DNA from: Selaginella moellendorffii
Taxonomy: Eukaryota; Plantae; Lycopodiophyta
Assembly: GCF_000143415.4 (NCBI RefSeq)
Contig: NW_003314304.1
Location: 1,594,730 to 1,658,729 of the forward strand
Length of the DNA stretch: 64,000 nt
Direction of reading: 5' to 3'
Shown here: positions 1 through 64,000 of the stretch, in pieces
How positions within the stretch are numbered: the stretch's first letter is position 1
Layout: every line of letters starts with the position of its first letter
The notes under the pieces: generated by a model
The model's database searches: none
Seen by the model: the letters and a program-made list of their open reading frames with translations, nothing else
What the model was told of the DNA's origin: nothing
Translations under genes and position numbers: made by a program

Positions 1-172
1 TCTTGTCAACCGAGAAGACATTTGGATCGAACACCTTGTGCTGCTGGTTCTTGGTATGTAGGATCTGGGTTTTGATTCTCTTGACAACTTTCTTGAGCTG
101 CTTGTAGTCGCAGTACTTCACCCGCCACTCTGGGACGAGCTGGCCCTCCAGCTGCTTCTGGAACTTCACCAT
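1..172 (-). CDS. PHO1: PHO1-family phosphate exporter, 5' end of SPX domain (gene continues beyond window start)
   Basis: ATG at 172 reads [28 protein letters not shown], the typical PHO1 SPX N-terminus; near-identical to 18320-18490. Confidence 0.85.
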
Positions 173-1091
173 GTCTGAAAGCTTGGATTACCTGAGGCGA
201 ACATCGTCAGGAAAACGATCAAGCAAGAGATGAAATACCTGGAGGAAATGGTGTCAAGTTCAGAATGCCTCTTCAAACTTTTCTGGCGCCTGTGCTCTGG
301 AAGAACAGTGGCAGTGAGCATATGACGAGACAAATGGTGGCGTGGAATCATCAAATGCATTGTGCTGGGGAGGAGCACCACCAATTCTCACAAGAAAACA
401 GCGTCTTAAGATCATCTCTGGAAAAAAGGGGGAAAACCTTCGTTTCTCACCGAGGCCAACGAACAATTACATAAGAATACGTTTTCCCGAGTGAAACTGA
501 CGCGGCAGAGTGCAAGAGGAGAGAAAAAGCAAGCGATCCATTGGCCTATGGAACTAAAAAAGGAAGCAAAAGGACAGGGAATGCAGGGGAATCTACATGA
601 AAAGAAGCTGTCATAAGTTACACACTTCCACACACTCTCGCACACTTCAACTCTTTTCTTGTCAACACGAGTAATTTATGCGAGCGAAAGGGAATGAAAG
701 AATCATTTGAGCATCTAAAGCATGGAAGGAAGCGAGGCACGTACTCTTTCTGGAAATCACGCTTATGGAGCGTTTTGTTTCGTCGGAGTCCCGATTGCTG
801 GCGCAACCAAACTGAAAGAATCGCAAGCTCAGAACTACGAAAGCAAAGAAAAAACTTACTCTTGAAAGGGGACGAAGAGGAGAAGAATAACCGAAGGAGC
901 CAAGCTTGGAATCGAGAGAGCTTGTCGAGTTCTCGAGGTGAGAGGCCTTTGCTCACTCAAAAACTTGGAGCCTTCTCTCCTTCTGCGAGAGGAAGAGGGA
1001 GCGGGGGGAGTTTGCAATGAAGGTGGTGGTCGCATTTTATACTCTGGTTGGCCGACTAGAGACACACAAGACATGGAAGAATTGAAGCTGA

Positions 1092-1134
1092 CTTTTTAGA
1101 TCTAAAAAGGTCTAAAAAGGTCTAAAAAGGTCTG
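1092..1134. repeat. 18-bp palindrome plus three 10-bp TCTAAAAAGG repeats at the EIN3 truncation point
   Basis: ctttttaga|tctaaaaag palindrome followed by tctaaaaagg repeats, directly abutting the end of EIN3 homology. Confidence 0.8.
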
Positions 1135-1139
1135 AAAGC

Positions 1140-1792
1140 GGCGACGCCACCCCTTTCTCCAGCGGGTACCTCCGCTGGGGTGGATCGCAGTGCTGCATTA
1201 GCGCCGAGAGAAGCGATTCGAGGGTGGTGTCCTGGAGCTCCTGGAGAGTGTGTGGCGTCGGGGCGGCGGCGGTGAGCTGGCCAGCGCCTCCGCCTCGTAC
1301 TTGGCCATGGCGGCGGGGCCGTTCCGATCGAAGCGGACCTTCTCCTTTCACTGTTGTCGCTGGCGCCGCTCACTAGCTTGCCCTTCTCGGGGATGATGCC
1401 ATAGACGAATCCTTGGGCTTTGCAGACCTCCATGAGCATCGCGTCCTGGGCTCACGACATCTTCTTCCGCCGGGCTTGCTCCTGGGATTGCTTGTGCTTG
1501 GGGAGATTGCCCAGATTCTGGTGCTGCGCTGCTGGGCTGCCCATGGCTGCTGTGATTCGAGTGATTCGAGGAGAATGCGTTGTTGACCCTGGCCTTTTGC
1601 TCGTCCTTGATCCGCTTGAGTCACAGCCGATCGTTCGAAATCCTCTTCTCCAGCTCGTCCACGTTCCATGTCGTCGTCAATGAAATCCTCGTGATCCTGG
1701 ACGACCGCCTCGCCCAGGCCTCCATCGTTGTCTCCCACAAGATCCACGTCCAGGCCATAGTAGAGATCCGGGTCGCCGCCGTGGAGCTCCAT
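1140..1792 (-). pseudogene. EIN3: EIN3/EIL transcription factor pseudogene, N-terminal half
   Basis: Motifs [43 protein letters not shown] and [37 protein letters not shown] lie in different frames; stop at 1621; truncated near 1140. Confidence 0.9.
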
Positions 1793-2459
1793 CTTGCGGA
1801 GGAAATATTTCGAGCGCGCGCTGCCGAGAGGAGGGAATATTTCGGAGCGATTACCTCCAATTCGCCATGGAAAGCCGAGGATCGAATGGGAAAAGCGAGG
1901 AAGATCACGGGAAGCAGAGAGAAAGAAGGAAAAAGCTCGATTCAACGCGAGCCCCTTGTGTGATTACCTAGCTCCATCATTGCCCCGTCGACGCGCGCTG
2001 CGCTCGCCGATCGCGCCCGTGACACAGTGGCGCAGCCTTCAAATTCGACACATTGCCCGGGCAAGCGTCACAATCCCAATGCCGCCACCGCTGCGAGGCG
2101 CTGCCAACACGATCAACGAGAATCGATGCCCTAGCGCATCAAGATCCCCGCTTTGCTCGGCGAGAGAGTGAAGAGGAAAGGCGCGGCGCCCCTCGCCATA
2201 GCCAACTACTAGCTAATAGCTATCCATCCAATAGCCGTACAATTCCCCCAGGTCGGGTTTATGACATGGAAGTCCACTGGCTTTTTGACACGTGGCACAG
2301 CTACGTGGACGCCCTTTTCAGCCCTTCCGGCTTACGGCCAATTTGGCTATCTGCCTCAAATTTAGCTAACCGGTTTGTTGCCAGATTTAGCAGCTCCCCG
2401 AATTTAATTCACTTTTGTCCAAGCTGCCAGTTTGTCGGAATCCAGTTTGGGTCATAAAA

Positions 2460-2600
2460 TGGACCACTGGGGGACACCGGGCTCGAACCCGGACCAGCGG
2501 ATGCCGCGCCGCGCCGGACTCGAGCCACGGACCGGCGGTCTCGTCGCCGGACTCGAACCCGCCACCGTACGCTCTACGCCTCCACCGCTACCATACGCCT
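2460..2600 (-). mobile_element. tRNA-derived/SINE-like element with three tandem B-box (T-arm) motifs
   Basis: Minus strand: A-box-like GGCGTATGGTAGCGGTGG, then GGTTCGAGTCC, GGCTCGAGTCC and GGTTCGAGCCC, ending TGGTCCA; no complete cloverleaf seen. Confidence 0.45.
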
Positions 2601-3500
2601 CTCTCTAGTTTATTATACGCCTCCAATCCTTGGTAGTGCTTCCTCATGATCACCTCTACGTGACAACCAACGTACGTGGCGTACGACGTTTGAAACTCTA
2701 TTCATTAGGCTTTGTTAAAGAGAATAAAAGAGAGAACGCCACTGTAGCTAAACCTAGAAATCAAAAACTAAGGGGACGACAATGCTAGTAGTTCTTCTTT
2801 TTTACATCGTGTCATTATTGGTTTGACTCTATAGCTTAGATGCAACACCTTTTCCTCGGGGGGTACCCTAATAATATTCGCTGCCGGAGAATATTCCGGA
2901 ATCGGCCCGGGCAGCCCCCCCTTTAGCTCCCCATGTGTGGCCTTTGTTTTTGTTGCCAGCCAAAGAAAACACATAGAAAGTTTGAAGGAGAGAGAGAGAG
3001 CGCAAAAATCTGAGAGGAGAGAAGGAAATGGCACTGGCTTTGATTGACTTTGCCGCGCTCCACTTCTTTGATCCCTCCATCTCCATCTCGTCCTTTTTCT
3101 TTTTCTACTTGGACTCGGACGATTCGATCCATGTCATGTTTCGCTCGAAGTCGATGGATCACTGCCCGATCACTCCACCACTTCTTGTCGACTGGAAAAG
3201 TCTTTAAATTCCTCTCGCTGATGCGATCAGCACGGCATTAGCCTGAGATCAAGGCCGCGGACCATCCAGCAAAGTCTAAGCTTTTTGCCAAGGATGTGAC
3301 AAGCTAACGTGTTGTCCAGAGCGCTTACAGGTTCCATTGTTTTTTCCATGACAATTCTTTTTCCTCTGGCGACCGGCACGAAAGTCGTCCGAAGCAACCC
3401 AAACTGGAAACAAGATACATGCCCAGTTTCTCGGACAGATTTCTTCAAGCCCGGCAGCACACGGAAGACGAAGAAATTCGTTATAAAATCCACGAGCAAG

Positions 3501-3504
<4 letters not shown>

Positions 3505-3540
<36 letters not shown>
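3505..3540 (+). repeat. (GA)n microsatellite
   Basis: Perfect GA run; shorter allele at ~21882-21903. Confidence 0.95.
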
Positions 3541-3544
<4 letters not shown>

Positions 3545-5343
3545 AAGAACTTTGCCAAGCCCAAAGTCGTTGATGTTAAGCTAGGCCGTGCTTGAAGCGC
3601 GTGATGATGATCATGAAAGTTCCTGTCGAGATGCTCGGTGGATTCTCCGTGTCTCCAGCTAGAGACTTATCGATCAATCCACAGTGTGCGGCAGCCGTCG
3701 TTTCGCTCGATCGCTCCCTCGTTTGCAAAAGCTCGGACTTGACGATCCTTCTCTTTCTGCCATGGATTCCTCCATGAAGAGACCACCGAGCCAAGTTGCG
3801 AGAGTGAGGTTAAGCTGTAGTGATCTTACGGACATCCTCTTTTTGGATTGCTTCCTTTTTTACTCCGCGTATCGTATTGACACTGTTGTAGAAGAAACAA
3901 ACGAGTTTTGGAGGTAGCAACTTCCCTTCCATTTGATTGATACATGAAGAACAAGACATCGCTTGCAAGTGGAAGATCACACGGGAGATGTTTGGAGTCA
4001 AACTGGAACTTTCGTGATTGTTACGAGCACCTCCCCTGAATCCAGCACCACACTATCTATCTGGTAATGTTTCAAAACGAGTAAACTAATCAGTGTTTGG
4101 GAATGAATGTTTGTGCTGCTTGGCCACTTGCACTGCGGCAGTAGAGGAGGATGTTTTGCGGCAACTATACCCGACTAAATCGAAGTACTTTAATTGCAAT
4201 TTGCAAGATCACAAGTACTAGTCCTGAAGAAAAACAGCGAGATGTGCTTATAATCAAGGCATTCTTGCAACGCAAGTGGAAATTCACTATGTTTACCTGG
4301 GCTTTCCGAGGATGCTTCATCTGAATCGCATAGTGTCACCCTGCCATATGAAAAAGACAAGAGAAAAATTCTTATTCACTAGAGTTTGGCAATTTTACTC
4401 TAGTTACTACAATTTTTCCATTGTTGATACTCATTGTAGCTTCATTCAACTCCACACTTTTTTACTTGATTAGAGATGTAAAGTTTTGTGTCATGTTCTA
4501 GAATTTTGTCTATAGTTACAAAACCACAAGCTTATCCATAAATGGATTGATATTACTATAAACAATTAAAGAAAACAACTTGAAAGACGATCAATAGGGT
4601 TCAAATATAGAGGGAAATGGCTCATGAATAAAAATACATTTTATTTTTCAAATGTATTTATTTTTTCAATTGGTTAAAGGTTTTGGGATATTTGGGGTTA
4701 AGTGTCTCTCGGTTGGGTGACTTCCCGGGAATTTCAAATTTAAGAGTTTATAATTACTTCAATGCAAAGGTATAATTTCAACTTCTTTCTCTTCCTTTCA
4801 GCTTCTTTTCTTTGCTTTTCAATATGTAGTGAGTGAAATGCTTTCACTCATAAGTTTTTCATAGATGAGTGAATAAAACTTAATTAACTCTTATAACCTA
4901 TTTTTCCAAAGTTACATTTAAGATGGCTAAGTGAGCAGTGTGACGTGCTCTTACAACCAAGTGAATAGTTTCTTAACTTATGCTAATCAAAATTTGCTCA
5001 CAGATATAATATAAAATAGGTGGGGATGCAATAAATTTATTCATTTCTCTCCTTGAGAAAAATCATTCTTTTACTTCTTGTTAAATATATAGTTTTTGAT
5101 TGTGATGTTCTTCACTTTTTTTGAAGGGTGCAACATATACTCCCTTAGTCAAAGATGCAGTTGTTGATTCCATGTTATAGGTAAAAATTTGATAATTAAA
5201 ATTGTTGCAAGTTTCAATATTAATTTTGGGACCAACTTCTAAAGTTTTACCAAGATTATTTTAAATTAATAAATTCAAAACTTTTTCTTGACAATCATGA
5301 GAAGTCAACACTTCAAGTTAGAAATATCACCAAAGTTAACTTT

Positions 5344-5827
5344 AACCATATAATATCCAATCTCATTACAACCAAAATGTGGCTTAGATTATTCAATAGC
5401 AATCCAAACACTTAACCATATTCATCACTTGGAGATGTAATGATAATTATCAATAGTTTGCTTTAGATATGGCTTTCCAAGGAATTGTTCTCCTAAAAAA
5501 CAATGGCTTACTACTTTTATTCACAATCTTGAAAATTATGCCTTTTATAGGAAACGATGTAAATACAACATACATGATACTTGGAACCATATAATATCCA
5601 ATCTCATTACAACCAAAATGTGGCTAAAATTATTCATTAGCAATCCAAACACTTAACCATATTCATCACTTGGAGATGTAATGATAATTATCAACAGCTT
5701 GCTTTAGATATTGCTTTCCAAGGAATTGTTCTCCTAAAAAACAATGGCTTACTACTTTTATTCACAATCTTGAAAATTATGGCTTTTATAGGAAACGATG
5801 TAAATACAACATACATGATACTTGGAA
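5344..5827 (+). repeat. ~241-bp direct tandem duplication
   Basis: aaccatataatatccaatctcattacaacc...catgatacttggaa starts at 5344 and again at ~5585. Confidence 0.9.
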
Positions 5828-7151
5828 ACTACAAATTTGAAAGATAAGTTTTTTCTCAAAACTCTTTAGATATTATTTATGGTTTTCTTGGAGAAATGTC
5901 ATACAAGTATGTATCACCTTTGCAAAATATGCAAATCTACAGTAATAACATCCTCTATTTATAATACTTATTTTGAGAATGTAGTCTCAACTCATCTCCA
6001 ACATTTCAAATGCAACCACTTATCCTATTATTCTTGTGATCACTACTCTTTGTTGATATCTTGGCTTTCAAAGATAATATATAAATCTCAAGTGGTATTT
6101 GGTTTGGATATTTTAGTTAGTCCAAAGGTGCTACTCTCACTCTTATTACTTTTGGAGCATAAAATCCAAGTATTCTTTCTCTTGCTTTTTTATCTTTGTA
6201 ATACAAACATTGAATCTAAAATTAAGTGGTCACTTGGTAAATACTTAGTACCACAAGGCATTCATAAATGTTTCCATATTAGATATGAAAATGAAATGCA
6301 ATCCATTGTTGATATTTAAGGAGAAGCTATCAATTTTACATAAGGTTACTAACAACTTTGGTGGTATGGTAAACAACTTCTTGCGAGTGAGATTTGTAGA
6401 ATGTAAGTTTTGTAAATGATGCATAGCTGAAAATAATTATAAGAAAAGCTACAATTTTTTTATACCCCTGGCAGCGGTTAGGTGAATTTCTTTTGTGTTT
6501 GGATTGTTTTACTCAACTTACTTGTACAAGCACTAACAAAGCTCTCCTTCAAAAGCAAAAGAGGAAACTCTTGAGATTGTCCAACTGTAAAGAGCAACAA
6601 AATGAACTATAAATTTATAATAACATTTTGCCCAATCTCGACAAAACCATTAATAAATCAAAGTTTTAGCCAAATGTTCATCTATACTTGATAATTTAAC
6701 TCCACTCAATCAATACATAAAGCCCTAAGTTGGACAATGTATTTTTTATCAAGCTGGTCCTCTTTAACAAGTTCCATATATAAATAATATAGTGACTTAC
6801 CCTTTCTTCTTTTGTAAGTTATTGTCTAAAAAGAGTTTATTTCAAATTCACTTATATCTTTCTCTTGAGAAATTACTTAGCTTGGCATAAAATATTAGCA
6901 ACCCAATACTAAATACTAGCCTAAAAATTTGAGAAAAACATATAAACTAGTATATTAATGATAATTTGAAGCTTTTTCTTGCCAATTTACAAGGTATAAT
7001 AAATGATTGAGATGTTGGTTCTCTAGACAAGGATGAGATAAAGATTGGGAGTGAGCTTATGCAAACATCTCTAAGCCAAACTTCTTCATTTGGCTCATAA
7101 ACTTGGTTGAGTTTGCAAACGTTTTGATACAGTTTATTTTTGAATTTTTGC

Positions 7152-8560
7152 TTGTTATGGTAGTGGTGATCGCAACTATCACCATGCTTTCGGCATCTTT
7201 ATAAATGGTTAAATTTTTTTTACTTTAGGATCATCTAAAGGAGTCTCACTCATAATCTCTATAAGCCCTGATATTAATTTGGGTGTTTGTTAACTTTAAG
7301 ATGTGCTCTTGTAACCACATCAACTTTGCACTTAGTCTACATGCTCTATGTGTCCAATTCCACTTTTAGATACCCAAATGGCTAGATAACCTTTTATGAA
7401 GTCCAAATTTTAAAACTTATATTTGGTATTAGAGAAATCTAAGGTGTGACTCTATTAGTTGATTAAAGAAATCACACCATATGTTAAAATTGATATTTAA
7501 TAAGTTTAATTTACTCCAATTTCAACTCAAGGGGTAGGGTGTTAAAAGAGCGGGGCTCTTAGAAAAGCTGCAACTTTCAACTTCCATTTATGAAAGCGTG
7601 AACTTGCAAAAAAGCATGATGGATTATAAACAACCAAAAATAATAACTTAAAAAATTATTAATATTGTTTTAAATATAAAAATGTACCCTTTGTTCCAAT
7701 TAGTTATAAATCATAGGTTATTTGAGATTAAGCATCTTTAAATAGTATTGGGTTAGATGACCTTCTAGAAAGCCTAGATTCAGGAGATTATAGTGCCATA
7801 AATAATATAAGTTAAACTTTGTAAAGAACCTAGCAAAAAAGATAACAATTTAAAATTAAATTGTCATTTTTGTTATGGTAGTGGTGATCGCATGCTTTCG
7901 GCATCTTTATAAATGATTAATTTTTTTTTACTTTAGGATCATTTAAAGGAGTCTCACTCATAATCTCTATAAGCCCTAATATTAATTTGGGTGTTTGCTA
8001 ACTTTAAAATGTGTTCTTGTAACCACATCAACTTTGTAATTGGTCTATGTGTCTAATTCCACTTTTGGATACCCAAATGGCTAAATAACCTTTTATGAAG
8101 TCCAAATTTAAAAACTTATATTTGGTATTAGAGAAGTCTAAGGTGTGACTCTATTAGTTGATTAAAGAAATCACACCACATGTTAAGATTAATATTTAAT
8201 AAGTTTAATTTACTCCAATTTCAACTCAAAGGGTAGGGTGTTAAAAAAGCAGGGCTCTTAGAAGAGCTGCAACTTTCAACTTCCATTTATGAAAGCGTGA
8301 ACTTGCAAAAACGCATGATGGATTATAAACAACCAAAGATAATAACTTAAAAAATTATTAATATTGTTTTAAATATAGAAATGTACCTTTTGTTCCAATT
8401 AGTTATAAATCTTAGGTTATTTGAGATTAAACATTTTTAAATAGTATTGGGTTAGATGACCTTCTAGAAAGCCTAAATTCAGGAGATTATCGTGCCATAA
8501 ATAATATATATTAATGTTTGTAAAGAACCTAGCAAAAAAGAAAATAATTTAAAATTAAAC
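7152..8560 (+). repeat. ~710-bp direct tandem duplication (single copy in unit 2)
   Basis: ttgttatggtagtggtgatcgca...aatttaaaattaaa at ~7152-7860 and ~7870-8559. Confidence 0.9.
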
Positions 8561-9329
8561 AACCTTTTAAAAATGAAATATTTACTAGAATGTTCAAAAT
8601 AAGTATTTAGAAAGCATTTTCATTAGAGCTACTCTCAAGTAACACTTGATGTGTTTCAAATGATTTCATAGTAAAAAATATCTTTATACTTCATTTTTAA
8701 AATAATTATAAATTTTGTTTAATACATATTTTGTATTTTGTAAAAGATGTCTACAGACACTCAAAAACCTTTTGCTATTAAATTATTGTCATTCAAGCAC
8801 TTGCTTATAATAGTTAAAGCACAATACAGTGTTTGGTTTTATGGGATGGCATATATATGTAATTGAGGAGAGTAAACAAATTTCTATATAGAGTTTAGTA
8901 AGTAAATGGAATTGTGAACAATGATAATTTTCATAAGTCTTTAAACTGTAGTTTGTAACATATTTTAGCTAAACATTAATTTAAAGAATAAGTTGAAGTT
9001 GGTAAAGATAATATATAGTTATCTCCTACAATATGTGATGATAAATAATAATTAAGCACTTGTATTTAGTTTTGAAATGCATTACCTCAAAAGGTTTATT
9101 AATATTGATTAACTTCATTCCTAGAATTGTTTTACCAAAGATGCCAAAATAAAAAATGCCACTAATATGAAATCATCTAAGTAGCTTTTCTTTAAAGCAT
9201 TCAATACTAAAACATCAGAATAAATATAAAAATTATTTTAGAGCAATATCCAAAGATACCTCATCAACTTATATCAGGAAATATAGCATAATCATAGTGA
9301 AAATAACATTCTGGCATAGCTACAACAAT

Positions 9330-10350
9330 ATAGAGGACATTTGATTTATCATTGCCTTGCCAAATAGTCTCAAAAATCAATATAATTAATGATTTATTTT
9401 AAATACCCTACATAGTCTTTGTTAAATAAAACTAAAATCATAGATATATTTCAATGTAAAATACCTTTGTAAATCCATATTGTTTTATAATCCAAGGTTA
9501 TAAGATGGATATTAAAATATTTGGTCATGATTGTCTTTTGGTCAATTTCTTTCACAATTTTAGTTTTCATATCGAAATGTCATTAATATGAAATCATTTG
9601 ATGAGTTTTTCCTTCACTTTGATTATTAAAAATTCAACACTGAAATAAACTTGAAACATTAGAATAAACATGAAATAATATTTTAAAGCAATAATGTAAA
9701 CTTACTTCATCAACTTTTCTTACAAAATATAGCCCAATCATTCCAAAGACATATAGTAATAATTATATAAAGTATGTTCATTTATCTTCATCTTTCCAAA
9801 CTACCTCGTAAAAATATATATTGATGATCTACTTTAGAATGGTGTTTGTTAGATAAAACTAAAAACTTAAATGTTAAATACCTTTGCAGATCCATATTTT
9901 TCTTTCATCCAGGATTATGGGATGAAGAGCAAAATATATAATTAATGATTTACTTTAAATGCCTTACATAGCCTCTGTTAGATAAAACTAAAAGCATGGA
10001 TATATTTCAATATAAAATACCTTTATAAATATATATTGTTTTATCATCCAAATTATGGGATAAAAAATAAAATATATGGTATCTTTTCCTTCTCTTAAAA
10101 TATTAGATATTCAACACTGAAATAAACTTGAAACATTAAAATAAACAGGAAAGAATAATTTGGAGTTATAATACATACTTACCTCATTAACTTCAGCTAC
10201 AAAATAGACCTGAATCATACCAAAGATATATAGTAATAACTATGTAAAGCATATTTATTTACCTTCGTTTTGTTAAACCACCTCATAAAAATATAGATTA
10301 ATGATCTGCTTTAGAATGGTGTTTGTTAAATAAAATAAAAAACTTAAATG
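9330..10350 (-). repeat. Degenerate tandem copies of the ROCO CDS 3' end and 3' flank
   Basis: aaatacctttg(c/t)a(g/a)a(c/t)ccatatt, the last ROCO codons (10353), recurs at ~9459, ~9876 and ~10014. Confidence 0.75.
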
Positions 10351-13300
10351 CTAAATACCTTTGCAGACCCATATTTGTTTTCCCTCCAAAATTATAGGAT
10401 GAAGAGCAAAATATTTTTCCATGATTGTCTCCTGTTTTTCTTCTTTCCCAAATTTAGTTGTCACTAGCTTAAATATCTTTTGCACATCTTCTGCTTTGGG
10501 ATTTGTAGGTAGCTTGCTTTTAAGAAGACATGAATCCAAAAAACTTATGAGGCTTCCCTTGATCTCATCCACTATTGCATTCACTATCTCTCCAACACCA
10601 GCAAAATGTCTTCCAACTTTGGCCCCAATAAATAATAGGATCAATGTATATTTAAGTACTGGAGCAAATTTTTTGAGCCAATTTGGTGGGAGATCCAATT
10701 CAACACCTATAGAACTCTTCACTTGATGACCTTTAGAAGTTCCTTCAGGCCATTCACACAAGTAGTGAAGTCTACCATGTGTTCCCAGTATTTTACTGTA
10801 ATTTTTCCACATATTATTCTCATCAAGAATATATGGATATTTTGGGTAATCTGTCTCTAATTTCAATAATACTTGAAAACACGTTATATGGATTGCATTC
10901 ACTTTATCCATGATAAACTTGAGTCCATTCTTGAGCTTGTTAACGCTTACTTCAATATCATTAAGTTTTGTATCTAACTTGTCAAAACGGTTCTCCATTT
11001 TATCAAACATCTTCTTAATATATCTGAGGATTGCATCAAGTTTTGGGTCTTCAATGTTTGGAAACTCAACAATATCTGATGATGCTTTGGGAATTGTGAC
11101 TTCTCCAACCTCCTTATAGTCCTTCAAGAGTTCATGAAGTTCAACAAACTTATTCACCAGTTCATGTTTTTGCTCCTTAGGCATCAATAGCTTAGCCAAA
11201 GCATTCTCATCTGAGACCTTTAAATCATTATTCACATCCCAGCTCTCTGCTTCATGTGAATAATTCCAAGTGTGAGAGTATTCTAGACCTCTTTCTCTTG
11301 CTTCATATTTGACTTGCTTTAGTGGACAAACAACTGAAGCCCATAATTCTAATTTGTCCACCTTATTTAGTATCCTTCTCCATACATAACCACGTCTCAT
11401 CACATTTTCTTCAATTTCCAAAGATGGGCAATCCTCCATACATACCCCAATAATGCAATTTCTAATTTTTTCCATCCATCCTTCAGCTTCCTTTTCTAAA
11501 TCCAGCCTTGGTGTATTCTCTACCTCTTTTGGGTAGTAAATGATGACATCAACCCATTGCCTATCTTTCCAATTGTCTGTGTCTCCCCCAACTCTCACAA
11601 TTATCTCGATAAGGTTTTTTTTCAAAGCCACCCATCCATTCCCAAGCCTGAAACCTTTCTTGCTTAATTTGTAAAGTTTAACTTGGATCTTTGTGAAAAT
11701 ACTTGCAGGAAACAATTTCAGCTCCTTGTCTTTGCATTCAAACCTCCTGCCCCAGTAGTTGTGGTTTTTTTGAGTGTTAATTGACAATAAATATCCTGAA
11801 GGTGAATAGTCTTCTTGCAATAGTGTTGGCATTATCAACTCTTTGGGCAAGTTATGCCAATTCCCATCCCATGTTTCATCCCAAGGCAATATCACTCCCA
11901 TCTCATGGAGCACTCCAAGAATGTACTCCACTATTTTGTCTTGCTTCCCACATTGTTGCTTCAACTGATGTTTAACTCTATGTGTTTCCATTTTACTTTT
12001 GAGTTTGCTTGTCTCAGTATGTATGAAGAGTTGCACCACATCCCTCATAAACCATTGGACATCTAAGATGACAAATTGAGACACAATGTCGTCCTCTTCA
12101 TGTCCCAAGCCAAAGTAAATTGCATCACCAGAATCATGTAGAAATTGCAAGACGAACTTGAGAACATTCTTGGAACTCCTGTGAGGCAAGAGAATTTTGC
12201 CAACTTTTTCTAGGGGTATGACCTTCTTGTGACTTGGATCTTGTACCAATTTCCTCTTTGCTTTGAGACATTCCCGTGGTATTTGTTGCTGGGCTGACAG
12301 CAGTTCCTCCAAGCAACTCCCCAACATGGTTTTTATCCCCCTTAAATCTTTCACTTGAGTGGCCACCACCTCAAAACAAAAGTCATTCCCAAACTCAAGT
12401 ACTTGCCAATAGCCTTTGTCGGAGATTATTGCAGAAACCACCTCCTTTGGGTCAAAGTCGGGTTCTGGAGTGAAAAAGTTCAAGGCAATCAAGACCCTGG
12501 GCTTCCTTTTGGGTGAGGCTGATTGATGTGAAGCGATGAACCTCAGCCAGTAAACCAAATTCTGCTTGAAAACGTCACAATTGTCATCCTCCACCTTGCA
12601 TACGATCAAGAAGAGATCCTTCTCACTTCCTCTGAGAAAGTACTGGTGGAAAGCATGGAACTCTTCCTGTCCAGCCAGGTCGCAAATGAGCAGCTTTTGT
12701 TTGGTGGTCGCATAGACAAGTGGTTGCAGCTCAATGCCTGCTGTTGAAGCATGCCTTTGGAGACATGATGGAAACCAAGACACTCTGCGGCAGAGGTTTT
12801 TTTTTATTGTGGTCTTTCCAACCCTGCTAGCACCACACAAGAAGAGCTTTGCTGTTGACGGGTTGTCAAAGTCTTTGAATGCACTCTGCTGGAAGATTGC
12901 ATTCCGCTCTAAAAGACCAGAACACCTCTACTTGAAAGCTTCAGAAGCTTCGGAATCATTGCCTATATCAAGCTCTTCCACGAGGCTTTGGTAGTTTTCC
13001 TCCAAGGCAGCCAGAATTTGTCTTTTCTGTGCATCGCTATCAAGAAAAGGAGCCCTGAATCTGCGCACCTTGCATTTTGGATCCCCCAGCAACTGGCAAA
13101 GATCTTCCAGCTTTTCAATTTCTCCCTGACGTATTTCCAAGTCTTCAATGCTGCTTCCCAAAAGGCACCTCCATGGCAGTTCCGAGTGACATGACAAAGC
13201 TTTCAGATGCTTGCAGCTGGTGATAGCTTTCCAAAAGAGCTCCCCATTCGTGATTTTGCAATTGAATATAACCAAATGCTCCAGTTGGCTCTTCTCTATG

Positions 13301-14631
13301 CCCTCGGCAAACTCCAACGTTAACTCATCTTCTCCTCCCCATATTTCCAAATGGCGCAGCTTACAATGTGGACTTGAGAGGGCTGACCACAGACTGCTGT
13401 CACAGACCACTCCTCCTCCCTCGTTGCGAAAAGAAAGTTTAAGCTTGATCAGCTTGCAATTGGGATTTTGTAGCGCTTTGCCCAACCATCCACCACCATC
13501 ACCTGGATAAAGTGTAACGCTGAGTTCCTCCAAGCCACACTTAGCGCTGCTCAGGGCCTCACCCAGGCCCGTTGCATTGCTCAGGTCCTCACTCTGTCCT
13601 TGGCAATTTAAAACTGACAGGCTGGTGCCCTCCTGAAGAGCCTTGCATACCCATGGCAACACTCCAGCATCACTATCCCATAGGGATAGTCTTTGCAGCG
13701 AACAGCTTGGACTCGTGAGTGCCTTGAAGAGTGCTTCACCTGCCTCCTCTGGAAACGGTGCCACCAGTTCTACTAGCTTATTGAAAATGCCATTCTGAAA
13801 TGCCTGTTCCCACCCTTCCTTGCCAATGACGTTATCCAGGATGACTAACTCTTCCACCTTGCACTCCTGACTTGCCAGATCCCTACTCAATTTCCCAAAT
13901 CCTTCCACTGTCATCCTGTTCCTAGTCAAGACGAGACGTTTCAAGTTGTTTCCTGGTTTCCTAAGGAGTTGGCTAAGGAGAGTCTCTGGGTTCCCAACCT
14001 TGTCCAACCTGAGCTCTGTCAAGCAGTCGAGCTGAGCAAAGGCCAACTCAAGCTCCTGAGGTGGTGTGAGGATGTCTTTGCCTCCTTGCCAACCTAGCCC
14101 TTTCCAGACTTTGAATTCCTCCGTCATCAGTAGCTTCGCAAACCTCTGTACCTCAATCTGGCCAATATCCTGTCCCTGCTGAGGAGGAGCAATGCCCTCT
14201 GCCACCCTTTGCATTCGATCACTGGGAATGCCCAACCTACAAGCGACCCTGGCAGCGAAGTGGATGAATCTGATGTCGAGCTGTGGTACCAAAGCGGCCT
14301 TGAGAATGTCAATGTGAGCAGCAGCAGCAGCAGACGAACTGCCATCACCAGGAGCATCTCCCACATCCAGAGCCCTGTCTAAACAGGGCGGATTTGAAAT
14401 GCACCAGTTGAGCACACCAATCAGATCCTCCTCTGTGCCTCCAAACCTCTCGACGGTAGCACTCACCTCATCAACAAACTCACCTTTGGATGAGTGAAGC
14501 CTCTCCAAGATCTCCCCACAAAAAAACTGAATCGCATCGAAGTGCCGCTTGTTGTCCCGCTCCGCTGCGAGAGCCTCCTTGATCTCCTTGACAGAGTCAC
14601 AGCCGATCCACACTCGTCGCTCCTCCTCCAT
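10351..14631 (-). pseudogene. LRR-Roc-COR (ROCO, TORNADO1-like) gene, copy 1, interrupted by one nonsense codon
   Basis: ORFs 12928-14631 (LRRs) and 10351-12840 (GASRVGKTT, DLAGQEEF, COR) are in the same frame, separated by TAG at 12928-12930 where copy 2 has CAG. Confidence 0.9.
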
Positions 14632-14727
14632 GGAAGTTTGCCCTAGACCGAGTGATCATGAGTAAACTTCTCCCAGCTGTGGATAAGAAAGTAAGCACGA
14701 GTTAGTTTAGGGTTTAGAACAGATAAA

Positions 14728-17177
14728 ATGGGGAAGAAGGGGAAAGGGAAAAGAGAAGATCGTCGCCACGACAAGGTGTTAGACGAGGATGATATCGATG
14801 CGATCTTGGTAAGCAATCTCTGGCCAAAGACTCTCAATTGTTTTCCTTTTTGTCAGGCTAAACTCCACGAGGAGGAAGCAGAAATTCATGTCGATGAGAA
14901 TGTAGCAGCTCCTTCACCAATGCAATTGCTCTGTGCGTAAGAATTCGATTGAAATCTCCACTCTGGAAGCTCACATTCTCTAGACTTCTTTTCTTGCGTT
15001 TCAGGTGACTGTAAATCCAGTCAAGGACACTGAGCTGATCGTCTATGGAGGTGAATACTAACAACGGTGACAAGGTTTGTGGTTAGTTTCGCTACGGTGA
15101 TTTGATCTTCGTGTTTGCTATGCTAGACTTTACGTTTATGGTGATCTCTACCGATACAACATCGAGAAGAACGAGTGGAAGCCTGTCACCAGTCCAAACT
15201 CTCCTCCCCCGAGGCGGTTGCGTGGAAAAACTGGCTCTTCAGTTTTGGTATCCAGGAATTCTCTTGATTTTGGCAGTGTAGGTGGTGAATTCGGTTTCAT
15301 GACTATAAGGTGTGTTTCTAGCTGACTTACAAGAGAGTTCTTGCAGGATTTATGGAGACTGGATTTAAACACAAATATCTGGCGGGAGCAGCTTCAACTA
15401 AAAGGCTGTCCAGGTGCTCGTTCCGGACATAGATTGGTATGTATTGCGCTTCTAAACATAATCTTTATTTTTTTCTTTCTTGCCACAGAAACATAAACTT
15501 ATTCTATTTGGTGGATTTTATGACACGCTGAGGGAAGAAAGGTCGGCTGTTTCAGCAGTGTAGATGTTTAGTATTGAATTTTTGACACAGGTACTTCAAT
15601 AATCTTTAAGTGCTGGATTTAGACGATTATAAGGTTTGTTTCTGTCGCTCATCGTTCTTCCTTGTTTTTTAACAACTAAACTGATTTCCTTTTGCAGTGG
15701 CAAGAGATAAAACCCAAGCTTGGAGCTGCCTGGCCTTCAGCTGGAACTGGTTCTCAGCTTGCTGTTTATTTAGATGAGGTATTTGTCTACTAAAAGTATA
15801 GTTTTGCGTGTTGTGAACATTTTTTCTTTTCTAGATTTTCTTGTACGGTGGCTATTTCAAAGAGCCTGTGCTTGTTTTACATTCTCGTTTGGAGTTTTAG
15901 TTTTTCAATGTGTTTTGTGAAGGTGAAAAAATCCGGTATGGCTCCTGGCCAAGAGCAGGATTTTTGTCCACATCTTGTTTGGTGGTGTAGTTGATGCTGA
16001 TGAGTACGGTTTCAATGCATGCGTTGGAAAAACTAATGTCTTTTGCAGGTGATTCCCTGCACAGCGTTTTTATGATCGAGATGTATATGCTTTCCAGATG
16101 GTTTGTATCTCGTCGATTTTTTAAAAATTATCTAAGCACCATCGCTCGCAGGTATCCTTTGGAGCAAAGAGCCTAAAGATTAAGGTATGGCAATCTGAGA
16201 TTGTGTAGTGGTTAAGTGTGCATCCAAAGCAGAAGAAAGTGGTTGATCCAAATGTGGAAAATGCGTCTCAACGTTGAGCGTTCTGCTTGAAGGTTGTTGC
16301 CTTGTGGAAGAATGAATGCTGGAATGGTCGTTGGAAAGGATACTTTGTTTCTGTATGGAGGTATGAAAGAAGTCGGCAAAAAAAAAGTGACACGACGACC
16401 TTTCCTCGCTGGACCTTCGATGTGTGGAAGTGCATTATTGAGGTAGTATGATCGAGCCATCATCCAGCCTCATACTAATGTCTCAAGCAGGAAACACAAA
16501 GCGCGTGGATTGAAGCTAGTAAGGAGAAAGGCGAAACTGATGGTGACAACAGTGATGCTGGATCGATTAATAAAGGAAAAGACGAAGAGGACGATGACGA
16601 GGTAGTAAAAAAGAAGGATGTAAGAAAACTTGTCGGCTTCCTTTTGTATTCTAGGATGCAGTGGAGTCACTGTGAAGAGGCAGCTGCTATTCTTAGGGGC
16701 GAAGGCAAAAAGCTGACACAGAAAGCACGGAAATTAAATATCAATCCGAGCTGGGCCTGGCTGATTCCCAACAAACACTTTTGGTGAGTGCTGATAGTAG
16801 TTCATCTTCCTGTTTTGTTATTGATTTGTCTTTCAGCCTGGAGAAACGCTGAGAGATTTTTTCTCTTGGACGATCATGTATTGGCAAATGGCACCTTACG
16901 ATCACACCCAACACACTGGAAAGGTGACAACGCAGGTTTTCTTTCGCTCGTTCTTCATGCTCTATGCATCTATCAGGAGCTCAGGAAGGATGGATTTGAC
17001 TTGGCAAAGACACGCTACAGAGAACTTAAACCCGTCCTTGACAAGGTAAAGTGGTGTCTCAAGAAGGAATCCTCACAACAGCATTGTTTGATTTGCAGCT
17101 CGAGACTTGAAGCCGACCACAACGCCGAAGAGGAGGCTACCAAACCTTCCAAAGAGCGCAGCACGAAGAAACGATAA
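14728..17177 (+). pseudogene. KLHDC4: Kelch-repeat + DUF4110 protein (KLHDC4-like) pseudogene, copy 1
   Basis: Exons read MGKK..EDDIDAIL, ELIVYGGEY, GDLYRYNIEKNEWK, PGARSGHR, KLILFGGFYDT, ELRKDGFDLAKTRY; in-frame stop (NNL*) and deletions. Confidence 0.85.
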
Positions 17178-17339
17178 GGTCCGTGATCTCTGAAAGTTCT
17201 AGCTGAAAATTAAATGAATAGATTACAGTTATTCCCAGAGGTATGGTGAGTGCTTTCCTTTTCTAGAGGCAATGCCATTGACATGAAACCACTAGTATAC
17301 AATCTCTGCGTCGCATCATCAATGGTGATAGAAGGTTAA

Positions 17340-18490
17340 TTAATAACGACGATCCGAGTGCATGAAATGGATATCCAGGATAAAGTTTATATTTCCATGA
17401 TTGCTCGCAGAGTGTATGGGCCTGAGATATCCCATGGCTCGCTTTCGGTTGCCTTTCGTAAAGTGCAGAGTGAACACTCTCTCTACGCGGTCCATAAACT
17501 TTACTACCTGCAGTGCATTGGAGCAATGAAATTCCATCAGCAAGACCCTCAAAGGAAAATTTCTTCACACCTTCCGACGTTGCAAAGTGGTAACTGCCAG
17601 ACTCCAGTCACCTGAAAATTCAAAAAAACCTTTTTAGAAGTCTGCACTAATTTTCCATTTTCCATAAGTACCTTTTCATATTTCTTGCGGATCTTGACGA
17701 ATGCCATCATGTTCAAGGAGCTGCCAAGTAAGTTTTCAACACTTTGAGAACATGGATCAATCGTATAGAGGTCATTCACCTGAAGTTTCTTAGGAGTCGA
17801 AGCCCACGATAAAATTCGACAAAGGCCGTCTGGAGCATCTTGGCTGCTCGCTGAACCTTTCCTTTGTTGCCGGGGCTCCCCTTCAAGCTCTGAGATTCGT
17901 CATCTACAACATGGCAGAGATCAAACGATTCCAAGTTAAGTGCCACAGAATTAGAGGCTGCTAGAACGAACCTTGCATAGCGATGAGCTCTTCCATTTGG
18001 ATGTGAAGTTGCCGTGCTTGAGCATCGTACTCGTCTTCCTTGCATCTAAAAAAGTTGTCCACTTTGTTGAGCTGATCGTCAAGGCCGAAAAAGAAGCTCT
18101 TTTCGTGATCCGATCGAGTTCCAAACAGCTCCGTCTCGTAAAAATCCTCGCCATCTCCAATTCTCGTCTTGTGCACAACCTGATCATATTGAAGTGTTTT
18201 GTTTTGTCTTTACAGTCCAGACCATCATCACAAACCATGGACGTTTCCGAGGATATGGATTGTTCGCAGCAGCTGCTTAGAATGGCGCTGGGATTTTGCA
18301 GCAAGTTTTCAAGCTTGCTCTTGTCAACGGAGAAGACATTTGGATCGAACACCTTGTGCTGCTGGTTCTTGGTATGTAGGATCTGGGTTTTGATTCTCTT
18401 GACAACTTTCTTGAGCTGCTTGTAGTCGCAGTACTTCACCCGCCACTCTGGGACGAGCTGGCCCTCCAGCTGCTTCTGGAACTTCACCAT
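17340..18490 (-). pseudogene. PHO1: PHO1 copy 2: SPX-domain exons only, truncated before the EXS membrane domain
   Basis: Spliced exons [11 protein letters not shown].., QLNKVDNFFRCKEDE, AFVEFYRGLRLLRNF, SLNMMAFVKIRKKYEK, VVKFMDRVERVF..KRAMGYLRP; exon 5 is 41 nt (frameshift); homology ends at the unit junction ~17336. Confidence 0.8.
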
Positions 18491-19064
18491 GTCTGAAAGC
18501 TTGGATTACCTGAGGCGAACATCGTCAAGAAAACGATCAAGCAAGAGATGAAATACCTGGAGGAAATGGTGTCAAGTTCAGAATGCCTCTTCAAACTTTT
18601 CTGGCGCCTGTGCTCTGGAAGCACAGGAAGAACAGTGGCAGTGAGCATATGACGAGACAAATGGTGGCGTGGAATCATCAAATGCATTGTGCTGGGGAGG
18701 AGCACCACCAATTCTCACAAGAAAACAGCGCCTTAAGATCATCTCTGGAAAAAAGGGGGAAAGCCTTCGTTTCTCACCGACGCCAGCGAACAATTACATA
18801 AGAATACGTTATCCCGAGTGAAACTGACGCAGCAGAGTGCAAGAGGAGAGAAGAAGCAAGCGATCCATTGGCCTATGGAACTAAAAAAGGAAACAAAAGG
18901 ACAGGGAATGCAGGGGAATCTACAGGAAAAGCTGTCGTAAGTTACACACTTACACACACTCTCACACACTTCAACTCTTTTCTTGTCAACACGAGTAATT
19001 TATGCGAGCGAAAGGGAATGAAAGAATCATTTGAGCATCTAAAGCATGGAAGGAAGCGAGGCAC

Positions 19065-19922
19065 GATGATTCGTCCCTGCTTATTTTTTCGCCTATCGTT
19101 GGCTGTGTCTCCTACATTAGGACCAAAGGTCTTCCCGCATAACCATCAAGCCACGTTTCGTGGATTCGTAATGCACTCGCATAAGGCATGCCATCCTGTA
19201 AGAGAAGCAAAGCTGAATAACTCCACCAAGACAAAGCGATAAGAACGCCACCTCATATTGAAACACACGGCGGTTGTCAAGCGATAATTCAGCTCTTCGT
19301 CTGGAATGCACCAGCAAAAGAATAATGCATATGACTCAGAAAGAAGAACTTGACGTACCCGTTCGCTGCCACTTATCAAACTTGACAACCCAAGTAACGT
19401 CCCCAACCCCCATCAACCCACATACAGAAGTTCTTTCCCCTGGGAATACCGTGGAGGGGACGTAGAATCTCAACGCTTCTACGAAGATCGTCTTCTAGTT
19501 TCCACGGAGTGACCAGCGTTGAGTCAGGGGCCTGCCAGCCATTTCGTTGCTCAACCATCAAAAACTACTAAACACGAGGAACTTACCATTGGCCTTTTCA
19601 AGTGTTCAAACACCTCGTGGGAGCTTTCAACCTCGCCTCGTAACCATCTCACACTCCACGTCCGATCAACCCTTCGGTGTCCCCAGCAGTGAGCTGGCTC
19701 AGTAAGTCGGCATCCCTGGGCGAAACACAAGGATCAAACTTGAACTCTCGGATAGCTTGTAAGATTCCCGAAGCGCATCTTTCAGTGCCACGAAAGATCT
19801 TGGGATTGTCTTTGGCATTATCAAGGTACCACTACGTAAGATCTTCAAACGCATTCCCGACCTGAGATCGTCAGTGAGTGAGTGAGTGATCAATCGACTT
19901 CAAGAACTGAAACGTCTTTGAC
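19065..19922 (-). pseudogene. SPP: Duplicated 3' fragment of sucrose-phosphatase gene
   Basis: Near-identical to 34405-35213 ([32 protein letters not shown]; VVKFDKWQ). Confidence 0.8.
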
Positions 19923-20120
19923 GTCCAGCGCCTCCTCCTGATTGAGCACCGAGATCCACGTCGCGCTCTCCTTGGCAGTTATCTTGTCTTGCAAGCACTT
20001 GGACTGCCTCACGAGCTTCCTGATCTTCCCGATATCCGGGGACATGTGTCGGATCACCGCAGTGAGAACTCCAACCTTCCACACCTTCTTGAGATCATGG
20101 GGCTTCTTATACGGATCCAT
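19890..20120 (-). CDS. 76-aa ORF: EIN3 start codon fused in frame to the EIN3 DNA-binding core helices (probable remnant, possible microprotein)
   Basis: [63 protein letters not shown] matches the EIN3 family; same upstream leader as the copy-1 EIN3. Confidence 0.6.
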
Positions 20121-20810
20121 CTTGCGGATCGATCGGAGTGGAAGTATTTCGAGCGCCCGCTGCCAAGAGGAGGGAATATTTCGGAGCGATTACCTCCAAT
20201 TCGCCATGGAAAGCCGAGGATCGAATGGGAAAAGCGAGGAAGATCACGGGAAGCAGAGAGAAAGAAGGAAAAAGCTCGATTCAACGCGAGCCCCTTGTGT
20301 GATTACCTAGCTCCATCGATGCCCCGTCGACGCGCGCTGCGCTCGCCGATCGCGCCCGTGACACAGTGGCGCAGCGCCTTCAAATTCGACACATTGCCCG
20401 GGCAAGCGTCACAATCCCAATGCCGCCACCGCTGCGGGCGCTGCCAACGCGATCAACGAGAATCGATGCCCTAGCGCATCAAGATCCCCGCTTTGCTCGG
20501 CGAGAGAGAGAAGAGCAAAGGCGCAGCGCCCCTCGTCATAGCCAACTACTAGGTCATAGCTATCCATCTAAATGCCGTACAATTCCCCCCAGGTCGGGTT
20601 TATGACATGGAAGTCCACTGGCTTTTTGACACGTGGCACACCTACATCTGGATTTACAAGGACGCCCTTTTCAGCCCTTCGCTTACGGTCAATTTAGCTA
20701 TCTGCCTCAAATTTAGCTAACCGGTTTGTTGCCAGATTTAGCAGCTCCCCGAATTTAAATCACTTTTGTCCAAGCTGCCAGTTTGTCGGAATCCAGTTTG
20801 GGTCATAAAA

Positions 20811-20942
20811 TGGACCACTGGGGGACGCCGGGCTCGAACCCGGACCAGCGGATGCCGCGCCGCGCCGGACTCCGGCGGTCTCGTCGCCGGACTCGAACCC
20901 GCCACCGTACGCTCCACGCCTCCACCGCTACCATACGCCTCT
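20811..20942 (-). mobile_element. Second copy of tRNA-derived/SINE-like element (middle B-box partly deleted)
   Basis: Homologous to 2460-2600. Confidence 0.45.
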
Positions 20943-23900
20943 CTCTAGTTTATTATACGCCTCCAATCCTTCCTCATGATCAACGAGACAACCAACCCCG
21001 CGTAGAGTACGTGGGGTACGACGTTTGAAACTCCATTCATTGGGTTTTGTTAAAGAGAATAAAAGACAGAACGCCACTGTAGCTAAACCTAGAAATCAAA
21101 AACTAAACTACATCGTGCCATTATTGGTTTGAGATGCAACACCTTTTACTCGGGCACCCTAGCGAATAATAGAATATTTTCTGCCGGAGAATATTCTGGA
21201 ATCGGCCCGTGGTCCACATGATAGAGGGCAGTGACAAGAGGTTTTGGGCCCCCCTCAAAATGCTTATTTTTATTGTTCGCTGGGAGTCCATGTTCCCTCT
21301 TTAGCTCCCATGTGTGGCCTTTGTTTTTGTTGCCAGCCAAACAAACACACAGAAAGTTTGAAGGAGAGAGAGAGTGTGCAAAAATCTGAGAGGAGAGAAA
21401 GAAATGGCACCGGCTTTGATTGACTTTGCCGCGCTCCACTTCTTTGATCCCTCCATCTCCATCTCGTCCTTTTTCTTTTTCTACTCGGACTCGGACGATT
21501 CGATCCATCTCATGTTTCGCTCGAAGTCGATGGATCACTGCCCAATCACTCCATCACTTCTTGTCGACTGGAAAAGTCTTTAAATTCCTCTCGCTGATGC
21601 GATCAGCACGGCATTAGCCTGAGATCAAGGCCGCGGATCATCCAGCAAAGTCTAAGCTTTTTGCCAAGGATGTGACAAGCTAACGTGTTGTCCAGGCGCT
21701 TACAGGTTCCATTGTTTTTCCAATCACAATTCTTTTTCCTCCGGCGACCGGCACGAAAGTCGTCCGAAGCAACCCAAACTGGAAACAAGATACATGCCCA
21801 GTTTCTCGGACAGATTTCCTCAAGCCCGGCAGAACACGGAAGACGAAGAAATTCGTTAAAAAATCCACGAGCAAGCAGCAAGAGAGAGAGAGAGAGAGAG
21901 AGACATAAAAAACTTTGCCAAGCCCAAAGTCGTTGATGTTAAGCTAGGCCGTGCTTGAAGCGCGTGATGATGATCATGAAAGTTCCTGTCAAGATGCTCG
22001 GTGGATTCTCCGTGTCTCCAGCTAGAGACTTATCGACACACTATCTATCTGGTAATGTTTCAAAACGAGTAAACTAATCAGTGTTTGTTGGGAATGAATG
22101 TTTGTGCTGCTTGGCCACTTGCACTGCGGCGGCAGCAGAGGAGGATGTTTTGCGGCAACTATACCTGACTAAATCGAAGTACTTTAATTGCAATTTGCAA
22201 GATCACAAGTACTAGTCCTGAAGAAAAACAGCAAGATGTGCTTATAATCAAGGCATTCTTGCAACGCAAGTGGAAATTCACTATGTTTACCTGGGCTTTC
22301 CAAGGATGCTTCATCTGAATCGCATAGTGTCACCCTGCTGTATGAAAAAGACAAGAGAAAAATTCTTACTCACTAGAGTTTGTTAATTTTACTCTAGCTA
22401 TTACAAATTTTCCATTGTTGATACTCACTGTAGCTTCATTCAACTCCACACTTTTTTACTTAATTAGAGATGTAAAGTTTTGTCTCATGTTCTAGAATTT
22501 TGTCTATAGTTACAAAACCACAAGCTTATCCATAAATGGATTGATATTACTATAAACAATTAAAGAAAACAACTTGAAAGACGATTAATAGGGTTGAAAT
22601 ATAGAGGGAAAGGGCTCATGAATAAAAATACATTTTATTTTTCAAATGCACTCATTTTTCCAATCGGTTAAAGGTCCTGGGATATTTGGGGTTAAGTGTT
22701 TCTGGGTTGGGTGACTTCCCGGGAATTTTAAATTCAAGAGTTTATAATTACTTCAGTGCAGAAGTATAATCTTAACTTCTCTCTCTTCCTTTCAGCTTCT
22801 TTTCTTTGCTTTTCAATATGTAGTGAGTGAAATGCTTTCACTCGTAAGTTTTTCATAAGTGAGTGAATAAAACTTGATTAACTTTTATAACCTACTTTTC
22901 CAAAGTTACATTTAAGATGGCCAAGTGAGCAGTGTGATGTGTTCTTACAACCAAGTGAATAGTTTTTTAACTTGTGCTAATCAAAGTTTGCTCATAGATA
23001 TAATACAAAATAAGTGGGGATGCAATAAATTTATTCATTTCTCTTCTCGAGAAAAATCATTCTTTTACTTCTTGTTAAATATATAGTTTTTGATTGTGAT
23101 GTTCTTCACTTTTTTTGAAGGGTATACTCCCTTAGCCAAAGATGCAATTGTTGATTCTATGTTATAGGTAAAAATTTGATAATTAGAATTGTTGCACGTT
23201 TCAATATTAATTTTGGGACCAACTTCTAAAGTTTTACCAAGATTATTTTAAATTAATAAGTTCAAAACTTTTTCTTGACAATCATGAGAAGTCAAAATAT
23301 CACCAAGGTTAACTTTAACCATATAATATCCAATCTCATTACAACCAAAATGTGGCTTAGATTATTCAATGGCAATTCAAGAGCTGGTCCTCTTTAACAA
23401 GTTCCATATATAAATAATATAGTGATTTACCCTTTCTTTTTTTGTAAGTTATTGTTTAAAAAGAGTTTATTTTAAATTCACTTAAATCTTTCTCTTGAGA
23501 AACTACTTAGCTTGGCATAAAATCTTAGCAACCCAATACTAAATACTAGTCCAAAAATTTGAGAAAAACATATAAACCAGTATAGTAATGATAATTTGAA
23601 GCTTTTTCTTGCCAATTTACAAGGTATAATAAATGATTGAGATGTTGGTTCTCTAAACAAAGATGAGATAAAGATTGGGAGTGATCTTAGGCAAACATCT
23701 CTAAGCCAAACTTCTTCATTTGGCTCATAAACTTGGTTGAGTTTGCAAAGGTTTCGATAAAGTTTATTTTTGAATTTTTGCATGTCATAAATGCTTATCA
23801 AGGCAATGTAAATAGGAGTATACTATAATTATGGCTTGTCATTTTTGTTATGGTGGTGGTGATTGCAACTATCACCATGCTTTCAACATCTTTATAAATG

Positions 23901-26216
23901 ATTAATTTTTTTTTACTTTAGGATCATCTAAAGGAGTCTCACTTATAATTTCTATAGGCCCTGATATTAATTTGGGTGTTTCCTAACTTTAAGATGTGTT
24001 TTTGTAACCACATCAACTTTGTACTTGGTCTAAATGCTCTATGTGTCTAGTTCCACTTTTGGATACCCAAATGACTAGATAACTTTTTATGAAGTCCAAA
24101 TTTAAAAACTTATATTGGTATTAGAAAAGTGTAAGGTGTGACTCTATTAGTTGATTAAAAAAATCACACCACATGTTAAGATTGATATTTAATAGGTTTA
24201 GTTTACTCTAATTTCAACTCGAGGGGTAAGGTGTTAAAAGAGTAAGGCTCTTAGAAGAGCCCTACTCTTGCAAAAAAACATGATGGATTATAAACAACCA
24301 AAGATAATAACTTAAAAAATTATTAATATTATTTTAAATATAGAAATGTACTCTTTGTTCCAATTAGTTGTAAGTATTAGGTTATTTGAGATTAAGCATC
24401 TTTAAATAGTATTGGGTTAGATGACCTTCTAGAAAGCCCAAATTCAGGAGATTATAGTGCCATAAATAATATAAGTTAATGTTTGTAAAGAAACTAGCAA
24501 GAAAGAAAACAATTTAAAATTAAACAACCTTTTAAAAATGAAATATTTACTAGAATGTTCAAAATAAGTATTTAGAAAGCATTTTTATTAGAGCTACTCT
24601 CAAGTAATACTTGATGTGTTGCAAATGATTTCATAGTAAAAAATATCTTTATACTTCATTTTTAAAATAATAATTAGTGGTGTTTAATACATATTTTGTA
24701 TTTTCTAAACAATATCTAGAGACACTCAAAAACCTTTTGCTGTTAAATTATTGTCATTCAAGCACTTGTTTACAATAGTTAAAACACAATACAATGTTTG
24801 GTTTTATGGGATGGTAAATATATGTAATTGAGGAGAGTAAACAGATTTCTATATAGACTTTAGTAAGTAAATGGAATTGTGAACAATGACAATTTTCATA
24901 AGTCTTTAAACTGTAGTTTGTAACATATTTTAGCTAAATATTAATTTAAAAAATAAGTTGAAGTTGGTAAAGATAATATAAAGTTATCTCCTACAGTATG
25001 TGATGATAAATAACAATTAAGCATTTGTATTTAGTTTTGAAATGCATTACCTCAAAAGGTTTATTAATAATAATTAACTTTATTCCTAGAATTGTTTTAC
25101 CAAAGATGCCAAAATGAAAAAATGCCACTAACATGAGATCATCTGAGTAGCTTTTCTTTAAAGCATTCAATACTAAAACATCAGAATAAATATAAAAATT
25201 ATTTTATAGCAATATGCAAAGATACCTCATCGACTTATATCAAGAAATGTAGCATAATCATAGTAAAAATGCCCTACATAGTCTTTGTTAAATAAAACTA
25301 AAATCATAGTTATATTTGAATGTAAAATAGCTTTGTAAATCTATACTGTTTTATAATCCAAGGTTATAGGATGGATATTAAAATATTTGGCCATGATTGT
25401 CTTTTGATCAATTTCTTTCACAATTTTAGTCTTCTTATCAAAATATGATTAATATGACATCATTTGACTAGCTTTTCCTTCACTTGAATTATTAAACATT
25501 CAACACTGAAATAAACTTGGAACATTAGAATAAACATGAAATAATATTTTAAAGCAATAATGCAAATTTACCTCATTGACTTCTATTACAAAATATAGCC
25601 CAATCATTCCAAAGACATATAGCAATAACTTTATAAAGCATATTTATTTACTTTCATCTTGCCAAATCATCTCGTAAAAATATAGATTGATGATCTGATT
25701 TAGAATGGTTTTTGTTAGATAAAACCAAAAACTTAAATGTTAAATACCTTTGTAGACCCATATTTTTCTTTCATCCAGGATTATGGGATGAAAAACAAAA
25801 CATATGATTAATGATTTACTTTAAATACCCTACATAGCTTCTGTTAGATAAAACTAAAAGTATGGATACATTTCAATATAAAATACCTTTGTAAATATAT
25901 ATTGTTTTATCATCTAAATTATAAGATAAAAAATAAATTATTTGGTAGTTTTTCCTTCATTTAAAGCATTAAAAATTCAACACTGAAATGAACTTGAAAC
26001 ATTAGAATAAACAGGAAAGAATAATTTGGAGTTATAATGCAAACTTACCTCCTTAACTTCTGCTATAAAAAATACCCCAATCATACCAAAGACATATAGT
26101 AATAACTATATAAAGCATGTTTATTTACCTTTGTTTTACTAAACCACCTCATAAAAATTTAGATTGATGATCTGCTTTAAAATGGTGTTTGTTAGAAAAA
26201 ACTAAAAACTTAAATA

Positions 26217-29200
26217 TTAAATACCTTTGCAGACCCATATTTTTCTTCCCTCTAAGATTGTGGGATGAAGAGCAAAATGTTTTTCCATGATTGTCTCCTG
26301 TTTTTCTTCTTTCCCAATTGTAGTTGTCACTAGCTTAAATATCTCTTGCACATCTTCTGCTTTGGGATTTGTAGTTAACTTATTTTTGAGAAGACATGAA
26401 TCCAAAAAGCTTATGAGGCTTCCCTTGATCTCATCCACCATTGCATTCATTATTTCTCCAACACCAGCAAAATGTCCTCCAACTTTAGCCCCAATAAATA
26501 ATAGGATCAATGTATGTTTAAATATTGGAGCAAATTTCTTGAGCCAGTTTGGTGGGAGATCCAATTCAACACCTACAGAACTCTTCACTTGATGACCTTT
26601 AAAAGTTCCTTGAGGCCATTCACACAAGTAGTGAAGTTTAACATGTGTTCCCAATATTTTGCTGTAATTTTTCCACCTATTATTCTCATCAAGAATATAT
26701 GGATATTTTGGGCAATCTGTCTCCAATTTCAATAATACTTGAAAACACGTTGTATGGATTGCATTCACTTTATCCATGATAGACTTGAGTCCATTCTTGA
26801 GCTCGTTAAGGCTTACTTCAATGTTATCAAGTTTTGTATCCAACTTGTCAAACCGATTCTCCATTTTATCAAACTTCTTATCAAAATATCTAAAAATTGC
26901 ATCGAGTTTTGGGTCTTCAATGTTTGGAAACTCAACAACATTTAATGATGCTTTGGGAATTGTGACTTCTCCAACCTCCTCATAGTCCTTTAAGAGTTCA
27001 TGAAGCTCAACAAACTTATTCACCACTTCATATTTTTGCTCATTAGGCATCAATAACTTGGCCAAAGCATTCTCATCTGAGACCTTCAAATCGTTAATCA
27101 CATCCCAACTCTCTGCTTCATGTGAATCATTCCAAGTGTGAGAGTAGTCTAGACCGCTTTCTCTTGCTTCACATTTGACTTTCTTTAGTGGATAAATAAC
27201 TGCATCCCATGATTTTGGTTTGCCCACATTATTTAGTATCCTTCTCCACACATAACCACGTCTCATCACATTTTCTTCAATTTCCAAAAATGGGCAATCC
27301 TCTATACATACCCCAATAATGCAATTTCTAATTTTTTCCATCCATCCTTCAGCTTCTTTTTCCAAATCCGGCCTTGGTGCATTCTCTACCTTTTTTGGGT
27401 AGTAGATGATGACATCAACCCATTGCCTATCTTTCCAATTGTCTGTGTCTCCCCCAACTCTAACAATTGTCTTGATAAGGTTTTCTTTCAAAGCCACCCA
27501 TCCATTCCCAGGCCTAAAACCTTTCTTGCTTAATTTGTGAAGTTTAACTTGGATCTTTGTGAAAATACTTGCAGGAAACAATTTCAAGTCCTTGTCTTTG
27601 CATTCAAACCTCCTGCCCCAGTAGTTGTGGTTTTTTTGAGTGTCAATTGGCACTGAGGGTGACAATAAATATTCTGGAGGTGAATATTCTTCTTGCAATA
27701 ATGTTGGCATTATCGGCTCTTTGGGCAAGTTATGCCAATTCCCATCCCATTTATCATCCCAAGGCAATATCACTCCCATCTCATGGAGCACTCCAAGAAT
27801 GTACTCCACTATTTTGTCTTGGTTCCCACATTGTTGCTTCAACTGATGTTTAACTCTGTGTGTTTCCATTTGACTTTTGAATTTGCTTGTCTCAGTATGT
27901 ATGAAGAGTTGCACCACATCCCTCATAAACCATTGGACATCTAAGATGACAAATTGAGACACAATGTCGTCCTCTTCATGTCCCAAGCCAAAGTAAATTG
28001 CATCACCAGAATCATGTAGAAATTGCAAGACGAATTTGAGAACATTCTTGGAACTCCTGTGAGGCAAGAGAATTTTGCCAACTTTTTCTAGGGGTATGAC
28101 CTTCTTGTGACTTGGATCTTGTACCAATTTCCTCTTTGCTTTGAGACATTCCCGTGGTATTTGTTGCTGGGCTGACAGCAGTTCCTCCAAGCAACTCCCC
28201 AACATGGTTTTTATCCCCCTTAAATCTTTCACTTGAGTGGCCACCACCTCAAAACAAAAGTCATTCCCAAACTCAAGTACTTGCCAATAGCCTTTGTCGG
28301 AGATTATTGCAGAAACCACCTCCTTTGGGTCAAAGTCGGGTTCTGGAGTGAAAAAGTTCAAGGCAATCAAGACCCTGGGCTTCCTTTTGGGTGAGGCTGA
28401 TTGATGTGAAGCGATGAACCTCAGCCAGTAAACCAAATTCTGCTTGAAAACGTCACAATTGTCATCCTCCACCTTGCATACGATCAAGAAGAGATCCTTC
28501 TCACTTCCTCTGAGAAAGTACTGGTGGAAAGCATGGAACTCTTCCTGTCCAGCCAGGTCGCAAATGAGCAGCTTTTGTTTGGTGGTCGCATAGACAAGTG
28601 GTTGCAGCTCAATGCCTGCTGTTGAAGCATGCCTTTGGAGACATGATGGAAACCAAGACACTCTGCGGCAGAGGTTGTTTTTTATTGTGGTCTTTCCAAC
28701 CCTGCTATCACCACACAAGAAGAGTTTTGCTGTTGATGGGTTGTCAAAGTCCTTGAATGCACTCTTCTGGAAGATTGCATTCCGCTCTAAAAGACCAGAA
28801 CACCTCTGCTTGAAAGCTTCAGAAGCTTCGGAATCACTGCCTATATCAAGCTCTTCCACGAGGCTTTGGTAGTTTTCCTCCAGGGCAGCCAGAATTTGTC
28901 TTTTCTGTGCATCACTATCAAGAAAACGAGCCCTGAATCTGCGCACCTTGCATTTTGGATCCCCCAGCAACTGGCAAAGCTCTTCCAGCTTTTCAATTTC
29001 TTCCTGACGTATTTCCAAGTCTTCAATGCTGCTTCCCAAAAGGCACCTCCATGGCAGCTCCGACTCACATGACAAAGCTTTCAGAGACTTGCAGCTGGTG
29101 ATAGCTTTCCAAAAGGGCTCCCCATTCGTGATTTTGCAGCTCCATATACCCAAATGCTCCAGTTGGCTCTTCTCTATGCCCTCGGCAAACTCCAACGGTA

Positions 29201-30527
29201 ACTCTGTCCTGCTACCCCATATTTTCAAATGGCGCAGCTTACAATGTGGACTTGAGAGAGCTGACCACAGACTGCTGTCACAGACCATTCCTCCTCCCTC
29301 GTTGAACCAATCAAGGTCAAGGTTGAGCTTGATCAGCTTGCAATTGGGATTTTGTAGCGCTCTGCCCAACCATCCACCACCATCACCTGGATAAAGTCTA
29401 ACGCAGAGTTCCTCCAAGCCACACTTAGCGCTGCACAGGGCCTCACCCAGGCCCGTTGCATTGCTCAGGTCCTCACTCTGTCTCATTTCTCGGCAATCTA
29501 AAACTGACAGGCTGGTGCCCTCCTGAAGAGCCTTGCATACCCATGGCAACACTCCAGCATCAGTACCCCAAAATAGGTATAGTCTTTGCAGCGAACAGTT
29601 TGGACTCGTGAGTGCCTTGAAGAGTGCTTCACCTGCCTCCTCTGGAAACGAATATGCCTCCAGTGCCACTAGCTTATTGAAAATGCCATTCTGAAATGCC
29701 TGTTCCCACCCTTCCTTGTCAATGTCCTTATCTTCGATGACTAACTCTTCCACCTTGCACTCCTGACTTGCCAGATCCCTACTCAATTTCCCAAATCCTT
29801 CCACTGTCATCCTGTTCCCCCGCAATTCGAGACGTTTCAAGTTGTTTCCTGCTTTCCTAAGGAGTTGGCTAAGGAGAGTCTCTGGGTTCCCAACCTTGTC
29901 CAACCAGAGCTCTGTCAAGCAGTCGAGCTGAGCAAAGGCCAACTCAAGCTCCTGAGGTGGTGTGAGGATGTCTTTGCCTCCCCAACGGAAATCTAGGCCT
30001 TTCAAGACTTTGAATTCCTCTGTCATCATCAGTAGCTTTGCAAACCTCTGCACCTCAATCTGGCCAATGTCCTGTCCCTGCTGAGGAGGAGCAATGCCCT
30101 CTGCCACCCTTTGCATCCGATCACTGGGAATGCCCAACCTACAAGCGACCCTGGCAGCGAAGTTGATGAATCTGATGTCGAGCTGTGGTACCAAAGCGGC
30201 CTTGAGAATGTCAATGTGAGCAGCAGCAGCAGACGAACTGCCATCACCAGGAGCATCTCCCACATCCAGAGCCACGTCTAAACTGGGTGGATTTGAAATG
30301 CACCAGTTGAGCACACAAATCAGATCCTCCTCTGTGCCTCCAAACCTCTCGACGGCAGCATTCACCTTATCAACAAACTCACCTTTGGATGGGACAAGCT
30401 CCCACATGTGCCCACAAGGAAACGCAATCGCATTGAAGTGCCGCTTGTTGTCCCGCTTCGCTGCGAGAGCCTCCTTGATCTCCTTGACAGAGAAACAGTA
30501 GATCCACTCTCGTCGCTCCTCCTCCAT
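26217..30527 (-). CDS. Intact intronless LRR-Roc-COR (ROCO, TORNADO1-like) protein, 1436 aa
   Basis: RI-like LRRs (LQRLYL, LEELCV, LRHLKI), P-loop GDSRVGKTT, switch I STAGIEL, DLAGQEEF, COR motif LQFLHDSGDAIYF..VILDVQWF, coiled coil DKMENRFDKLDTKLDNIE, C-terminal LHYLCE..H..P.WL module. Confidence 0.92.
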   Translation of the reverse strand: MEEERREWIYCFSVKEIKEALAAKRDNKRHFNAIAFPCGHMWELVPSKGEFVDKVNAAVERFGGTEEDLICVLNWCISNPPSLDVALDVGDAPGDGSSSAAAAHIDILKAALVPQLDIRFINFAARVACRLGIPSDRMQRVAEGIAPPQQGQDIGQIEVQRFAKLLMMTEEFKVLKGLDFRWGGKDILTPPQELELAFAQLDCLTELWLDKVGNPETLLSQLLRKAGNNLKRLELRGNRMTVEGFGKLSRDLASQECKVEELVIEDKDIDKEGWEQAFQNGIFNKLVALEAYSFPEEAGEALFKALTSPNCSLQRLYLFWGTDAGVLPWVCKALQEGTSLSVLDCREMRQSEDLSNATGLGEALCSAKCGLEELCVRLYPGDGGGWLGRALQNPNCKLIKLNLDLDWFNEGGGMVCDSSLWSALSSPHCKLRHLKIWGSRTELPLEFAEGIEKSQLEHLGIWSCKITNGEPFWKAITSCKSLKALSCESELPWRCLLGSSIEDLEIRQEEIEKLEELCQLLGDPKCKVRRFRARFLDSDAQKRQILAALEENYQSLVEELDIGSDSEASEAFKQRCSGLLERNAIFQKSAFKDFDNPSTAKLFLCGDSRVGKTTIKNNLCRRVSWFPSCLQRHASTAGIELQPLVYATTKQKLLICDLAGQEEFHAFHQYFLRGSEKDLFLIVCKVEDDNCDVFKQNLVYWLRFIASHQSASPKRKPRVLIALNFFTPEPDFDPKEVVSAIISDKGYWQVLEFGNDFCFEVVATQVKDLRGIKTMLGSCLEELLSAQQQIPRECLKAKRKLVQDPSHKKVIPLEKVGKILLPHRSSKNVLKFVLQFLHDSGDAIYFGLGHEEDDIVSQFVILDVQWFMRDVVQLFIHTETSKFKSQMETHRVKHQLKQQCGNQDKIVEYILGVLHEMGVILPWDDKWDGNWHNLPKEPIMPTLLQEEYSPPEYLLSPSVPIDTQKNHNYWGRRFECKDKDLKLFPASIFTKIQVKLHKLSKKGFRPGNGWVALKENLIKTIVRVGGDTDNWKDRQWVDVIIYYPKKVENAPRPDLEKEAEGWMEKIRNCIIGVCIEDCPFLEIEENVMRRGYVWRRILNNVGKPKSWDAVIYPLKKVKCEARESGLDYSHTWNDSHEAESWDVINDLKVSDENALAKLLMPNEQKYEVVNKFVELHELLKDYEEVGEVTIPKASLNVVEFPNIEDPKLDAIFRYFDKKFDKMENRFDKLDTKLDNIEVSLNELKNGLKSIMDKVNAIHTTCFQVLLKLETDCPKYPYILDENNRWKNYSKILGTHVKLHYLCEWPQGTFKGHQVKSSVGVELDLPPNWLKKFAPIFKHTLILLFIGAKVGGHFAGVGEIMNAMVDEIKGSLISFLDSCLLKNKLTTNPKAEDVQEIFKLVTTTIGKEEKQETIMEKHFALHPTILEGRKIWVCKGI

Positions 30528-30591
30528 GGAAGTTTGCCCTGGATCGAAGGGGCAGTGGAGAGCACGAGTAAACTTGTAAAAGTGAACCTTG

Positions 30592-30705
30592 CCAGCAGTG
30601 GAAGCAAAGCACTAAAGCAAAGCATATGCCAGCTGTGGAAGAAAAGCAAAGCATATGCCAGCTGTGGAAGAAAAGCAAAGCATATGCCAGCTGTAAAAGC
30701 AAAGC
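30592..30705. repeat. 29-bp tandem repeat (~3 copies), each containing GCATATGC (P1BS consensus GNATATNC), upstream of intact ROCO
   Basis: aaagcatatgccagctgtggaagaaaagc units; GCATATGC at 30622, 30651 and 30680; absent at the matching position in unit 1. Confidence 0.85.
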
Positions 30706-30754
30706 CAAGTGGACAGTACAAGCAAGAGTTAATTTAGGTTTTAGGGTTCTTCGA

Positions 30755-33311
30755 GCAAGACGGCCAAGCGAGATCATCGCGACGAGAAGAAGGTGTGGGA
30801 CGAGGATGATATTGATGCGATCTAGGTAAGCAAAGCTCTGGCCAAAGACTCTCAATCGTTTTCCTTTTTGTCAGGCTAAACTCCACGAGGAGAAAGCAAA
30901 GAAGAGCGAAATTCATGTCGATGAGAATGTAGCAGCTCCTTCACCACAATGCAATTGCTCTGTGCGTAAGAACTCGATTGAAATCTCCACTCTGGAAGCT
31001 CACATTCTCTAGAATTCTTCTTTCCTTGCGTTTCAGGTGACTGTAAATCCCGTCAAGGACACTGCGCTGATCGTCCATGGAGGTGAATACCAACAATGGT
31101 GACAAGGTTTGTGATTAGTTTTGCTACGGTGATTTAATCTTCGTGTTTGCTATGCTAGACTTACGTTTATGGCGATCTCTACCGATACAACATCGAGAAG
31201 AACGAGTGGAAGCCTGTCACCGAGAAGCGCTCACCAGGCGGTTGCGTGGAAAAACTGGCTCTTCATGTTTGGTATGATGTATTTTTCCAGGACTTCTCTT
31301 GATTTTGGCAGTGTAGGTGGTGAATTTGGTTTCATCACTATAAGGTGTGTTTCTAGCTGACTTACAAGAGAGTTCTTGCAGGATTTATGGAGACTGGATT
31401 TAAACACAAATATCTGGCGGGAGCAGCTTCAACTAAAAGGCTGTCCAGGTGCTCGTTCCGGACATAGATTGGTATGTATTGCGCTTCTAAACATAATCTT
31501 TATTTTTTTCTTTCTTGCCACAGAAACATAAACTTATTCTATTTGGTGGATTTTATGACACGCTGAGGGAAGAAAGGTCGGCTGTTTCAGCAGTGTAGAT
31601 GTTTAGTATTGAATTTTTGACACAGGTACTTCAATAATCTTTAAGTGCTGGATTTAGACGATTATAAGGTTTGTTTCTGTCGCTCATCGTTCTTCCTTGT
31701 TTTTTAACAACTAAACTGATTTCCTTTTGCAGTGGCAAGAGATAAAACCCAAGCTTGGAGCTGCCTGGCCTTCAGCTGGAGCTGGTTCTCAGCTTGCTGT
31801 TTATTTAGATGAGGTATTTGTCTACTAAAAGTATAGTTTTGCGTGTTGTGAACATTTTTTCTTTTCTAGATTTTCTTGTACGGTGGCTATTTCAAAGAGC
31901 CTGCCCCTGACAAAGATCAATCCGACAAAGGTGTAGTGCTCGCAGATATGTGGACGTTAGATCCACGGATTGGGAGTGGGACAAGGTTTGCTTGTTTTAC
32001 ATTCTCGTTTGGAGTTTTAGTTTTTCAATGTGTTTTGTGAAGGTGAAAAAATCCGGTGTGGCTCCTGGCCAAGAGCAGGGTTTTTGTCCACATCTTGTTT
32101 GGCGGTGTAGTTGATGCTGATGAGTACGGTTTCAATGCATGCGTTGGAAAAACTAATGTCTTTTGCAGGTGATTCCCTGCACAGCGTTTTTATGATCGAG
32201 ATGTATATGCTTTCCAGATGGTTTGTATCTCGTCGATTTTTTAAAAATTATCTAAACACCATCGCTCGCAGGTATCCTTTGGAACTTCTCAAGCCAAAGA
32301 GCCTAAAGATTAAGGTATGGCAATCTGAGATTGTGTAGTGGTTAAGTGTGCATCCAAAGCAGAAGAAAGTGGTTGATCCAAATGTGGAAAATGCGTCTCA
32401 ACGTTGAGCGTTCTGCTTGAAGGTTGTTGCCTTGTGGAAGAATGAATGCTGGAATGGTCGTTGGAAAGGATACTTTGTTTCTGTATGGAGGTATGAAAGA
32501 AGTCGGCAAAAAAAAAGTGACACGACGACCTTTCCTCGCTGGACCTTCGATGTGTGGAAGTGCATTATTGAGGTTAGTATGATCGAGCCATCATCCAGCC
32601 TCATACTAATGTCTCAAGCAGGAAACACAAAGCGCGTGGATTGAAGCTAGTAAGGAGAAAGGCGAAACTGATGGTGACAACAGTGATGCTGGATCGATTA
32701 ATAAAGGAAAAGACGAAGAGGACGATGACGAGGTAGTAAAAAAGAAGGATGTAAGAAAACTTGTCGGTTTCCTTTTGTATTCTAGGATGCAGTGGAGTCA
32801 CTGTGAAGAGGCAGCTGCTATTCTTAGGGGCGAAGGCAAAAAGCTGACACAGAAAGCACGGAAATTAAAGGTCGATCCGAGCTGGGCATGGCTGATTCCC
32901 AACAAACACTTTTGGTGAGTGCTGATAGTAGTTCATCTTCCTGTTTTGTTATTGATTTGTCTTTCAGCCTGGAGAAACGCTGAGAGATTTTTTCTCTTGG
33001 ACGATCATGTATTGGCAAATGGCACCTTACGATCACACCCAACACACTGGAAAGGTGACAACGCAGGTTTTCTTTCGCTCGTTCTTCATGCTCTATGCAT
33101 CTATCAGGAGCTCAGGAAGGATGGATTTGACTTGGCAAAGACACGCTACAGACAACTTAAACCCGTCCTTGACAAGGTAAAGTGGTGTCTCAAGAAGGAA
33201 TCCTCACAACAGCATTGTTTGATTTGCAGCTGGCGAGACTTGAAGCCGACTACAACGCTGAAGAGGAGGCTACCAAACCTTCCAAAGAGCGCAGCAAGAA
33301 GAAACGATAAG
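30755..33311 (+). pseudogene. KLHDC4: KLHDC4-like pseudogene, copy 2 (start codon lost)
   Basis: Homologous to 14728-17177; EDDIDAI* stop; retains RSAHQAVAWKN and DKGVVLADMWTLDPR segments deleted in copy 1. Confidence 0.85.
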
Positions 33312-34457
33312 GTCCGTGATCTCTGAAAGTTCTAGCTGAAAATTAAATGAATAGATTACAATTATTCCCAGAGGTATGGTGAGTGCTCTCCTTTTCTAGA
33401 GGCAATGCCATTGACATGAAACAACTAGTATACAATCTCTGCGTCCCATCATCAATGGTGATAGAATTTTGCCTTTGCTCTTCTGAAATCTTGGATTTCT
33501 TGGAGGCCGGTTCAAGGCACTTTGGCGTCTGAGCTGCAGCCTTGGTTTCTGTCGACCGCAGTGCTGCTGGAGCAGCCTCCTTTGGCTCCTTCTTGCACTG
33601 CTGGTTCACCTCAACCTTTTGCTGGAACTGAAACATGTTTTTCAAGTTCTTGGCTTGTGCTTCGATTTGGAGCTGGAGAAAAGAACAGGACCCAGAGTTT
33701 TACACCGGAAAGAAAAAAGAGAAAACGTTACCTCCAGCTGTGCGTGTAGTTGCTTCTGTACTTCTAGTGTCCTGCCAGAGAAAGAAATAAGGAACAAGTA
33801 CTAAATAAGAAAGAAATTTCCTCAAAGAACTTACGCGTCAAAGTTAGGAGCAGTGTTTCTCTTCTTGGTTTTGCTGAAACGCATGAACTATTAATGTCAC
33901 GCCATAATTTGGTATGTCCTTTAGGAGGCAAAAGCTTGAATCTTTGGAGTGAAAGCTTCTCCTTCCATTTTCGAAAGCTTATTGAGAGACGCAGAATACA
34001 AACCTCTCCGTTGCTACTGAGAGTTTGATCCCTGTCGTTCCGACCTGTGCCCGTATTCCTGGCTCTTTCCTGGAGAGCTTGTCTTCCGCGGCTATTTGAA
34101 AAGCTCGCGCTTGAGTGTGTCTTATTCTCGCTTTTGATCCTGATGTCACCCTGTTCTACACCATGAATGAATGAGTATAAATGCGTAAACATACCCTCGT
34201 CTTGTCGCAAATGTCGATCATAGGTGGAATGTACACGCGTGCGTTTGGATCCACATGCCATTCCATTAAGTGTAGAACTGGCTCCTTTTCAACGCGTTGT
34301 AAGTCGACCTCGACCATGGATCGTCGCACTACGGGCTCCATCACTGAGTGCGCATTTGTCTCGTTTTTCAATCTCAGCAAACCTGGAATATATTTGGTTA
34401 CCTGGACGATGACTCGTCCCTGCTTATTTTTCGCCAATCGTTGGTTGTGCGTTCTAC

Positions 34458-36013
34458 ATTAGGACCAAAGGCCTTCCCGCATAACCATCAAGCCACGTTT
34501 CGTGGATTCGTAATACACTCGCATAAGGCATGCCATCCTGTAAGAGAAGCAAAGCTGAATAACTCCACCAAAACAAAGCCATAAGAACGCCACCTTATAT
34601 TGAAACACGGCAGTTGTCAAGCGACGATTCAGCTCTTCGTCTGGAATGCACCAGCAAAAGAATAATGCATATGACTCAGAGAGAAGAACTTAACGTACCA
34701 GTTCGCTGCCACTTATCAAACTTGACAACCACCCACATCTGTGAATACCGTGGACGTAGAATCTCAACGCTTCTACGAAGATTGTCTTCTAGTCCCCACA
34801 GAGTGACCAGCCTTGAGTCAGGGGCCTGCCAGCCATTTTGTTGCTCAAGCATCCAAAACTACTAAACACGAGGAACTTACCATTGGCCTTTTCAAGTGCT
34901 CAATCACCCCGTGGGAGCTTTCAACCTCGCCTCATAACCATCTCACACAGTAGCACCACTTCACGTACCCTCCAGCAGTGAGCTGGCTCAGTAGGCCGGC
35001 ATCCCTGGGCGAAACACAAGGATTAAACTTGAACTTGTAAGATTCCCGAAGCGCATCTTTCAGTGCCACGAAAGATCTTGGGATTGTCTTTGGCATTATC
35101 AAGGTACCACTGCGTAAGATCTTCAAACGCATTCCCAACCTGAGATCGTCCGTGAGTGAGTGAGTGATCAATCGACTTCAAGAACTTACGATCACTCCAA
35201 AAACGTCTTTGACGGCAAAGCGACAAGAACTTTCTGAGGAGCTCTGCCTTCCCTCATGAGCTGTCCCTTGTCAGCTGCTCAAGGGAGAACATCCATATCC
35301 TGTCCTCCGCTGTATGTGATTTTTACATCCAACTGGAAGAACAAAAAGAAAAAGGATTAGATCACAAAAGCTTCGAACGATCCTCTAAAAACTTGGCCCA
35401 CACTCGATCAATCTCTTCAACAGTGTCTCCACAACCCGAGGAGCCTCTGCCTTCTCCAGCTTGAAGCTGACTTTGTGAGGTTGCTGTTCTGTTTGTTCCT
35501 ACAGGAAAAAAAAAAAAAAGAAGCCAGAGCACGAGATAGAGAAAAACGTTGTAAACACCATCAAAGAGAGGATATGGAATTTTTCTACCTGGATTGTAAG
35601 CTCTGGAAACTTGGAAGTCTCTTCCAAACAGCCCTATCCCACCCCTTGTCTAGTTCTTGCTCTCATCCAGAATCTGGAACTATGGCATCGCCGTACATAA
35701 TCTCCGTCCCCACAGACAAGATCGTGACCTCCGGCGTGAGCAACGGCCTCTCCCGCCTCAGCAGGCGATACCTCGTCGGCGATCTTCCAGTCGAGAACAC
35801 CAGAAGCGAGTCATGGAAATAATCCGCGGCCCAGAGCGCATTGAAGAAGAAACAAGCGGCATTGCGATGCGTACCATTGTTCCATCGAGATCGGAGACGA
35901 TCGCGAGCCCCCTACAAAACGCCTTCTTCGAAGGCGATCGATCTGGCGCGGCTGGGTACCTGGGCAATGCGCGGTAGCCGGGCAATGCGCGAGCATTCAA
36001 ATCTTGCCGCCAT
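34458..36013 (-). pseudogene. SPP: Sucrose-phosphatase (HAD-family S6PP) pseudogene
   Basis: [91 protein letters not shown]; stops and frameshifts. Confidence 0.88.
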
Positions 36014-36139
36014 TCATAAACCCTACCCTCCATTACAAATGAAGGAAAACCCTAGTGAATTTTCTCCTTTAGCTAATCTACAAGAACCCTAAAAGCATAT
36101 GCATAGTATCCCACGAATCTTTTGAGATTTTTCTCTAGT

Positions 36140-36672
36140 TTCCAACTTGTCTCCCCAATCTCGTAGCCTCTTAGAAACGCACGAAGAGGACCACTCTCTC
36201 ATTCAGCGATACCGCCGAATCGTAAAAGGGATCTTCCCTTCACATAGAAATCTGCAAAAAACATTCAAGAGTCGCTCCACACAAATTCCTTTTCAGAGTT
36301 TCTATACCTCGAATGGATCTGTCTCACCCTCCAGTTCCGCCATCACTGGAGCGTTCATACTGTTGTTGTTCAATCACGAAAGAAAAACAACTTAAGAGTT
36401 CTCACTAGCAAGACCAAGAAGCCCATGTCCCAAGCACGCGAGCTCTCTCATACTTGGTCAAATTCCAGTGCTTCCTCATTGTTTTCTTGCTCTTCAACCT
36501 CTTCCTGGAAGAGCAATCCAAGGCACAAAATTGCTGCTTGAAATGGAGCAGAACAATATTACCTCGGGCTCCACAGGCTCATCGTAATCGCAATACACAG
36601 CATTAGACGATGGAAGGGCAGAACTGACTCCTCGCTGCCACCATCAAAATCGTTGTAATCGCTGTCCACCAT
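36140..36672 (-). pseudogene. NRPB6: RNA polymerase common subunit RPB6 pseudogene
   Basis: MVDSDYNDF.., LTKYERARVLGT, SMNAPVMAELEGETDPFE, KIPFTIRRY; frameshifting deletions. Confidence 0.85.
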
Positions 36673-37499
36673 CTCCAAAATCTTGGCTAGCAGTGAATAT
36701 GGCATGGAGGTCTGTGGTTTAATTTTCATGACGCTAGTGAAATAAGTTAGTTAAAGGATGTGAAAATGATAATTTTTAATTAATATTTTGATAAATAATA
36801 TTATAATAATGCATACTTATCATAAATAAGACTATTAATTATAGTATTATCTTTTTGAAATTAAAGCTGAAGATAACCACAACCTGCAACAGAAACATTC
36901 AAAATTAGCATCAATCACTAAAATTAATATGTTTTAAAAATATTAAGCTTACAAATTGAAACTGTGAAGTAAATATAATCTCCAGGGAAATACTCTTAAA
37001 ATTTATTTATTTTAACAACAAAAATTGAAAATGTTAGCAAAATATTTATAACAAACTCATATAAAATGACATAAATATGGTGAATATTTACACTCTTAAA
37101 ACTATATATGAAATTTACAAAAAACATTTGGTAGTATCATAGTTCTAAAGGGAAAACTTTATGTAGATATTAATAGTTATTCTCATGTTACACAAAAATT
37201 ATTATTAGAAATTGTTTCTTCTGAAATGCTGAAATTGATTTTAGAGCTGATGGAAGGCCAAAATTATCTAGCTTAATGGAGGTACGTTCATAGTTTTTAT
37301 CAGAAAAACATATAATATGGAGTTTTATTTACACACAATAAATTTAGAAAAAAAAAAGACAAATAGTCAATTTTGTTTATAAATATAACTTATATTTTCT
37401 CAAAATTAATTTAGTCCAAGACATTAATCTTTACTATTAAAAATAAATGATAGATAATTAGAGGTTTGTGACTTTTAAATTATCACTACTCACACAATT

Positions 37500-39990
37500 A
37501 GGAATTCCAAGCTATCAATGGTGGCAATAAATTTTCCATGGTGTAGTTTTTAGTCCAAGAGTCTAATTTGGCAATCTTACTCTAGCTATTACAATCTTTC
37601 CACTATTGATACCCATTGTGGCTTCATTTAACTCCACATTCTTTTACTTTCAATGAAATGGTATAGTCTTGTCTCTTTCTTCCTTTCACCTTCTTTTTTT
37701 ATTTTTCACTATGTAGTGAGAGAAATGCTTTCACTTGTAAGTTTCTCGCAAGTGAATGAATAAAACTTGATTAACTTTTACAACTTGCTGCCCAAGTGAG
37801 TAATATAATATGCTCTTACAACCAAGTGAATAGTGTTTTGATTTGTGTTAATCAAAGTTTGCTCACAAATTTAATGCAATATAGGTGGGGATGTAATAAG
37901 TTTGTTCTTCTTTCTCTTCAAGAAAAATCACTCTTTTACTTCTTGTTAAATATATAGTTTTTGATTGTGATGCTCTTCACTTTTTTTTAAAGGCGCAACA
38001 TATGCTCCTTTAGCCAAAGATGTAGTTGTTGATTCCATGTCATAGGTAAAAGTTTGATAATTAAGATTGTTGCAAGTCTTTGGACCAACTTCTAAACTTT
38101 TACCAAGTTTATCTTAAACCAATAAGTTTGAAGATTTTTCTTGACAAACATGAGAAATCAACACTTCAAGCTGGAAAGATCACCAAGGCCAACCTTGACT
38201 AAATAGCCATTGTTTTTTAGGAGGATAATTCCTTGCCCCAAAGTGGTTGATAGTGATGTTAGTTTACTTGTAAATACTAATAGTATAGTAGCTTTGACTC
38301 AATGTTCAAAATGATCCATTATATATTAAGATAGCATTAGTATCTTGGTTCCTTGAGAATTTGCCCATTGGGTATTGGAAAAGTTTTAATGTTCATTTGC
38401 TATAATTTGTTGGTTATCCATTAACACTTAGAGTAAATTGTTAAATGGAGAAAGTTGTAAATAACTAAATTTTCCTTTCTACTTTAGTCACTTAATCACA
38501 CTTTTGCCTATTTGAAAGAGTCTTGCTCACAACCTCTATGAGTCTTATTTCTAACTTGGGACATACTAACCCCATGAATGACATCTATACCATTTAGCTT
38601 TTGCACTTGGTCCAAGTGGTCCACATGTTTGATCCTATGACCGACACCCAAAGGTATCACCAACATATCAGCATATTACACTAATTCACCCTTATTACAT
38701 CGAGTACAAAACTATTTGCATCATAGTCTCATCTCTCAAAGACTACCCTTGACCACACTTTATCACCCCTAAGATGCTTGGAGACATAAGGAACACCCTT
38801 CCCCAATATCGCTTCTTCCATCCCCACCAAGTCCTTCTTCATCCATAGCTGCACTCGCCAACACCACCACTAGATCAAGGCCTAAAGGCCCGATTACTAA
38901 GTCCCACTATCTTCTGGGACTTCTTCACCATATAACTATATCTTTGATGACTTACACTAGAGGATTGCTCCTCTTCTTTTTCATAGTTTGGGATTTCGAA
39001 ACAACATTTCAAAACACCATAACCTTACACGAGCCTTGTGGGTACCGTCCCCACCTTCCGCCTTTAGGCACCCTAGCCATGTGGCTAGAGTGAGGTTTCA
39101 ATAAGTCATGCTAGGTATCCAAATAGGTAGTGACACCCACACTTGGATTGGGAGCATCGACCATTCAATCTCCTGGAAGAGCTAGAGTCGGTTCTTGAAC
39201 ATTTCACCAAATTGCCCCATTTGTCTATCTGTATTTACTTTAACCTTAGACTCTTCAGTAGTTTTATCATCACCCACCACGTGGGTATAGCCTTTCTTGG
39301 TCACACTAGTCTTTCCTATTTGAGTCCTCCCCCTACTATACTTTTGGACCTCACCAAACCCCCTAAGGTCTAGGAAACAAACGCTTTAGGCTTTTACCCT
39401 CAGACTCAAACTCGGTCTCAGTCTTAGTATCAATCTCGGTCTCAGCCTCGGTCTCAATCTTGGTTCCGGCCTCGGTCTCGGTCTTGACCTCAGACTCCAT
39501 CTTGAACTCCATCTTGGACTCCATCTCAGGTCCATCTCGGATTCCATCTCGAGTCCATCTCAGACTCCATTTCAGACTCCATCTTGGGTCCATCTCGGAC
39601 TCCATCTCCAGTTCATCTCAGACTCCTTCTCAAGTCCATCTCAAACTCCTTTTCGGGTCTATCTCGGACTCTTTTTCAGACTCTATCTCAGACTCTTTCT
39701 CGGACTCTTTTTCAGACTCTATCTTAGACTCTTTCTCGGACTCCATTCTGGACTCCATCTCGACATTTCTATGTGTTATGTGTTGGTCCTCTTGTGTCCT
39801 TTTTCTAGAGATTCACTTACTGCTTGCTTCGTGCTCGTTCCTCAAGCACTTCCTTGGGAATTTCACTCTCACTCTTGACTATCCAAGTTGAAGCTTTTAA
39901 TCCAAACATGTTACACTCATTTGGCTTCTGCTTCGGCCACTACCATATGGCACTTTTTTAGCTCCACTTTGGGGCTTAGGGATTTGTGTC
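37500..39990. mobile_element. Degenerate retroelement-like relic within AT-rich block 36.7-41.9 kb
   Basis: 37560-38200 is homologous to 4390-5340; no intact ORF; includes a minisatellite. Confidence 0.4.
39402..39763. repeat. 12-bp-unit minisatellite (gactccatctc(a/g) variants)
   Basis: Many degenerate units, e.g. gactccatcttg, gactccatctca, gactctttctcg. Confidence 0.9.
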
Positions 39991-42084
39991 TCACAAAAGT
40001 ATGAAATTGAGGTATTCATATTGCTATAGAACATATATTAACACTTTAATTGCAAACAACTAAATTGAACATCACCATCTTTAGCTAAGGTGCATAGCCA
40101 TTATGACCAAGTTAAAATGATAGAGTTTAAACAAATGTAAAGAGTAATCTACCACCAAGCATAATGCTACAAAGCACTTGTGTTAGTAGAAGTGGCATTG
40201 TGATATTAGAATGATGAAAAATTTTCCTTAAAGTGTGATTTTCTATGTCATTTTTCTTGTTAATATTTTGACTTTACATTAGATTTTGAAGGTGATTAAT
40301 AAGATTGTTGGTAGAAGGTCATAAGAAATTATGTTGAGGTGAATGTATATAAAGTTATAGAAAGTTGTAGAAATGAGAAAGTTGGTTGAGTTATTACAAA
40401 TTTGTAAAGGGGTTGAAGTTGACTTTGGTTATATTAAACCTAAATAGGTAGTTTATATAATACATAACTTTTGGGGTTGGATAGAAGTTGGACAAGTCAA
40501 AAAATGATTATTAGTTATCTCATGATTGATGATTGTTTGTAGACTGGTCAAGGGCTATTAATACTTTACTTAGCTCGATGATAATTTACCAATGATAGGC
40601 TTACTATATTAGATGTGTTGCAAGGGATTGTGCCATTAGATTTGCATAGTTTTTCCATATTGATATGTCGATTCCACCTTTGTCAATATTGACTGGTAGC
40701 ATTTAGTATGTGATGTTGGATTGTATTGAGTCTTAAATATGGTAATTCATTCCTTGATAATGTCTTATATATTAAAGGATTAATCTCATATACTAAATAT
40801 AGTATCTTTGATTTTAATTAGCTTAATTGTTAAAGAGCATATCAGTAGTCAAAGACCATCTGCATCACCATCCCATCTCTCAAAGACTGGGCTATCCATC
40901 TATAAGTGGTCATCCCTTGATCAGTTATGTGTTAATATCAACATTAATTAAGTTAAGATTTAAGTGAGATGAGATGTTTCTCTATAAGTATACTGAGGAA
41001 GTTAAATATTTTAATTTGTAGTTATTCAAATGATTAGTGATCATTTGGGTTCATTGAAAATTTACAGTTTGTTTCATTAGTTTGATTTTGGCTTTAGTTT
41101 TGTGTTGTTAACATTTGTGCATTTGCTAATTGGTATTTAAATGCTGAGTGACAAATTGAGTTAATCTTGTTTTAGACAAGATTGTTTAATAGCTTCAATT
41201 GATTATTAACTTTTCATTTTGTAAAGTTAGCATAAACTATCCTAAATCACTTTTTAAGGAAAAGCCAAAGTCTCATTGGGGATTATATTAATTATTAATG
41301 ATTCATATTATAAAGTGAGTTAAGTCTTGCTATAGATAGATGTATTCATGAAAATTAATTTAGTGATCATTTGTTGAGTCTAGCTTTGTCATCTTGGCTT
41401 TTAAATTGATGTAAATGTACTTTCAATTAGCTTTTGCATTATAAAATTTGGCTTGTGAATGTGTTGAAGAAGATATTGTGGGTTATACCATAAATTATTC
41501 TTTAGCATTGAAGCTAATTAATACAAGATTTGTGATCATGATTTACTTATAAAATTCTTTAAGCTTTTAGTCTTAAATTTTTATGTTCATTATTCCATTT
41601 GCTAGGAGTTGTCAAGAAAGGCATTTTATGTCTTTAGTTCTAATGTTGAAGGTAGTATTTATATATAGTAATTATTACTAATAATTGATTGTCATCTAGG
41701 ATAGTTGATTATCCTTATCAAAGGTCTTTCTTAATTATTGTTGGTGATAAATTTCTTTGGGATGGTAAATTATTCTATAATGGTGATTATGCAGCTTTAT
41801 TAAATAAATGATTGATAATCTTTGATGATAGTTAATTTGTTCTTTAATGGTTTTTGGCTTTTGGCATTATCAGACATTCTATTAATATATTGCCATAAGC
41901 AAACTAGCTATATTTCTAGGCAAATCAAGAACAAGGGAAGATTATCTCTCTCTCACCAACATCAGCTTGACTGCGATCTCAACTGGTCCATTGCCATGCA
42001 CCTCATAACTTACTCCCATTCAATTGATCACAATCAATCACTCAAATCACAACAGTTATGGCTAACAAGGTGGTGGCCTAGCAA

Positions 42085-42200
42085 AGTGGCAGCCCAACAA
42101 TGCAGCACCAGAATCTGGGCAACCTCCCCAAGCACAAGCAATCAGATCAACAGTCCAAATGCTTGCACAACAAGATGAGATCTCAGTGGCAGTAAATATG
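42085..42200 (+). pseudogene. Small third EIN3 remnant
   Basis: gcagcaccagaatctgggcaacctccccaagcacaagcaatc matches the reverse complement of ~1486-1527. Confidence 0.7.
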
Positions 42201-43358
42201 TATACCTATAGATGAGAAGGTGGAGCTATGGATCACCACAAGCAAGGCAAATAATTCTCAGATAACAACAAACCGTCACGTTGATCCTGTGCAATTCCAA
42301 GGATGGACTGAAAAATAAAAGAAGCAGTTCCTTACAGTCAACTTTAAATGAATGATATTTACCATCAGAATGATCCATTTCCAAATTCCCCTTAGGAAAT
42401 TCTTAAGGGCATATTCTTTTCCATTTGAAAATCATAACGGCAGCGACCACAATTACGGGAACCGATTTGATCGACCAAACACCGAAAATCTTTCTCTGGA
42501 TCGAGATTCGAGAGAAACAGCCCTCGAGCAAGGGACCACAGCGGGTGGTAGCCTTCAATTCCCTCCAGATAACAACATCTCAAACATCCCGAGCTCCAGA
42601 CCCAGCTCCTAAGCTCCAGCTGCAGCTCCCGATTCTTACGAAGTCACTGTGCCAGCGGCAGCGACCTCTCCGCCATCGCCACCGAGCTCCGCTCCATTCC
42701 CCAAAACTCCCATTGTCGATCCCAGCACCGTCCTCGATGAGCAGCCGGTGGAAGATTGGGATCGGCATGGGCGTGTTCTTGGGCTCCGTTGCCGCGGTCT
42801 TCCCGTCGCTCGTGTTTCGCGAGAGTGGAGGATCCCATTCCGGGAAGAGCTTTAGAGTTGCTAGAAAAGATTAACTCTCCGGTTCTTTGTAGTCTTCTCC
42901 TGTATCATCGTTTGTGTTGAGCCTCGTCTAGGCAATCACGACACTCTCGAATTGCCAACCTGGGATCAAGAAAACAAACAGTCCACTGACTCCAGCGAAC
43001 TTAAAATCAACTTACAATCGCCAGTGATACGAAACAGCGTAAAAATGCGAGCTTATCTGCGTCTTGTCCTCTGGATATTGCCGAGTTCTTCTTGCTCCCA
43101 GGTCTCTGTTTGTTCCTTCCAGCGAAAGGTACGATTTTTCGCTGGAAAGAACAGCATCAAACTCCTATTGCCTGCAAAACAAAATAAGTGACAGACAAAA
43201 TGAGTGACGAGACGCCATTTTCGATTCGTACCGTCTGTGGATCCTCAACAACTGCTCGGACAAAAATCCTTCATCACAAAAGGCACTCCACCTTTCCTGC
43301 CAATGGAGCTTAGCTTTACATAAAACTCACCATAACTTTATTGTCGATGAAACTCTCA

Positions 43359-45147
43359 TCAGCCAAACAGGGAACCAACAACACCACCGACGACTTTCTC
43401 AGTGCCCTTGGTAACTCCACTAACCACAGTTCCCGTTCCGCTAACAACAGAACCCACAAGACCACCACTACCAGTGGCTGGTTTGGAAGCAGCCGAGCCA
43501 CTGATCACGCCCCTGACGTTGAAAATGGACACACCTTCGTAAACACCACCGATCTCGTCCTCCACTTTCGTGTCAATGCCGTCGAGTCGAGTAGCTTTGG
43601 TGGAGTACGTGAAGGGAACTCTGCATTTTCCCCTGGTGCACTCTACTGCCACCTTGGCCTGGAGCAAGAAAGAAAGGGAAAAGAATCAAATTGAATGAGC
43701 CTGAGGCTTGAAAACTTTCTCACCGCTCCTCCGGGAGGCTTTAATATGCTTTATTTCGTTAAAGTGGAATTTATTCAGTAAAGTGGGACATTAATTAGCA
43801 TGTGTCCACATGCCATTTCCTAGTACTTAATTAATATTTATTAATATTTCTATCAGTTTTTTAATTTATTTTTTATATTTCACAATATTATAACACAAAA
43901 TCATATGAAAAGTTTTTAATTTATAAATTATAAAGCTAAAACTTCAATTTTTTATTGCTGTTATAAAAATGGCATGTGGCCATACACCATATGTGGGATA
44001 ATGAAAAGTTCCACTTTAACGAAATAAAACATTAATGTCTTTAATGAGATAGCCGGACTGGAACGTAAGCAGGGTTCCGAGCTCGGTCTCGGTGGTTTTC
44101 TCCACCTCGACTGTGACGGTGGCTTCTACGGAGGCGATCTCGGGGATTCCAGCGCTCACGGTCAGGCTGGTTTCCAGTCCCACCGTCTGGGACGTCATCC
44201 AGCGGTTGCTCGTTGATACGGACTCGGTGAAGCTGACTTGAACCTGGAGGTCGGCGTTCTGGCCACCGTTGTTCTCAGGGGACGGATATCGGTCACCTCC
44301 GCAAGCCCGAGCAGGTACTTCACGTTGAAGATGTGCTTGTTGCTGGTTTCCTCGTAGAAGTGTGTCGCAGCGTTGTCGACATTCGTGGCGGTGGCCTTGA
44401 GCTTGTGGTCCTTGTCACTGCGGATGACAAAGAGGTCGGAGTCATCTCCGACGCAGCGGATGGTGATCATGTTCTTGCTCACTCTGGATGAAGTGGCAGA
44501 AAGGATCCTCGGGAGCGGCTTCTTTCTTTGTGTCTGCGATGATATCGTTGTCAGTGTCCCGGCGCCAGAAGAGCTTGCTGGTAACGCTCTGGAAGATAAA
44601 GTTCCCGTCCACAAGTGGCGTGGCCTGGAAAGCTCCCTCGAGCTCGCGGCTGTCCATGTTGCACCACAACGACCTATCTCCCGAAGAGGCGGATAGAAAC
44701 TTGCCGTTGTTGAACTTGAGCATTAAGAAAGTCGGGAAGTTGAGAGCAAGGCTTTCGGCGCTCTGCACTTCGGCCGGTGGGAAAACGTCGAGACGTCGAT
44801 TGTGGACTTGATAATGATCTTGTTCTTGGCATCCGGAGCTTCGACGATCTGGAAATGATAAGCTTTGTCGCTTGGATCCTTGGGCTCTTCATGGTCTGAC
44901 GGAATTGTTCCTGGCGAAGAATTGTCGTAAAATCTCCTCCAGAAGCGACCGTTTGGAGCACGGATCATCACCGTCGAATCCGAGTTGTCTTTGGAGTTGT
45001 AGAGAGCTTCATATGTTGAAAGACGGGTTCTCTCCTTGGAGGAGAAGAAGTTGAAAGGGAGGTAGTTCAAAACAGCACTCAGTATCAGGTAGTTCCCTTC
45101 GGCATTTTTCAGCGGGAAGTAGTGCGGGAGCCTTGTTGGACGTCATC
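43359..45147 (-). pseudogene. Agglutinin-aerolysin pseudogene (frameshifts, MITE insertion)
   Basis: Fragments NYLPFNFFSSKERTRL, LALNFPTFLMLK, SQTVGLETSLTVSAGIPEIAS and AKVAVECTRGKCRVPF are near-identical to 58477-60051. Confidence 0.9.
43740..44036. mobile_element. ~300-bp AT-rich MITE
   Basis: TIRs tttatttcgttaaagtggaa (~43749) and ttccactttaacgaaataaa (~44010), plus an inner inverted pair ccacatgccattt/aaatggcatgtgg; absent at the matching site (~59650) of the intact gene; both ends TTAA-like. Confidence 0.85.
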
Positions 45148-45887
45148 CCTCCTACCAAGAAAATTGTTACCGAGAGCAAAGCATAAGAGCAATGCATGGA
45201 GCAACTTACAGCTTGAAATGCAATAGGATGATGTTGTATGAAGACTAGCAGCTAAAATTTATACAGCGGCAGAAGCATCTTGTGACAAGATGGCCACAAG
45301 CGCTAGCAACAAAACGTCAATATTGGTCGTGCGTGATTCAAGAGAAGGATCGCAAAGAAAAAACACAGCATCGTACCGTCAACTTTAGATGAATGATACA
45401 TAACACCTTCTTTGAGTATTAAATTCCCTCAAGGGTCATCCTCTACAGATACACACTGTAAGAACATCATAAACACGTGCTTACTTGGTCGAGCTCTCAA
45501 CGGTTCTGCCATCTATCTTGGTAGCTTCACAGTTTCTCGGATCATAACCAGGTTGATCTGCTATTGGATTCTTGTCTAGCACCAGCAAATCTGCGTAAGC
45601 TCCCTCCAATCTGACCATCCACTGCGCACAAGTACTTGTCGCAGACTTAAGAATCGCTATAGGAGACTGCACGCGTGATAGTAGAGAAAACTCCTCGAGC
45701 ACCATCACCACCAAGAGCTGGATTTGCTGGAGCAGCAACGTATGGATATTCAGATCCTTCCTTGTGGAATCCAAGCGTCTGATCGCGCAGCTTCTCACAG
45801 CGGTGCTGCTGCTCCTTGTGTTGACGATCTTGTCCAGCAGTGGAAAAACGAACCTGGTGAGCGGATAGACGCCTCCGTGATCCTTCC

Positions 45888-46201
45888 NNNNNNNNNNNNN
45901 NNNNNNNNNNNNNNNNNNNNNNNNNNNNNNNNNNNNNNNNNNNNNNNNNNNNNNNNNNNNNNNNNNNNNNNNNNNNNNNNNNNNNNNNNNNNNNNNNNNN
46001 NNNNNNNNNNNNNNNNNNNNNNNNNNNNNNNNNNNNNNNNNNNNNNNNNNNNNNNNNNNNNNNNNNNNNNNNNNNNNNNNNNNNNNNNNNNNNNNNNNNN
46101 NNNNNNNNNNNNNNNNNNNNNNNNNNNNNNNNNNNNNNNNNNNNNNNNNNNNNNNNNNNNNNNNNNNNNNNNNNNNNNNNNNNNNNNNNNNNNNNNNNNN
46201 N
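45888..46201. other. Assembly gap (Ns)
   Basis: Run of n. Confidence 1.
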
Positions 46202-46421
46202 AGAGATTTATAGTAGCCGTAGAGTACGACTCCGGGCTTTGTTAAAGAGAATAAACGAGAGAACGCCAGGTCTCATGTAAGTATTAGATGTACGTATGGA
46301 AACTTATTTTTCCATGATTTATCCATACTAGCCATCCATTCCTCTCCTAATTTTAGGGGAGCTGAGTATATTCTAAAACCGATACGAGACAACGAGTTTG
46401 AGCAAGATCATAGCATTAGTT

Positions 46422-48684
46422 TTACAGTGAAGAGAGTTCTACTTCTTGAGTCGCTGGCCTGTAGGCAGCAAAAGTTCCATCCACCGAGAACGATCCCGGA
46501 CTAAAGGCCGTGACGCCCATATACTTGAAAAGCTTTTGCTCCGTGCGGTCGCCTAGAACAATCTGGAAAGATTGGGAGCATAGATCAAGGACGAACAGGA
46601 AAGGATCCTCCAACACACTTACAGTGTGAGGCGTTGGATAGAGCCGCATGGCGTGATCATACTCCCAGACAATGGGCTGCGAAGTTAGTGGTAGAGGACA
46701 CAGGTGACTTTGATGTGTGATTGTCGCTACAAGCTGCAAGAAATGGAGTTTATGGAGCAGGAAAAACGATGGCAAAGGGGACTTACGTGCTCAAATGGCT
46801 CTGTTGTCTCCTCGTCTGACGGTGTAACAATGCATAGCCTTCTCATGCGGTACAGCAAGTTCTCCCTGAAGAGAACTATCTCCTGCGAGAAGAAGCGAAT
46901 CCTGCGTGATACTCGTTATCCTAAAGTCAGCATTACACAAAGAGTTACCTGCATGGATTACTTGCAAAGGTCACATTGGGGACGTGCTTGGCCAGCTCCT
47001 TTGTGAAATAGCTCGGCAAGGCAGGCCTCGGAAGAACGCTACTCGGGCCTAGACAATTGAGTTAGCAAACCAGGAAGTCATACAAAACAAAACGATACCT
47101 GGATCTTCAGGACCCGGGATTAGGACAAACTTGCTGGTCGAGCTGATCCGAGTATGTGACGCGATTAGTGTGCCGAGCTTATCAAAGTGCGAACTATACT
47201 GCCAAACAATGTAGCACATGAAGAGCAAAGCTTATGTTTAAAACTTGAAAGTACCGAAGCTCCCCAAAGCTATGGAAAGAGAGATTGCAAGGGCGTGACA
47301 AAAAATTTCCCATGAGTATAAAGACTGATGGCACAACGTCAACGTTTTCAAATCCATCCAGCACGACCTCAAGATTTCGCATAGTCTGGATACCAACAAA
47401 CAGAAGAGTATGTGAGAAATTTGGGCAGGAAAATACGTTACCTGTTCATCGTCCAGCCACACGTCAGAGATAACAACAAACATGTCGTTAACAGCTTTGC
47501 GTTCCAGCACTTCTAGTCTGCTCTACAAACAGCCATTAAGGACACAAAGAAGGAATCAAGCAAAAAAAGGATACGATCTCATCGTAAGAAAGCGCTCCTG
47601 CGCCGAAGAAGTCGAGCCCAGCCGTAACACTTAACGAGATGTTTCTTCCTTCCAATGGAGGGAAGCCACACGTAGAGATCTGTCGAAAGTTGCGCTTCAG
47701 GAAGTGAGTCTTTTAAAACAAGGAACGAACCTGAAAAATGCCGTTTGCTTGCAGCAATCCTTCCGCAACAATTATGCAGTTCTCCGTTAGAAATCCTGAC
47801 GTGATCTTGTGCGAAATTGCAAGTTAAAAAAAAACAAAAGCTCTGCTTATCGTACAAACAAAACTTTCCAAAGGATATAGCTTGCGAAAGATCAATCGGT
47901 ATTGTAGCAGACAAGTCTTCCAAATAATAGCGGCCGTCTTCCAGTTGGGAGACGATCCCCATAACCCATCTTCTGCCAATGCATCCTAGCAGCGATTGCA
48001 ACGACGACAACTGCATTGAGCGTTTTAAGAAAAGACGTAGAAGAAAAGAAAGAAAGAAAAATAAGCAAACCTCACAAGTCCCCGATCGGCTTCCATCCAT
48101 GTCAAATGCAGGCTTTGCAAAGTGTCTATCTCTGATAAGACGTTGATGTAGCAATTGGAGCCTATCTTTGTAAAGAGCAGATTTGGATCGAGCATCACCG
48201 TGAACGGAAGGTGTTTTGTTATACCTGTAGAAGCGTACAAAAGGAGTTTCGAAAAAGAAAAGAAAAAAGAACCCAGTGACAGCGAGAAAACTAAGAAATC
48301 CAAGCGAGAGATCGTTACCTGTAGAACATTTTTCGTATTGGATCGTAGCAAAATCTTGGAAGCTTGAAGGCATCGACAACAAGAAGAGCATTCTGCTCGC
48401 TGCTAGTCACGCCTGTGGCCGCTGAAATGAGTTCCAGCGCTGCTTCCTTGGACAGCACATTGCTCTTCACTGAAATCATCTATGAGACAGGCCGCTAGCA
48501 AAAAGAAGAACAACTCACGGGAGATTTTGTCGACCTCGGCCAGAAGATGCTGGAGCGCCTCCTCGTCCGGCAAGTATTGCTCATCTAGGAAGCCAAGAAC
48601 AGCCTTGAGCGCATCCACCGAGAGGGTTAGTCCCCGGAGCTTGAACTTCAGCTGCGCCTTGCGCATTCGCTGCTGCTGCTCCAT
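46422..48684 (-). CDS. DPB2: DNA polymerase epsilon subunit B (multi-exon)
   Basis: KFKLRGLTL, LYKDRLQLLHQRLIR, VMGIVSQLEDGRYYLEDL, FVVISDVWLDDE, FILMGNF, VLIPGPEDP, QSHLCPLPL..QPIVWEYDHAMRLYPTPH, FSPGSF. Confidence 0.93.
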
Positions 48685-48699
48685 CGCCAAAATCTCTTT

Positions 48700-48732
48700 A
48701 GAACCCTAACCCCAACCAATTGGCGGGAAAAC
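48700..48732 (-). promoter_or_regulatory. E2F site (TTTCCCGC) and telo-box-like motif upstream of DPB2
   Basis: tggcgggaaa at 48721-48730 reads TTTCCCGCCA on the minus strand, ~40 bp before the ATG; aaccctaa at ~48702. Confidence 0.75.
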
Positions 48733-48770
48733 GTAGCCCTAAAATTCAAATGATGCCATTTAAGGTTTAA

Positions 48771-50302
48771 TTATGATCCCATTAAGATAAGTGAGAGCAC
48801 TTGGCTCAAATCGTATCCTTGAAACTGCCATCCAAACAACTCTGTTGGAAGATCAAGAAAAAAGGCTGGTGCTACTTACACTGAGTGCTGTGAGCGCTAC
48901 CACCACTCCAGAATTCCAGGTCGCGTGGATTAGAATTGGCGTGAGCATGTTGTGTGTCTTAGAGTACGCAAAACCGATGACAATGCCTGTGTGGGAAGTG
49001 TCAGCAATGGCAATCCACTTGATTTCTTACCCAACGCAAAGAGCTGTGGAAATTCTCCCGGAGTTAGATGAGCGAGAGCAAACGCAGCGGCGCTCAAAAC
49101 CACGGCAACTGGAACTGGCAACCTGAGAATCCAGTAGTGTAAGATCGTGTAAAAGCACAGTTTTTCACCTCTTAGTTAGAGATGTCAGGAGAAAGCCGCG
49201 GAAAACAGTCTCTTCTAGCAGTGGAGCCAAAGCACCGGTCACAACAATCAATGACGCTGTGCTACAAAAATGACCAGCGAATCAATCACAACACATCCAA
49301 CTGAGAAACCTCGTTGCTAACCTTAATGGCGAGACACCAATGAGCGGAAGCAACTGTGATAGCGCATCGTTGTCCTGACAAAGATAAAAACCGAAATCAA
49401 TTGTGCATTGGGATATAGCAACCAAGAACCAACCTCCCGTGGTGGCAGTTCACCATTAACAGATGAAACGATGATACTGGTTAGAACCACAGCTCCACCA
49501 GCGCAAAGTATGCCAATTCCAGACCAAAGCAGCCATCCTCGCTGCAAATCAAATGGTTTTCTAAAATCTAAAGTCGTGTTAAGCGTAACTACGAAGGAGA
49601 GAAACGATAAAAGCATACCATACACGAACATGTCGGAAGGCAAAGGCTGGTACTTGGTTGTAACGAGATTGATGGTGCCAAGTCCTGTAATTGTCTGCAA
49701 ACTTCACAGGCCAAGTTTCATGAAAGATTGATCGCAACTTTTCTAACTCCTTACACTTGGCTGAAAAGTATGAACGCAGCTTGTTCGTCCATGTCGAGGA
49801 TTTCTCTTCTATCGATCCCCAGATTATGACCGAGCACTGCCGTAGCCAAGCCTGTCACAAAAAAGCTGCGCTTGTAGTGTCATCGATCAACAAAAGCAAT
49901 CAGGAACAAGCTTTGATTTCTACCGACCTGACCAGCCAACCCAGCAATCCCAGCGTTGTCACTCCATACCCCCACGGAACGTCCCACCCATCAAGCCGGA
50001 GAATTTTCAACGCTAGGCTCTACACAAACCAAAGATTGTAGACTACGAGAAGAGAAACGACAAGAATTCGTGTAGCTTACCTCATTGTCCCCATCAGGAG
50101 CATTTCCTTTGCGATTTCCAGTCGCTCCAATTCTTTCCCGATCGGGACGACGAGACACTGCTTCTCTCGCCCAAGGCGCTGGAGCGGCAGCCGCATTAGC
50201 GTAGCTGACGCGAAAGGAATGAAATGCCGGTCCCCTGGAGAGCTGGAATTTGAGGTGAGACGAAGGAGACGCCGTGAGCGCCATTGCCAACGCCATAGCC
50301 AT
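48771..50302 (-). CDS. CAAX prenyl protease-like (CPBP/Abi) membrane protein with probable plastid transit peptide
   Basis: APLLEETVFRGFLLTSL, SAAAFALAHLTPGEFPQLFALG, IHATWNSGV; A/S/R-rich N-terminus; stop position inferred from the splice model. Confidence 0.88.
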
Positions 50303-50389
50303 CGCGCCAAGAGCCCTAATCGCTTTTTTAAATTATAAACGTTCTTTGAGATTTACACACACAAAGTACAGTTTTTACTATTTACCATG

Positions 50390-50920
50390 CTAGTGGTGGT
50401 GAAATGAAGCCTCGTACGAAATTGGCGGCGGCTTGGGAAGATCCAATGGTGGCTCTTTGTACGAGAACGGCGGCGGCTTTGGAAGATCGAACGGTGGTTC
50501 TTTGTAGGAGATTGGCGGCGGCTTGGGAAGATCCAATGGTGGCTCTTTGTACGAGAATGGTGGCGGCTTTGGAAGATCGAACGGTGGCTCTTTGTATGAG
50601 AATGGCGGAGGCTTTGGAAGAGTAAACTCTGGCTCATTGTACGAGAGTGGCGGTGGCTTTGGAAGATCAAACGGTGGCTCCTTGTACGAGAATGGCGGAG
50701 GCTTGGGCAGCTCATACGGAGGTTCTTTGAACTCGAACGGTGGCGGCTTTGGAAACTCGAGTGGAGGATGGTGGAAGTACTCGTTCTTCATTTCGGTGGC
50801 TGCTCCGACCAGTGTGGACCTCGCGGCAACAGTGGCAGCAGCTCCGAGGAGGATTGTCAACACCGAAATCCAGAGAAGAATCGCAGAACCACCACCGACA
50901 CCATTCGCAGAAGTTCCCAT
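50390..50920 (-). CDS. Secreted proline-rich (PELPK-like) protein with 8 x 15-aa repeats
   Basis: Hydrophobic signal (AILLWISVLTILLGAAATVAA) followed by PP(F/L)DLPKPPP(F/I/L)SYKE repeats (45-bp units). Confidence 0.85.
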   Translation of the reverse strand: MGTSANGVGGGSAILLWISVLTILLGAAATVAARSTLVGAATEMKNEYFHHPPLEFPKPPPFEFKEPPYELPKPPPFSYKEPPFDLPKPPPLSYNEPEFTLPKPPPFSYKEPPFDLPKPPPFSYKEPPLDLPKPPPISYKEPPFDLPKPPPFSYKEPPLDLPKPPPISYEASFHHH

Positions 50921-51629
50921 TCCTTGTTTTTCTAGATCTTCTCGGGACCTACACAAAAGCACCAAAAGCACTGTGGATCAGCGCCGGGAAGGAAGCGAAG
51001 CGATTGACGAGAAAGGAAAGAGCTTTTGAGCCTTACCCGGACGAGTTCCGAGAAGTTTATGCGAGTGGCTGCCACAGATCCTCCGGGCTAGCCATATAAG
51101 CGGACAGTTTTTGGTTGCGAGTTTTCCATCATGTCGCTGGAGCAAGGCGACACAAAGTTTCAAGCTGGAAGTCCTTTGGGAAGATGCCCTCTGCAACCAC
51201 GAGGGACGATTCACATGGAAAGTTAGCTAGCTCGCAGCGCAGAGCGTACTTACCTCCAGAGCACGGAAAGAGAGACCTGAATAGCGAAAAAGCCTGCAAT
51301 GTCCAACATACTCGAGTCACCATCACGTACTTAAAACGCATTGATCGAAGCAACAGCGAACGAAAAGAAAGAAAGAAAGAAAGAAGAAAAAATCTCACCT
51401 TTTTTTTTTCTTTGCTTGATCAGAGCTCTCATCCGGCTGGCTTGAGAAAAGTCGGGGTCAAAAGCCAGTCCTTGCTGATATCACGAGTGCCCACTCGTCC
51501 CTAAACAAGCATCGCTATTTAACAGTCAAAAGTGACCGCCACCATTTCGTGTCTGCACCAAACCCACGTATATAAAAAAGTTAGCTGGGAAGCTCACGAA
51601 CATTTGTGGATCCAGCATACCTCGGAGTG

Positions 51630-53091
<1,462 letters not shown>

Positions 53092-53308
53092 GCTAGCCAA
53101 GAACACTGTGTCGATAGTCAAATTCTTTCTTCTTGTGTGGAGTTGTGAAAGATTTTCCTCAATGCAAGCGATTGATCGATGGAATCCAAGCGATCCACGC
53201 ATGCGATGCTGCAATGCAAGTGATCAATGGATTGCAAACCTGGATTGGCAGCGACAACGATTGTGATATATTCCCGAGAAATATTCTTGCAAGAATGAGG
53301 GTTCTTTC

Positions 53309-55315
53309 ATGGTTCTTGGAAGAACATCGAATGCCGGCGTGATCGATCGCATTGCCAGCTCCTTGAAGCGATCGAAGAGCCTGTCTGAGGTGAGGCAGAT
53401 CCATCCGCGAGTGGAGCAGCAACGCAGCACCTATCTCTCCAATCGTTTGCTGGAAGCCTATGGGCGACACGATGCGGTGGAATGCGCGCAGGCACTCTTC
53501 GATTCCATGCCCGATCCAAACAATTTCTCCTGGACGTTCCTCCTCTCGGCATACGCGCGGAATGGATATTTCGATCGATCCAAGCGCGTCTTCGATGCGA
53601 TGGCGCTCAATCGCTGCCACGACGTGGTTTCCTGGACGATCTTGCTCAAAGGCTTCTCAGAGAGTGGCAGGATCGAGGAGATGGAGGAGATTTTCGCCAG
53701 GATGCCCGCGAGGAGCGTCATTTCCTTCCACACAGTGTTCGTCGCCCACAAGAACGCCAAGAACTGGGACGAGGCATCCAGAGCGTTTCTCCAGATGCCG
53801 GAGCACGATCTCATCTCGTGGACTGGCATGATCCAAAGCTACGCTGGCAGCGGGAGAATTGATCGCGCGGAGGAGATGTTTGGAAAGATCCCAGCGCGCA
53901 ACACGATGTGCTGCAACTCGATGATCTTGGCATTTGCCGACGCTGGGCATTTGGATCCAGCGAAAGCGCTGTTCGATTCGATGCCCGAGAAGAACGAGGT
54001 TTCCTGGAATGCGATGCTGGCGATCGAGAATCTTGAAATAGATGAGTTGCATCTCTACTTTGAGAGAATGCCACAGCGTAGCATCGCTTCTTGGCGAGCG
54101 ATTGTGGCAGAAAATGCCGCAAAGGGGGATCTTTTCAGGGCCAAGAACACGTTCGATCAAATGCCGGAGCATAGCGCCTCCTCTTGGAGCGCCATGATCG
54201 TCGCCTTTGCTCGCATAGGTCCAATCCACGCCGAGACGATGCTCCACAAGAGCCCTAGCTGGGATCCATCGATGTGGGGATCGTTAATCCAAGCCTATGC
54301 CGAGATGGGGCATTTGGAGATAGCGGCAAGAACCTTAGAATCGATGCCAGAGAAGAGCGCTGGACTATCGACAATTCTTGTCCGGGCATGCCAGGAGCGC
54401 GATCAAGCCGATTTGGCGAAGGCGCTGTTCGATCAAGCGCGCGATCGAGACGCGATTCTGTGGAACACGATCTTGTTCGTGCTTGCCCGGAACGGGGAAA
54501 TCCCGGCGGCCAAGAGTGTCTTTGCGAAGATGGCTCGGCACAGCGCAGTGTCGTGCACGGAGATGATCGCGGCTCTCGGTAGCGATGGCGATGTCGGGAG
54601 CGCTAGGGAGATTTTCGATTCCATGGCCGAGAAAGAAGATATTGTCGCGAGAACCGCGATGATCCATGCATACGCCCGGAACGGGGATCTAGAACAGGCC
54701 AGATCGCTCTTCGATGTGGTGGAGCTCCACAGCCGCGATGCGATCCTGTGGAACACGATGATCGCGGCGTACTCCCAGAGCGGCGATCTGGATGAGGCGA
54801 GGGAGATCTTGGAGAGAATGCCGCACAGAGATGTCATGGCCTGGACCGCGTTGATGGCGCAAGAGAACGGCGGCCAAGCGATGGCGGTGGTCGCGATCAT
54901 GCAGCTCGAGGGCGTGGCGCCGAATGGAATCTCCTTCGTGGCGGTTCTTGGCGCCTGTGGCCACGACGGATTCGTGGCAAGCGCTGGAGAGTACTTCCGA
55001 TCGATGAGGCGAGACTATGGCCTCGATCCGGCGAAAGAACACTACGGCTCGATGCTGCTGGGGCTCGGCCGGGCGGGAATGCTGGATGCCGCCGAGGAGC
55101 TCATGGAATCCATGCCATTCGAGCCAGATGCCGCGATGTGGGGGGAGATTCTCAGCGCTTGCCAGATCCACGGCGACGTCGATCGCGCCTGGAATGCCGC
55201 GCTGCGGCTTGGCGAGATGGATCCACGCGACTCCGCGACCTATGTCTCGCTGGGAAATATCTTGCTCGATCGCGAGGATTCAAATGTAGTAGGGTTCCTC
55301 CCAGCGCTGGGCTAG
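53309..55315 (+). CDS. PLS-class pentatricopeptide repeat protein with E-type C-terminus (no DYW)
   Basis: Repeated F..MP..(D/N)..SW..M motifs; EHYGSM..LGRAG.L..AEEL..SMPFEPD..W..LSAC.IHGD; intronless, 668 aa. Confidence 0.93.
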   Translation: MVLGRTSNAGVIDRIASSLKRSKSLSEVRQIHPRVEQQRSTYLSNRLLEAYGRHDAVECAQALFDSMPDPNNFSWTFLLSAYARNGYFDRSKRVFDAMALNRCHDVVSWTILLKGFSESGRIEEMEEIFARMPARSVISFHTVFVAHKNAKNWDEASRAFLQMPEHDLISWTGMIQSYAGSGRIDRAEEMFGKIPARNTMCCNSMILAFADAGHLDPAKALFDSMPEKNEVSWNAMLAIENLEIDELHLYFERMPQRSIASWRAIVAENAAKGDLFRAKNTFDQMPEHSASSWSAMIVAFARIGPIHAETMLHKSPSWDPSMWGSLIQAYAEMGHLEIAARTLESMPEKSAGLSTILVRACQERDQADLAKALFDQARDRDAILWNTILFVLARNGEIPAAKSVFAKMARHSAVSCTEMIAALGSDGDVGSAREIFDSMAEKEDIVARTAMIHAYARNGDLEQARSLFDVVELHSRDAILWNTMIAAYSQSGDLDEAREILERMPHRDVMAWTALMAQENGGQAMAVVAIMQLEGVAPNGISFVAVLGACGHDGFVASAGEYFRSMRRDYGLDPAKEHYGSMLLGLGRAGMLDAAEELMESMPFEPDAAMWGEILSACQIHGDVDRAWNAALRLGEMDPRDSATYVSLGNILLDREDSNVVGFLPALG

Positions 55316-55323
55316 GGTATTGG

Positions 55324-58113
55324 ATGGATTCCTCATTCGTGCGCGGCGACGATGCGCTGGACAGCGAGCAGCAGCAGCATCAAGGCCGGGATCCAGCTCC
55401 AGGCGACGATCAAGATCAAGATCAAGACGAGGAGAATGAAGACGACGAGGAGGAGCTCCAGAAGAAGGCCGCGCAGCAGGGATGTGATGCCGTGGTCGTG
55501 AGCGAAGAGGATTCAGGTATTCTAGACAGTAGCTTCTCCGGCAAGGATCACAGAGGCGTCGATCCGCTCACCAGGTTCGTTCTTCCGCTGCTGGACAATG
55601 ACGAGCTGGATCGTCAGCACAAGCAGCACCACCACCACCATCAAGACGATCCTGGAAGCTGTGAGAAGCTGCGCGATCAGGCGCTTGGATTCCACAAGCA
55701 AGGATCTGGATTTCCATACGTTGCTGCTCCAGCAAATCCAGCTCTTGGTAGTGCTGCTACTGCTGGAAGTGGAGGAAGGGATTGCATGGAGGGTGAACGA
55801 GTCTATCGGAAGGGGATATGGATGCTGCCAGAGCTCTTGGCTCTCCAGACCGCGAGGAAAGCTGGGATGGGAAAGTTTGGATATAGAACCAGGAACAACA
55901 AGTCGGAGAAAGAGCGATGGCAAGACATCGAGGACGTTTTGTGGCTGCAAGGCGTGCAAAGAAGTGCCGATCAGTGCCGCTCGCGCTGGGAATATATTTC
56001 CAGGGAATTCAGGAGGATCGTGGAGTATGAAACGTCGGCTCCGATGGGACAGTCGTATTGGAGTCTCTCGCAGGCTGATCGGAAGGACAAGGATCTCCCT
56101 ATCAACTTTTATGGGGACTTATTCCACGCAATGAACCAGTGGATGGGAGCTGGAAAAGGAGCACCTATGGAGGGAGCAGCCAAGGCAATGGAAACTGGAA
56201 GTGCTACTAGCAATGGTGAAGATCTTTTTTCTTTCTTATTTTTTGGTTTTCGTTCTTGTTTCTACTTCTACTCGACTGATTGCGTGCTGTGAATGCAGGT
56301 AATGGCTCTCGAAATTCATGCTTGCAGCTGGATAACCCCGGCAGCAAACCAGCGGGAAAGAAGAGAAAAGCTGCATATAAGCAGAACAATAGGTACTTAA
56401 GTTTGATCTTCTATCTGTCCTGTTTGTGACTCTCGTATCCAGGTCCTTGTGGCCGAGAGAAATCCAGCTTCAACCAGAGGCAGGAACTCTCCTGCTATGC
56501 AACTGCAGTATCGTTCATGTCGGTGCGTCTACAAATATTACCAACGGCGATCACGTTCTCATAAGGAACAAGAGAATTGCTTATGTTGGACCTTCTCTTG
56601 CTTACTACGCTTCGCAAGTAAGAACAAGGACTTCGGTGATTATTATACATTTTTCTCTGATCACACAAGTCTTTTTTGCAGGTTTTGGATTTGGGAGGTC
56701 GGTTCCTGATACCAGGTCTTTGTGACGCTCACGTCCATGTCACGGCTATAAGCGCGAACTTGCATGATATGTCAAGTATTCCGGCTTCTCTTATCACTGC
56801 GAGGGCGACCAAGGTGTTGCAAAACATGCTGATGCGGGGTTTTACGACTGTGAGAGACGTTGGCGGCTGCGACTGGGGACTTGCAAAGGTATGTCTCCAA
56901 CTTATTCTAGCCATGCATCTCAGAGAAGCTGCATTTGGTTGTCAGGTTCATTCTATGGCCTGTTCATGTTTTTGAAAGAAGATGCTATTGCTCCAGATCT
57001 ACACGTCTTGATACCAATCATCTTCAAACAGGCAGTGGAAGAAGGAACAATTCTTGGCCCGAGGATCCTTTTTGGTGGCCATGCGCTCTCACAAACAGGA
57101 GGTCACGGAGATATGCGACTGGCGGGAGAAGACGACATTTGCTCGTGCTCGGGCTCCTTAGCCCTTGGTCGGGTATGCGATGGCGTCGCTGAAGCTCGTA
57201 AAGCTGCTCGAGATGAACTTCGAAAAGGCGCTTATCATATCAAAATCATGGCGTCTGGCGGTGTCTCTTCACCAACTGATCATCTTACTAGTTTGCAGGT
57301 AATGCTTCTCTAGTTGGTTTTGCGCACCAAATGACTTTGTTTCACAGTTTTCAGCTGAAGAAATCTCTGCCATTGTAGAAGAGGCTACGCATTGCGGCAA
57401 GTACGTATGCGCGCACGCCTACACCGCTGCAGCTGTAAAGAGAGCGCTAGAGCTTGGGGTCCGTAGCATAGAGCATGGAAACGTGAGTCCTTTTATCTTG
57501 GTTTTGCAGCGACTTAAAATCTAACTGGTTTTATGCAGCTCGCTGACACGGAATGCTTAGATTTGATGAAGGTGAAAGGTGCATTTCTAGTACCAACTCT
57601 TGTGACATACCATCAAATTCGTCGCCAGGGTGAAGCTTCCGGTATGGCCCCGGAGCTTGTTGCAAAGGTGATAGAAGGATAACTTTTCGTTCTTTCTACT
57701 TACTGGGCCTGCAGGTAGGGGACTTGCTAGAGAGAGGACTAGACGTGGTGGCACTAGCAGACCAACGAGGTGTGAATATTTGTTTTGGGACGGACTTGCT
57801 TGGTTCGATGCACGACCATCAACTCGAGGAGTTTTCTCTACGATCACGCGTGCAGTCTCCTATAGCGATTCTTAAGTCTGCGACAAGTACTTGTGCGCAG
57901 CTCTTCAACATGGATGGCCAGATTGGCTGCGTGGCAGAGGGAGCTTACGCAGATTTGCTGGTGCTAGACAAGAATCCAATAGCAGATATCGGTGTTCTAG
58001 CCGATCCCAACAATCTGGTTATGATCCTCAAGCAGGGAGAAACTGTGAAGCTGCCGAAGGGACTGGCGACCAAGATGGTAGATGGCAGACCGTGGACTCA
58101 AATTACAAGCTGA
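55324..58113 (+). CDS. Trihelix (Myb/SANT-like) domain fused to a metal-dependent amidohydrolase, ~765 aa, 8 exons
   Basis: Exons 55324-56215, 56299-56392, 56443-56617, 56682-56888, 57032-57298, 57348-57482, 57539-57667 and 57715-58113 join in frame at GT-AG sites. Trihelix: RKGIW..ELLAL..RWQDIE..RSADQCRSRWE. Amidohydrolase: PGLCDAHVH, TTVRDVGG, IKIMASGGV, AHAY, SIEHG, FGTD, ADLLVLD.NP. Confidence 0.8.
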
Positions 58114-58476
58114 GAGCTCGACCAAGTAAGCAAGTGTTTATGATGTTCTTACAGTGTGAATCTGTAGAGGATGACCTTTGAGGGAATTTACTACTCTGAG
58201 AAGGTGTTATGTATCATTCATCTAAAGTTGACGGTACGATTCTGCGTTTTTCTTTGCGATCCTTCTAGTACAACGAATATTGACGTTTTGTTGCTATTTG
58301 AGAATTATCGCCTTTTGCGCTTGTGGTTCAAGATGCTTCTGCCGCTGTATAAATATTAGCTGCGAGTCTTCATACAACATCATCCTATTGCATCGCAAGT
58401 TGTAAGTTGCTCCATGCATTGCTCTTATGCTTTGCTCTCGGTAACAATTTTCTCGGTTTGCAGATCACAAGGAGGG

Positions 58477-60051
58477 ATGACGTCCAACACCAAACCAGTG
58501 AGGCTCCCCCACTACTTCACGCTGAAGAATGCCGAAGGGAACTACCTGACACTGAGTGCTGTTTTGAACTACCTCCCTTTCAACTTCTTCTCCTCCAAGG
58601 AGAGAACCCGTCTTTCAACATATGAAGCCCTCTACAACTCCAAAGACAACTCTGATTCGACGGTGATGATCCGTGCTCCAAATGGCCGCTATTGGAGGAG
58701 ATTTTACGACAATTCCTCGCCAGGAACAATTCCGTCAGCCCATGAAGAGCCCAAGGATCCAAGCGACAAAACTTATCATTTCCAGATCGTCGAAGCTCCC
58801 GATGCCAAGAACAAGATCGTTATCAAGTCCACAATCGACGGTCTCGACGTTTTCCCAGCGGCCGAAGTGCAGAACGCCGAAAGCCTTGCTCTCAATTTCC
58901 CGACTTTCTTAATGCTCAAGGCCAACAACGGCAAGTTTCTATCCGCCTCTTCGGGAGATAAGTCGTTGCGGTGCAACATGGACAGCCGCGAGCTCGAGGG
59001 AGCTTTCCAGGCCACGCCACTTGTGGACGGGAACTTTATCTTCCAGAGCGTTACCAGCAAGCTCTTCTGGCGCCGGGACACTGACAACGATGACTGGATC
59101 ATCGCAGACACAAAGAAAGAAGCCGCTCTCGAGGATCGTTTCTGCCACTTCAACGCATCCAGAGTGAGTAAGAACATGATCACCATCCGCTGCGTCGGAT
59201 ACGACTCGGGCCTCTTTGTCCTTCGTAGCGACAACGAAAACAAGCTCAAGGCCGTCTCCTCGAGCGTCGACAACGCCGCGACACACTTCACCGTCTATGA
59301 TGGAACCAGCAACAAGCACATCTTCAACGTGAAGTACCTTCTCGGGCTTGCGGAGGTGACCGATATCCGTCCTCTGGTCGTCGGCCAAGGCTCGGTGGTG
59401 AACAACGGTGGCCAGAACGCCGACCTCCAGGTTCAAGTCAGCTTCACCGAGTCCGTATCAACGAGCAACCGCTGGATGACGTCCCAGACGGTGGGACTGG
59501 AAACCAGCCTGACCGTGAGCGCTGGAATCCCCGAGATCGCCTCCGTAGAAGCCACCGTCACAGTCGGGGTGGAGAAAACCACCGAGACCGAGCTCGGAAA
59601 GGAGATGACCAACCTGCTTACATTCCAGTCTGGCTATCTCATCAAAGACGTGCCTCCCGGAGGAGAGGTGAGAAAGTTTTCAAGCCTTGGGGTCATTCAA
59701 TTTGATTCTTTTACCTTTTCTTTCTTGCTCCAGGCCAAGGTGGCAGTGGAGTGTACCAGGGGAAAATGCAGAGTTCCCTTCACGTACTCCACCAAAGCTA
59801 CTCGACTCGACGGCATTGACACGAAAGTGGAGGACGAGATCGGTGGTGTTTACGAAGGTGTGTCCATTTTCAACGTCAGGGGCGTGATCAGTGGCTCGGC
59901 TCCTTCCAAACCAGCCGCTACTTCCAAACCAGCTACTGGTAGTGGTGGTCTTGTGGGTTCTGTTGTTAGCGGAACGGGAACTGTGGTTAGTGGAGTTACC
60001 AAGGGCACTGAGAAAGTCGTGGGTGGTGTTGTTGGTTCCCTGTTTGGCTGA
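58477..60051 (+). CDS. Agglutinin (amaranthin-like beta-trefoil x2) + aerolysin/natterin-type pore-forming protein
   Basis: VMIRAPNGRYWRR and KLFWRR..DWIIAD trefoil motifs; S/T-alternating hairpin SQTVGLETSLTVSAGIPEIASVEATVTVGVEKTT; CRVPFTY..GGVYEGV; 66-nt intron 59668-59733; TATA ~58348; no signal peptide from ATG 58477. Confidence 0.85.
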   Translation: MTSNTKPVRLPHYFTLKNAEGNYLTLSAVLNYLPFNFFSSKERTRLSTYEALYNSKDNSDSTVMIRAPNGRYWRRFYDNSSPGTIPSAHEEPKDPSDKTYHFQIVEAPDAKNKIVIKSTIDGLDVFPAAEVQNAESLALNFPTFLMLKANNGKFLSASSGDKSLRCNMDSRELEGAFQATPLVDGNFIFQSVTSKLFWRRDTDNDDWIIADTKKEAALEDRFCHFNASRVSKNMITIRCVGYDSGLFVLRSDNENKLKAVSSSVDNAATHFTVYDGTSNKHIFNVKYLLGLAEVTDIRPLVVGQGSVVNNGGQNADLQVQVSFTESVSTSNRWMTSQTVGLETSLTVSAGIPEIASVEATVTVGVEKTTETELGKEMTNLLTFQSGYLIKDVPPGGEVRKFSSLGVIQFDSFTFSFLLQAKVAVECTRGKCRVPFTYSTKATRLDGIDTKVEDEIGGVYEGVSIFNVRGVISGSAPSKPAATSKPATGSGGLVGSVVSGTGTVVSGVTKGTEKVVGGVVGSLFG

Positions 60052-60289
60052 TGAGAGTTTCATCGACTAAAAAATTATGGTGAGTTTTATGTAAAGCTAA
60101 GCTCCATTGGCAGGAAAGGTGGAGTGCCTTTTGTGATGAAGGATATTTGTCCGAGGAGTTGTTGAGGATCCACAGACGGTACGAATCGAAAATGGCGTCT
60201 CGTCACTCATTTTGTCTGTCGCTTATTTTGTTTTGCAGGCAATAGGAGTTTGATGCTGTTCTTTCCAGCGAAAAATCGTACCTTTCGCT

Positions 60290-60540
60290 GGAAGGAACAA
60301 ACAGAGACCTGGGAGCAAGAAGAACTCGGCAATATCCAGAGGACAAGACGAAGATAAGCTCGCATTTCCAGCTTCGTTACGCTGTTTCGTATCAAGCTGA
60401 TTTTAAGTTCGCTGGAGTCAGTGGACTGTTTGTTTTCTTGATCCCAGGTTGGCGATTCGAGAGTGTCGTGGTTGCCTAGGCGAGGCTCAACTCAAACGAT
60501 GATACAGGAGAAGACTACAAAGAACCGGAGAGTTAAGCTT
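60290..60540 (+). pseudogene. Collapsed 3' fragment of the SAM methyltransferase gene
   Basis: tgggagcaagaagaa..gaggacaa..gataagct and cccaggt..cgatt..gag..tgcctag.cgaggct match 63480-63800. Confidence 0.7.
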
Positions 60541-60549
60541 ACAAGATCT

Positions 60550-60860
60550 TTTCTAGCAACTCTAAAGCCTCCACTCTCGCGAAACACGAGCGAAGGGAAG
60601 ACCGCGGCAACGGAGCCCAAGACACGCGGTCACACGCCCACGCCGATCCAAATCTTCCGCCGGCTGCTCATCGAGGACGAGGAATCAGGAGCGCTGGATC
60701 GACAATGGGACTTTGGGGAATGGAGCGGAGCTCGGTCGCTGCCGCTGGCACTGTGACTTCGTAAGAATCTGGAGCTGCAGCTGGAGCTTAGGAGCTGGGA
60801 CTGGAGCTCGGGATGTTTGAGCTGTTGTTACCTGGATCACCGCGCTGTGGATCATCCTCT
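60550..60860 (-). pseudogene. Degenerate copy of AGP-like membrane protein gene
   Basis: Homologous to 61864-62256 with deletions and frameshifts; a further copy lies at 42540-42855(+). Confidence 0.7.
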
Positions 60861-61309
60861 TGTCCCTTGCTCGAGTGTTGTTTCTCTCGAATCTCGATCC
60901 AGAGAAAGACTTTCGGTGTTTGATCCATCAAATCGGTTGGAACATGGTACACAGGGCGCTCCCTGGCGCCCTCACATCCAGCACGTATGGATTCTTGCGG
61001 GTGGATTCGCACAAGAAATCTTCGTCCGAGGAAGCAGCGGCTGTGGCGGACGATCCGGTTGAACGAGGATGAAAAAGAATATACTCTTTAAGAATTTACT
61101 AAGGGGAATTTGAGAATGGAAATACTGTGATCATTTTGATAGTATGATATCAATATCATTCATTTAAAGCTGACTGTAAGGAACTGCTTTTTTTCTTTTC
61201 AGTCCGTCCTTAGAATCGCGCAGGATCAATGTGATGGTTTGTTGTTATCTGAGAATTATTTGCCTTGCTTGTGGCGATCCGTAGCTCCACCTTCTCAATA
61301 AGATATGGA

Positions 61310-61860
61310 GTGTACCACTGGGTTCCTTTCACGTCCTCCACCAAAGCTACTCGACTCGACGGCATTGACACGAAAGTGGAGGACGAGATCGGTGGTGTTT
61401 TCGAAGGTGTTGTTGGTTCCCTGTTTGGCTGATGAGAGTTTCATCCACAATAAAGCATGGTGAGTTTCAATTGAAAGCTAACCAGTATGGAGGATTTTCG
61501 TCCGGGCAGTTGTTGACGCGTCAGACGCTACTGCGATTTGACAGTACGTCTCTCGTAAAAGTCTCCGCATCCTACGTAAGTGCGAAACAAAAGTTGAAGT
61601 AACGCGACGCGATTTTGGCTGGAAAGAACAAACGAAGGCCTGGAGCAACAAGAAGTCGACATTGACAAGAAAATAAGCTTGCATTTGTCACGCTGTTTCA
61701 TATCTAAGTTGGTTTATCCCTGGAATGAGTGGACTGTTTGTTTGTTTCTCCCCAGGTTGGCGATTCCAGAGTTTCGCGACTGCCTAGGCGAGGCTCGATT
61801 CGATTCAACCCACTACGAAGAACCGGAGAGTCAAGCTTACATTGTCAGGGCCAAAAGATC
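61310..61860 (+). pseudogene. Tandemly duplicated aerolysin 3' end plus methyltransferase 3' fragment
   Basis: 61307-61440 matches 59747-60060 with an internal deletion; 61620-61860 matches 63480-63860. Confidence 0.8.
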
Positions 61861-61863
61861 TTC

Positions 61864-62256
61864 CTAGAGCTCTTCCCGGAATGGGATCCGCTTGCTTCCA
61901 TGCTCCACTTTCTTGACGTTACATCTCCTCCTGCGGTACACGAGCGAGACAAAGACCGCGGCAAAGGAGCCCAAGAACACGCCCACGCCGATCCCAATCT
62001 TCCGCCGGCTGCTCATCGAGGGCGAGGAACGATCCGCGCCGAGAGCGCTGGGATCGACAACGGGAGCCTTGGAAGCGGAGCTTGGCGGCGATGGCGGAGA
62101 GCTCGCCGCCGCTGGCACTGTGACTTCATAAGAATCTGGCGCTGGAGCTGGAGCTGGAGCTTGACCTCCAGGAGAAGGAGATGGAGCTCTGGATGCTTGA
62201 GCTGTAGTTACCTGGAGTGAAAAGAATGCGATCAGCATTACCGCGCTGTGGATCAT
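61864..62256 (-). CDS. Small arabinogalactan-protein-like type I membrane protein, 130 aa
   Basis: Signal-like N-terminus, AP/SP-rich region (APAPAPAP, SSPPSPP), TM helix IGIGVGVFLGSFAAVFVSLVY followed by RRRR. Confidence 0.7.
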   Translation of the reverse strand: MIHSAVMLIAFFSLQVTTAQASRAPSPSPGGQAPAPAPAPDSYEVTVPAAASSPPSPPSSASKAPVVDPSALGADRSSPSMSSRRKIGIGVGVFLGSFAAVFVSLVYRRRRCNVKKVEHGSKRIPFREEL

Positions 62257-62522
62257 CCTCTTGCTCGCGCCGTTGTTTCAGAGAAAGATTCCGGGGCTAG
62301 ATCAAATCGGTTGGATCATCACGTACGGAGGTCTACACACACGAGGCGCCCGCGTAATTGTGGCGCTGACTGACGGCCGCCAGTGCAGGGCAGTGTTATG
62401 ATTTTTCAAATGGAGAGGAATATACTTTAGGGATTTATATCTTTAGAAAAGATTCGAACCCGAGAAGAATCTAGGGCTATTGACTAATGTATTGATTTTA
62501 GGGAAAATAGAATATCCTTAAA

Positions 62523-62541
62523 GGGTTTAGGGGTTTAGGGC
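62523..62541 (+). promoter_or_regulatory. Telo-box-like (TTTAGGG) motifs upstream of methyltransferase ATG
   Basis: agggtttaggggtttaggg about 20 bp before ATG 62561. Confidence 0.55.
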
Positions 62542-62560
62542 AAAGTAACTAGGGAAGAGA

Positions 62561-63875
62561 ATGGGGAAGAAGAAGCAGCATCACCGCAAGCGCTTGGAGG
62601 AGGAGCTCCCTTCTTCCGCATTCGACTGCCACAGCGCATTGGAGGGAGATGCCGATGGCGCCGATGACGGCAATGGCGCGGCGGCCGTGCAGGGGGACGA
62701 GGAATGCGACGAGGGGCTCAAGCACGATTTGTACCAGCGCGCTGTTCAAGTAAAGCGTTGGCTCTTTTTCTTGCTTTTGGTTTGAGAAGATTGGACAAAC
62801 TTGCAGGCTCCGCGGGGAGAGATCAGCTACTTGCAGAAATTCTTTCTCACTTACGTTGGAGGTCGAATTCCACTCCATATGCGCGAGGATTTCTGCGGCA
62901 CAGCTTTGATCTGGTTTGAGTTTTTTCTTGGGCTTCTCCAGTAACTTTTCATGAGCAGCGCAGAATGGGTGCGAGGCGACGCGCGAAGAACAGCTGTCGG
63001 CGTGGATCTGGATGACGATGCTCTCTCTTGGGGGCTCAAGAACAACGTGCTGGGAGGTCGGGGTGACACAGCAAATCGTGTTGATTTGTTCCACCAGAAT
63101 GTGCTTCATCCGCTAGCAAAGTCGGGTAAGTTTGTGCTCGAGAACAGATCTCCAGCTTCTGTAGAGACAAGGAATGGTGGAGAAGGAGATGAAGATCCAG
63201 AAGAAACAAGAGTGGAACAACGCTCGGATGTCATCTGTGCATTGAACTTTAGCTGCTGCTGCCTCCAGGAACGTAAGGATCTGGTGTCTTACTTCCGGCA
63301 AGCACTGAGCTCCATTAGCAACAAAGGTGGAGTGTTTGTGATGGATCTGTATGGAGGATTGTCGTCCGAGCAGTCGCTAAGGATCCGCAGACGCTACAGC
63401 GACTTCACGGTACGAGACTTATTTTTTCTTTAAAGAAACGCAGCGATTCCATTACTTTGTTTGCTTTGTGCCAGTACACTTGGGAGCAAGAAGAGTTCGA
63501 CATTATCAAGAGGACAACGAGGATAAGCTTGCACTTCCAGCTGGCCAAGTCGCGTAGAGTTCTTCGTCACGCCTTTTCGTACCACTGGCGATTGTAAGTT
63601 CGGTCTTAAGTTCGCGATTCAATCAGTGTTTTCTTTTTGTTATATGTGTTCCCAGGTGGACGATTCCAGAGGTTCGTGACTGCCTAGACGAGGCTGGATT
63701 CGATTCAACTCACTTGTGGCTGTGCGAGAGGCCCGAGCTGCTCGAGAGAAAGAATGGCCTTGACAACACAAACGATGATAAAGGAGACTACGAAGAACTC
63801 GAGAGCTTCAACCAGTGTGACGCCTGGAACGCTTACATTGTCGGGGTCAAGAACCGAAGATCACAAACTCTATGA
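62561..63875 (+). CDS. Class I SAM-dependent methyltransferase-like protein (multi-exon)
   Basis: KHDLYQRAVQ.P, MREDFCGTAL, AVGVDLD..ALSWG, DVICALNFS, GGVFVMDLYGG, YTWEQEEFD, AFSYHWRL, WNAYIVG; stop TGA 63873-63875. Confidence 0.8.
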
Positions 63876-64000
63876 TACTACGAGCTCTTCCCATGACCAT
63901 ATAACTTCATCACTGTTTCAAACGATTACAAGCTTGGCTTAAAACGTCGCGTGGGATGATCGGATGAATTCCACGACAGCAATCACCGCGTTCTCGGCCG

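What the first reader, a model, noticed from the sequence alone, without database searches (positions are those of the whole stretch)
10351..30527. Tandem ROCO (LRR-Roc-COR) genes with hypervariable LRR surface and frozen GTPase: candidate non-NLR immune receptor family
Seen: differences between copies cluster at the xxLxLxx positions of almost every LRR and are mostly radical or indels. Examples: LTELRLD/LTELWLD, LKRLVLTRN/LKRLELRGN, VEELVILDN/VEELVIEDK, LVELVAP/LVALEAYS, LQRLSLW/LQRLYLFW, LSVLNCQG/LSVLDCREM, LEELSVT/LEELCVR, LIKLKLSFR/LIKLNLDLDWF, LRHLEIWGGED/LRHLKIWGSRT, LEHLVIFNC/LEHLGIWSC. The intervening helices are nearly identical, and ~260 aa from LCRRVSW to HTETSK are identical. Known: this pattern typifies diversifying selection on the concave ligand face of NLR/RLP receptors. 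Angiosperm TORNADO1 is a low-copy developmental ROCO, and expanded ROCO LRR-GTPases have been proposed as immune receptors in brown algae. Inference: a birth-and-death family of GTPase-switched sensors in a land plant.
Basis: partly seen in the sequence, partly recalled or inferred. Interest (0 to 1): 0.9.

Follow-up and report, generated by a model that had tools for sequence, protein, structure and literature searches.

The report
Hypervariable LRR-ROCO gene pair, Selaginella
Two tandem spikemoss genes (one with a nonsense codon) encode LRR-GTPase proteins whose predicted binding surface changes much faster than neutral DNA, as in immune receptors, but the "frozen" GTPase part is a recent gene-conversion copy and no function has been tested.

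Summary
The window is the last 64 kb of Selaginella moellendorffii scaffold GL377608.1. It carries two TORNADO1-like ROCO genes (RNI-type LRR, Roc, COR, TORNADO1-type C-terminal domain) inside a 16-18 kb tandem duplication.

- **Copies:** copy B is intact.
- **LRR differences:** 34 of 60 residues at motif positions 5, 7, 8 and 9 of LxxLxLxx differ between A and B, against 21 of 350 elsewhere (p = 2e-19).
- **Site models:** with five more family copies, my own codon models give M2a vs M1a 2dlnL = 373, with omega about 14 for 13% of sites. These sites sit on or just after the predicted beta-strands.
- **Haplotypes:** the two assembled haplotypes are 98-99% alike in the flanks but only about 94% alike in the LRR.
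- **"Frozen GTPase":** this is not purifying selection. The 795-nt tract has one synonymous difference, which points to gene conversion. Family-wide omega in Roc-COR is about 0.8-1.2.
- **Function:** all nine A/B coding indels are in frame, and RNA-library contigs match the B/L002 locus.

An immune role is plausible (about 2 NLRs are reported for this plant) but untested. This scan reached the same reading earlier on other pieces of this genome.

The parts
26225..30527 (-). Copy B, exon 1: intact ROCO coding sequence (codons 1-1434 plus the first base of the next codon)
   Evidence: ORF and translation; Pfam Roc and COR-A; splice donor GT at 26224-26223
26172..26224 (-). Copy B, 53-nt GT..AG intron near the 3' end. 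An alternative AG lies 3 nt upstream, and some gene models use it.
   Evidence: Joint skipping 53 nt in RNA-library contigs of runs X1 and X2; sequence read directly; gene-model lengths of paralogs fit introns of 53 or 50 nt
26149..26171 (-). Copy B, exon 2: last 7 codons and stop. The spliced product ends ..WVCKDHQSKFL, restoring a His that is conserved in distant relatives.
   Evidence: W.C..H/C conserved at the C-terminus of fern, liverwort and flax relatives
30006..30527 (-). Copy B N-terminal region (residues 1-174). It has two short strands followed by helices and about 10 sites with P>0.9 for omega>1.
   Evidence: AF2 model; site model
28773..30005 (-). Copy B LRR domain: 15 RNI-type repeats (residues 175-585) with hypervariable residues at motif positions 5, 7, 8 and 9
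   Evidence: Repeat anchors with spacing 19-33 residues; AF2 pLDDT 79.5 with strands at anchor+2..+6; Foldseek hits to ribonuclease inhibitor and NLRP LRRs; selected sites
28389..28727 (-). Copy B Roc domain (residues 601-713). P-loop GxxxxGKT, switch-I Thr and DxxGQ are present. NKxD is replaced by NFFT.
   Evidence: Pfam; alignment to M. barkeri Roco2 4wnr; plant relatives
27783..28157 (-). Copy B COR-A domain (residues 791-915)
   Evidence: Pfam E 1.1e-7, 32.2 bits, below the curated cut-off of 35.3
27882..28676 (-). Copy B side of the gene-conversion tract shared with copy A (795 nt, 1 difference)
   Evidence: Longest identical runs of 641 and 153 nt; dS 0.006 against 0.06-0.17 elsewhere
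26226..27140 (-). Copy B TORNADO1-type C-terminal domain (residues 1130-1434): coiled coil followed by an alpha/beta module with a hydrophobic Gly-rich helix (1339-1357)
   Evidence: HMMER hits to fern, liverwort and other Selaginella ROCO proteins; Foldseek hit to A. thaliana TORNADO1 residues 1072-1365, E 1.6e-5; no PDB match
10359..14631 (-). Copy A, exon 1: same frame throughout, 9 in-frame indels relative to B, and one nonsense codon
   Evidence: Identical to locus L005, so it comes from the same assembly
12928..12930 (-). Copy A premature stop TAG (codon 568, between the LRR and Roc). The six other copies aligned at this codon have CAG.
12004..12798 (-). Copy A side of the conversion tract
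10298..10358 (-). Copy A homologous 53-nt intron (10306-10358) and short exon 2 (10298-10305, ..KDH then stop). Inferred by homology with copy B.
   Evidence: Sequence read directly. There is no RNA evidence specific to copy A.
1..35186 (.). Tandem segmental duplication that carries the two genes: window 1-19900 matches 18319-35186 at 88-98% identity, with a period of about 15.9-18 kb
   Evidence: Self-BLAST. The same unit, with EIN3/S6PP/SPX and Kelch/DUF4110 gene fragments, flanks other family members

Best explanation
The region holds two members of a young, Selaginella-specific tandem family of TORNADO1-like ROCO proteins. Each has an N-terminal region, 15 RNI-type LRRs, Roc, COR and a TORNADO1-type C-terminal domain.

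Shown:
- The array grew by duplication of a 16-18 kb unit.
- The copies keep exchanging sequence. This homogenises the LRR framework and Roc-COR, including a 795-nt tract that is identical between A and B.
- Residues on and just after each LRR beta-strand (motif positions 5, 7, 8, 9) accumulate radical replacements and 1-4-codon in-frame indels much faster than silent or flanking DNA.
- Alleles on the two haplotypes differ as much in the LRR as paralogs do.
- Reading frames are maintained by selection. Copy A has only very recently acquired a nonsense codon.

Inferred: the concave LRR face binds a fast-changing, probably non-self ligand. Binding is relayed through the Roc-COR nucleotide switch to the conserved C-terminal domain as output. 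This would make the family intracellular recognition receptors, most likely for biotic interactions, working like NLRs without being NLRs.
For: - **Identity and architecture:**
- **Positional clustering:**. For A vs B alone, 34/60 against 21/350 (p = 2e-19). For sites with P>0.95, 31/60 against 6/350 (p = 4e-24).
- **Site models:** N-term+LRR, 7 copies, M0 omega 1.66; M2a vs M1a 2dlnL = 373; omega2 = 14; p2 = 0.13.
- **Rate comparisons:** dN at hypervariable codons is 0.44. Framework dS is 0.043. A/B flanking divergence is 0.04-0.10.
- **No local mutation hotspot:** unambiguous synonymous differences are 4.0% per codon at the interleaved conserved codons against 2.4% in the framework. That is only a 1.7-fold rise, while nonsynonymous change is about 9-fold higher.
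- **Haplotype pairs:** L001/L004 flanks are 99.35% and 98.4% identical, LRR 93.75%. B/L002 flanks are 97-98%, LRR 94.3%.
- **ORF maintenance:** 9 of 9 coding indels are multiples of 3, against 2 of 13 in the upstream flank. Random placement of the 230 A/B substitutions gives 9.1 stops on average, and P(<=1 stop) = 0.0012.
- **Conversion and recombination:**, and (Rm = 37, 10 and 38 in the three regions). GC3 falls from 0.54 to 0.33 along the gene.
- **Transcription:** zero-mismatch RNA-library contigs fit B or its haplotype partner L002 and none of the other copies except L007 in one short piece, and a spliced 53-nt intron is seen.
- **Context:** about 2 NLRs are reported for this species (PMC3782705).
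Against: - No functional, expression-induction or binding data exist.
- Only 7-8 sequences from one diploid individual were used.
- Recombination is pervasive. It violates the single-tree assumption of site models and inflates their LRT.
- The codon models are my own implementation with NEB posteriors, not PAML or HyPhy.
- For A vs B alone, omega within the hypervariable codons is about 1.0-1.1 when their own noisy, path-dependent dS is used.
- Constraint outside the LRR is weak (Roc-COR omega 0.76-1.18, C-term 0.43-0.66). Several copies are broken: A has a stop, L006 a frameshift, L007 a gap or fragment.
- The G4 motif is not canonical, so a GTP switch is assumed rather than shown.
- No model coordinates were available, so 'concave face' rests on secondary-structure register plus textbook LRR geometry.
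- The RNA runs are flagged 'RNA?', and contigs cannot exclude DNA carry-over except at the spliced joint. The contig carrying that joint has 2-4 mismatches to B.
Confidence: 0.6

Rival explanations
1. Diversifying selection is real, but the function is not immunity. The family could serve a TORNADO1-like developmental or membrane-signalling pathway with a fast-evolving partner, self/non-self recognition in reproduction, or control of selfish elements.
For: The only characterised plant ROCO, TORNADO1, is developmental (PMC4104024). The C-terminal domain is shared with TORNADO1. Nothing in the window links the genes to defence.
Against: Tandem arrays with hypervariable LRR faces, extreme allelic divergence and birth-and-death are the hallmark of recognition receptors for pathogens. 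The family is a young lineage-specific expansion, separate from the angiosperm TORNADO1 branch.
Confidence: 0.2
2. Relaxed constraint: the copies are redundant young duplicates drifting towards pseudogenes. Exposed LRR residues simply tolerate change (omega rising to 1, not above it).
For: Copy A has a stop, L006 a frameshift, and L007 is partial. Omega outside the LRR is high. A vs B omega within the hypervariable codons is about 1 by NG86.
Against: - M2a fits far better than the nearly-neutral M1a (2dlnL = 373, omega2 = 14).
- dN at hypervariable codons is 4-10 times the flanking non-coding and framework silent divergence.
- All 9 coding indels are in frame and stops are about 9-fold depleted.
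- The framework between patches is nearly invariant.
Confidence: 0.08
3. Mutational origin: short-tract conversion between repeats or paralogs, or slippage, creates the patchy differences without positive selection.
For: Patch variants are shared in mosaic fashion between copies. For example, the repeat at residue 398 is identical in A and L003, and the repeat at 431 falls into groups. Rm is high. Indels cluster in the loops after the strands.
Against: A mutational process should raise silent change in the same patches. Interleaved conserved codons show only a 1.7-fold rise against about 9-fold for nonsynonymous change. Alternate residues (+4, +6) vary while +3 and +5 never do. Shuffling redistributes variants but does not explain their origin.
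Confidence: 0.08
4. Assembly artefact: the two copies, or their differences, come from mis-assembled haplotypes of one gene.
For: The v1 assembly contains both haplotypes (PMC7801247). The window has 314 Ns.
Against: Both copies lie on one scaffold 11.6 kb apart within colinear duplicated units. A separate haplotype scaffold carries a further, different allele, L002. RNA-library contigs match B exactly over copy-specific positions.
Confidence: 0.03

Closest known systems
TORNADO1 (TRN1/LOP1) of Arabidopsis thaliana, Q9FJ57, and angiosperm orthologs
   Same: Same architecture: RNI-type LRR, Roc, COR and the same C-terminal domain. The support is a Foldseek match to residues 1072-1365 (E 1.6e-5) and shared motifs with flax TORNADO1 (..LCE....H.V.., the Gly-rich hydrophobic helix, FGL....WVC..H). 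NCBI already names several family members 'protein TORNADO 1' or 'ROCO family protein'.
   Different: Only about 26% identity to angiosperm TORNADO1 in Roc-COR, measured through the Selaginella relative P0035. The family sits on a different branch, a lycophyte/fern clade. It is multi-copy, tandem and hypervariable, whereas TORNADO1 is low-copy and developmental (my knowledge; PMC4104024). Its G4 motif is NFFT, where flax TORNADO1 has THFD.
Brown-algal LRR-ROCO candidate immune receptors (Ectocarpus, Saccharina; Zambounis 2012; PMC11378527)
   Same: LRR-Roc-COR proteins with positively selected residues on the concave LRR face, proposed as non-NLR immune receptors.
   Different: The algal diversity comes from shuffling of 24-residue LRR exons and alternative splicing. 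Here the whole LRR lies in one exon, the repeats are 25-33-residue RNI-type, and diversity comes from substitutions, small in-frame indels and gene conversion among tandem genes. The algal proteins were not compared for the TORNADO1-type C-terminal domain.
Plant NLR resistance-gene clusters (NB-ARC-LRR)
   Same: Tandem birth-and-death arrays, hypervariable solvent-exposed xxLxLxx residues, sequence exchange among paralogs, and very divergent alleles. The logic of sensor LRR plus P-loop NTPase switch plus output domain is also shared.
   Different: No NB-ARC or NACHT domain. The NTPase is a Ras-like Roc with COR. The LRR is at the N-terminus. The LRR type is RNI/NLRC-like, as in animal NLRs, not the plant-specific type.
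Bacterial/archaeal Roco proteins and LRRK2/MFHAS1 (structures 4wnr, 6hlu, 3dpu, LRRK2 Roc)
   Same: Roc-COR tandem detectable by sequence. The LRR-Roc-COR order is that of C. tepidum Roco and MFHAS1.
   Different: No kinase domain, a non-canonical G4, a plant-specific C-terminal domain, and hypervariable LRRs.

Membership tests
ROCO (Roc-COR) proteins | Ras-like Roc domain | tested here: met
   Pfam PF08477, 44.4 bits against a cut-off of 27, E 2.3e-11, residues 601-713. G1 GxxxxGKT, switch-I Thr and G3 DxxGQ align to M. barkeri Roco2.
ROCO (Roc-COR) proteins | COR domain directly after Roc | tested here: inconclusive
   COR-A scores 32.2 bits, just under the curated 35.3 (E 1.1e-7), at residues 791-915. 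The precomputed Pfam list for paralogs includes PF16095. COR-B is not detected by Pfam in copy B and is only suggested by Atlas features. It is present in flax TORNADO1.
ROCO (Roc-COR) proteins | Guanine-nucleotide binding (G4 NKxD/THxD) | tested here: not met
   The motif is NFFT in all family copies and LN[FY][FH] in lycophyte/fern relatives. Biochemical binding cannot be tested here.
TORNADO1-like plant ROCO | N-terminal RNI-type LRR + Roc-COR + TORNADO1 C-terminal domain | tested here: met
   The AF2 LRR model matches ribonuclease inhibitor and NLRP LRRs. The C-terminal model matches Q9FJ57 residues 1072-1365. Motifs are shared with flax TORNADO1.
TORNADO1-like plant ROCO | Orthology to angiosperm TRN1 (low copy, developmental role) | tested here: not met
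   In the tree the family is a tight Selaginella-only clade inside a lycophyte/fern clade. Angiosperm TORNADO1 groups with a liverwort sequence elsewhere (quick search, long branches). A developmental role cannot be tested.
NLR / STAND immune receptors | NB-ARC or NACHT NTPase domain | tested here: not met
   No such Pfam hit at E <= 0.1. Only the LRR resembles NLRC3/NLRP.
NLR / STAND immune receptors | Diversifying selection on exposed LRR residues in clustered paralogs | tested here: met
Brown-algal LRR-ROCO candidate receptors | LRR diversity by shuffling of single-repeat exons | tested here: not met
   The LRR domain lies in one uninterrupted exon. The only intron is 53 nt at the 3' end.
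Brown-algal LRR-ROCO candidate receptors | Positively selected sites on the concave LRR face | tested here: met
   Selected sites lie at strand positions +4 and +6 and the following +7 and +8. Geometry is inferred from secondary structure, not from coordinates.

The most novel reading that the evidence does not exclude
Selaginella, which has almost no NLRs, uses an expanded, hypervariable family of TORNADO1-like LRR-Roc-COR proteins as intracellular immune receptors. The Roc-COR module replaces NB-ARC as the switch. The conserved TORNADO1-type C-terminal domain acts as the signalling or execution module. Its fold is absent from the PDB, it carries a Gly-rich hydrophobic helix and a Cys/His cluster, and the same fold is predicted in fungal RNI-like proteins, kinases and bacterial Roc/COR proteins. 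On this reading, angiosperm TORNADO1 would be a domesticated, single-copy remnant of an ancient receptor class.
Probability: 0.35. Interest if true: 0.9.

Novelty: new variant of a known kind. Interest (0 to 1): 0.7.

Why it matters
Intracellular pathogen recognition in land plants is attributed almost wholly to NLRs. Selaginella moellendorffii is reported to have about 2 of them (PMC3782705). A review even states that among plants only flowering plants have ROCO genes (PMC4104024). A clustered, expressed LRR-Roc-COR family with an NLR-like evolutionary signature gives a concrete, testable candidate for what fills that gap. It also suggests a function for the unexplained TORNADO1 architecture and its uncharacterised C-terminal domain. 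The full-text searches here for ROCO or TORNADO with Selaginella found no paper describing this family. The nearest precedent is the brown-algal ROCO proposal. The correction on the 'frozen GTPase' matters for method: identity between tandem paralogs must be checked at silent sites before it is read as constraint.

Tried and rejected
- **Within-partition dS.** NG86 dS inside the hypervariable codons (0.20 family-wide, 0.3 for A/B) first suggested omega of about 1-2. Counting only codon pairs that encode the same residue gave 5.3% against 2.4% in the framework. The high dS is therefore largely a multi-hit path artefact. The true value lies between the two measures, and omega stays above 1 either way.
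- **Purifying selection on Roc-COR.** Rejected, because the tract is identical at silent sites and family omega is about 1.
- **C-terminal domain as COR-B.** Rejected. In flax TORNADO1, COR-B is at 864-1001 and the shared domain starts near 1070.
- **C-terminal domain as a transmembrane segment.** The best 19-residue Kyte-Doolittle mean is 1.48, below the usual 1.6 threshold. This is not supported but not excluded.
- **Searches that returned little.** The word-index search with the C-terminal region found only the eight Selaginella family proteins. The PDB fold search of the C-terminal model had no hit at E <= 0.001. The Atlas shape search returned only the ROCO cluster. P0007 could not be located.
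- **Concave-face mapping.** Model coordinates are not exposed, so no geometric mapping was possible.
- **Read evidence.** Read laying returned only assembled contigs, so there is no strand, depth or induction information, and copy A's stop could not be checked independently. Locus L005 is the same assembly.

Full report
**Where the window is.** Locus L005, fetched for protein P0005, is 100% identical to window 298-24631. It comes from Selaginella moellendorffii scaffold GL377608.1, positions 1595027-1619360. The window is therefore the last 64 kb of that scaffold (assembly GCA_000143415.2). That assembly holds both haplotypes of one plant (PMC7801247, PMC3095285).

**Anatomy.**
- Two long minus-strand reading frames lie 15.9 kb apart. 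Copy B (26217-30527) has 1436 intact codons. Copy A (10351-14631) has 1426 codons in one frame, interrupted by a single TAG at codon 568. All six other family copies aligned at that codon have CAG.
- Pfam finds Roc (residues 601-713) and COR-A (791-915, just under the curated cut-off).
- An AlphaFold2 model of residues 1-600 (pLDDT 79.5, pTM 0.75) is an alternating strand/helix solenoid. Its best PDB matches are ribonuclease inhibitor and NLRP LRR domains.
- Fifteen repeats, mostly spaced 25-33 residues apart (one gap of 19), can be anchored on LxxLxLxx. The predicted strands cover anchor+2 to +6.
- The genes sit inside a tandem segmental duplication: window 1-19900 matches 18319-35186 at 88-98%. 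The unit also carries EIN3/S6PP/SPX and Kelch/DUF4110 gene fragments, and it recurs around other family members.
- RNA-library contigs show a 53-nt GT..AG intron (26172-26224) spliced out five bases before the ORF stop. The real product of B therefore ends ..WVCKDHQSKFL. Copy A has the homologous intron. The spliced end restores a His that is conserved in distant relatives.

**The observation.**
- Within the LRR domain, A and B differ at 34 of the 60 residues at offsets +4, +6, +7, +8, against 21 of 350 elsewhere (p = 2e-19).
- With the textbook xxLxLxx positions fixed in advance, the counts are 29/75 against 26/335 (p = 3e-10).
- All nine coding indels are multiples of three. Only 2 of 13 are in the upstream flank.

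**More copies.** A protein search returned eight Selaginella relatives, named 'ROCO family protein' or 'protein TORNADO 1' by NCBI. I fetched their loci. I then built a codon alignment of A, B, L001-L004, L006 (frameshifted near codon 85) and L007 (interrupted by an N gap). The same positions vary in all of them.

My own GY94/F3x4 site models gave the following:

| Region | Copies | M0 omega | M2a vs M1a 2dlnL | Positive class |
|---|---|---|---|---|
| Residues 1-600 (N-term + LRR) | 7 | 1.66 | 373 | omega 14, 13% of sites |
| Roc-COR | 8 | 1.18 | 37 | omega 7.3, 11% of sites |
| C-terminal part | 8 | 0.66 | 15 | omega 2.0, 32% of sites |

In the LRR, sites with posterior >0.95 fall at offsets +4, +6, +7, +8 in 31 of 60 cases, against 6 of 350 elsewhere (p = 4e-24). 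Offsets +3 and +5, the core leucines, are never selected.

**Is it selection, a mutational effect or drift?**
- Family-wide dN at the hypervariable codons is 0.44. Framework dS is 0.043. A/B flanks differ by 4-10%.
- NG86 dS inside those codons is inflated (0.20) by multi-hit paths. Counting only same-residue codon pairs gives 5.3% there, 4.0% at the interleaved conserved codons and 2.4% in the framework. Silent change in the patches is thus raised about 2-fold, not the roughly 9-fold seen for replacements. That argues against a local mutation hotspot.
- Random placement of the 230 A/B substitutions produces 9.1 stops on average, and P(<=1 stop) = 0.0012. Together with the in-frame indels, this shows the frames have been kept open by selection.
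- Caveats: recombination is pervasive (Hudson-Kaplan Rm of 37, 10 and 38 in the three regions), which inflates site-model LRTs. For A vs B alone, omega within the hypervariable codons is about 1 if their own dS is used.

**Haplotype comparison.**
- L001 and L004 are colinear over 21 kb. Their flanks are 99.35% and 98.4% identical, but their LRR regions only 93.75%.
- B and L002 (on scaffold GL377709.1) have flanks of 97-98%, Roc-COR and C-terminal parts of 98.2%, and LRR of 94.3%.
- Alleles therefore differ in the LRR as much as paralogs do.

**The 'frozen GTPase'.**
- The identical stretch is identical as DNA. There are runs of 641 and 153 nt separated by one synonymous change (B 27882-28676, A 12004-12798). 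About 12.7 silent differences are expected (p = 4e-5).
- This is a conversion or recent-exchange tract, not evidence of constraint.
- Across the family, Roc-COR and the LRR framework have 3-4 times lower silent divergence than the C-terminal part.
- GC3 falls from 0.54 to 0.33 along the gene, as expected if GC-biased conversion acts on the 5' two-thirds. That last step is inference.

**The switch and the output.**
- G1, the switch-I Thr and G3 are intact. G4 is NFFT where M. barkeri Roco2 has NKID.
- Lycophyte and fern relatives share this loss, and flax TORNADO1 has THFD. Nucleotide specificity is therefore open.
- An exhaustive HMMER search matched residues 1130-1436 to ROCO-type proteins of a fern, a liverwort and another Selaginella gene, plus short stand-alone proteins.
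- The AF2 model is confident only for the last ~180 residues. It matches A. thaliana TORNADO1 residues 1072-1365 (E 1.6e-5) and nothing in the PDB.
- AFDB cluster hits include fungal 'RNI-like' proteins, kinases and bacterial Roc/COR proteins.
- The domain lies beyond COR-B. It contains invariant Cys/Glu, His, Trp and Cys residues and a Gly-rich hydrophobic helix. Its function is unknown.

**Phylogeny.** In a quick ML tree the family is a tight, short-branched Selaginella clade inside a lycophyte/fern group. Angiosperm TORNADO1 lies elsewhere, with a long liverwort branch. The family is TORNADO1-like in architecture but not an ortholog.

**Expression.** Contigs from four RNA-labelled studies match B without mismatch over stretches where A and most other copies differ at 5-21 positions. 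They fit B or its partner L002. The spliced joint is the one feature DNA contamination cannot explain.

**Literature.**
- Full-text searches for ROCO or TORNADO with Selaginella found nothing on this family.
- A 2014 review states that only flowering plants have plant ROCOs.
- Brown-algal ROCOs with positively selected concave LRR sites are the nearest precedent.
- S. moellendorffii is listed with about 2 NLRs.
- Earlier notes of this scan reached the same reading on other pieces of this genome. Two neighbouring notes correspond to loci L003 and L001 used here.

**Verdict.** Diversifying selection on the LRR face is well supported. The receptor or immune role and the GTP switch remain inference.

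Noticed in passing
window 9460-9937, 10084-10414, 25469-25800, 25935-26278: A ~330-bp piece covering the 3' end and 3' UTR of the ROCO gene is duplicated again just downstream of each copy (83-86% identity). tblastn sees 20-35-residue C-terminal fragments at 9460-9564 and 9877-9936.
   Followed up: no
window 42213-45499 vs 58111-61297: Inverted duplication of about 3 kb at 85-90% identity.
   Followed up: no
window 15045-20120 and the matching part of the second unit (~30.8-35.2 kb): The duplicated unit carries gene models built from EIN3 DNA-binding, sucrose-phosphatase C-terminal, SPX and Kelch/DUF4110 pieces. These are probably chimeric fragments copied along with the ROCO gene, and the same neighbours flank L002, L003, L006 and L007.
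   Followed up: partly
copy A and copy B coding sequence: Strong 5'-to-3' compositional gradient inside one exon: GC3 is 0.54 (N-term+LRR), 0.49 (Roc-COR) and 0.33 (C-terminal part). It parallels the drop in sequence exchange and is compatible with GC-biased gene conversion.
   Followed up: partly
copy B residues 724-727 (window 28347-28358): The guanine-specificity motif NKxD is replaced by NFFT in every family copy and by LN[FY][FH] in fern and other Selaginella relatives. Flax TORNADO1 keeps THFD.
   Followed up: partly
L006:18264-21341 (scaffold GL377737.1): A second, fragmentary ROCO copy (pieces of the N-terminus, Roc and C-terminus, 83-91% identity) lies about 4 kb downstream of the frameshifted L006 gene. 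This is further evidence of birth-and-death turnover.
   Followed up: no
C-terminal model mf2132c82f35e, residues ~130-335 (B residues ~1230-1434): AFDB cluster matches (E 1e-9 to 1e-3) to unnamed proteins, including fungal 'RNI-like' proteins with the domain at their N-terminus, kinases, an ADP-ribosyltransferase-domain protein and bacterial Roc/COR proteins. This may be a widespread uncharacterised signalling or effector module.
   Followed up: partly
window 26172-26177 (copy B) and gene models P0001 vs P0002: Tandem acceptor (aaag/cag) at the 3' intron. Annotated paralogs use either AG (50- or 53-nt intron), giving ..CKADH.. or ..CKDH..
   Followed up: partly

What the first reader, a model, noticed from the sequence alone, without database searches (positions are those of the whole stretch)
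55324..58113. Trihelix DNA-binding domain fused to a bacterial-type amidohydrolase
Seen: eight GT-AG exons join in one 2298-nt frame with matching phases. The order is an acidic/His-rich N-terminus, a trihelix/SANT domain, a linker with NLS-like GKKRK, and a complete amidohydrolase with metal ligands (HxH, K, H, H, D). The enzyme part has no in-frame ATG ahead of its HxH motif, so fusion is the simplest model. Known: the motifs (GHALSQTGGHGD, KIMASGGVSSPTD, AHAYT, SIEHGN) resemble bacterial Xaa-Pro dipeptidase/carboxypeptidase-like amidohydrolases, and plant trihelix-enzyme fusions are known with a uridylate-kinase-like domain and RNase J. I do not know this combination. Inference: a metabolite-sensing or catalytic nuclear regulator, with the enzyme possibly horizontally acquired or lost in seed plants.
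Basis: partly seen in the sequence, partly recalled or inferred. Interest (0 to 1): 0.8.

Follow-up and report, generated by a model that had tools for sequence, protein, structure and literature searches.

The report
Lycophyte trihelix–amidohydrolase fusion gene
A spikemoss (Selaginella moellendorffii) gene really does join a plant DNA-binding (trihelix) domain to a complete metal-dependent peptide-bond hydrolase in one spliced message, and a clubmoss genome has the same layout, so the fusion is probably old, but what it does is untested.

Summary
Eight GT-AG exons (55324-58113) splice into a 2298-nt frame. Its 765-aa product is identical to RefSeq XP_002980044.2, "uncharacterized protein LOC9647038 isoform X2", of Selaginella moellendorffii. 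Transcriptome contigs from four runs in four studies carry all seven junctions, and one contig spans the whole coding sequence. Introns 1-3 have no coverage, so there is no sign of a separate enzyme transcript.

The protein has an acidic/His-rich N-terminus, a trihelix domain (Pfam PF13837, three conserved Trp), a GKKRK linker, and a full M38/cog1228 amidohydrolase. The enzyme part is closest to the prolidase Sgx9260c (E 6e-105) and keeps every metal ligand.

New here: the Diphasiastrum complanatum locus has the same eight-exon layout with the same intron phases. Identity is 61% in the trihelix and 74% in the enzyme. Only the enzyme half is annotated there. The fusion therefore probably predates the Selaginella-clubmoss split.

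Orthologues in ferns, mosses, Ginkgo and green algae are enzyme-only. The enzyme tree follows the species tree, so the enzyme was inherited vertically, not gained by recent transfer.

Function is inferred: a nuclear, DNA-tethered, probably oligomeric active hydrolase, possibly metabolite-responsive. No paper describes it. This scan noted other trihelix-enzyme fusions elsewhere in this genome.

The parts
55324..56215 (+). Exon 1 (aa 1-297 plus 1 nt, phase 1). It holds the acidic/His-rich, poorly conserved N-terminus (aa 1-157) and the trihelix domain with its conserved C-terminal extension.
   Evidence: Model; Pfam PF13837; composition is 34 D+E and 9 H in the first 150 aa.
55804..56151 (+). 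Trihelix (Myb_DNA-bind_4) DNA-binding domain plus extension, aa 161-276, with W166, W199 and W222.
   Evidence: PF13837 scores 40.7 bits against a cut-off of 27. It aligns to the Arabidopsis GT-1 DNA-binding domain 2EBI/2JMW at E 3.6e-4. It is 61% identical to the Diphasiastrum counterpart.
56216..56298 (+). Intron 1 (83 nt, GT..AG). If retained, the frame stops at 56292 and gives a trihelix-only product.
   Evidence: The joint is in all four runs, and depth in that bin falls exactly by the intron's share, so no contig covers it.
56299..56392 (+). Exon 2: the linker, with the basic NLS-like GKKRK at 56355-56369 (aa 317-321).
   Evidence: Diphasiastrum exon 2 has GKKRR and the same intron phases.
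56443..56617 (+). Exon 3: start of the amidohydrolase (N-terminal beta-sandwich strands). It has no in-frame ATG.
   Evidence: It aligns to the N-termini of the standalone orthologues and to 3FEQ from residue 25.
56682..56888 (+). Exon 4: the HxH metal ligands (H404, H406).
   Evidence: Pfam and NCBIfam matches to the pieces; alignment to 3FEQ.
56889..57031 (+). Intron 4 (143 nt). An alternative acceptor makes exon 5 begin at 56946, which gives a stop nine codons later.
   Evidence: The joint 56886>56944 (a 57-nt skip) is in 3 of 4 runs alongside the 143-nt skip; translation.
57032..57298 (+). Exon 5: GGHGD (H481, the oxyanion-hole His of the family) and KIMASGG (K527, the carboxylated bridging Lys of the family).
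   Evidence: residue roles come from PMC10699109 and PMC11511702.
57348..57482 (+). Exon 6: AHAYT (H568, Y570) and IEHGN (H588).
57539..57667 (+). Exon 7: barrel segment between the His ligands and the Asp ligand.
57715..58113 (+). Exon 8: FGTDL (D660), the C-terminal beta-sandwich and the stop codon.
45134..45885 (-). Decayed remnant of a second copy of this gene. A piece of exon 1 (matching 55543-55756) is joined directly to the end of exon 8 plus the 3'UTR (matching 57823-58489), at about 78% identity, with about 2 kb deleted internally.
   Evidence: tblastn and blastn against the window. It lies beside a 90-93% identical copy of the downstream gene.

Best explanation
LOC9647038 is a genuine single gene of Selaginella moellendorffii. 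Its mRNA encodes one 765-aa polypeptide with four parts: an acidic, probably disordered N-terminus, a GT-1-like trihelix DNA-binding domain, a short basic linker, and a complete binuclear-metal amidohydrolase of the M38/cog1228 prolidase group. The enzyme half is the ordinary green-plant copy of this enzyme, inherited vertically. An ancestor of lycophytes probably joined a trihelix-coding exon and a linker exon to its 5' end, and both halves have been kept under constraint since. Most likely working (inferred): the basic linker sends the protein to the nucleus. The trihelix domains bind GT-type DNA elements. The enzyme core stays catalytically active on Xaa-Pro or N-acyl-amino-acid-type amides, and by analogy with its octameric bacterial relatives it assembles the protein into an oligomer carrying several DNA-binding domains. 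This places an amide-hydrolysing activity on chromatin, and substrate occupancy could modulate DNA binding or transcriptional output, as in PutA, BirA and NadR. Shown: gene structure, single transcript, domain identity, intact catalytic residues, the matching Diphasiastrum layout, and vertical descent of the enzyme. Inferred: nuclear localisation, DNA binding, catalysis, oligomerisation and any coupling between them.
For: Structure and transcript:
- The spliced ORF is identical to XP_002980044.2.
- All seven junctions are in contigs of four runs from four studies. One contig spans 55311-58401, and depth over introns 1-3 drops exactly by intron length.

Domains:
- PF13837 and PF01979 both score above their gathering cut-offs.
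- The trihelix aligns to GT-1 (2EBI) with three Trp conserved.
- The enzyme aligns end to end with Sgx9260c (3FEQ/3N2C) at E 6e-105 and Sgx9260b (3MKV) at 7e-97. H404, H406, K527, H568, H588, D660, H481 and Y570 are all kept.
- Those bacterial enzymes are octameric Xaa-Pro/N-acyl-proline hydrolases (PMC11511702).

Conservation:
- Diphasiastrum locus L001 has the same eight exons. Intron phases match and exons 3, 5, 6 and 7 have identical lengths.
- Identity is 61% in the trihelix, 74% in the enzyme, but only 26% in the N-terminus and 36% in the linker. GKKRR is kept.
- In the enzyme tree the lycophytes pair (97*), and their branch lengths (0.21) match those of the enzyme-only ferns.
- 8 of 12 coding SNPs across the runs are synonymous, against 34% expected.
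- I saw no other Selaginella paralogue among the best hits, so this appears to be the species' only copy of the enzyme.
Against: - There are no protein-level data, so cleavage into two proteins after translation is not excluded.
- The runs are assembled contigs labelled only as presumed RNA. They cannot show transcription starts or rare isoforms.
- In three of four runs an alternative acceptor in intron 4 gives a premature stop, so part of the message may not encode the full fusion.
- The Diphasiastrum fusion is inferred from DNA alone. It carries a one-base frame break in exon 4 (a G6 run) and uses a GC donor in intron 2.
- Nothing tests DNA binding, catalysis, localisation or coupling.
- The score against the Caulobacter Xaa-Pro dipeptidase equivalog (245.8 bits) is far below its cut-off of 500, so the substrate is uncertain.
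Confidence: 0.75

Rival explanations
1. These are two genes wrongly joined: a trihelix gene ending at the 56292 stop inside intron 1, and an independent amidohydrolase gene with its own promoter.
For: The original JGI models were enzyme-only partials (EFJ18914.1, 380 aa). Retaining intron 1 would give a trihelix-only ORF. The 3' contigs have higher mean depth than the 5' contigs in two runs.
Against: The 5' contig of each of the four runs joins exon 1 to exons 2-4. No contig covers introns 1-3. One contig spans the whole CDS. The enzyme has no in-frame ATG before the HxH motif. The same exon phases recur in Diphasiastrum. The short models from the second scaffold are cut by the scaffold end.
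Confidence: 0.04
2. The fusion is real but one half is a passenger. Either the protein is just the plant's ordinary amidohydrolase carrying an inert trihelix, or it is a trihelix regulator whose enzyme domain is a catalytically dead scaffold or sensor.
For: No functional data exist. All other green-plant orthologues work without a trihelix. Many domain fusions are selectively near-neutral.
Against: The trihelix is 61% identical between the two lycophyte lineages, while the flanking N-terminus (26%) and linker (36%) have drifted. All three Trp and the helix-3 pattern shared with GT-1 are kept. All catalytic residues are kept and the enzyme's branch length is not inflated. This appears to be the only copy of the enzyme in the genome.
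Confidence: 0.15
3. The trihelix exon is part of a mobile or recently shuffled cassette, for example one derived from a Harbinger-type transposon's Myb-like protein. On this view the cassette has been pasted in front of several S. moellendorffii enzyme genes, and this gene is one of a recent burst.
For: Earlier notes of this scan list trihelix fusions to isocyanide hydratase, beta-ureidopropionase, NMNAT and an AAA+ ATPase in the same genome, plus a Harbinger-associated trihelix. I did not check these notes.
Against: The same fusion layout exists in Diphasiastrum, so it is old rather than recent. Searching the N-terminal 335 aa among proteins of 421-1339 aa found only the protein itself, so the other fusions do not carry a close copy of this trihelix. 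Pfam assigns it to PF13837, not to the Harbinger-associated PF12776. tblastn found no other trihelix-like hit and no second intact copy in the window.
Confidence: 0.05

Closest known systems
Sgx9260c (PDB 3FEQ/3N2C) and Sgx9260b (PDB 3MKV), cog1228 / MEROPS M38 prolidases of the amidohydrolase superfamily
   Same: The alignment is end to end (E 6e-105 and 7e-97), roughly 55% identity by eye. It keeps the HxH, carboxylated Lys, His, His and Asp ligands, the oxyanion His in GGHGD and the carboxylate-binding Tyr in AHAYT (PMC10699109, PMC11511702).
   Different: These are standalone bacterial enzymes of about 425 aa with no DNA-binding domain. Their substrates (Xaa-Pro, N-acyl-Pro) have not been shown for the plant protein.
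Standalone green-lineage orthologues (Adiantum MCO5567063.1, Psilotum, Ceratodon, Sphagnum, Physcomitrium, Ginkgo Gb_25396, Spirogloea, Closterium, chlorophytes)
   Same: They share 53-68% identity with the enzyme half and the intron positions match. The tree follows the species tree.
   Different: They are 420-500 aa with a short N-terminus and their own ATG. They have no PF13837 domain. The Adiantum, Ceratodon and Sphagnum loci have no trihelix within 10 kb upstream.
Arabidopsis GT-1 and the plant trihelix (GT-factor) family
   Same: The domain hits PF13837, has the three spaced Trp residues, and its helix-3 region aligns with that of GT-1, sharing the RS..., C, W and EF positions.
   Different: Canonical trihelix factors carry no enzyme domain. 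I did not assign this one to a trihelix clade.
   Same: A GT-type domain sits in one polypeptide with an enzyme.
   Different: The enzymes and the domain order differ. These examples rest on memory and were not checked here.
Bacterial enzyme-regulators PutA, BirA and NadR
   Same: A DNA-binding domain and an active enzyme share one chain, so substrate state can set transcription. This is the working analogy for the coupling.
   Different: There is no homology, and they are prokaryotic. Coupling is unproven for the lycophyte protein.

Membership tests
Trihelix / Myb_DNA-bind_4 (PF13837) DNA-binding domain | Profile match above Pfam's gathering score | tested here: met
   40.7 bits against a cut-off of 27, aa 166-240. 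The Diphasiastrum exon 1 scores 33.9 bits.
Trihelix / Myb_DNA-bind_4 (PF13837) DNA-binding domain | Three regularly spaced conserved aromatic residues (W-W-W in GT-1-type domains), one per helix | tested here: met
   W166, W199 and W222 align with the GT-1 tryptophans in 2EBI and are conserved in Diphasiastrum.
Trihelix / Myb_DNA-bind_4 (PF13837) DNA-binding domain | Sequence-specific binding to GT elements, and nuclear localisation | not testable with these tools
   I saw only a conserved basic GKKRK/GKKRR motif.
Amidohydrolase superfamily, cog1228 / M38 prolidase subgroup (Sgx9260c/b) | Full-length homology to the (beta/alpha)8 barrel plus beta-sandwich | tested here: met
   PF01979 covers profile positions 1-345 of 345 at 159.6 bits. 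3FEQ matches at E 6e-105 over residues 25-409.
Amidohydrolase superfamily, cog1228 / M38 prolidase subgroup (Sgx9260c/b) | Binuclear metal ligands: HxH, carboxylated Lys, His, His, Asp | tested here: met
   H404/H406, K527, H568, H588 and D660 all align with identical residues of 3FEQ and 3MKV.
Amidohydrolase superfamily, cog1228 / M38 prolidase subgroup (Sgx9260c/b) | Oxyanion-hole His and alpha-carboxylate-binding Tyr | tested here: met
   H481 (GGHGD) and Y570 (AHAYT) are conserved. Their roles are as stated in PMC10699109.
Amidohydrolase superfamily, cog1228 / M38 prolidase subgroup (Sgx9260c/b) | Hydrolysis of Xaa-Pro dipeptides or N-acyl-prolines; octameric assembly | not testable with these tools
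   Known for the bacterial enzymes only (PMC11511702).
NCBIfam NF051886 Xaa-Pro dipeptidase (Caulobacter type, equivalog) | Whole-protein score at or above the curated cut-off (500 bits) | tested here: not met
   245.8 bits. It is a relative, not a member of this equivalog.
Single-chain enzyme-transcription regulators (PutA/BirA/NadR-like logic) | DNA-binding domain and catalytically competent enzyme in one translated chain | tested here: met
   One ORF and one spliced transcript. Both domains are intact.
Single-chain enzyme-transcription regulators (PutA/BirA/NadR-like logic) | Ligand- or turnover-dependent change in DNA binding or transcription | not testable with these tools
   No data.

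The most novel reading that the evidence does not exclude
Lycophytes have kept, for roughly the whole age of the group, a set of transcription regulators in which a trihelix DNA-binding domain is wired directly to a metabolic enzyme: this amidohydrolase, plus the isocyanide hydratase, beta-ureidopropionase and NMNAT fusions noted elsewhere in this genome. That would be a eukaryotic counterpart of bacterial one-component enzyme-regulators. In this case an Xaa-Pro or N-acyl-amino-acid pool would gate transcription through an oligomeric enzyme core displaying several DNA-binding domains.
Probability: 0.2. Interest if true: 0.85.

Novelty: new variant of a known kind. Interest (0 to 1): 0.62.

Why it matters
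Fusions of an enzyme to a transcription factor are common in bacteria but rare and poorly understood in plants. This fusion is transcribed and has both halves intact. It appears to be the species' only copy of an otherwise standalone green-plant enzyme. A clubmoss genome has the same layout, and by established timetrees that lineage split from Selaginella around 400 million years ago. Together these points argue for a selected function rather than an annotation accident. The hypotheses are directly testable: nuclear localisation, binding to GT elements, dipeptidase or N-acyl-amino-acid hydrolase activity, and ligand-dependent DNA binding. The gene may also belong to a wider lycophyte habit of attaching trihelix domains to enzymes. 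Finally, the result corrects the Diphasiastrum annotation, which records only the enzyme's C-terminal 319 aa.

Tried and rejected
1. Horizontal transfer of the enzyme into Selaginella. Rejected, because the enzyme tree of 37 sequences follows the green-plant species tree.
2. Fusion by read-through of neighbouring genes that are also adjacent in other plants. No trihelix lies within 10 kb upstream in the Adiantum, Ceratodon or Sphagnum loci. Fern introns are very large, so 10 kb is a weak bound for Adiantum. However, the transcript-derived Psilotum protein has its own start.
3. A second, trihelix-less allele (XP_002993981.2, 349 aa). That scaffold simply starts inside the gene. The look-up of encoding contigs had no record for the 349-aa model.
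4. Close paralogues of the N-terminal half. Searching aa 1-335 found only the protein itself among proteins of 421-1339 aa. Shorter standalone trihelix proteins were outside that length window, and I had no protein searches left for them.
5. The big representative search with exon 8 returned no fusion-length hit with a C-terminal match. It did not list the Selaginella protein itself, so it says little about fusions hidden inside clusters.
6. ESM Atlas look-alikes of the trihelix gave only generic PF13837 clusters scoring below 0.9, so no clade could be assigned.
7. The earlier-findings look-ups by place and by sequence were blank.
8. The Xiang et al. 2010 paper (PMC2914802) is not held. Enzyme properties are cited from two later open papers instead.
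9. I did not run structure prediction. At about 55% identity to solved structures it would add little, and the tool returns no inter-domain confidence.
Full report
**Observation**

Eight exons give 2298 nt and a 765-aa ORF. They are 55324-56215, 56299-56392, 56443-56617, 56682-56888, 57032-57298, 57348-57482, 57539-57667 and 57715-58113. All seven introns are GT..AG and 47-143 nt long.

The translation is identical, residue for residue, to P0201. That is RefSeq XP_002980044.2, "uncharacterized protein LOC9647038 isoform X2" of Selaginella moellendorffii. NCBI's pipeline has therefore already predicted the fusion, but nobody has named or studied it. Three literature searches found nothing: trihelix with amidohydrolase, the locus and protein identifiers, and trihelix with Selaginella and domain fusion. 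The older JGI models (EFJ18914.1, 380 aa) cover only the enzyme. Isoform X1 (769 aa) differs by four residues from an acceptor 12 nt upstream of exon 4.

**Transcript evidence**

The look-up of sequencing runs returned 15 runs holding 65-74% of the sampled words. That is about the exonic share of the stretch. I laid contigs from four runs of four studies on 53000-58600.
- All seven junctions are present. Six are in all four runs, and the intron-7 joint is missing only where an X5 contig breaks.
- The 5' contig of each of the four runs joins exon 1 to exons 2, 3 and 4.
- In X10 a single 2744-nt contig runs from 55311 to 58401, which is the whole CDS.
- Depth in the bins holding introns 1, 2 and 3 falls exactly by the intron's share of the bin (for example 39.8 to 22.2). 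No contig covers those introns, so there is no sign of an internal start or of the trihelix-only read-through form.

There are caveats. These are assembled contigs labelled only as presumed RNA, and the splice joints themselves are what show cDNA. Contigs cannot show transcription starts or rare forms.

A second acceptor in intron 4 makes exon 5 begin at 56946. It appears in three runs and gives a stop nine codons later. Part of the message may therefore encode a 465-aa trihelix-plus-stub product or be degraded.

**Domains**

Pfam on the whole protein gives Myb_DNA-bind_4 at aa 166-240 (40.7 bits, cut-off 27) and Amidohydro_1 across its full profile at aa 395-744 (159.6 bits).

The trihelix part aligns to the Arabidopsis GT-1 DNA-binding domain (2EBI/2JMW, E 3.6e-4). 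The three tryptophans (W166, W199, W222) are in place, and so are the RS, C, W and EF positions of helix 3.

The enzyme part aligns end to end with two solved prolidases, Sgx9260c (3FEQ/3N2C, E 6e-105) and Sgx9260b (3MKV, E 7e-97). It keeps H404/H406, K527, H568, H588 and D660, plus H481 and Y570. In that family these are the metal ligands, the carbamylated bridging lysine, the oxyanion-hole histidine and the carboxylate-binding tyrosine (PMC10699109, PMC11511702). The bacterial enzymes hydrolyse Xaa-Pro dipeptides and N-acyl-prolines and are octamers.

The protein scores 245.8 bits against NCBIfam's Caulobacter Xaa-Pro dipeptidase equivalog, well below the 500-bit cut-off. It is a relative of these enzymes, and its substrate is unproven.

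**Where the enzyme comes from**

The nearest relatives of the enzyme half are standalone proteins of 420-500 aa at 53-68% identity. They come from:
- ferns (Adiantum, Psilotum)
- mosses (Ceratodon, Sphagnum, Physcomitrium)
- Ginkgo
- charophytes (Spirogloea, Closterium, Klebsormidium)
- many chlorophytes

A 37-sequence tree recovers lycophytes (97*), vascular plants (95*), streptophytes (96*) and the green lineage against prokaryotes (95*); only Cymbomonas falls among the bacteria. The lycophyte branches (0.21) are no longer than the fern branches. I left out unnamed metagenomic and Logan hits and used named sequences only. Intron positions are shared with the fern and moss genes.

The enzyme is therefore an old, vertically inherited green-plant gene, not a recent bacterial acquisition. 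It is not lost from all seed plants either. No angiosperm appeared among the best 120 hits, but that is not an exhaustive test.

**How old the fusion is**

Among the best 120 hits of two searches, only the Selaginella protein carries PF13837.

However, the Diphasiastrum complanatum locus (L001, CM055097.1) is annotated with only a 319-aa C-terminal enzyme fragment. It shows a tblastn hit to the trihelix, aa 150-280 of P0201, at 58% identity and E 1e-48. The hit is on the same strand, about 1.4 kb upstream of the exon-3 equivalent. I built the model there. It has eight exons with these properties:
- The intron phases match Selaginella (phase 1 after exon 1, phase 2 after exon 2).
- Exons 3, 5, 6 and 7 have identical lengths.
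- The exon-2 linker carries GKKRR.
- Intron 2 uses a consensus GC donor.
- There is no in-frame Met at the start of the enzyme.

The model has one defect. Exon 4 has six Gs where five would keep the frame. This may be a homopolymer error or a real lesion, so I read it with X at the break.

Identity to the Selaginella protein is 26% in the N-terminus, 61% in the trihelix plus its extension, 36% in the linker and 74% in the enzyme. Pfam also calls PF13837 in the Diphasiastrum exon 1. Fern and moss loci have no trihelix within 10 kb upstream, and their proteins start with their own Met just before the enzyme.

The most economical reading is that the fusion arose in a lycophyte ancestor. By established timetrees the Selaginella-clubmoss split is around 400 million years old. 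Both domains have been conserved since, while the spacers drifted. Within S. moellendorffii, 8 of 12 coding differences among the four runs are synonymous against 34% expected (binomial p about 0.02).

**Mechanism**

Shown: one gene, one spliced message, an intact trihelix, an intact catalytic site, a conserved basic motif, and apparently the only copy of this enzyme in the genome.

Inferred:
- The basic linker targets the protein to the nucleus.
- The trihelix binds GT-type DNA elements.
- The enzyme remains an active hydrolase of Xaa-Pro or N-acyl-amino-acid-type amides.
- If it oligomerises like its octameric relatives, it presents several DNA-binding domains at once.

On this view an amidase activity sits on chromatin, and substrate occupancy could influence transcription, as in PutA, BirA or NadR. 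I put about 0.95 on the fusion being real, about 0.75 on both halves being functional in one protein, and about 0.2-0.35 on true metabolite-gated regulation.

**Rivals**
- Mis-joined genes: about 0.04.
- One half is a passenger: about 0.15. This is weakened by the domain-specific conservation and the intact active site.
- A recently shuffled or transposon-borne trihelix cassette: about 0.05. This is weakened by the Diphasiastrum locus, by the lack of any close paralogue of the N-terminal half, and by assignment to PF13837 rather than the Harbinger-type PF12776.

**Context from this scan**

Earlier notes, which I did not check, list trihelix fusions to isocyanide hydratase, beta-ureidopropionase, NMNAT and an AAA+ ATPase elsewhere in this genome. 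If those hold, this gene is one of a series, which raises the interest. One search suggests that their trihelix domains are not close copies of this one.

**Verdict**

The fusion is real. The enzyme was not horizontally acquired. The regulator function is untested. The gene model is already in RefSeq, but I found no description of the architecture. Its presence in the Diphasiastrum locus, where only the enzyme half is annotated, seems not to have been noticed before. I rate it a new variant of a known kind, with interest 0.62.

Noticed in passing
window 43310-45885 (- strand): This is an inverted segmental duplicate. A copy of the downstream gene (matching 58401-60100) lies at 45210-43310 at 90-93% identity. 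Beside it is a 78%-identical remnant of the fusion gene in which exon 1 sequence is joined straight to the end of exon 8, with about 2 kb deleted. The duplicated block therefore carried both halves of the fusion, and only one intact copy survives.
   Followed up: partly
window 53309-55324: An intronless 668-aa PPR ORF ends at 55315, only 8 nt before the fusion gene's ATG at 55324. Contigs of two runs (X1 from 54290, X5 from 54598) run without a break from the PPR coding region into exon 1. Contigs of the other two runs start at 55311 and 55336. The transcripts may overlap, the 5'UTR may lie inside the PPR gene, or the two may be co-transcribed; contigs cannot tell.
   Followed up: partly
window 56889-57031: An alternative acceptor in intron 4 makes exon 5 begin at 56946. 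It is seen in 3 of 4 runs at contig depths comparable with the main form. It gives a stop nine codons later and a 465-aa product holding the trihelix, the NLS-like motif and a stub of the enzyme. This may be a regulated enzyme-less isoform or an NMD target.
   Followed up: partly
window 58114-58478: Contigs in two runs continue from exon 8 through the stop and 3'UTR to 58401. They then splice (GT..AG, 62 nt) to 58464, just before the downstream gene's likely ATG near 58478. That gene's ORF runs to 60051, and its counterpart on the other haplotype has a faint Agglutinin PF07468 hit. The 3'UTR of one gene overlaps the intron-containing 5'UTR of the next, or there is read-through.
   Followed up: no
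L001:5056-13775 (Diphasiastrum complanatum CM055097.1): The public annotation records only a 319-aa enzyme fragment starting just after a six-G run at 10006-10011. The full locus supports a 977-aa trihelix-amidohydrolase model if that run is really five Gs.
   Followed up: yes
L005 (S. moellendorffii GL377742.1, second haplotype scaffold): The allelic copy begins 6 nt from the scaffold end. The 349-aa and 364-aa models, one of them named 'YJL213W', are truncations caused by the assembly, not a trihelix-less allele.
   Followed up: yes
window 55748: One run (X3) carries an in-frame 12-nt insertion after 55748, in the low-complexity stretch just before the trihelix. This is length variation in the poorly conserved N-terminus.
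   Followed up: no
window 58212-58327, 42235-42357, 61154-61274: A short repeat of about 120 nt at about 70% identity occurs three times, once in the fusion gene's 3'UTR. It may be a small dispersed element.
   Followed up: no
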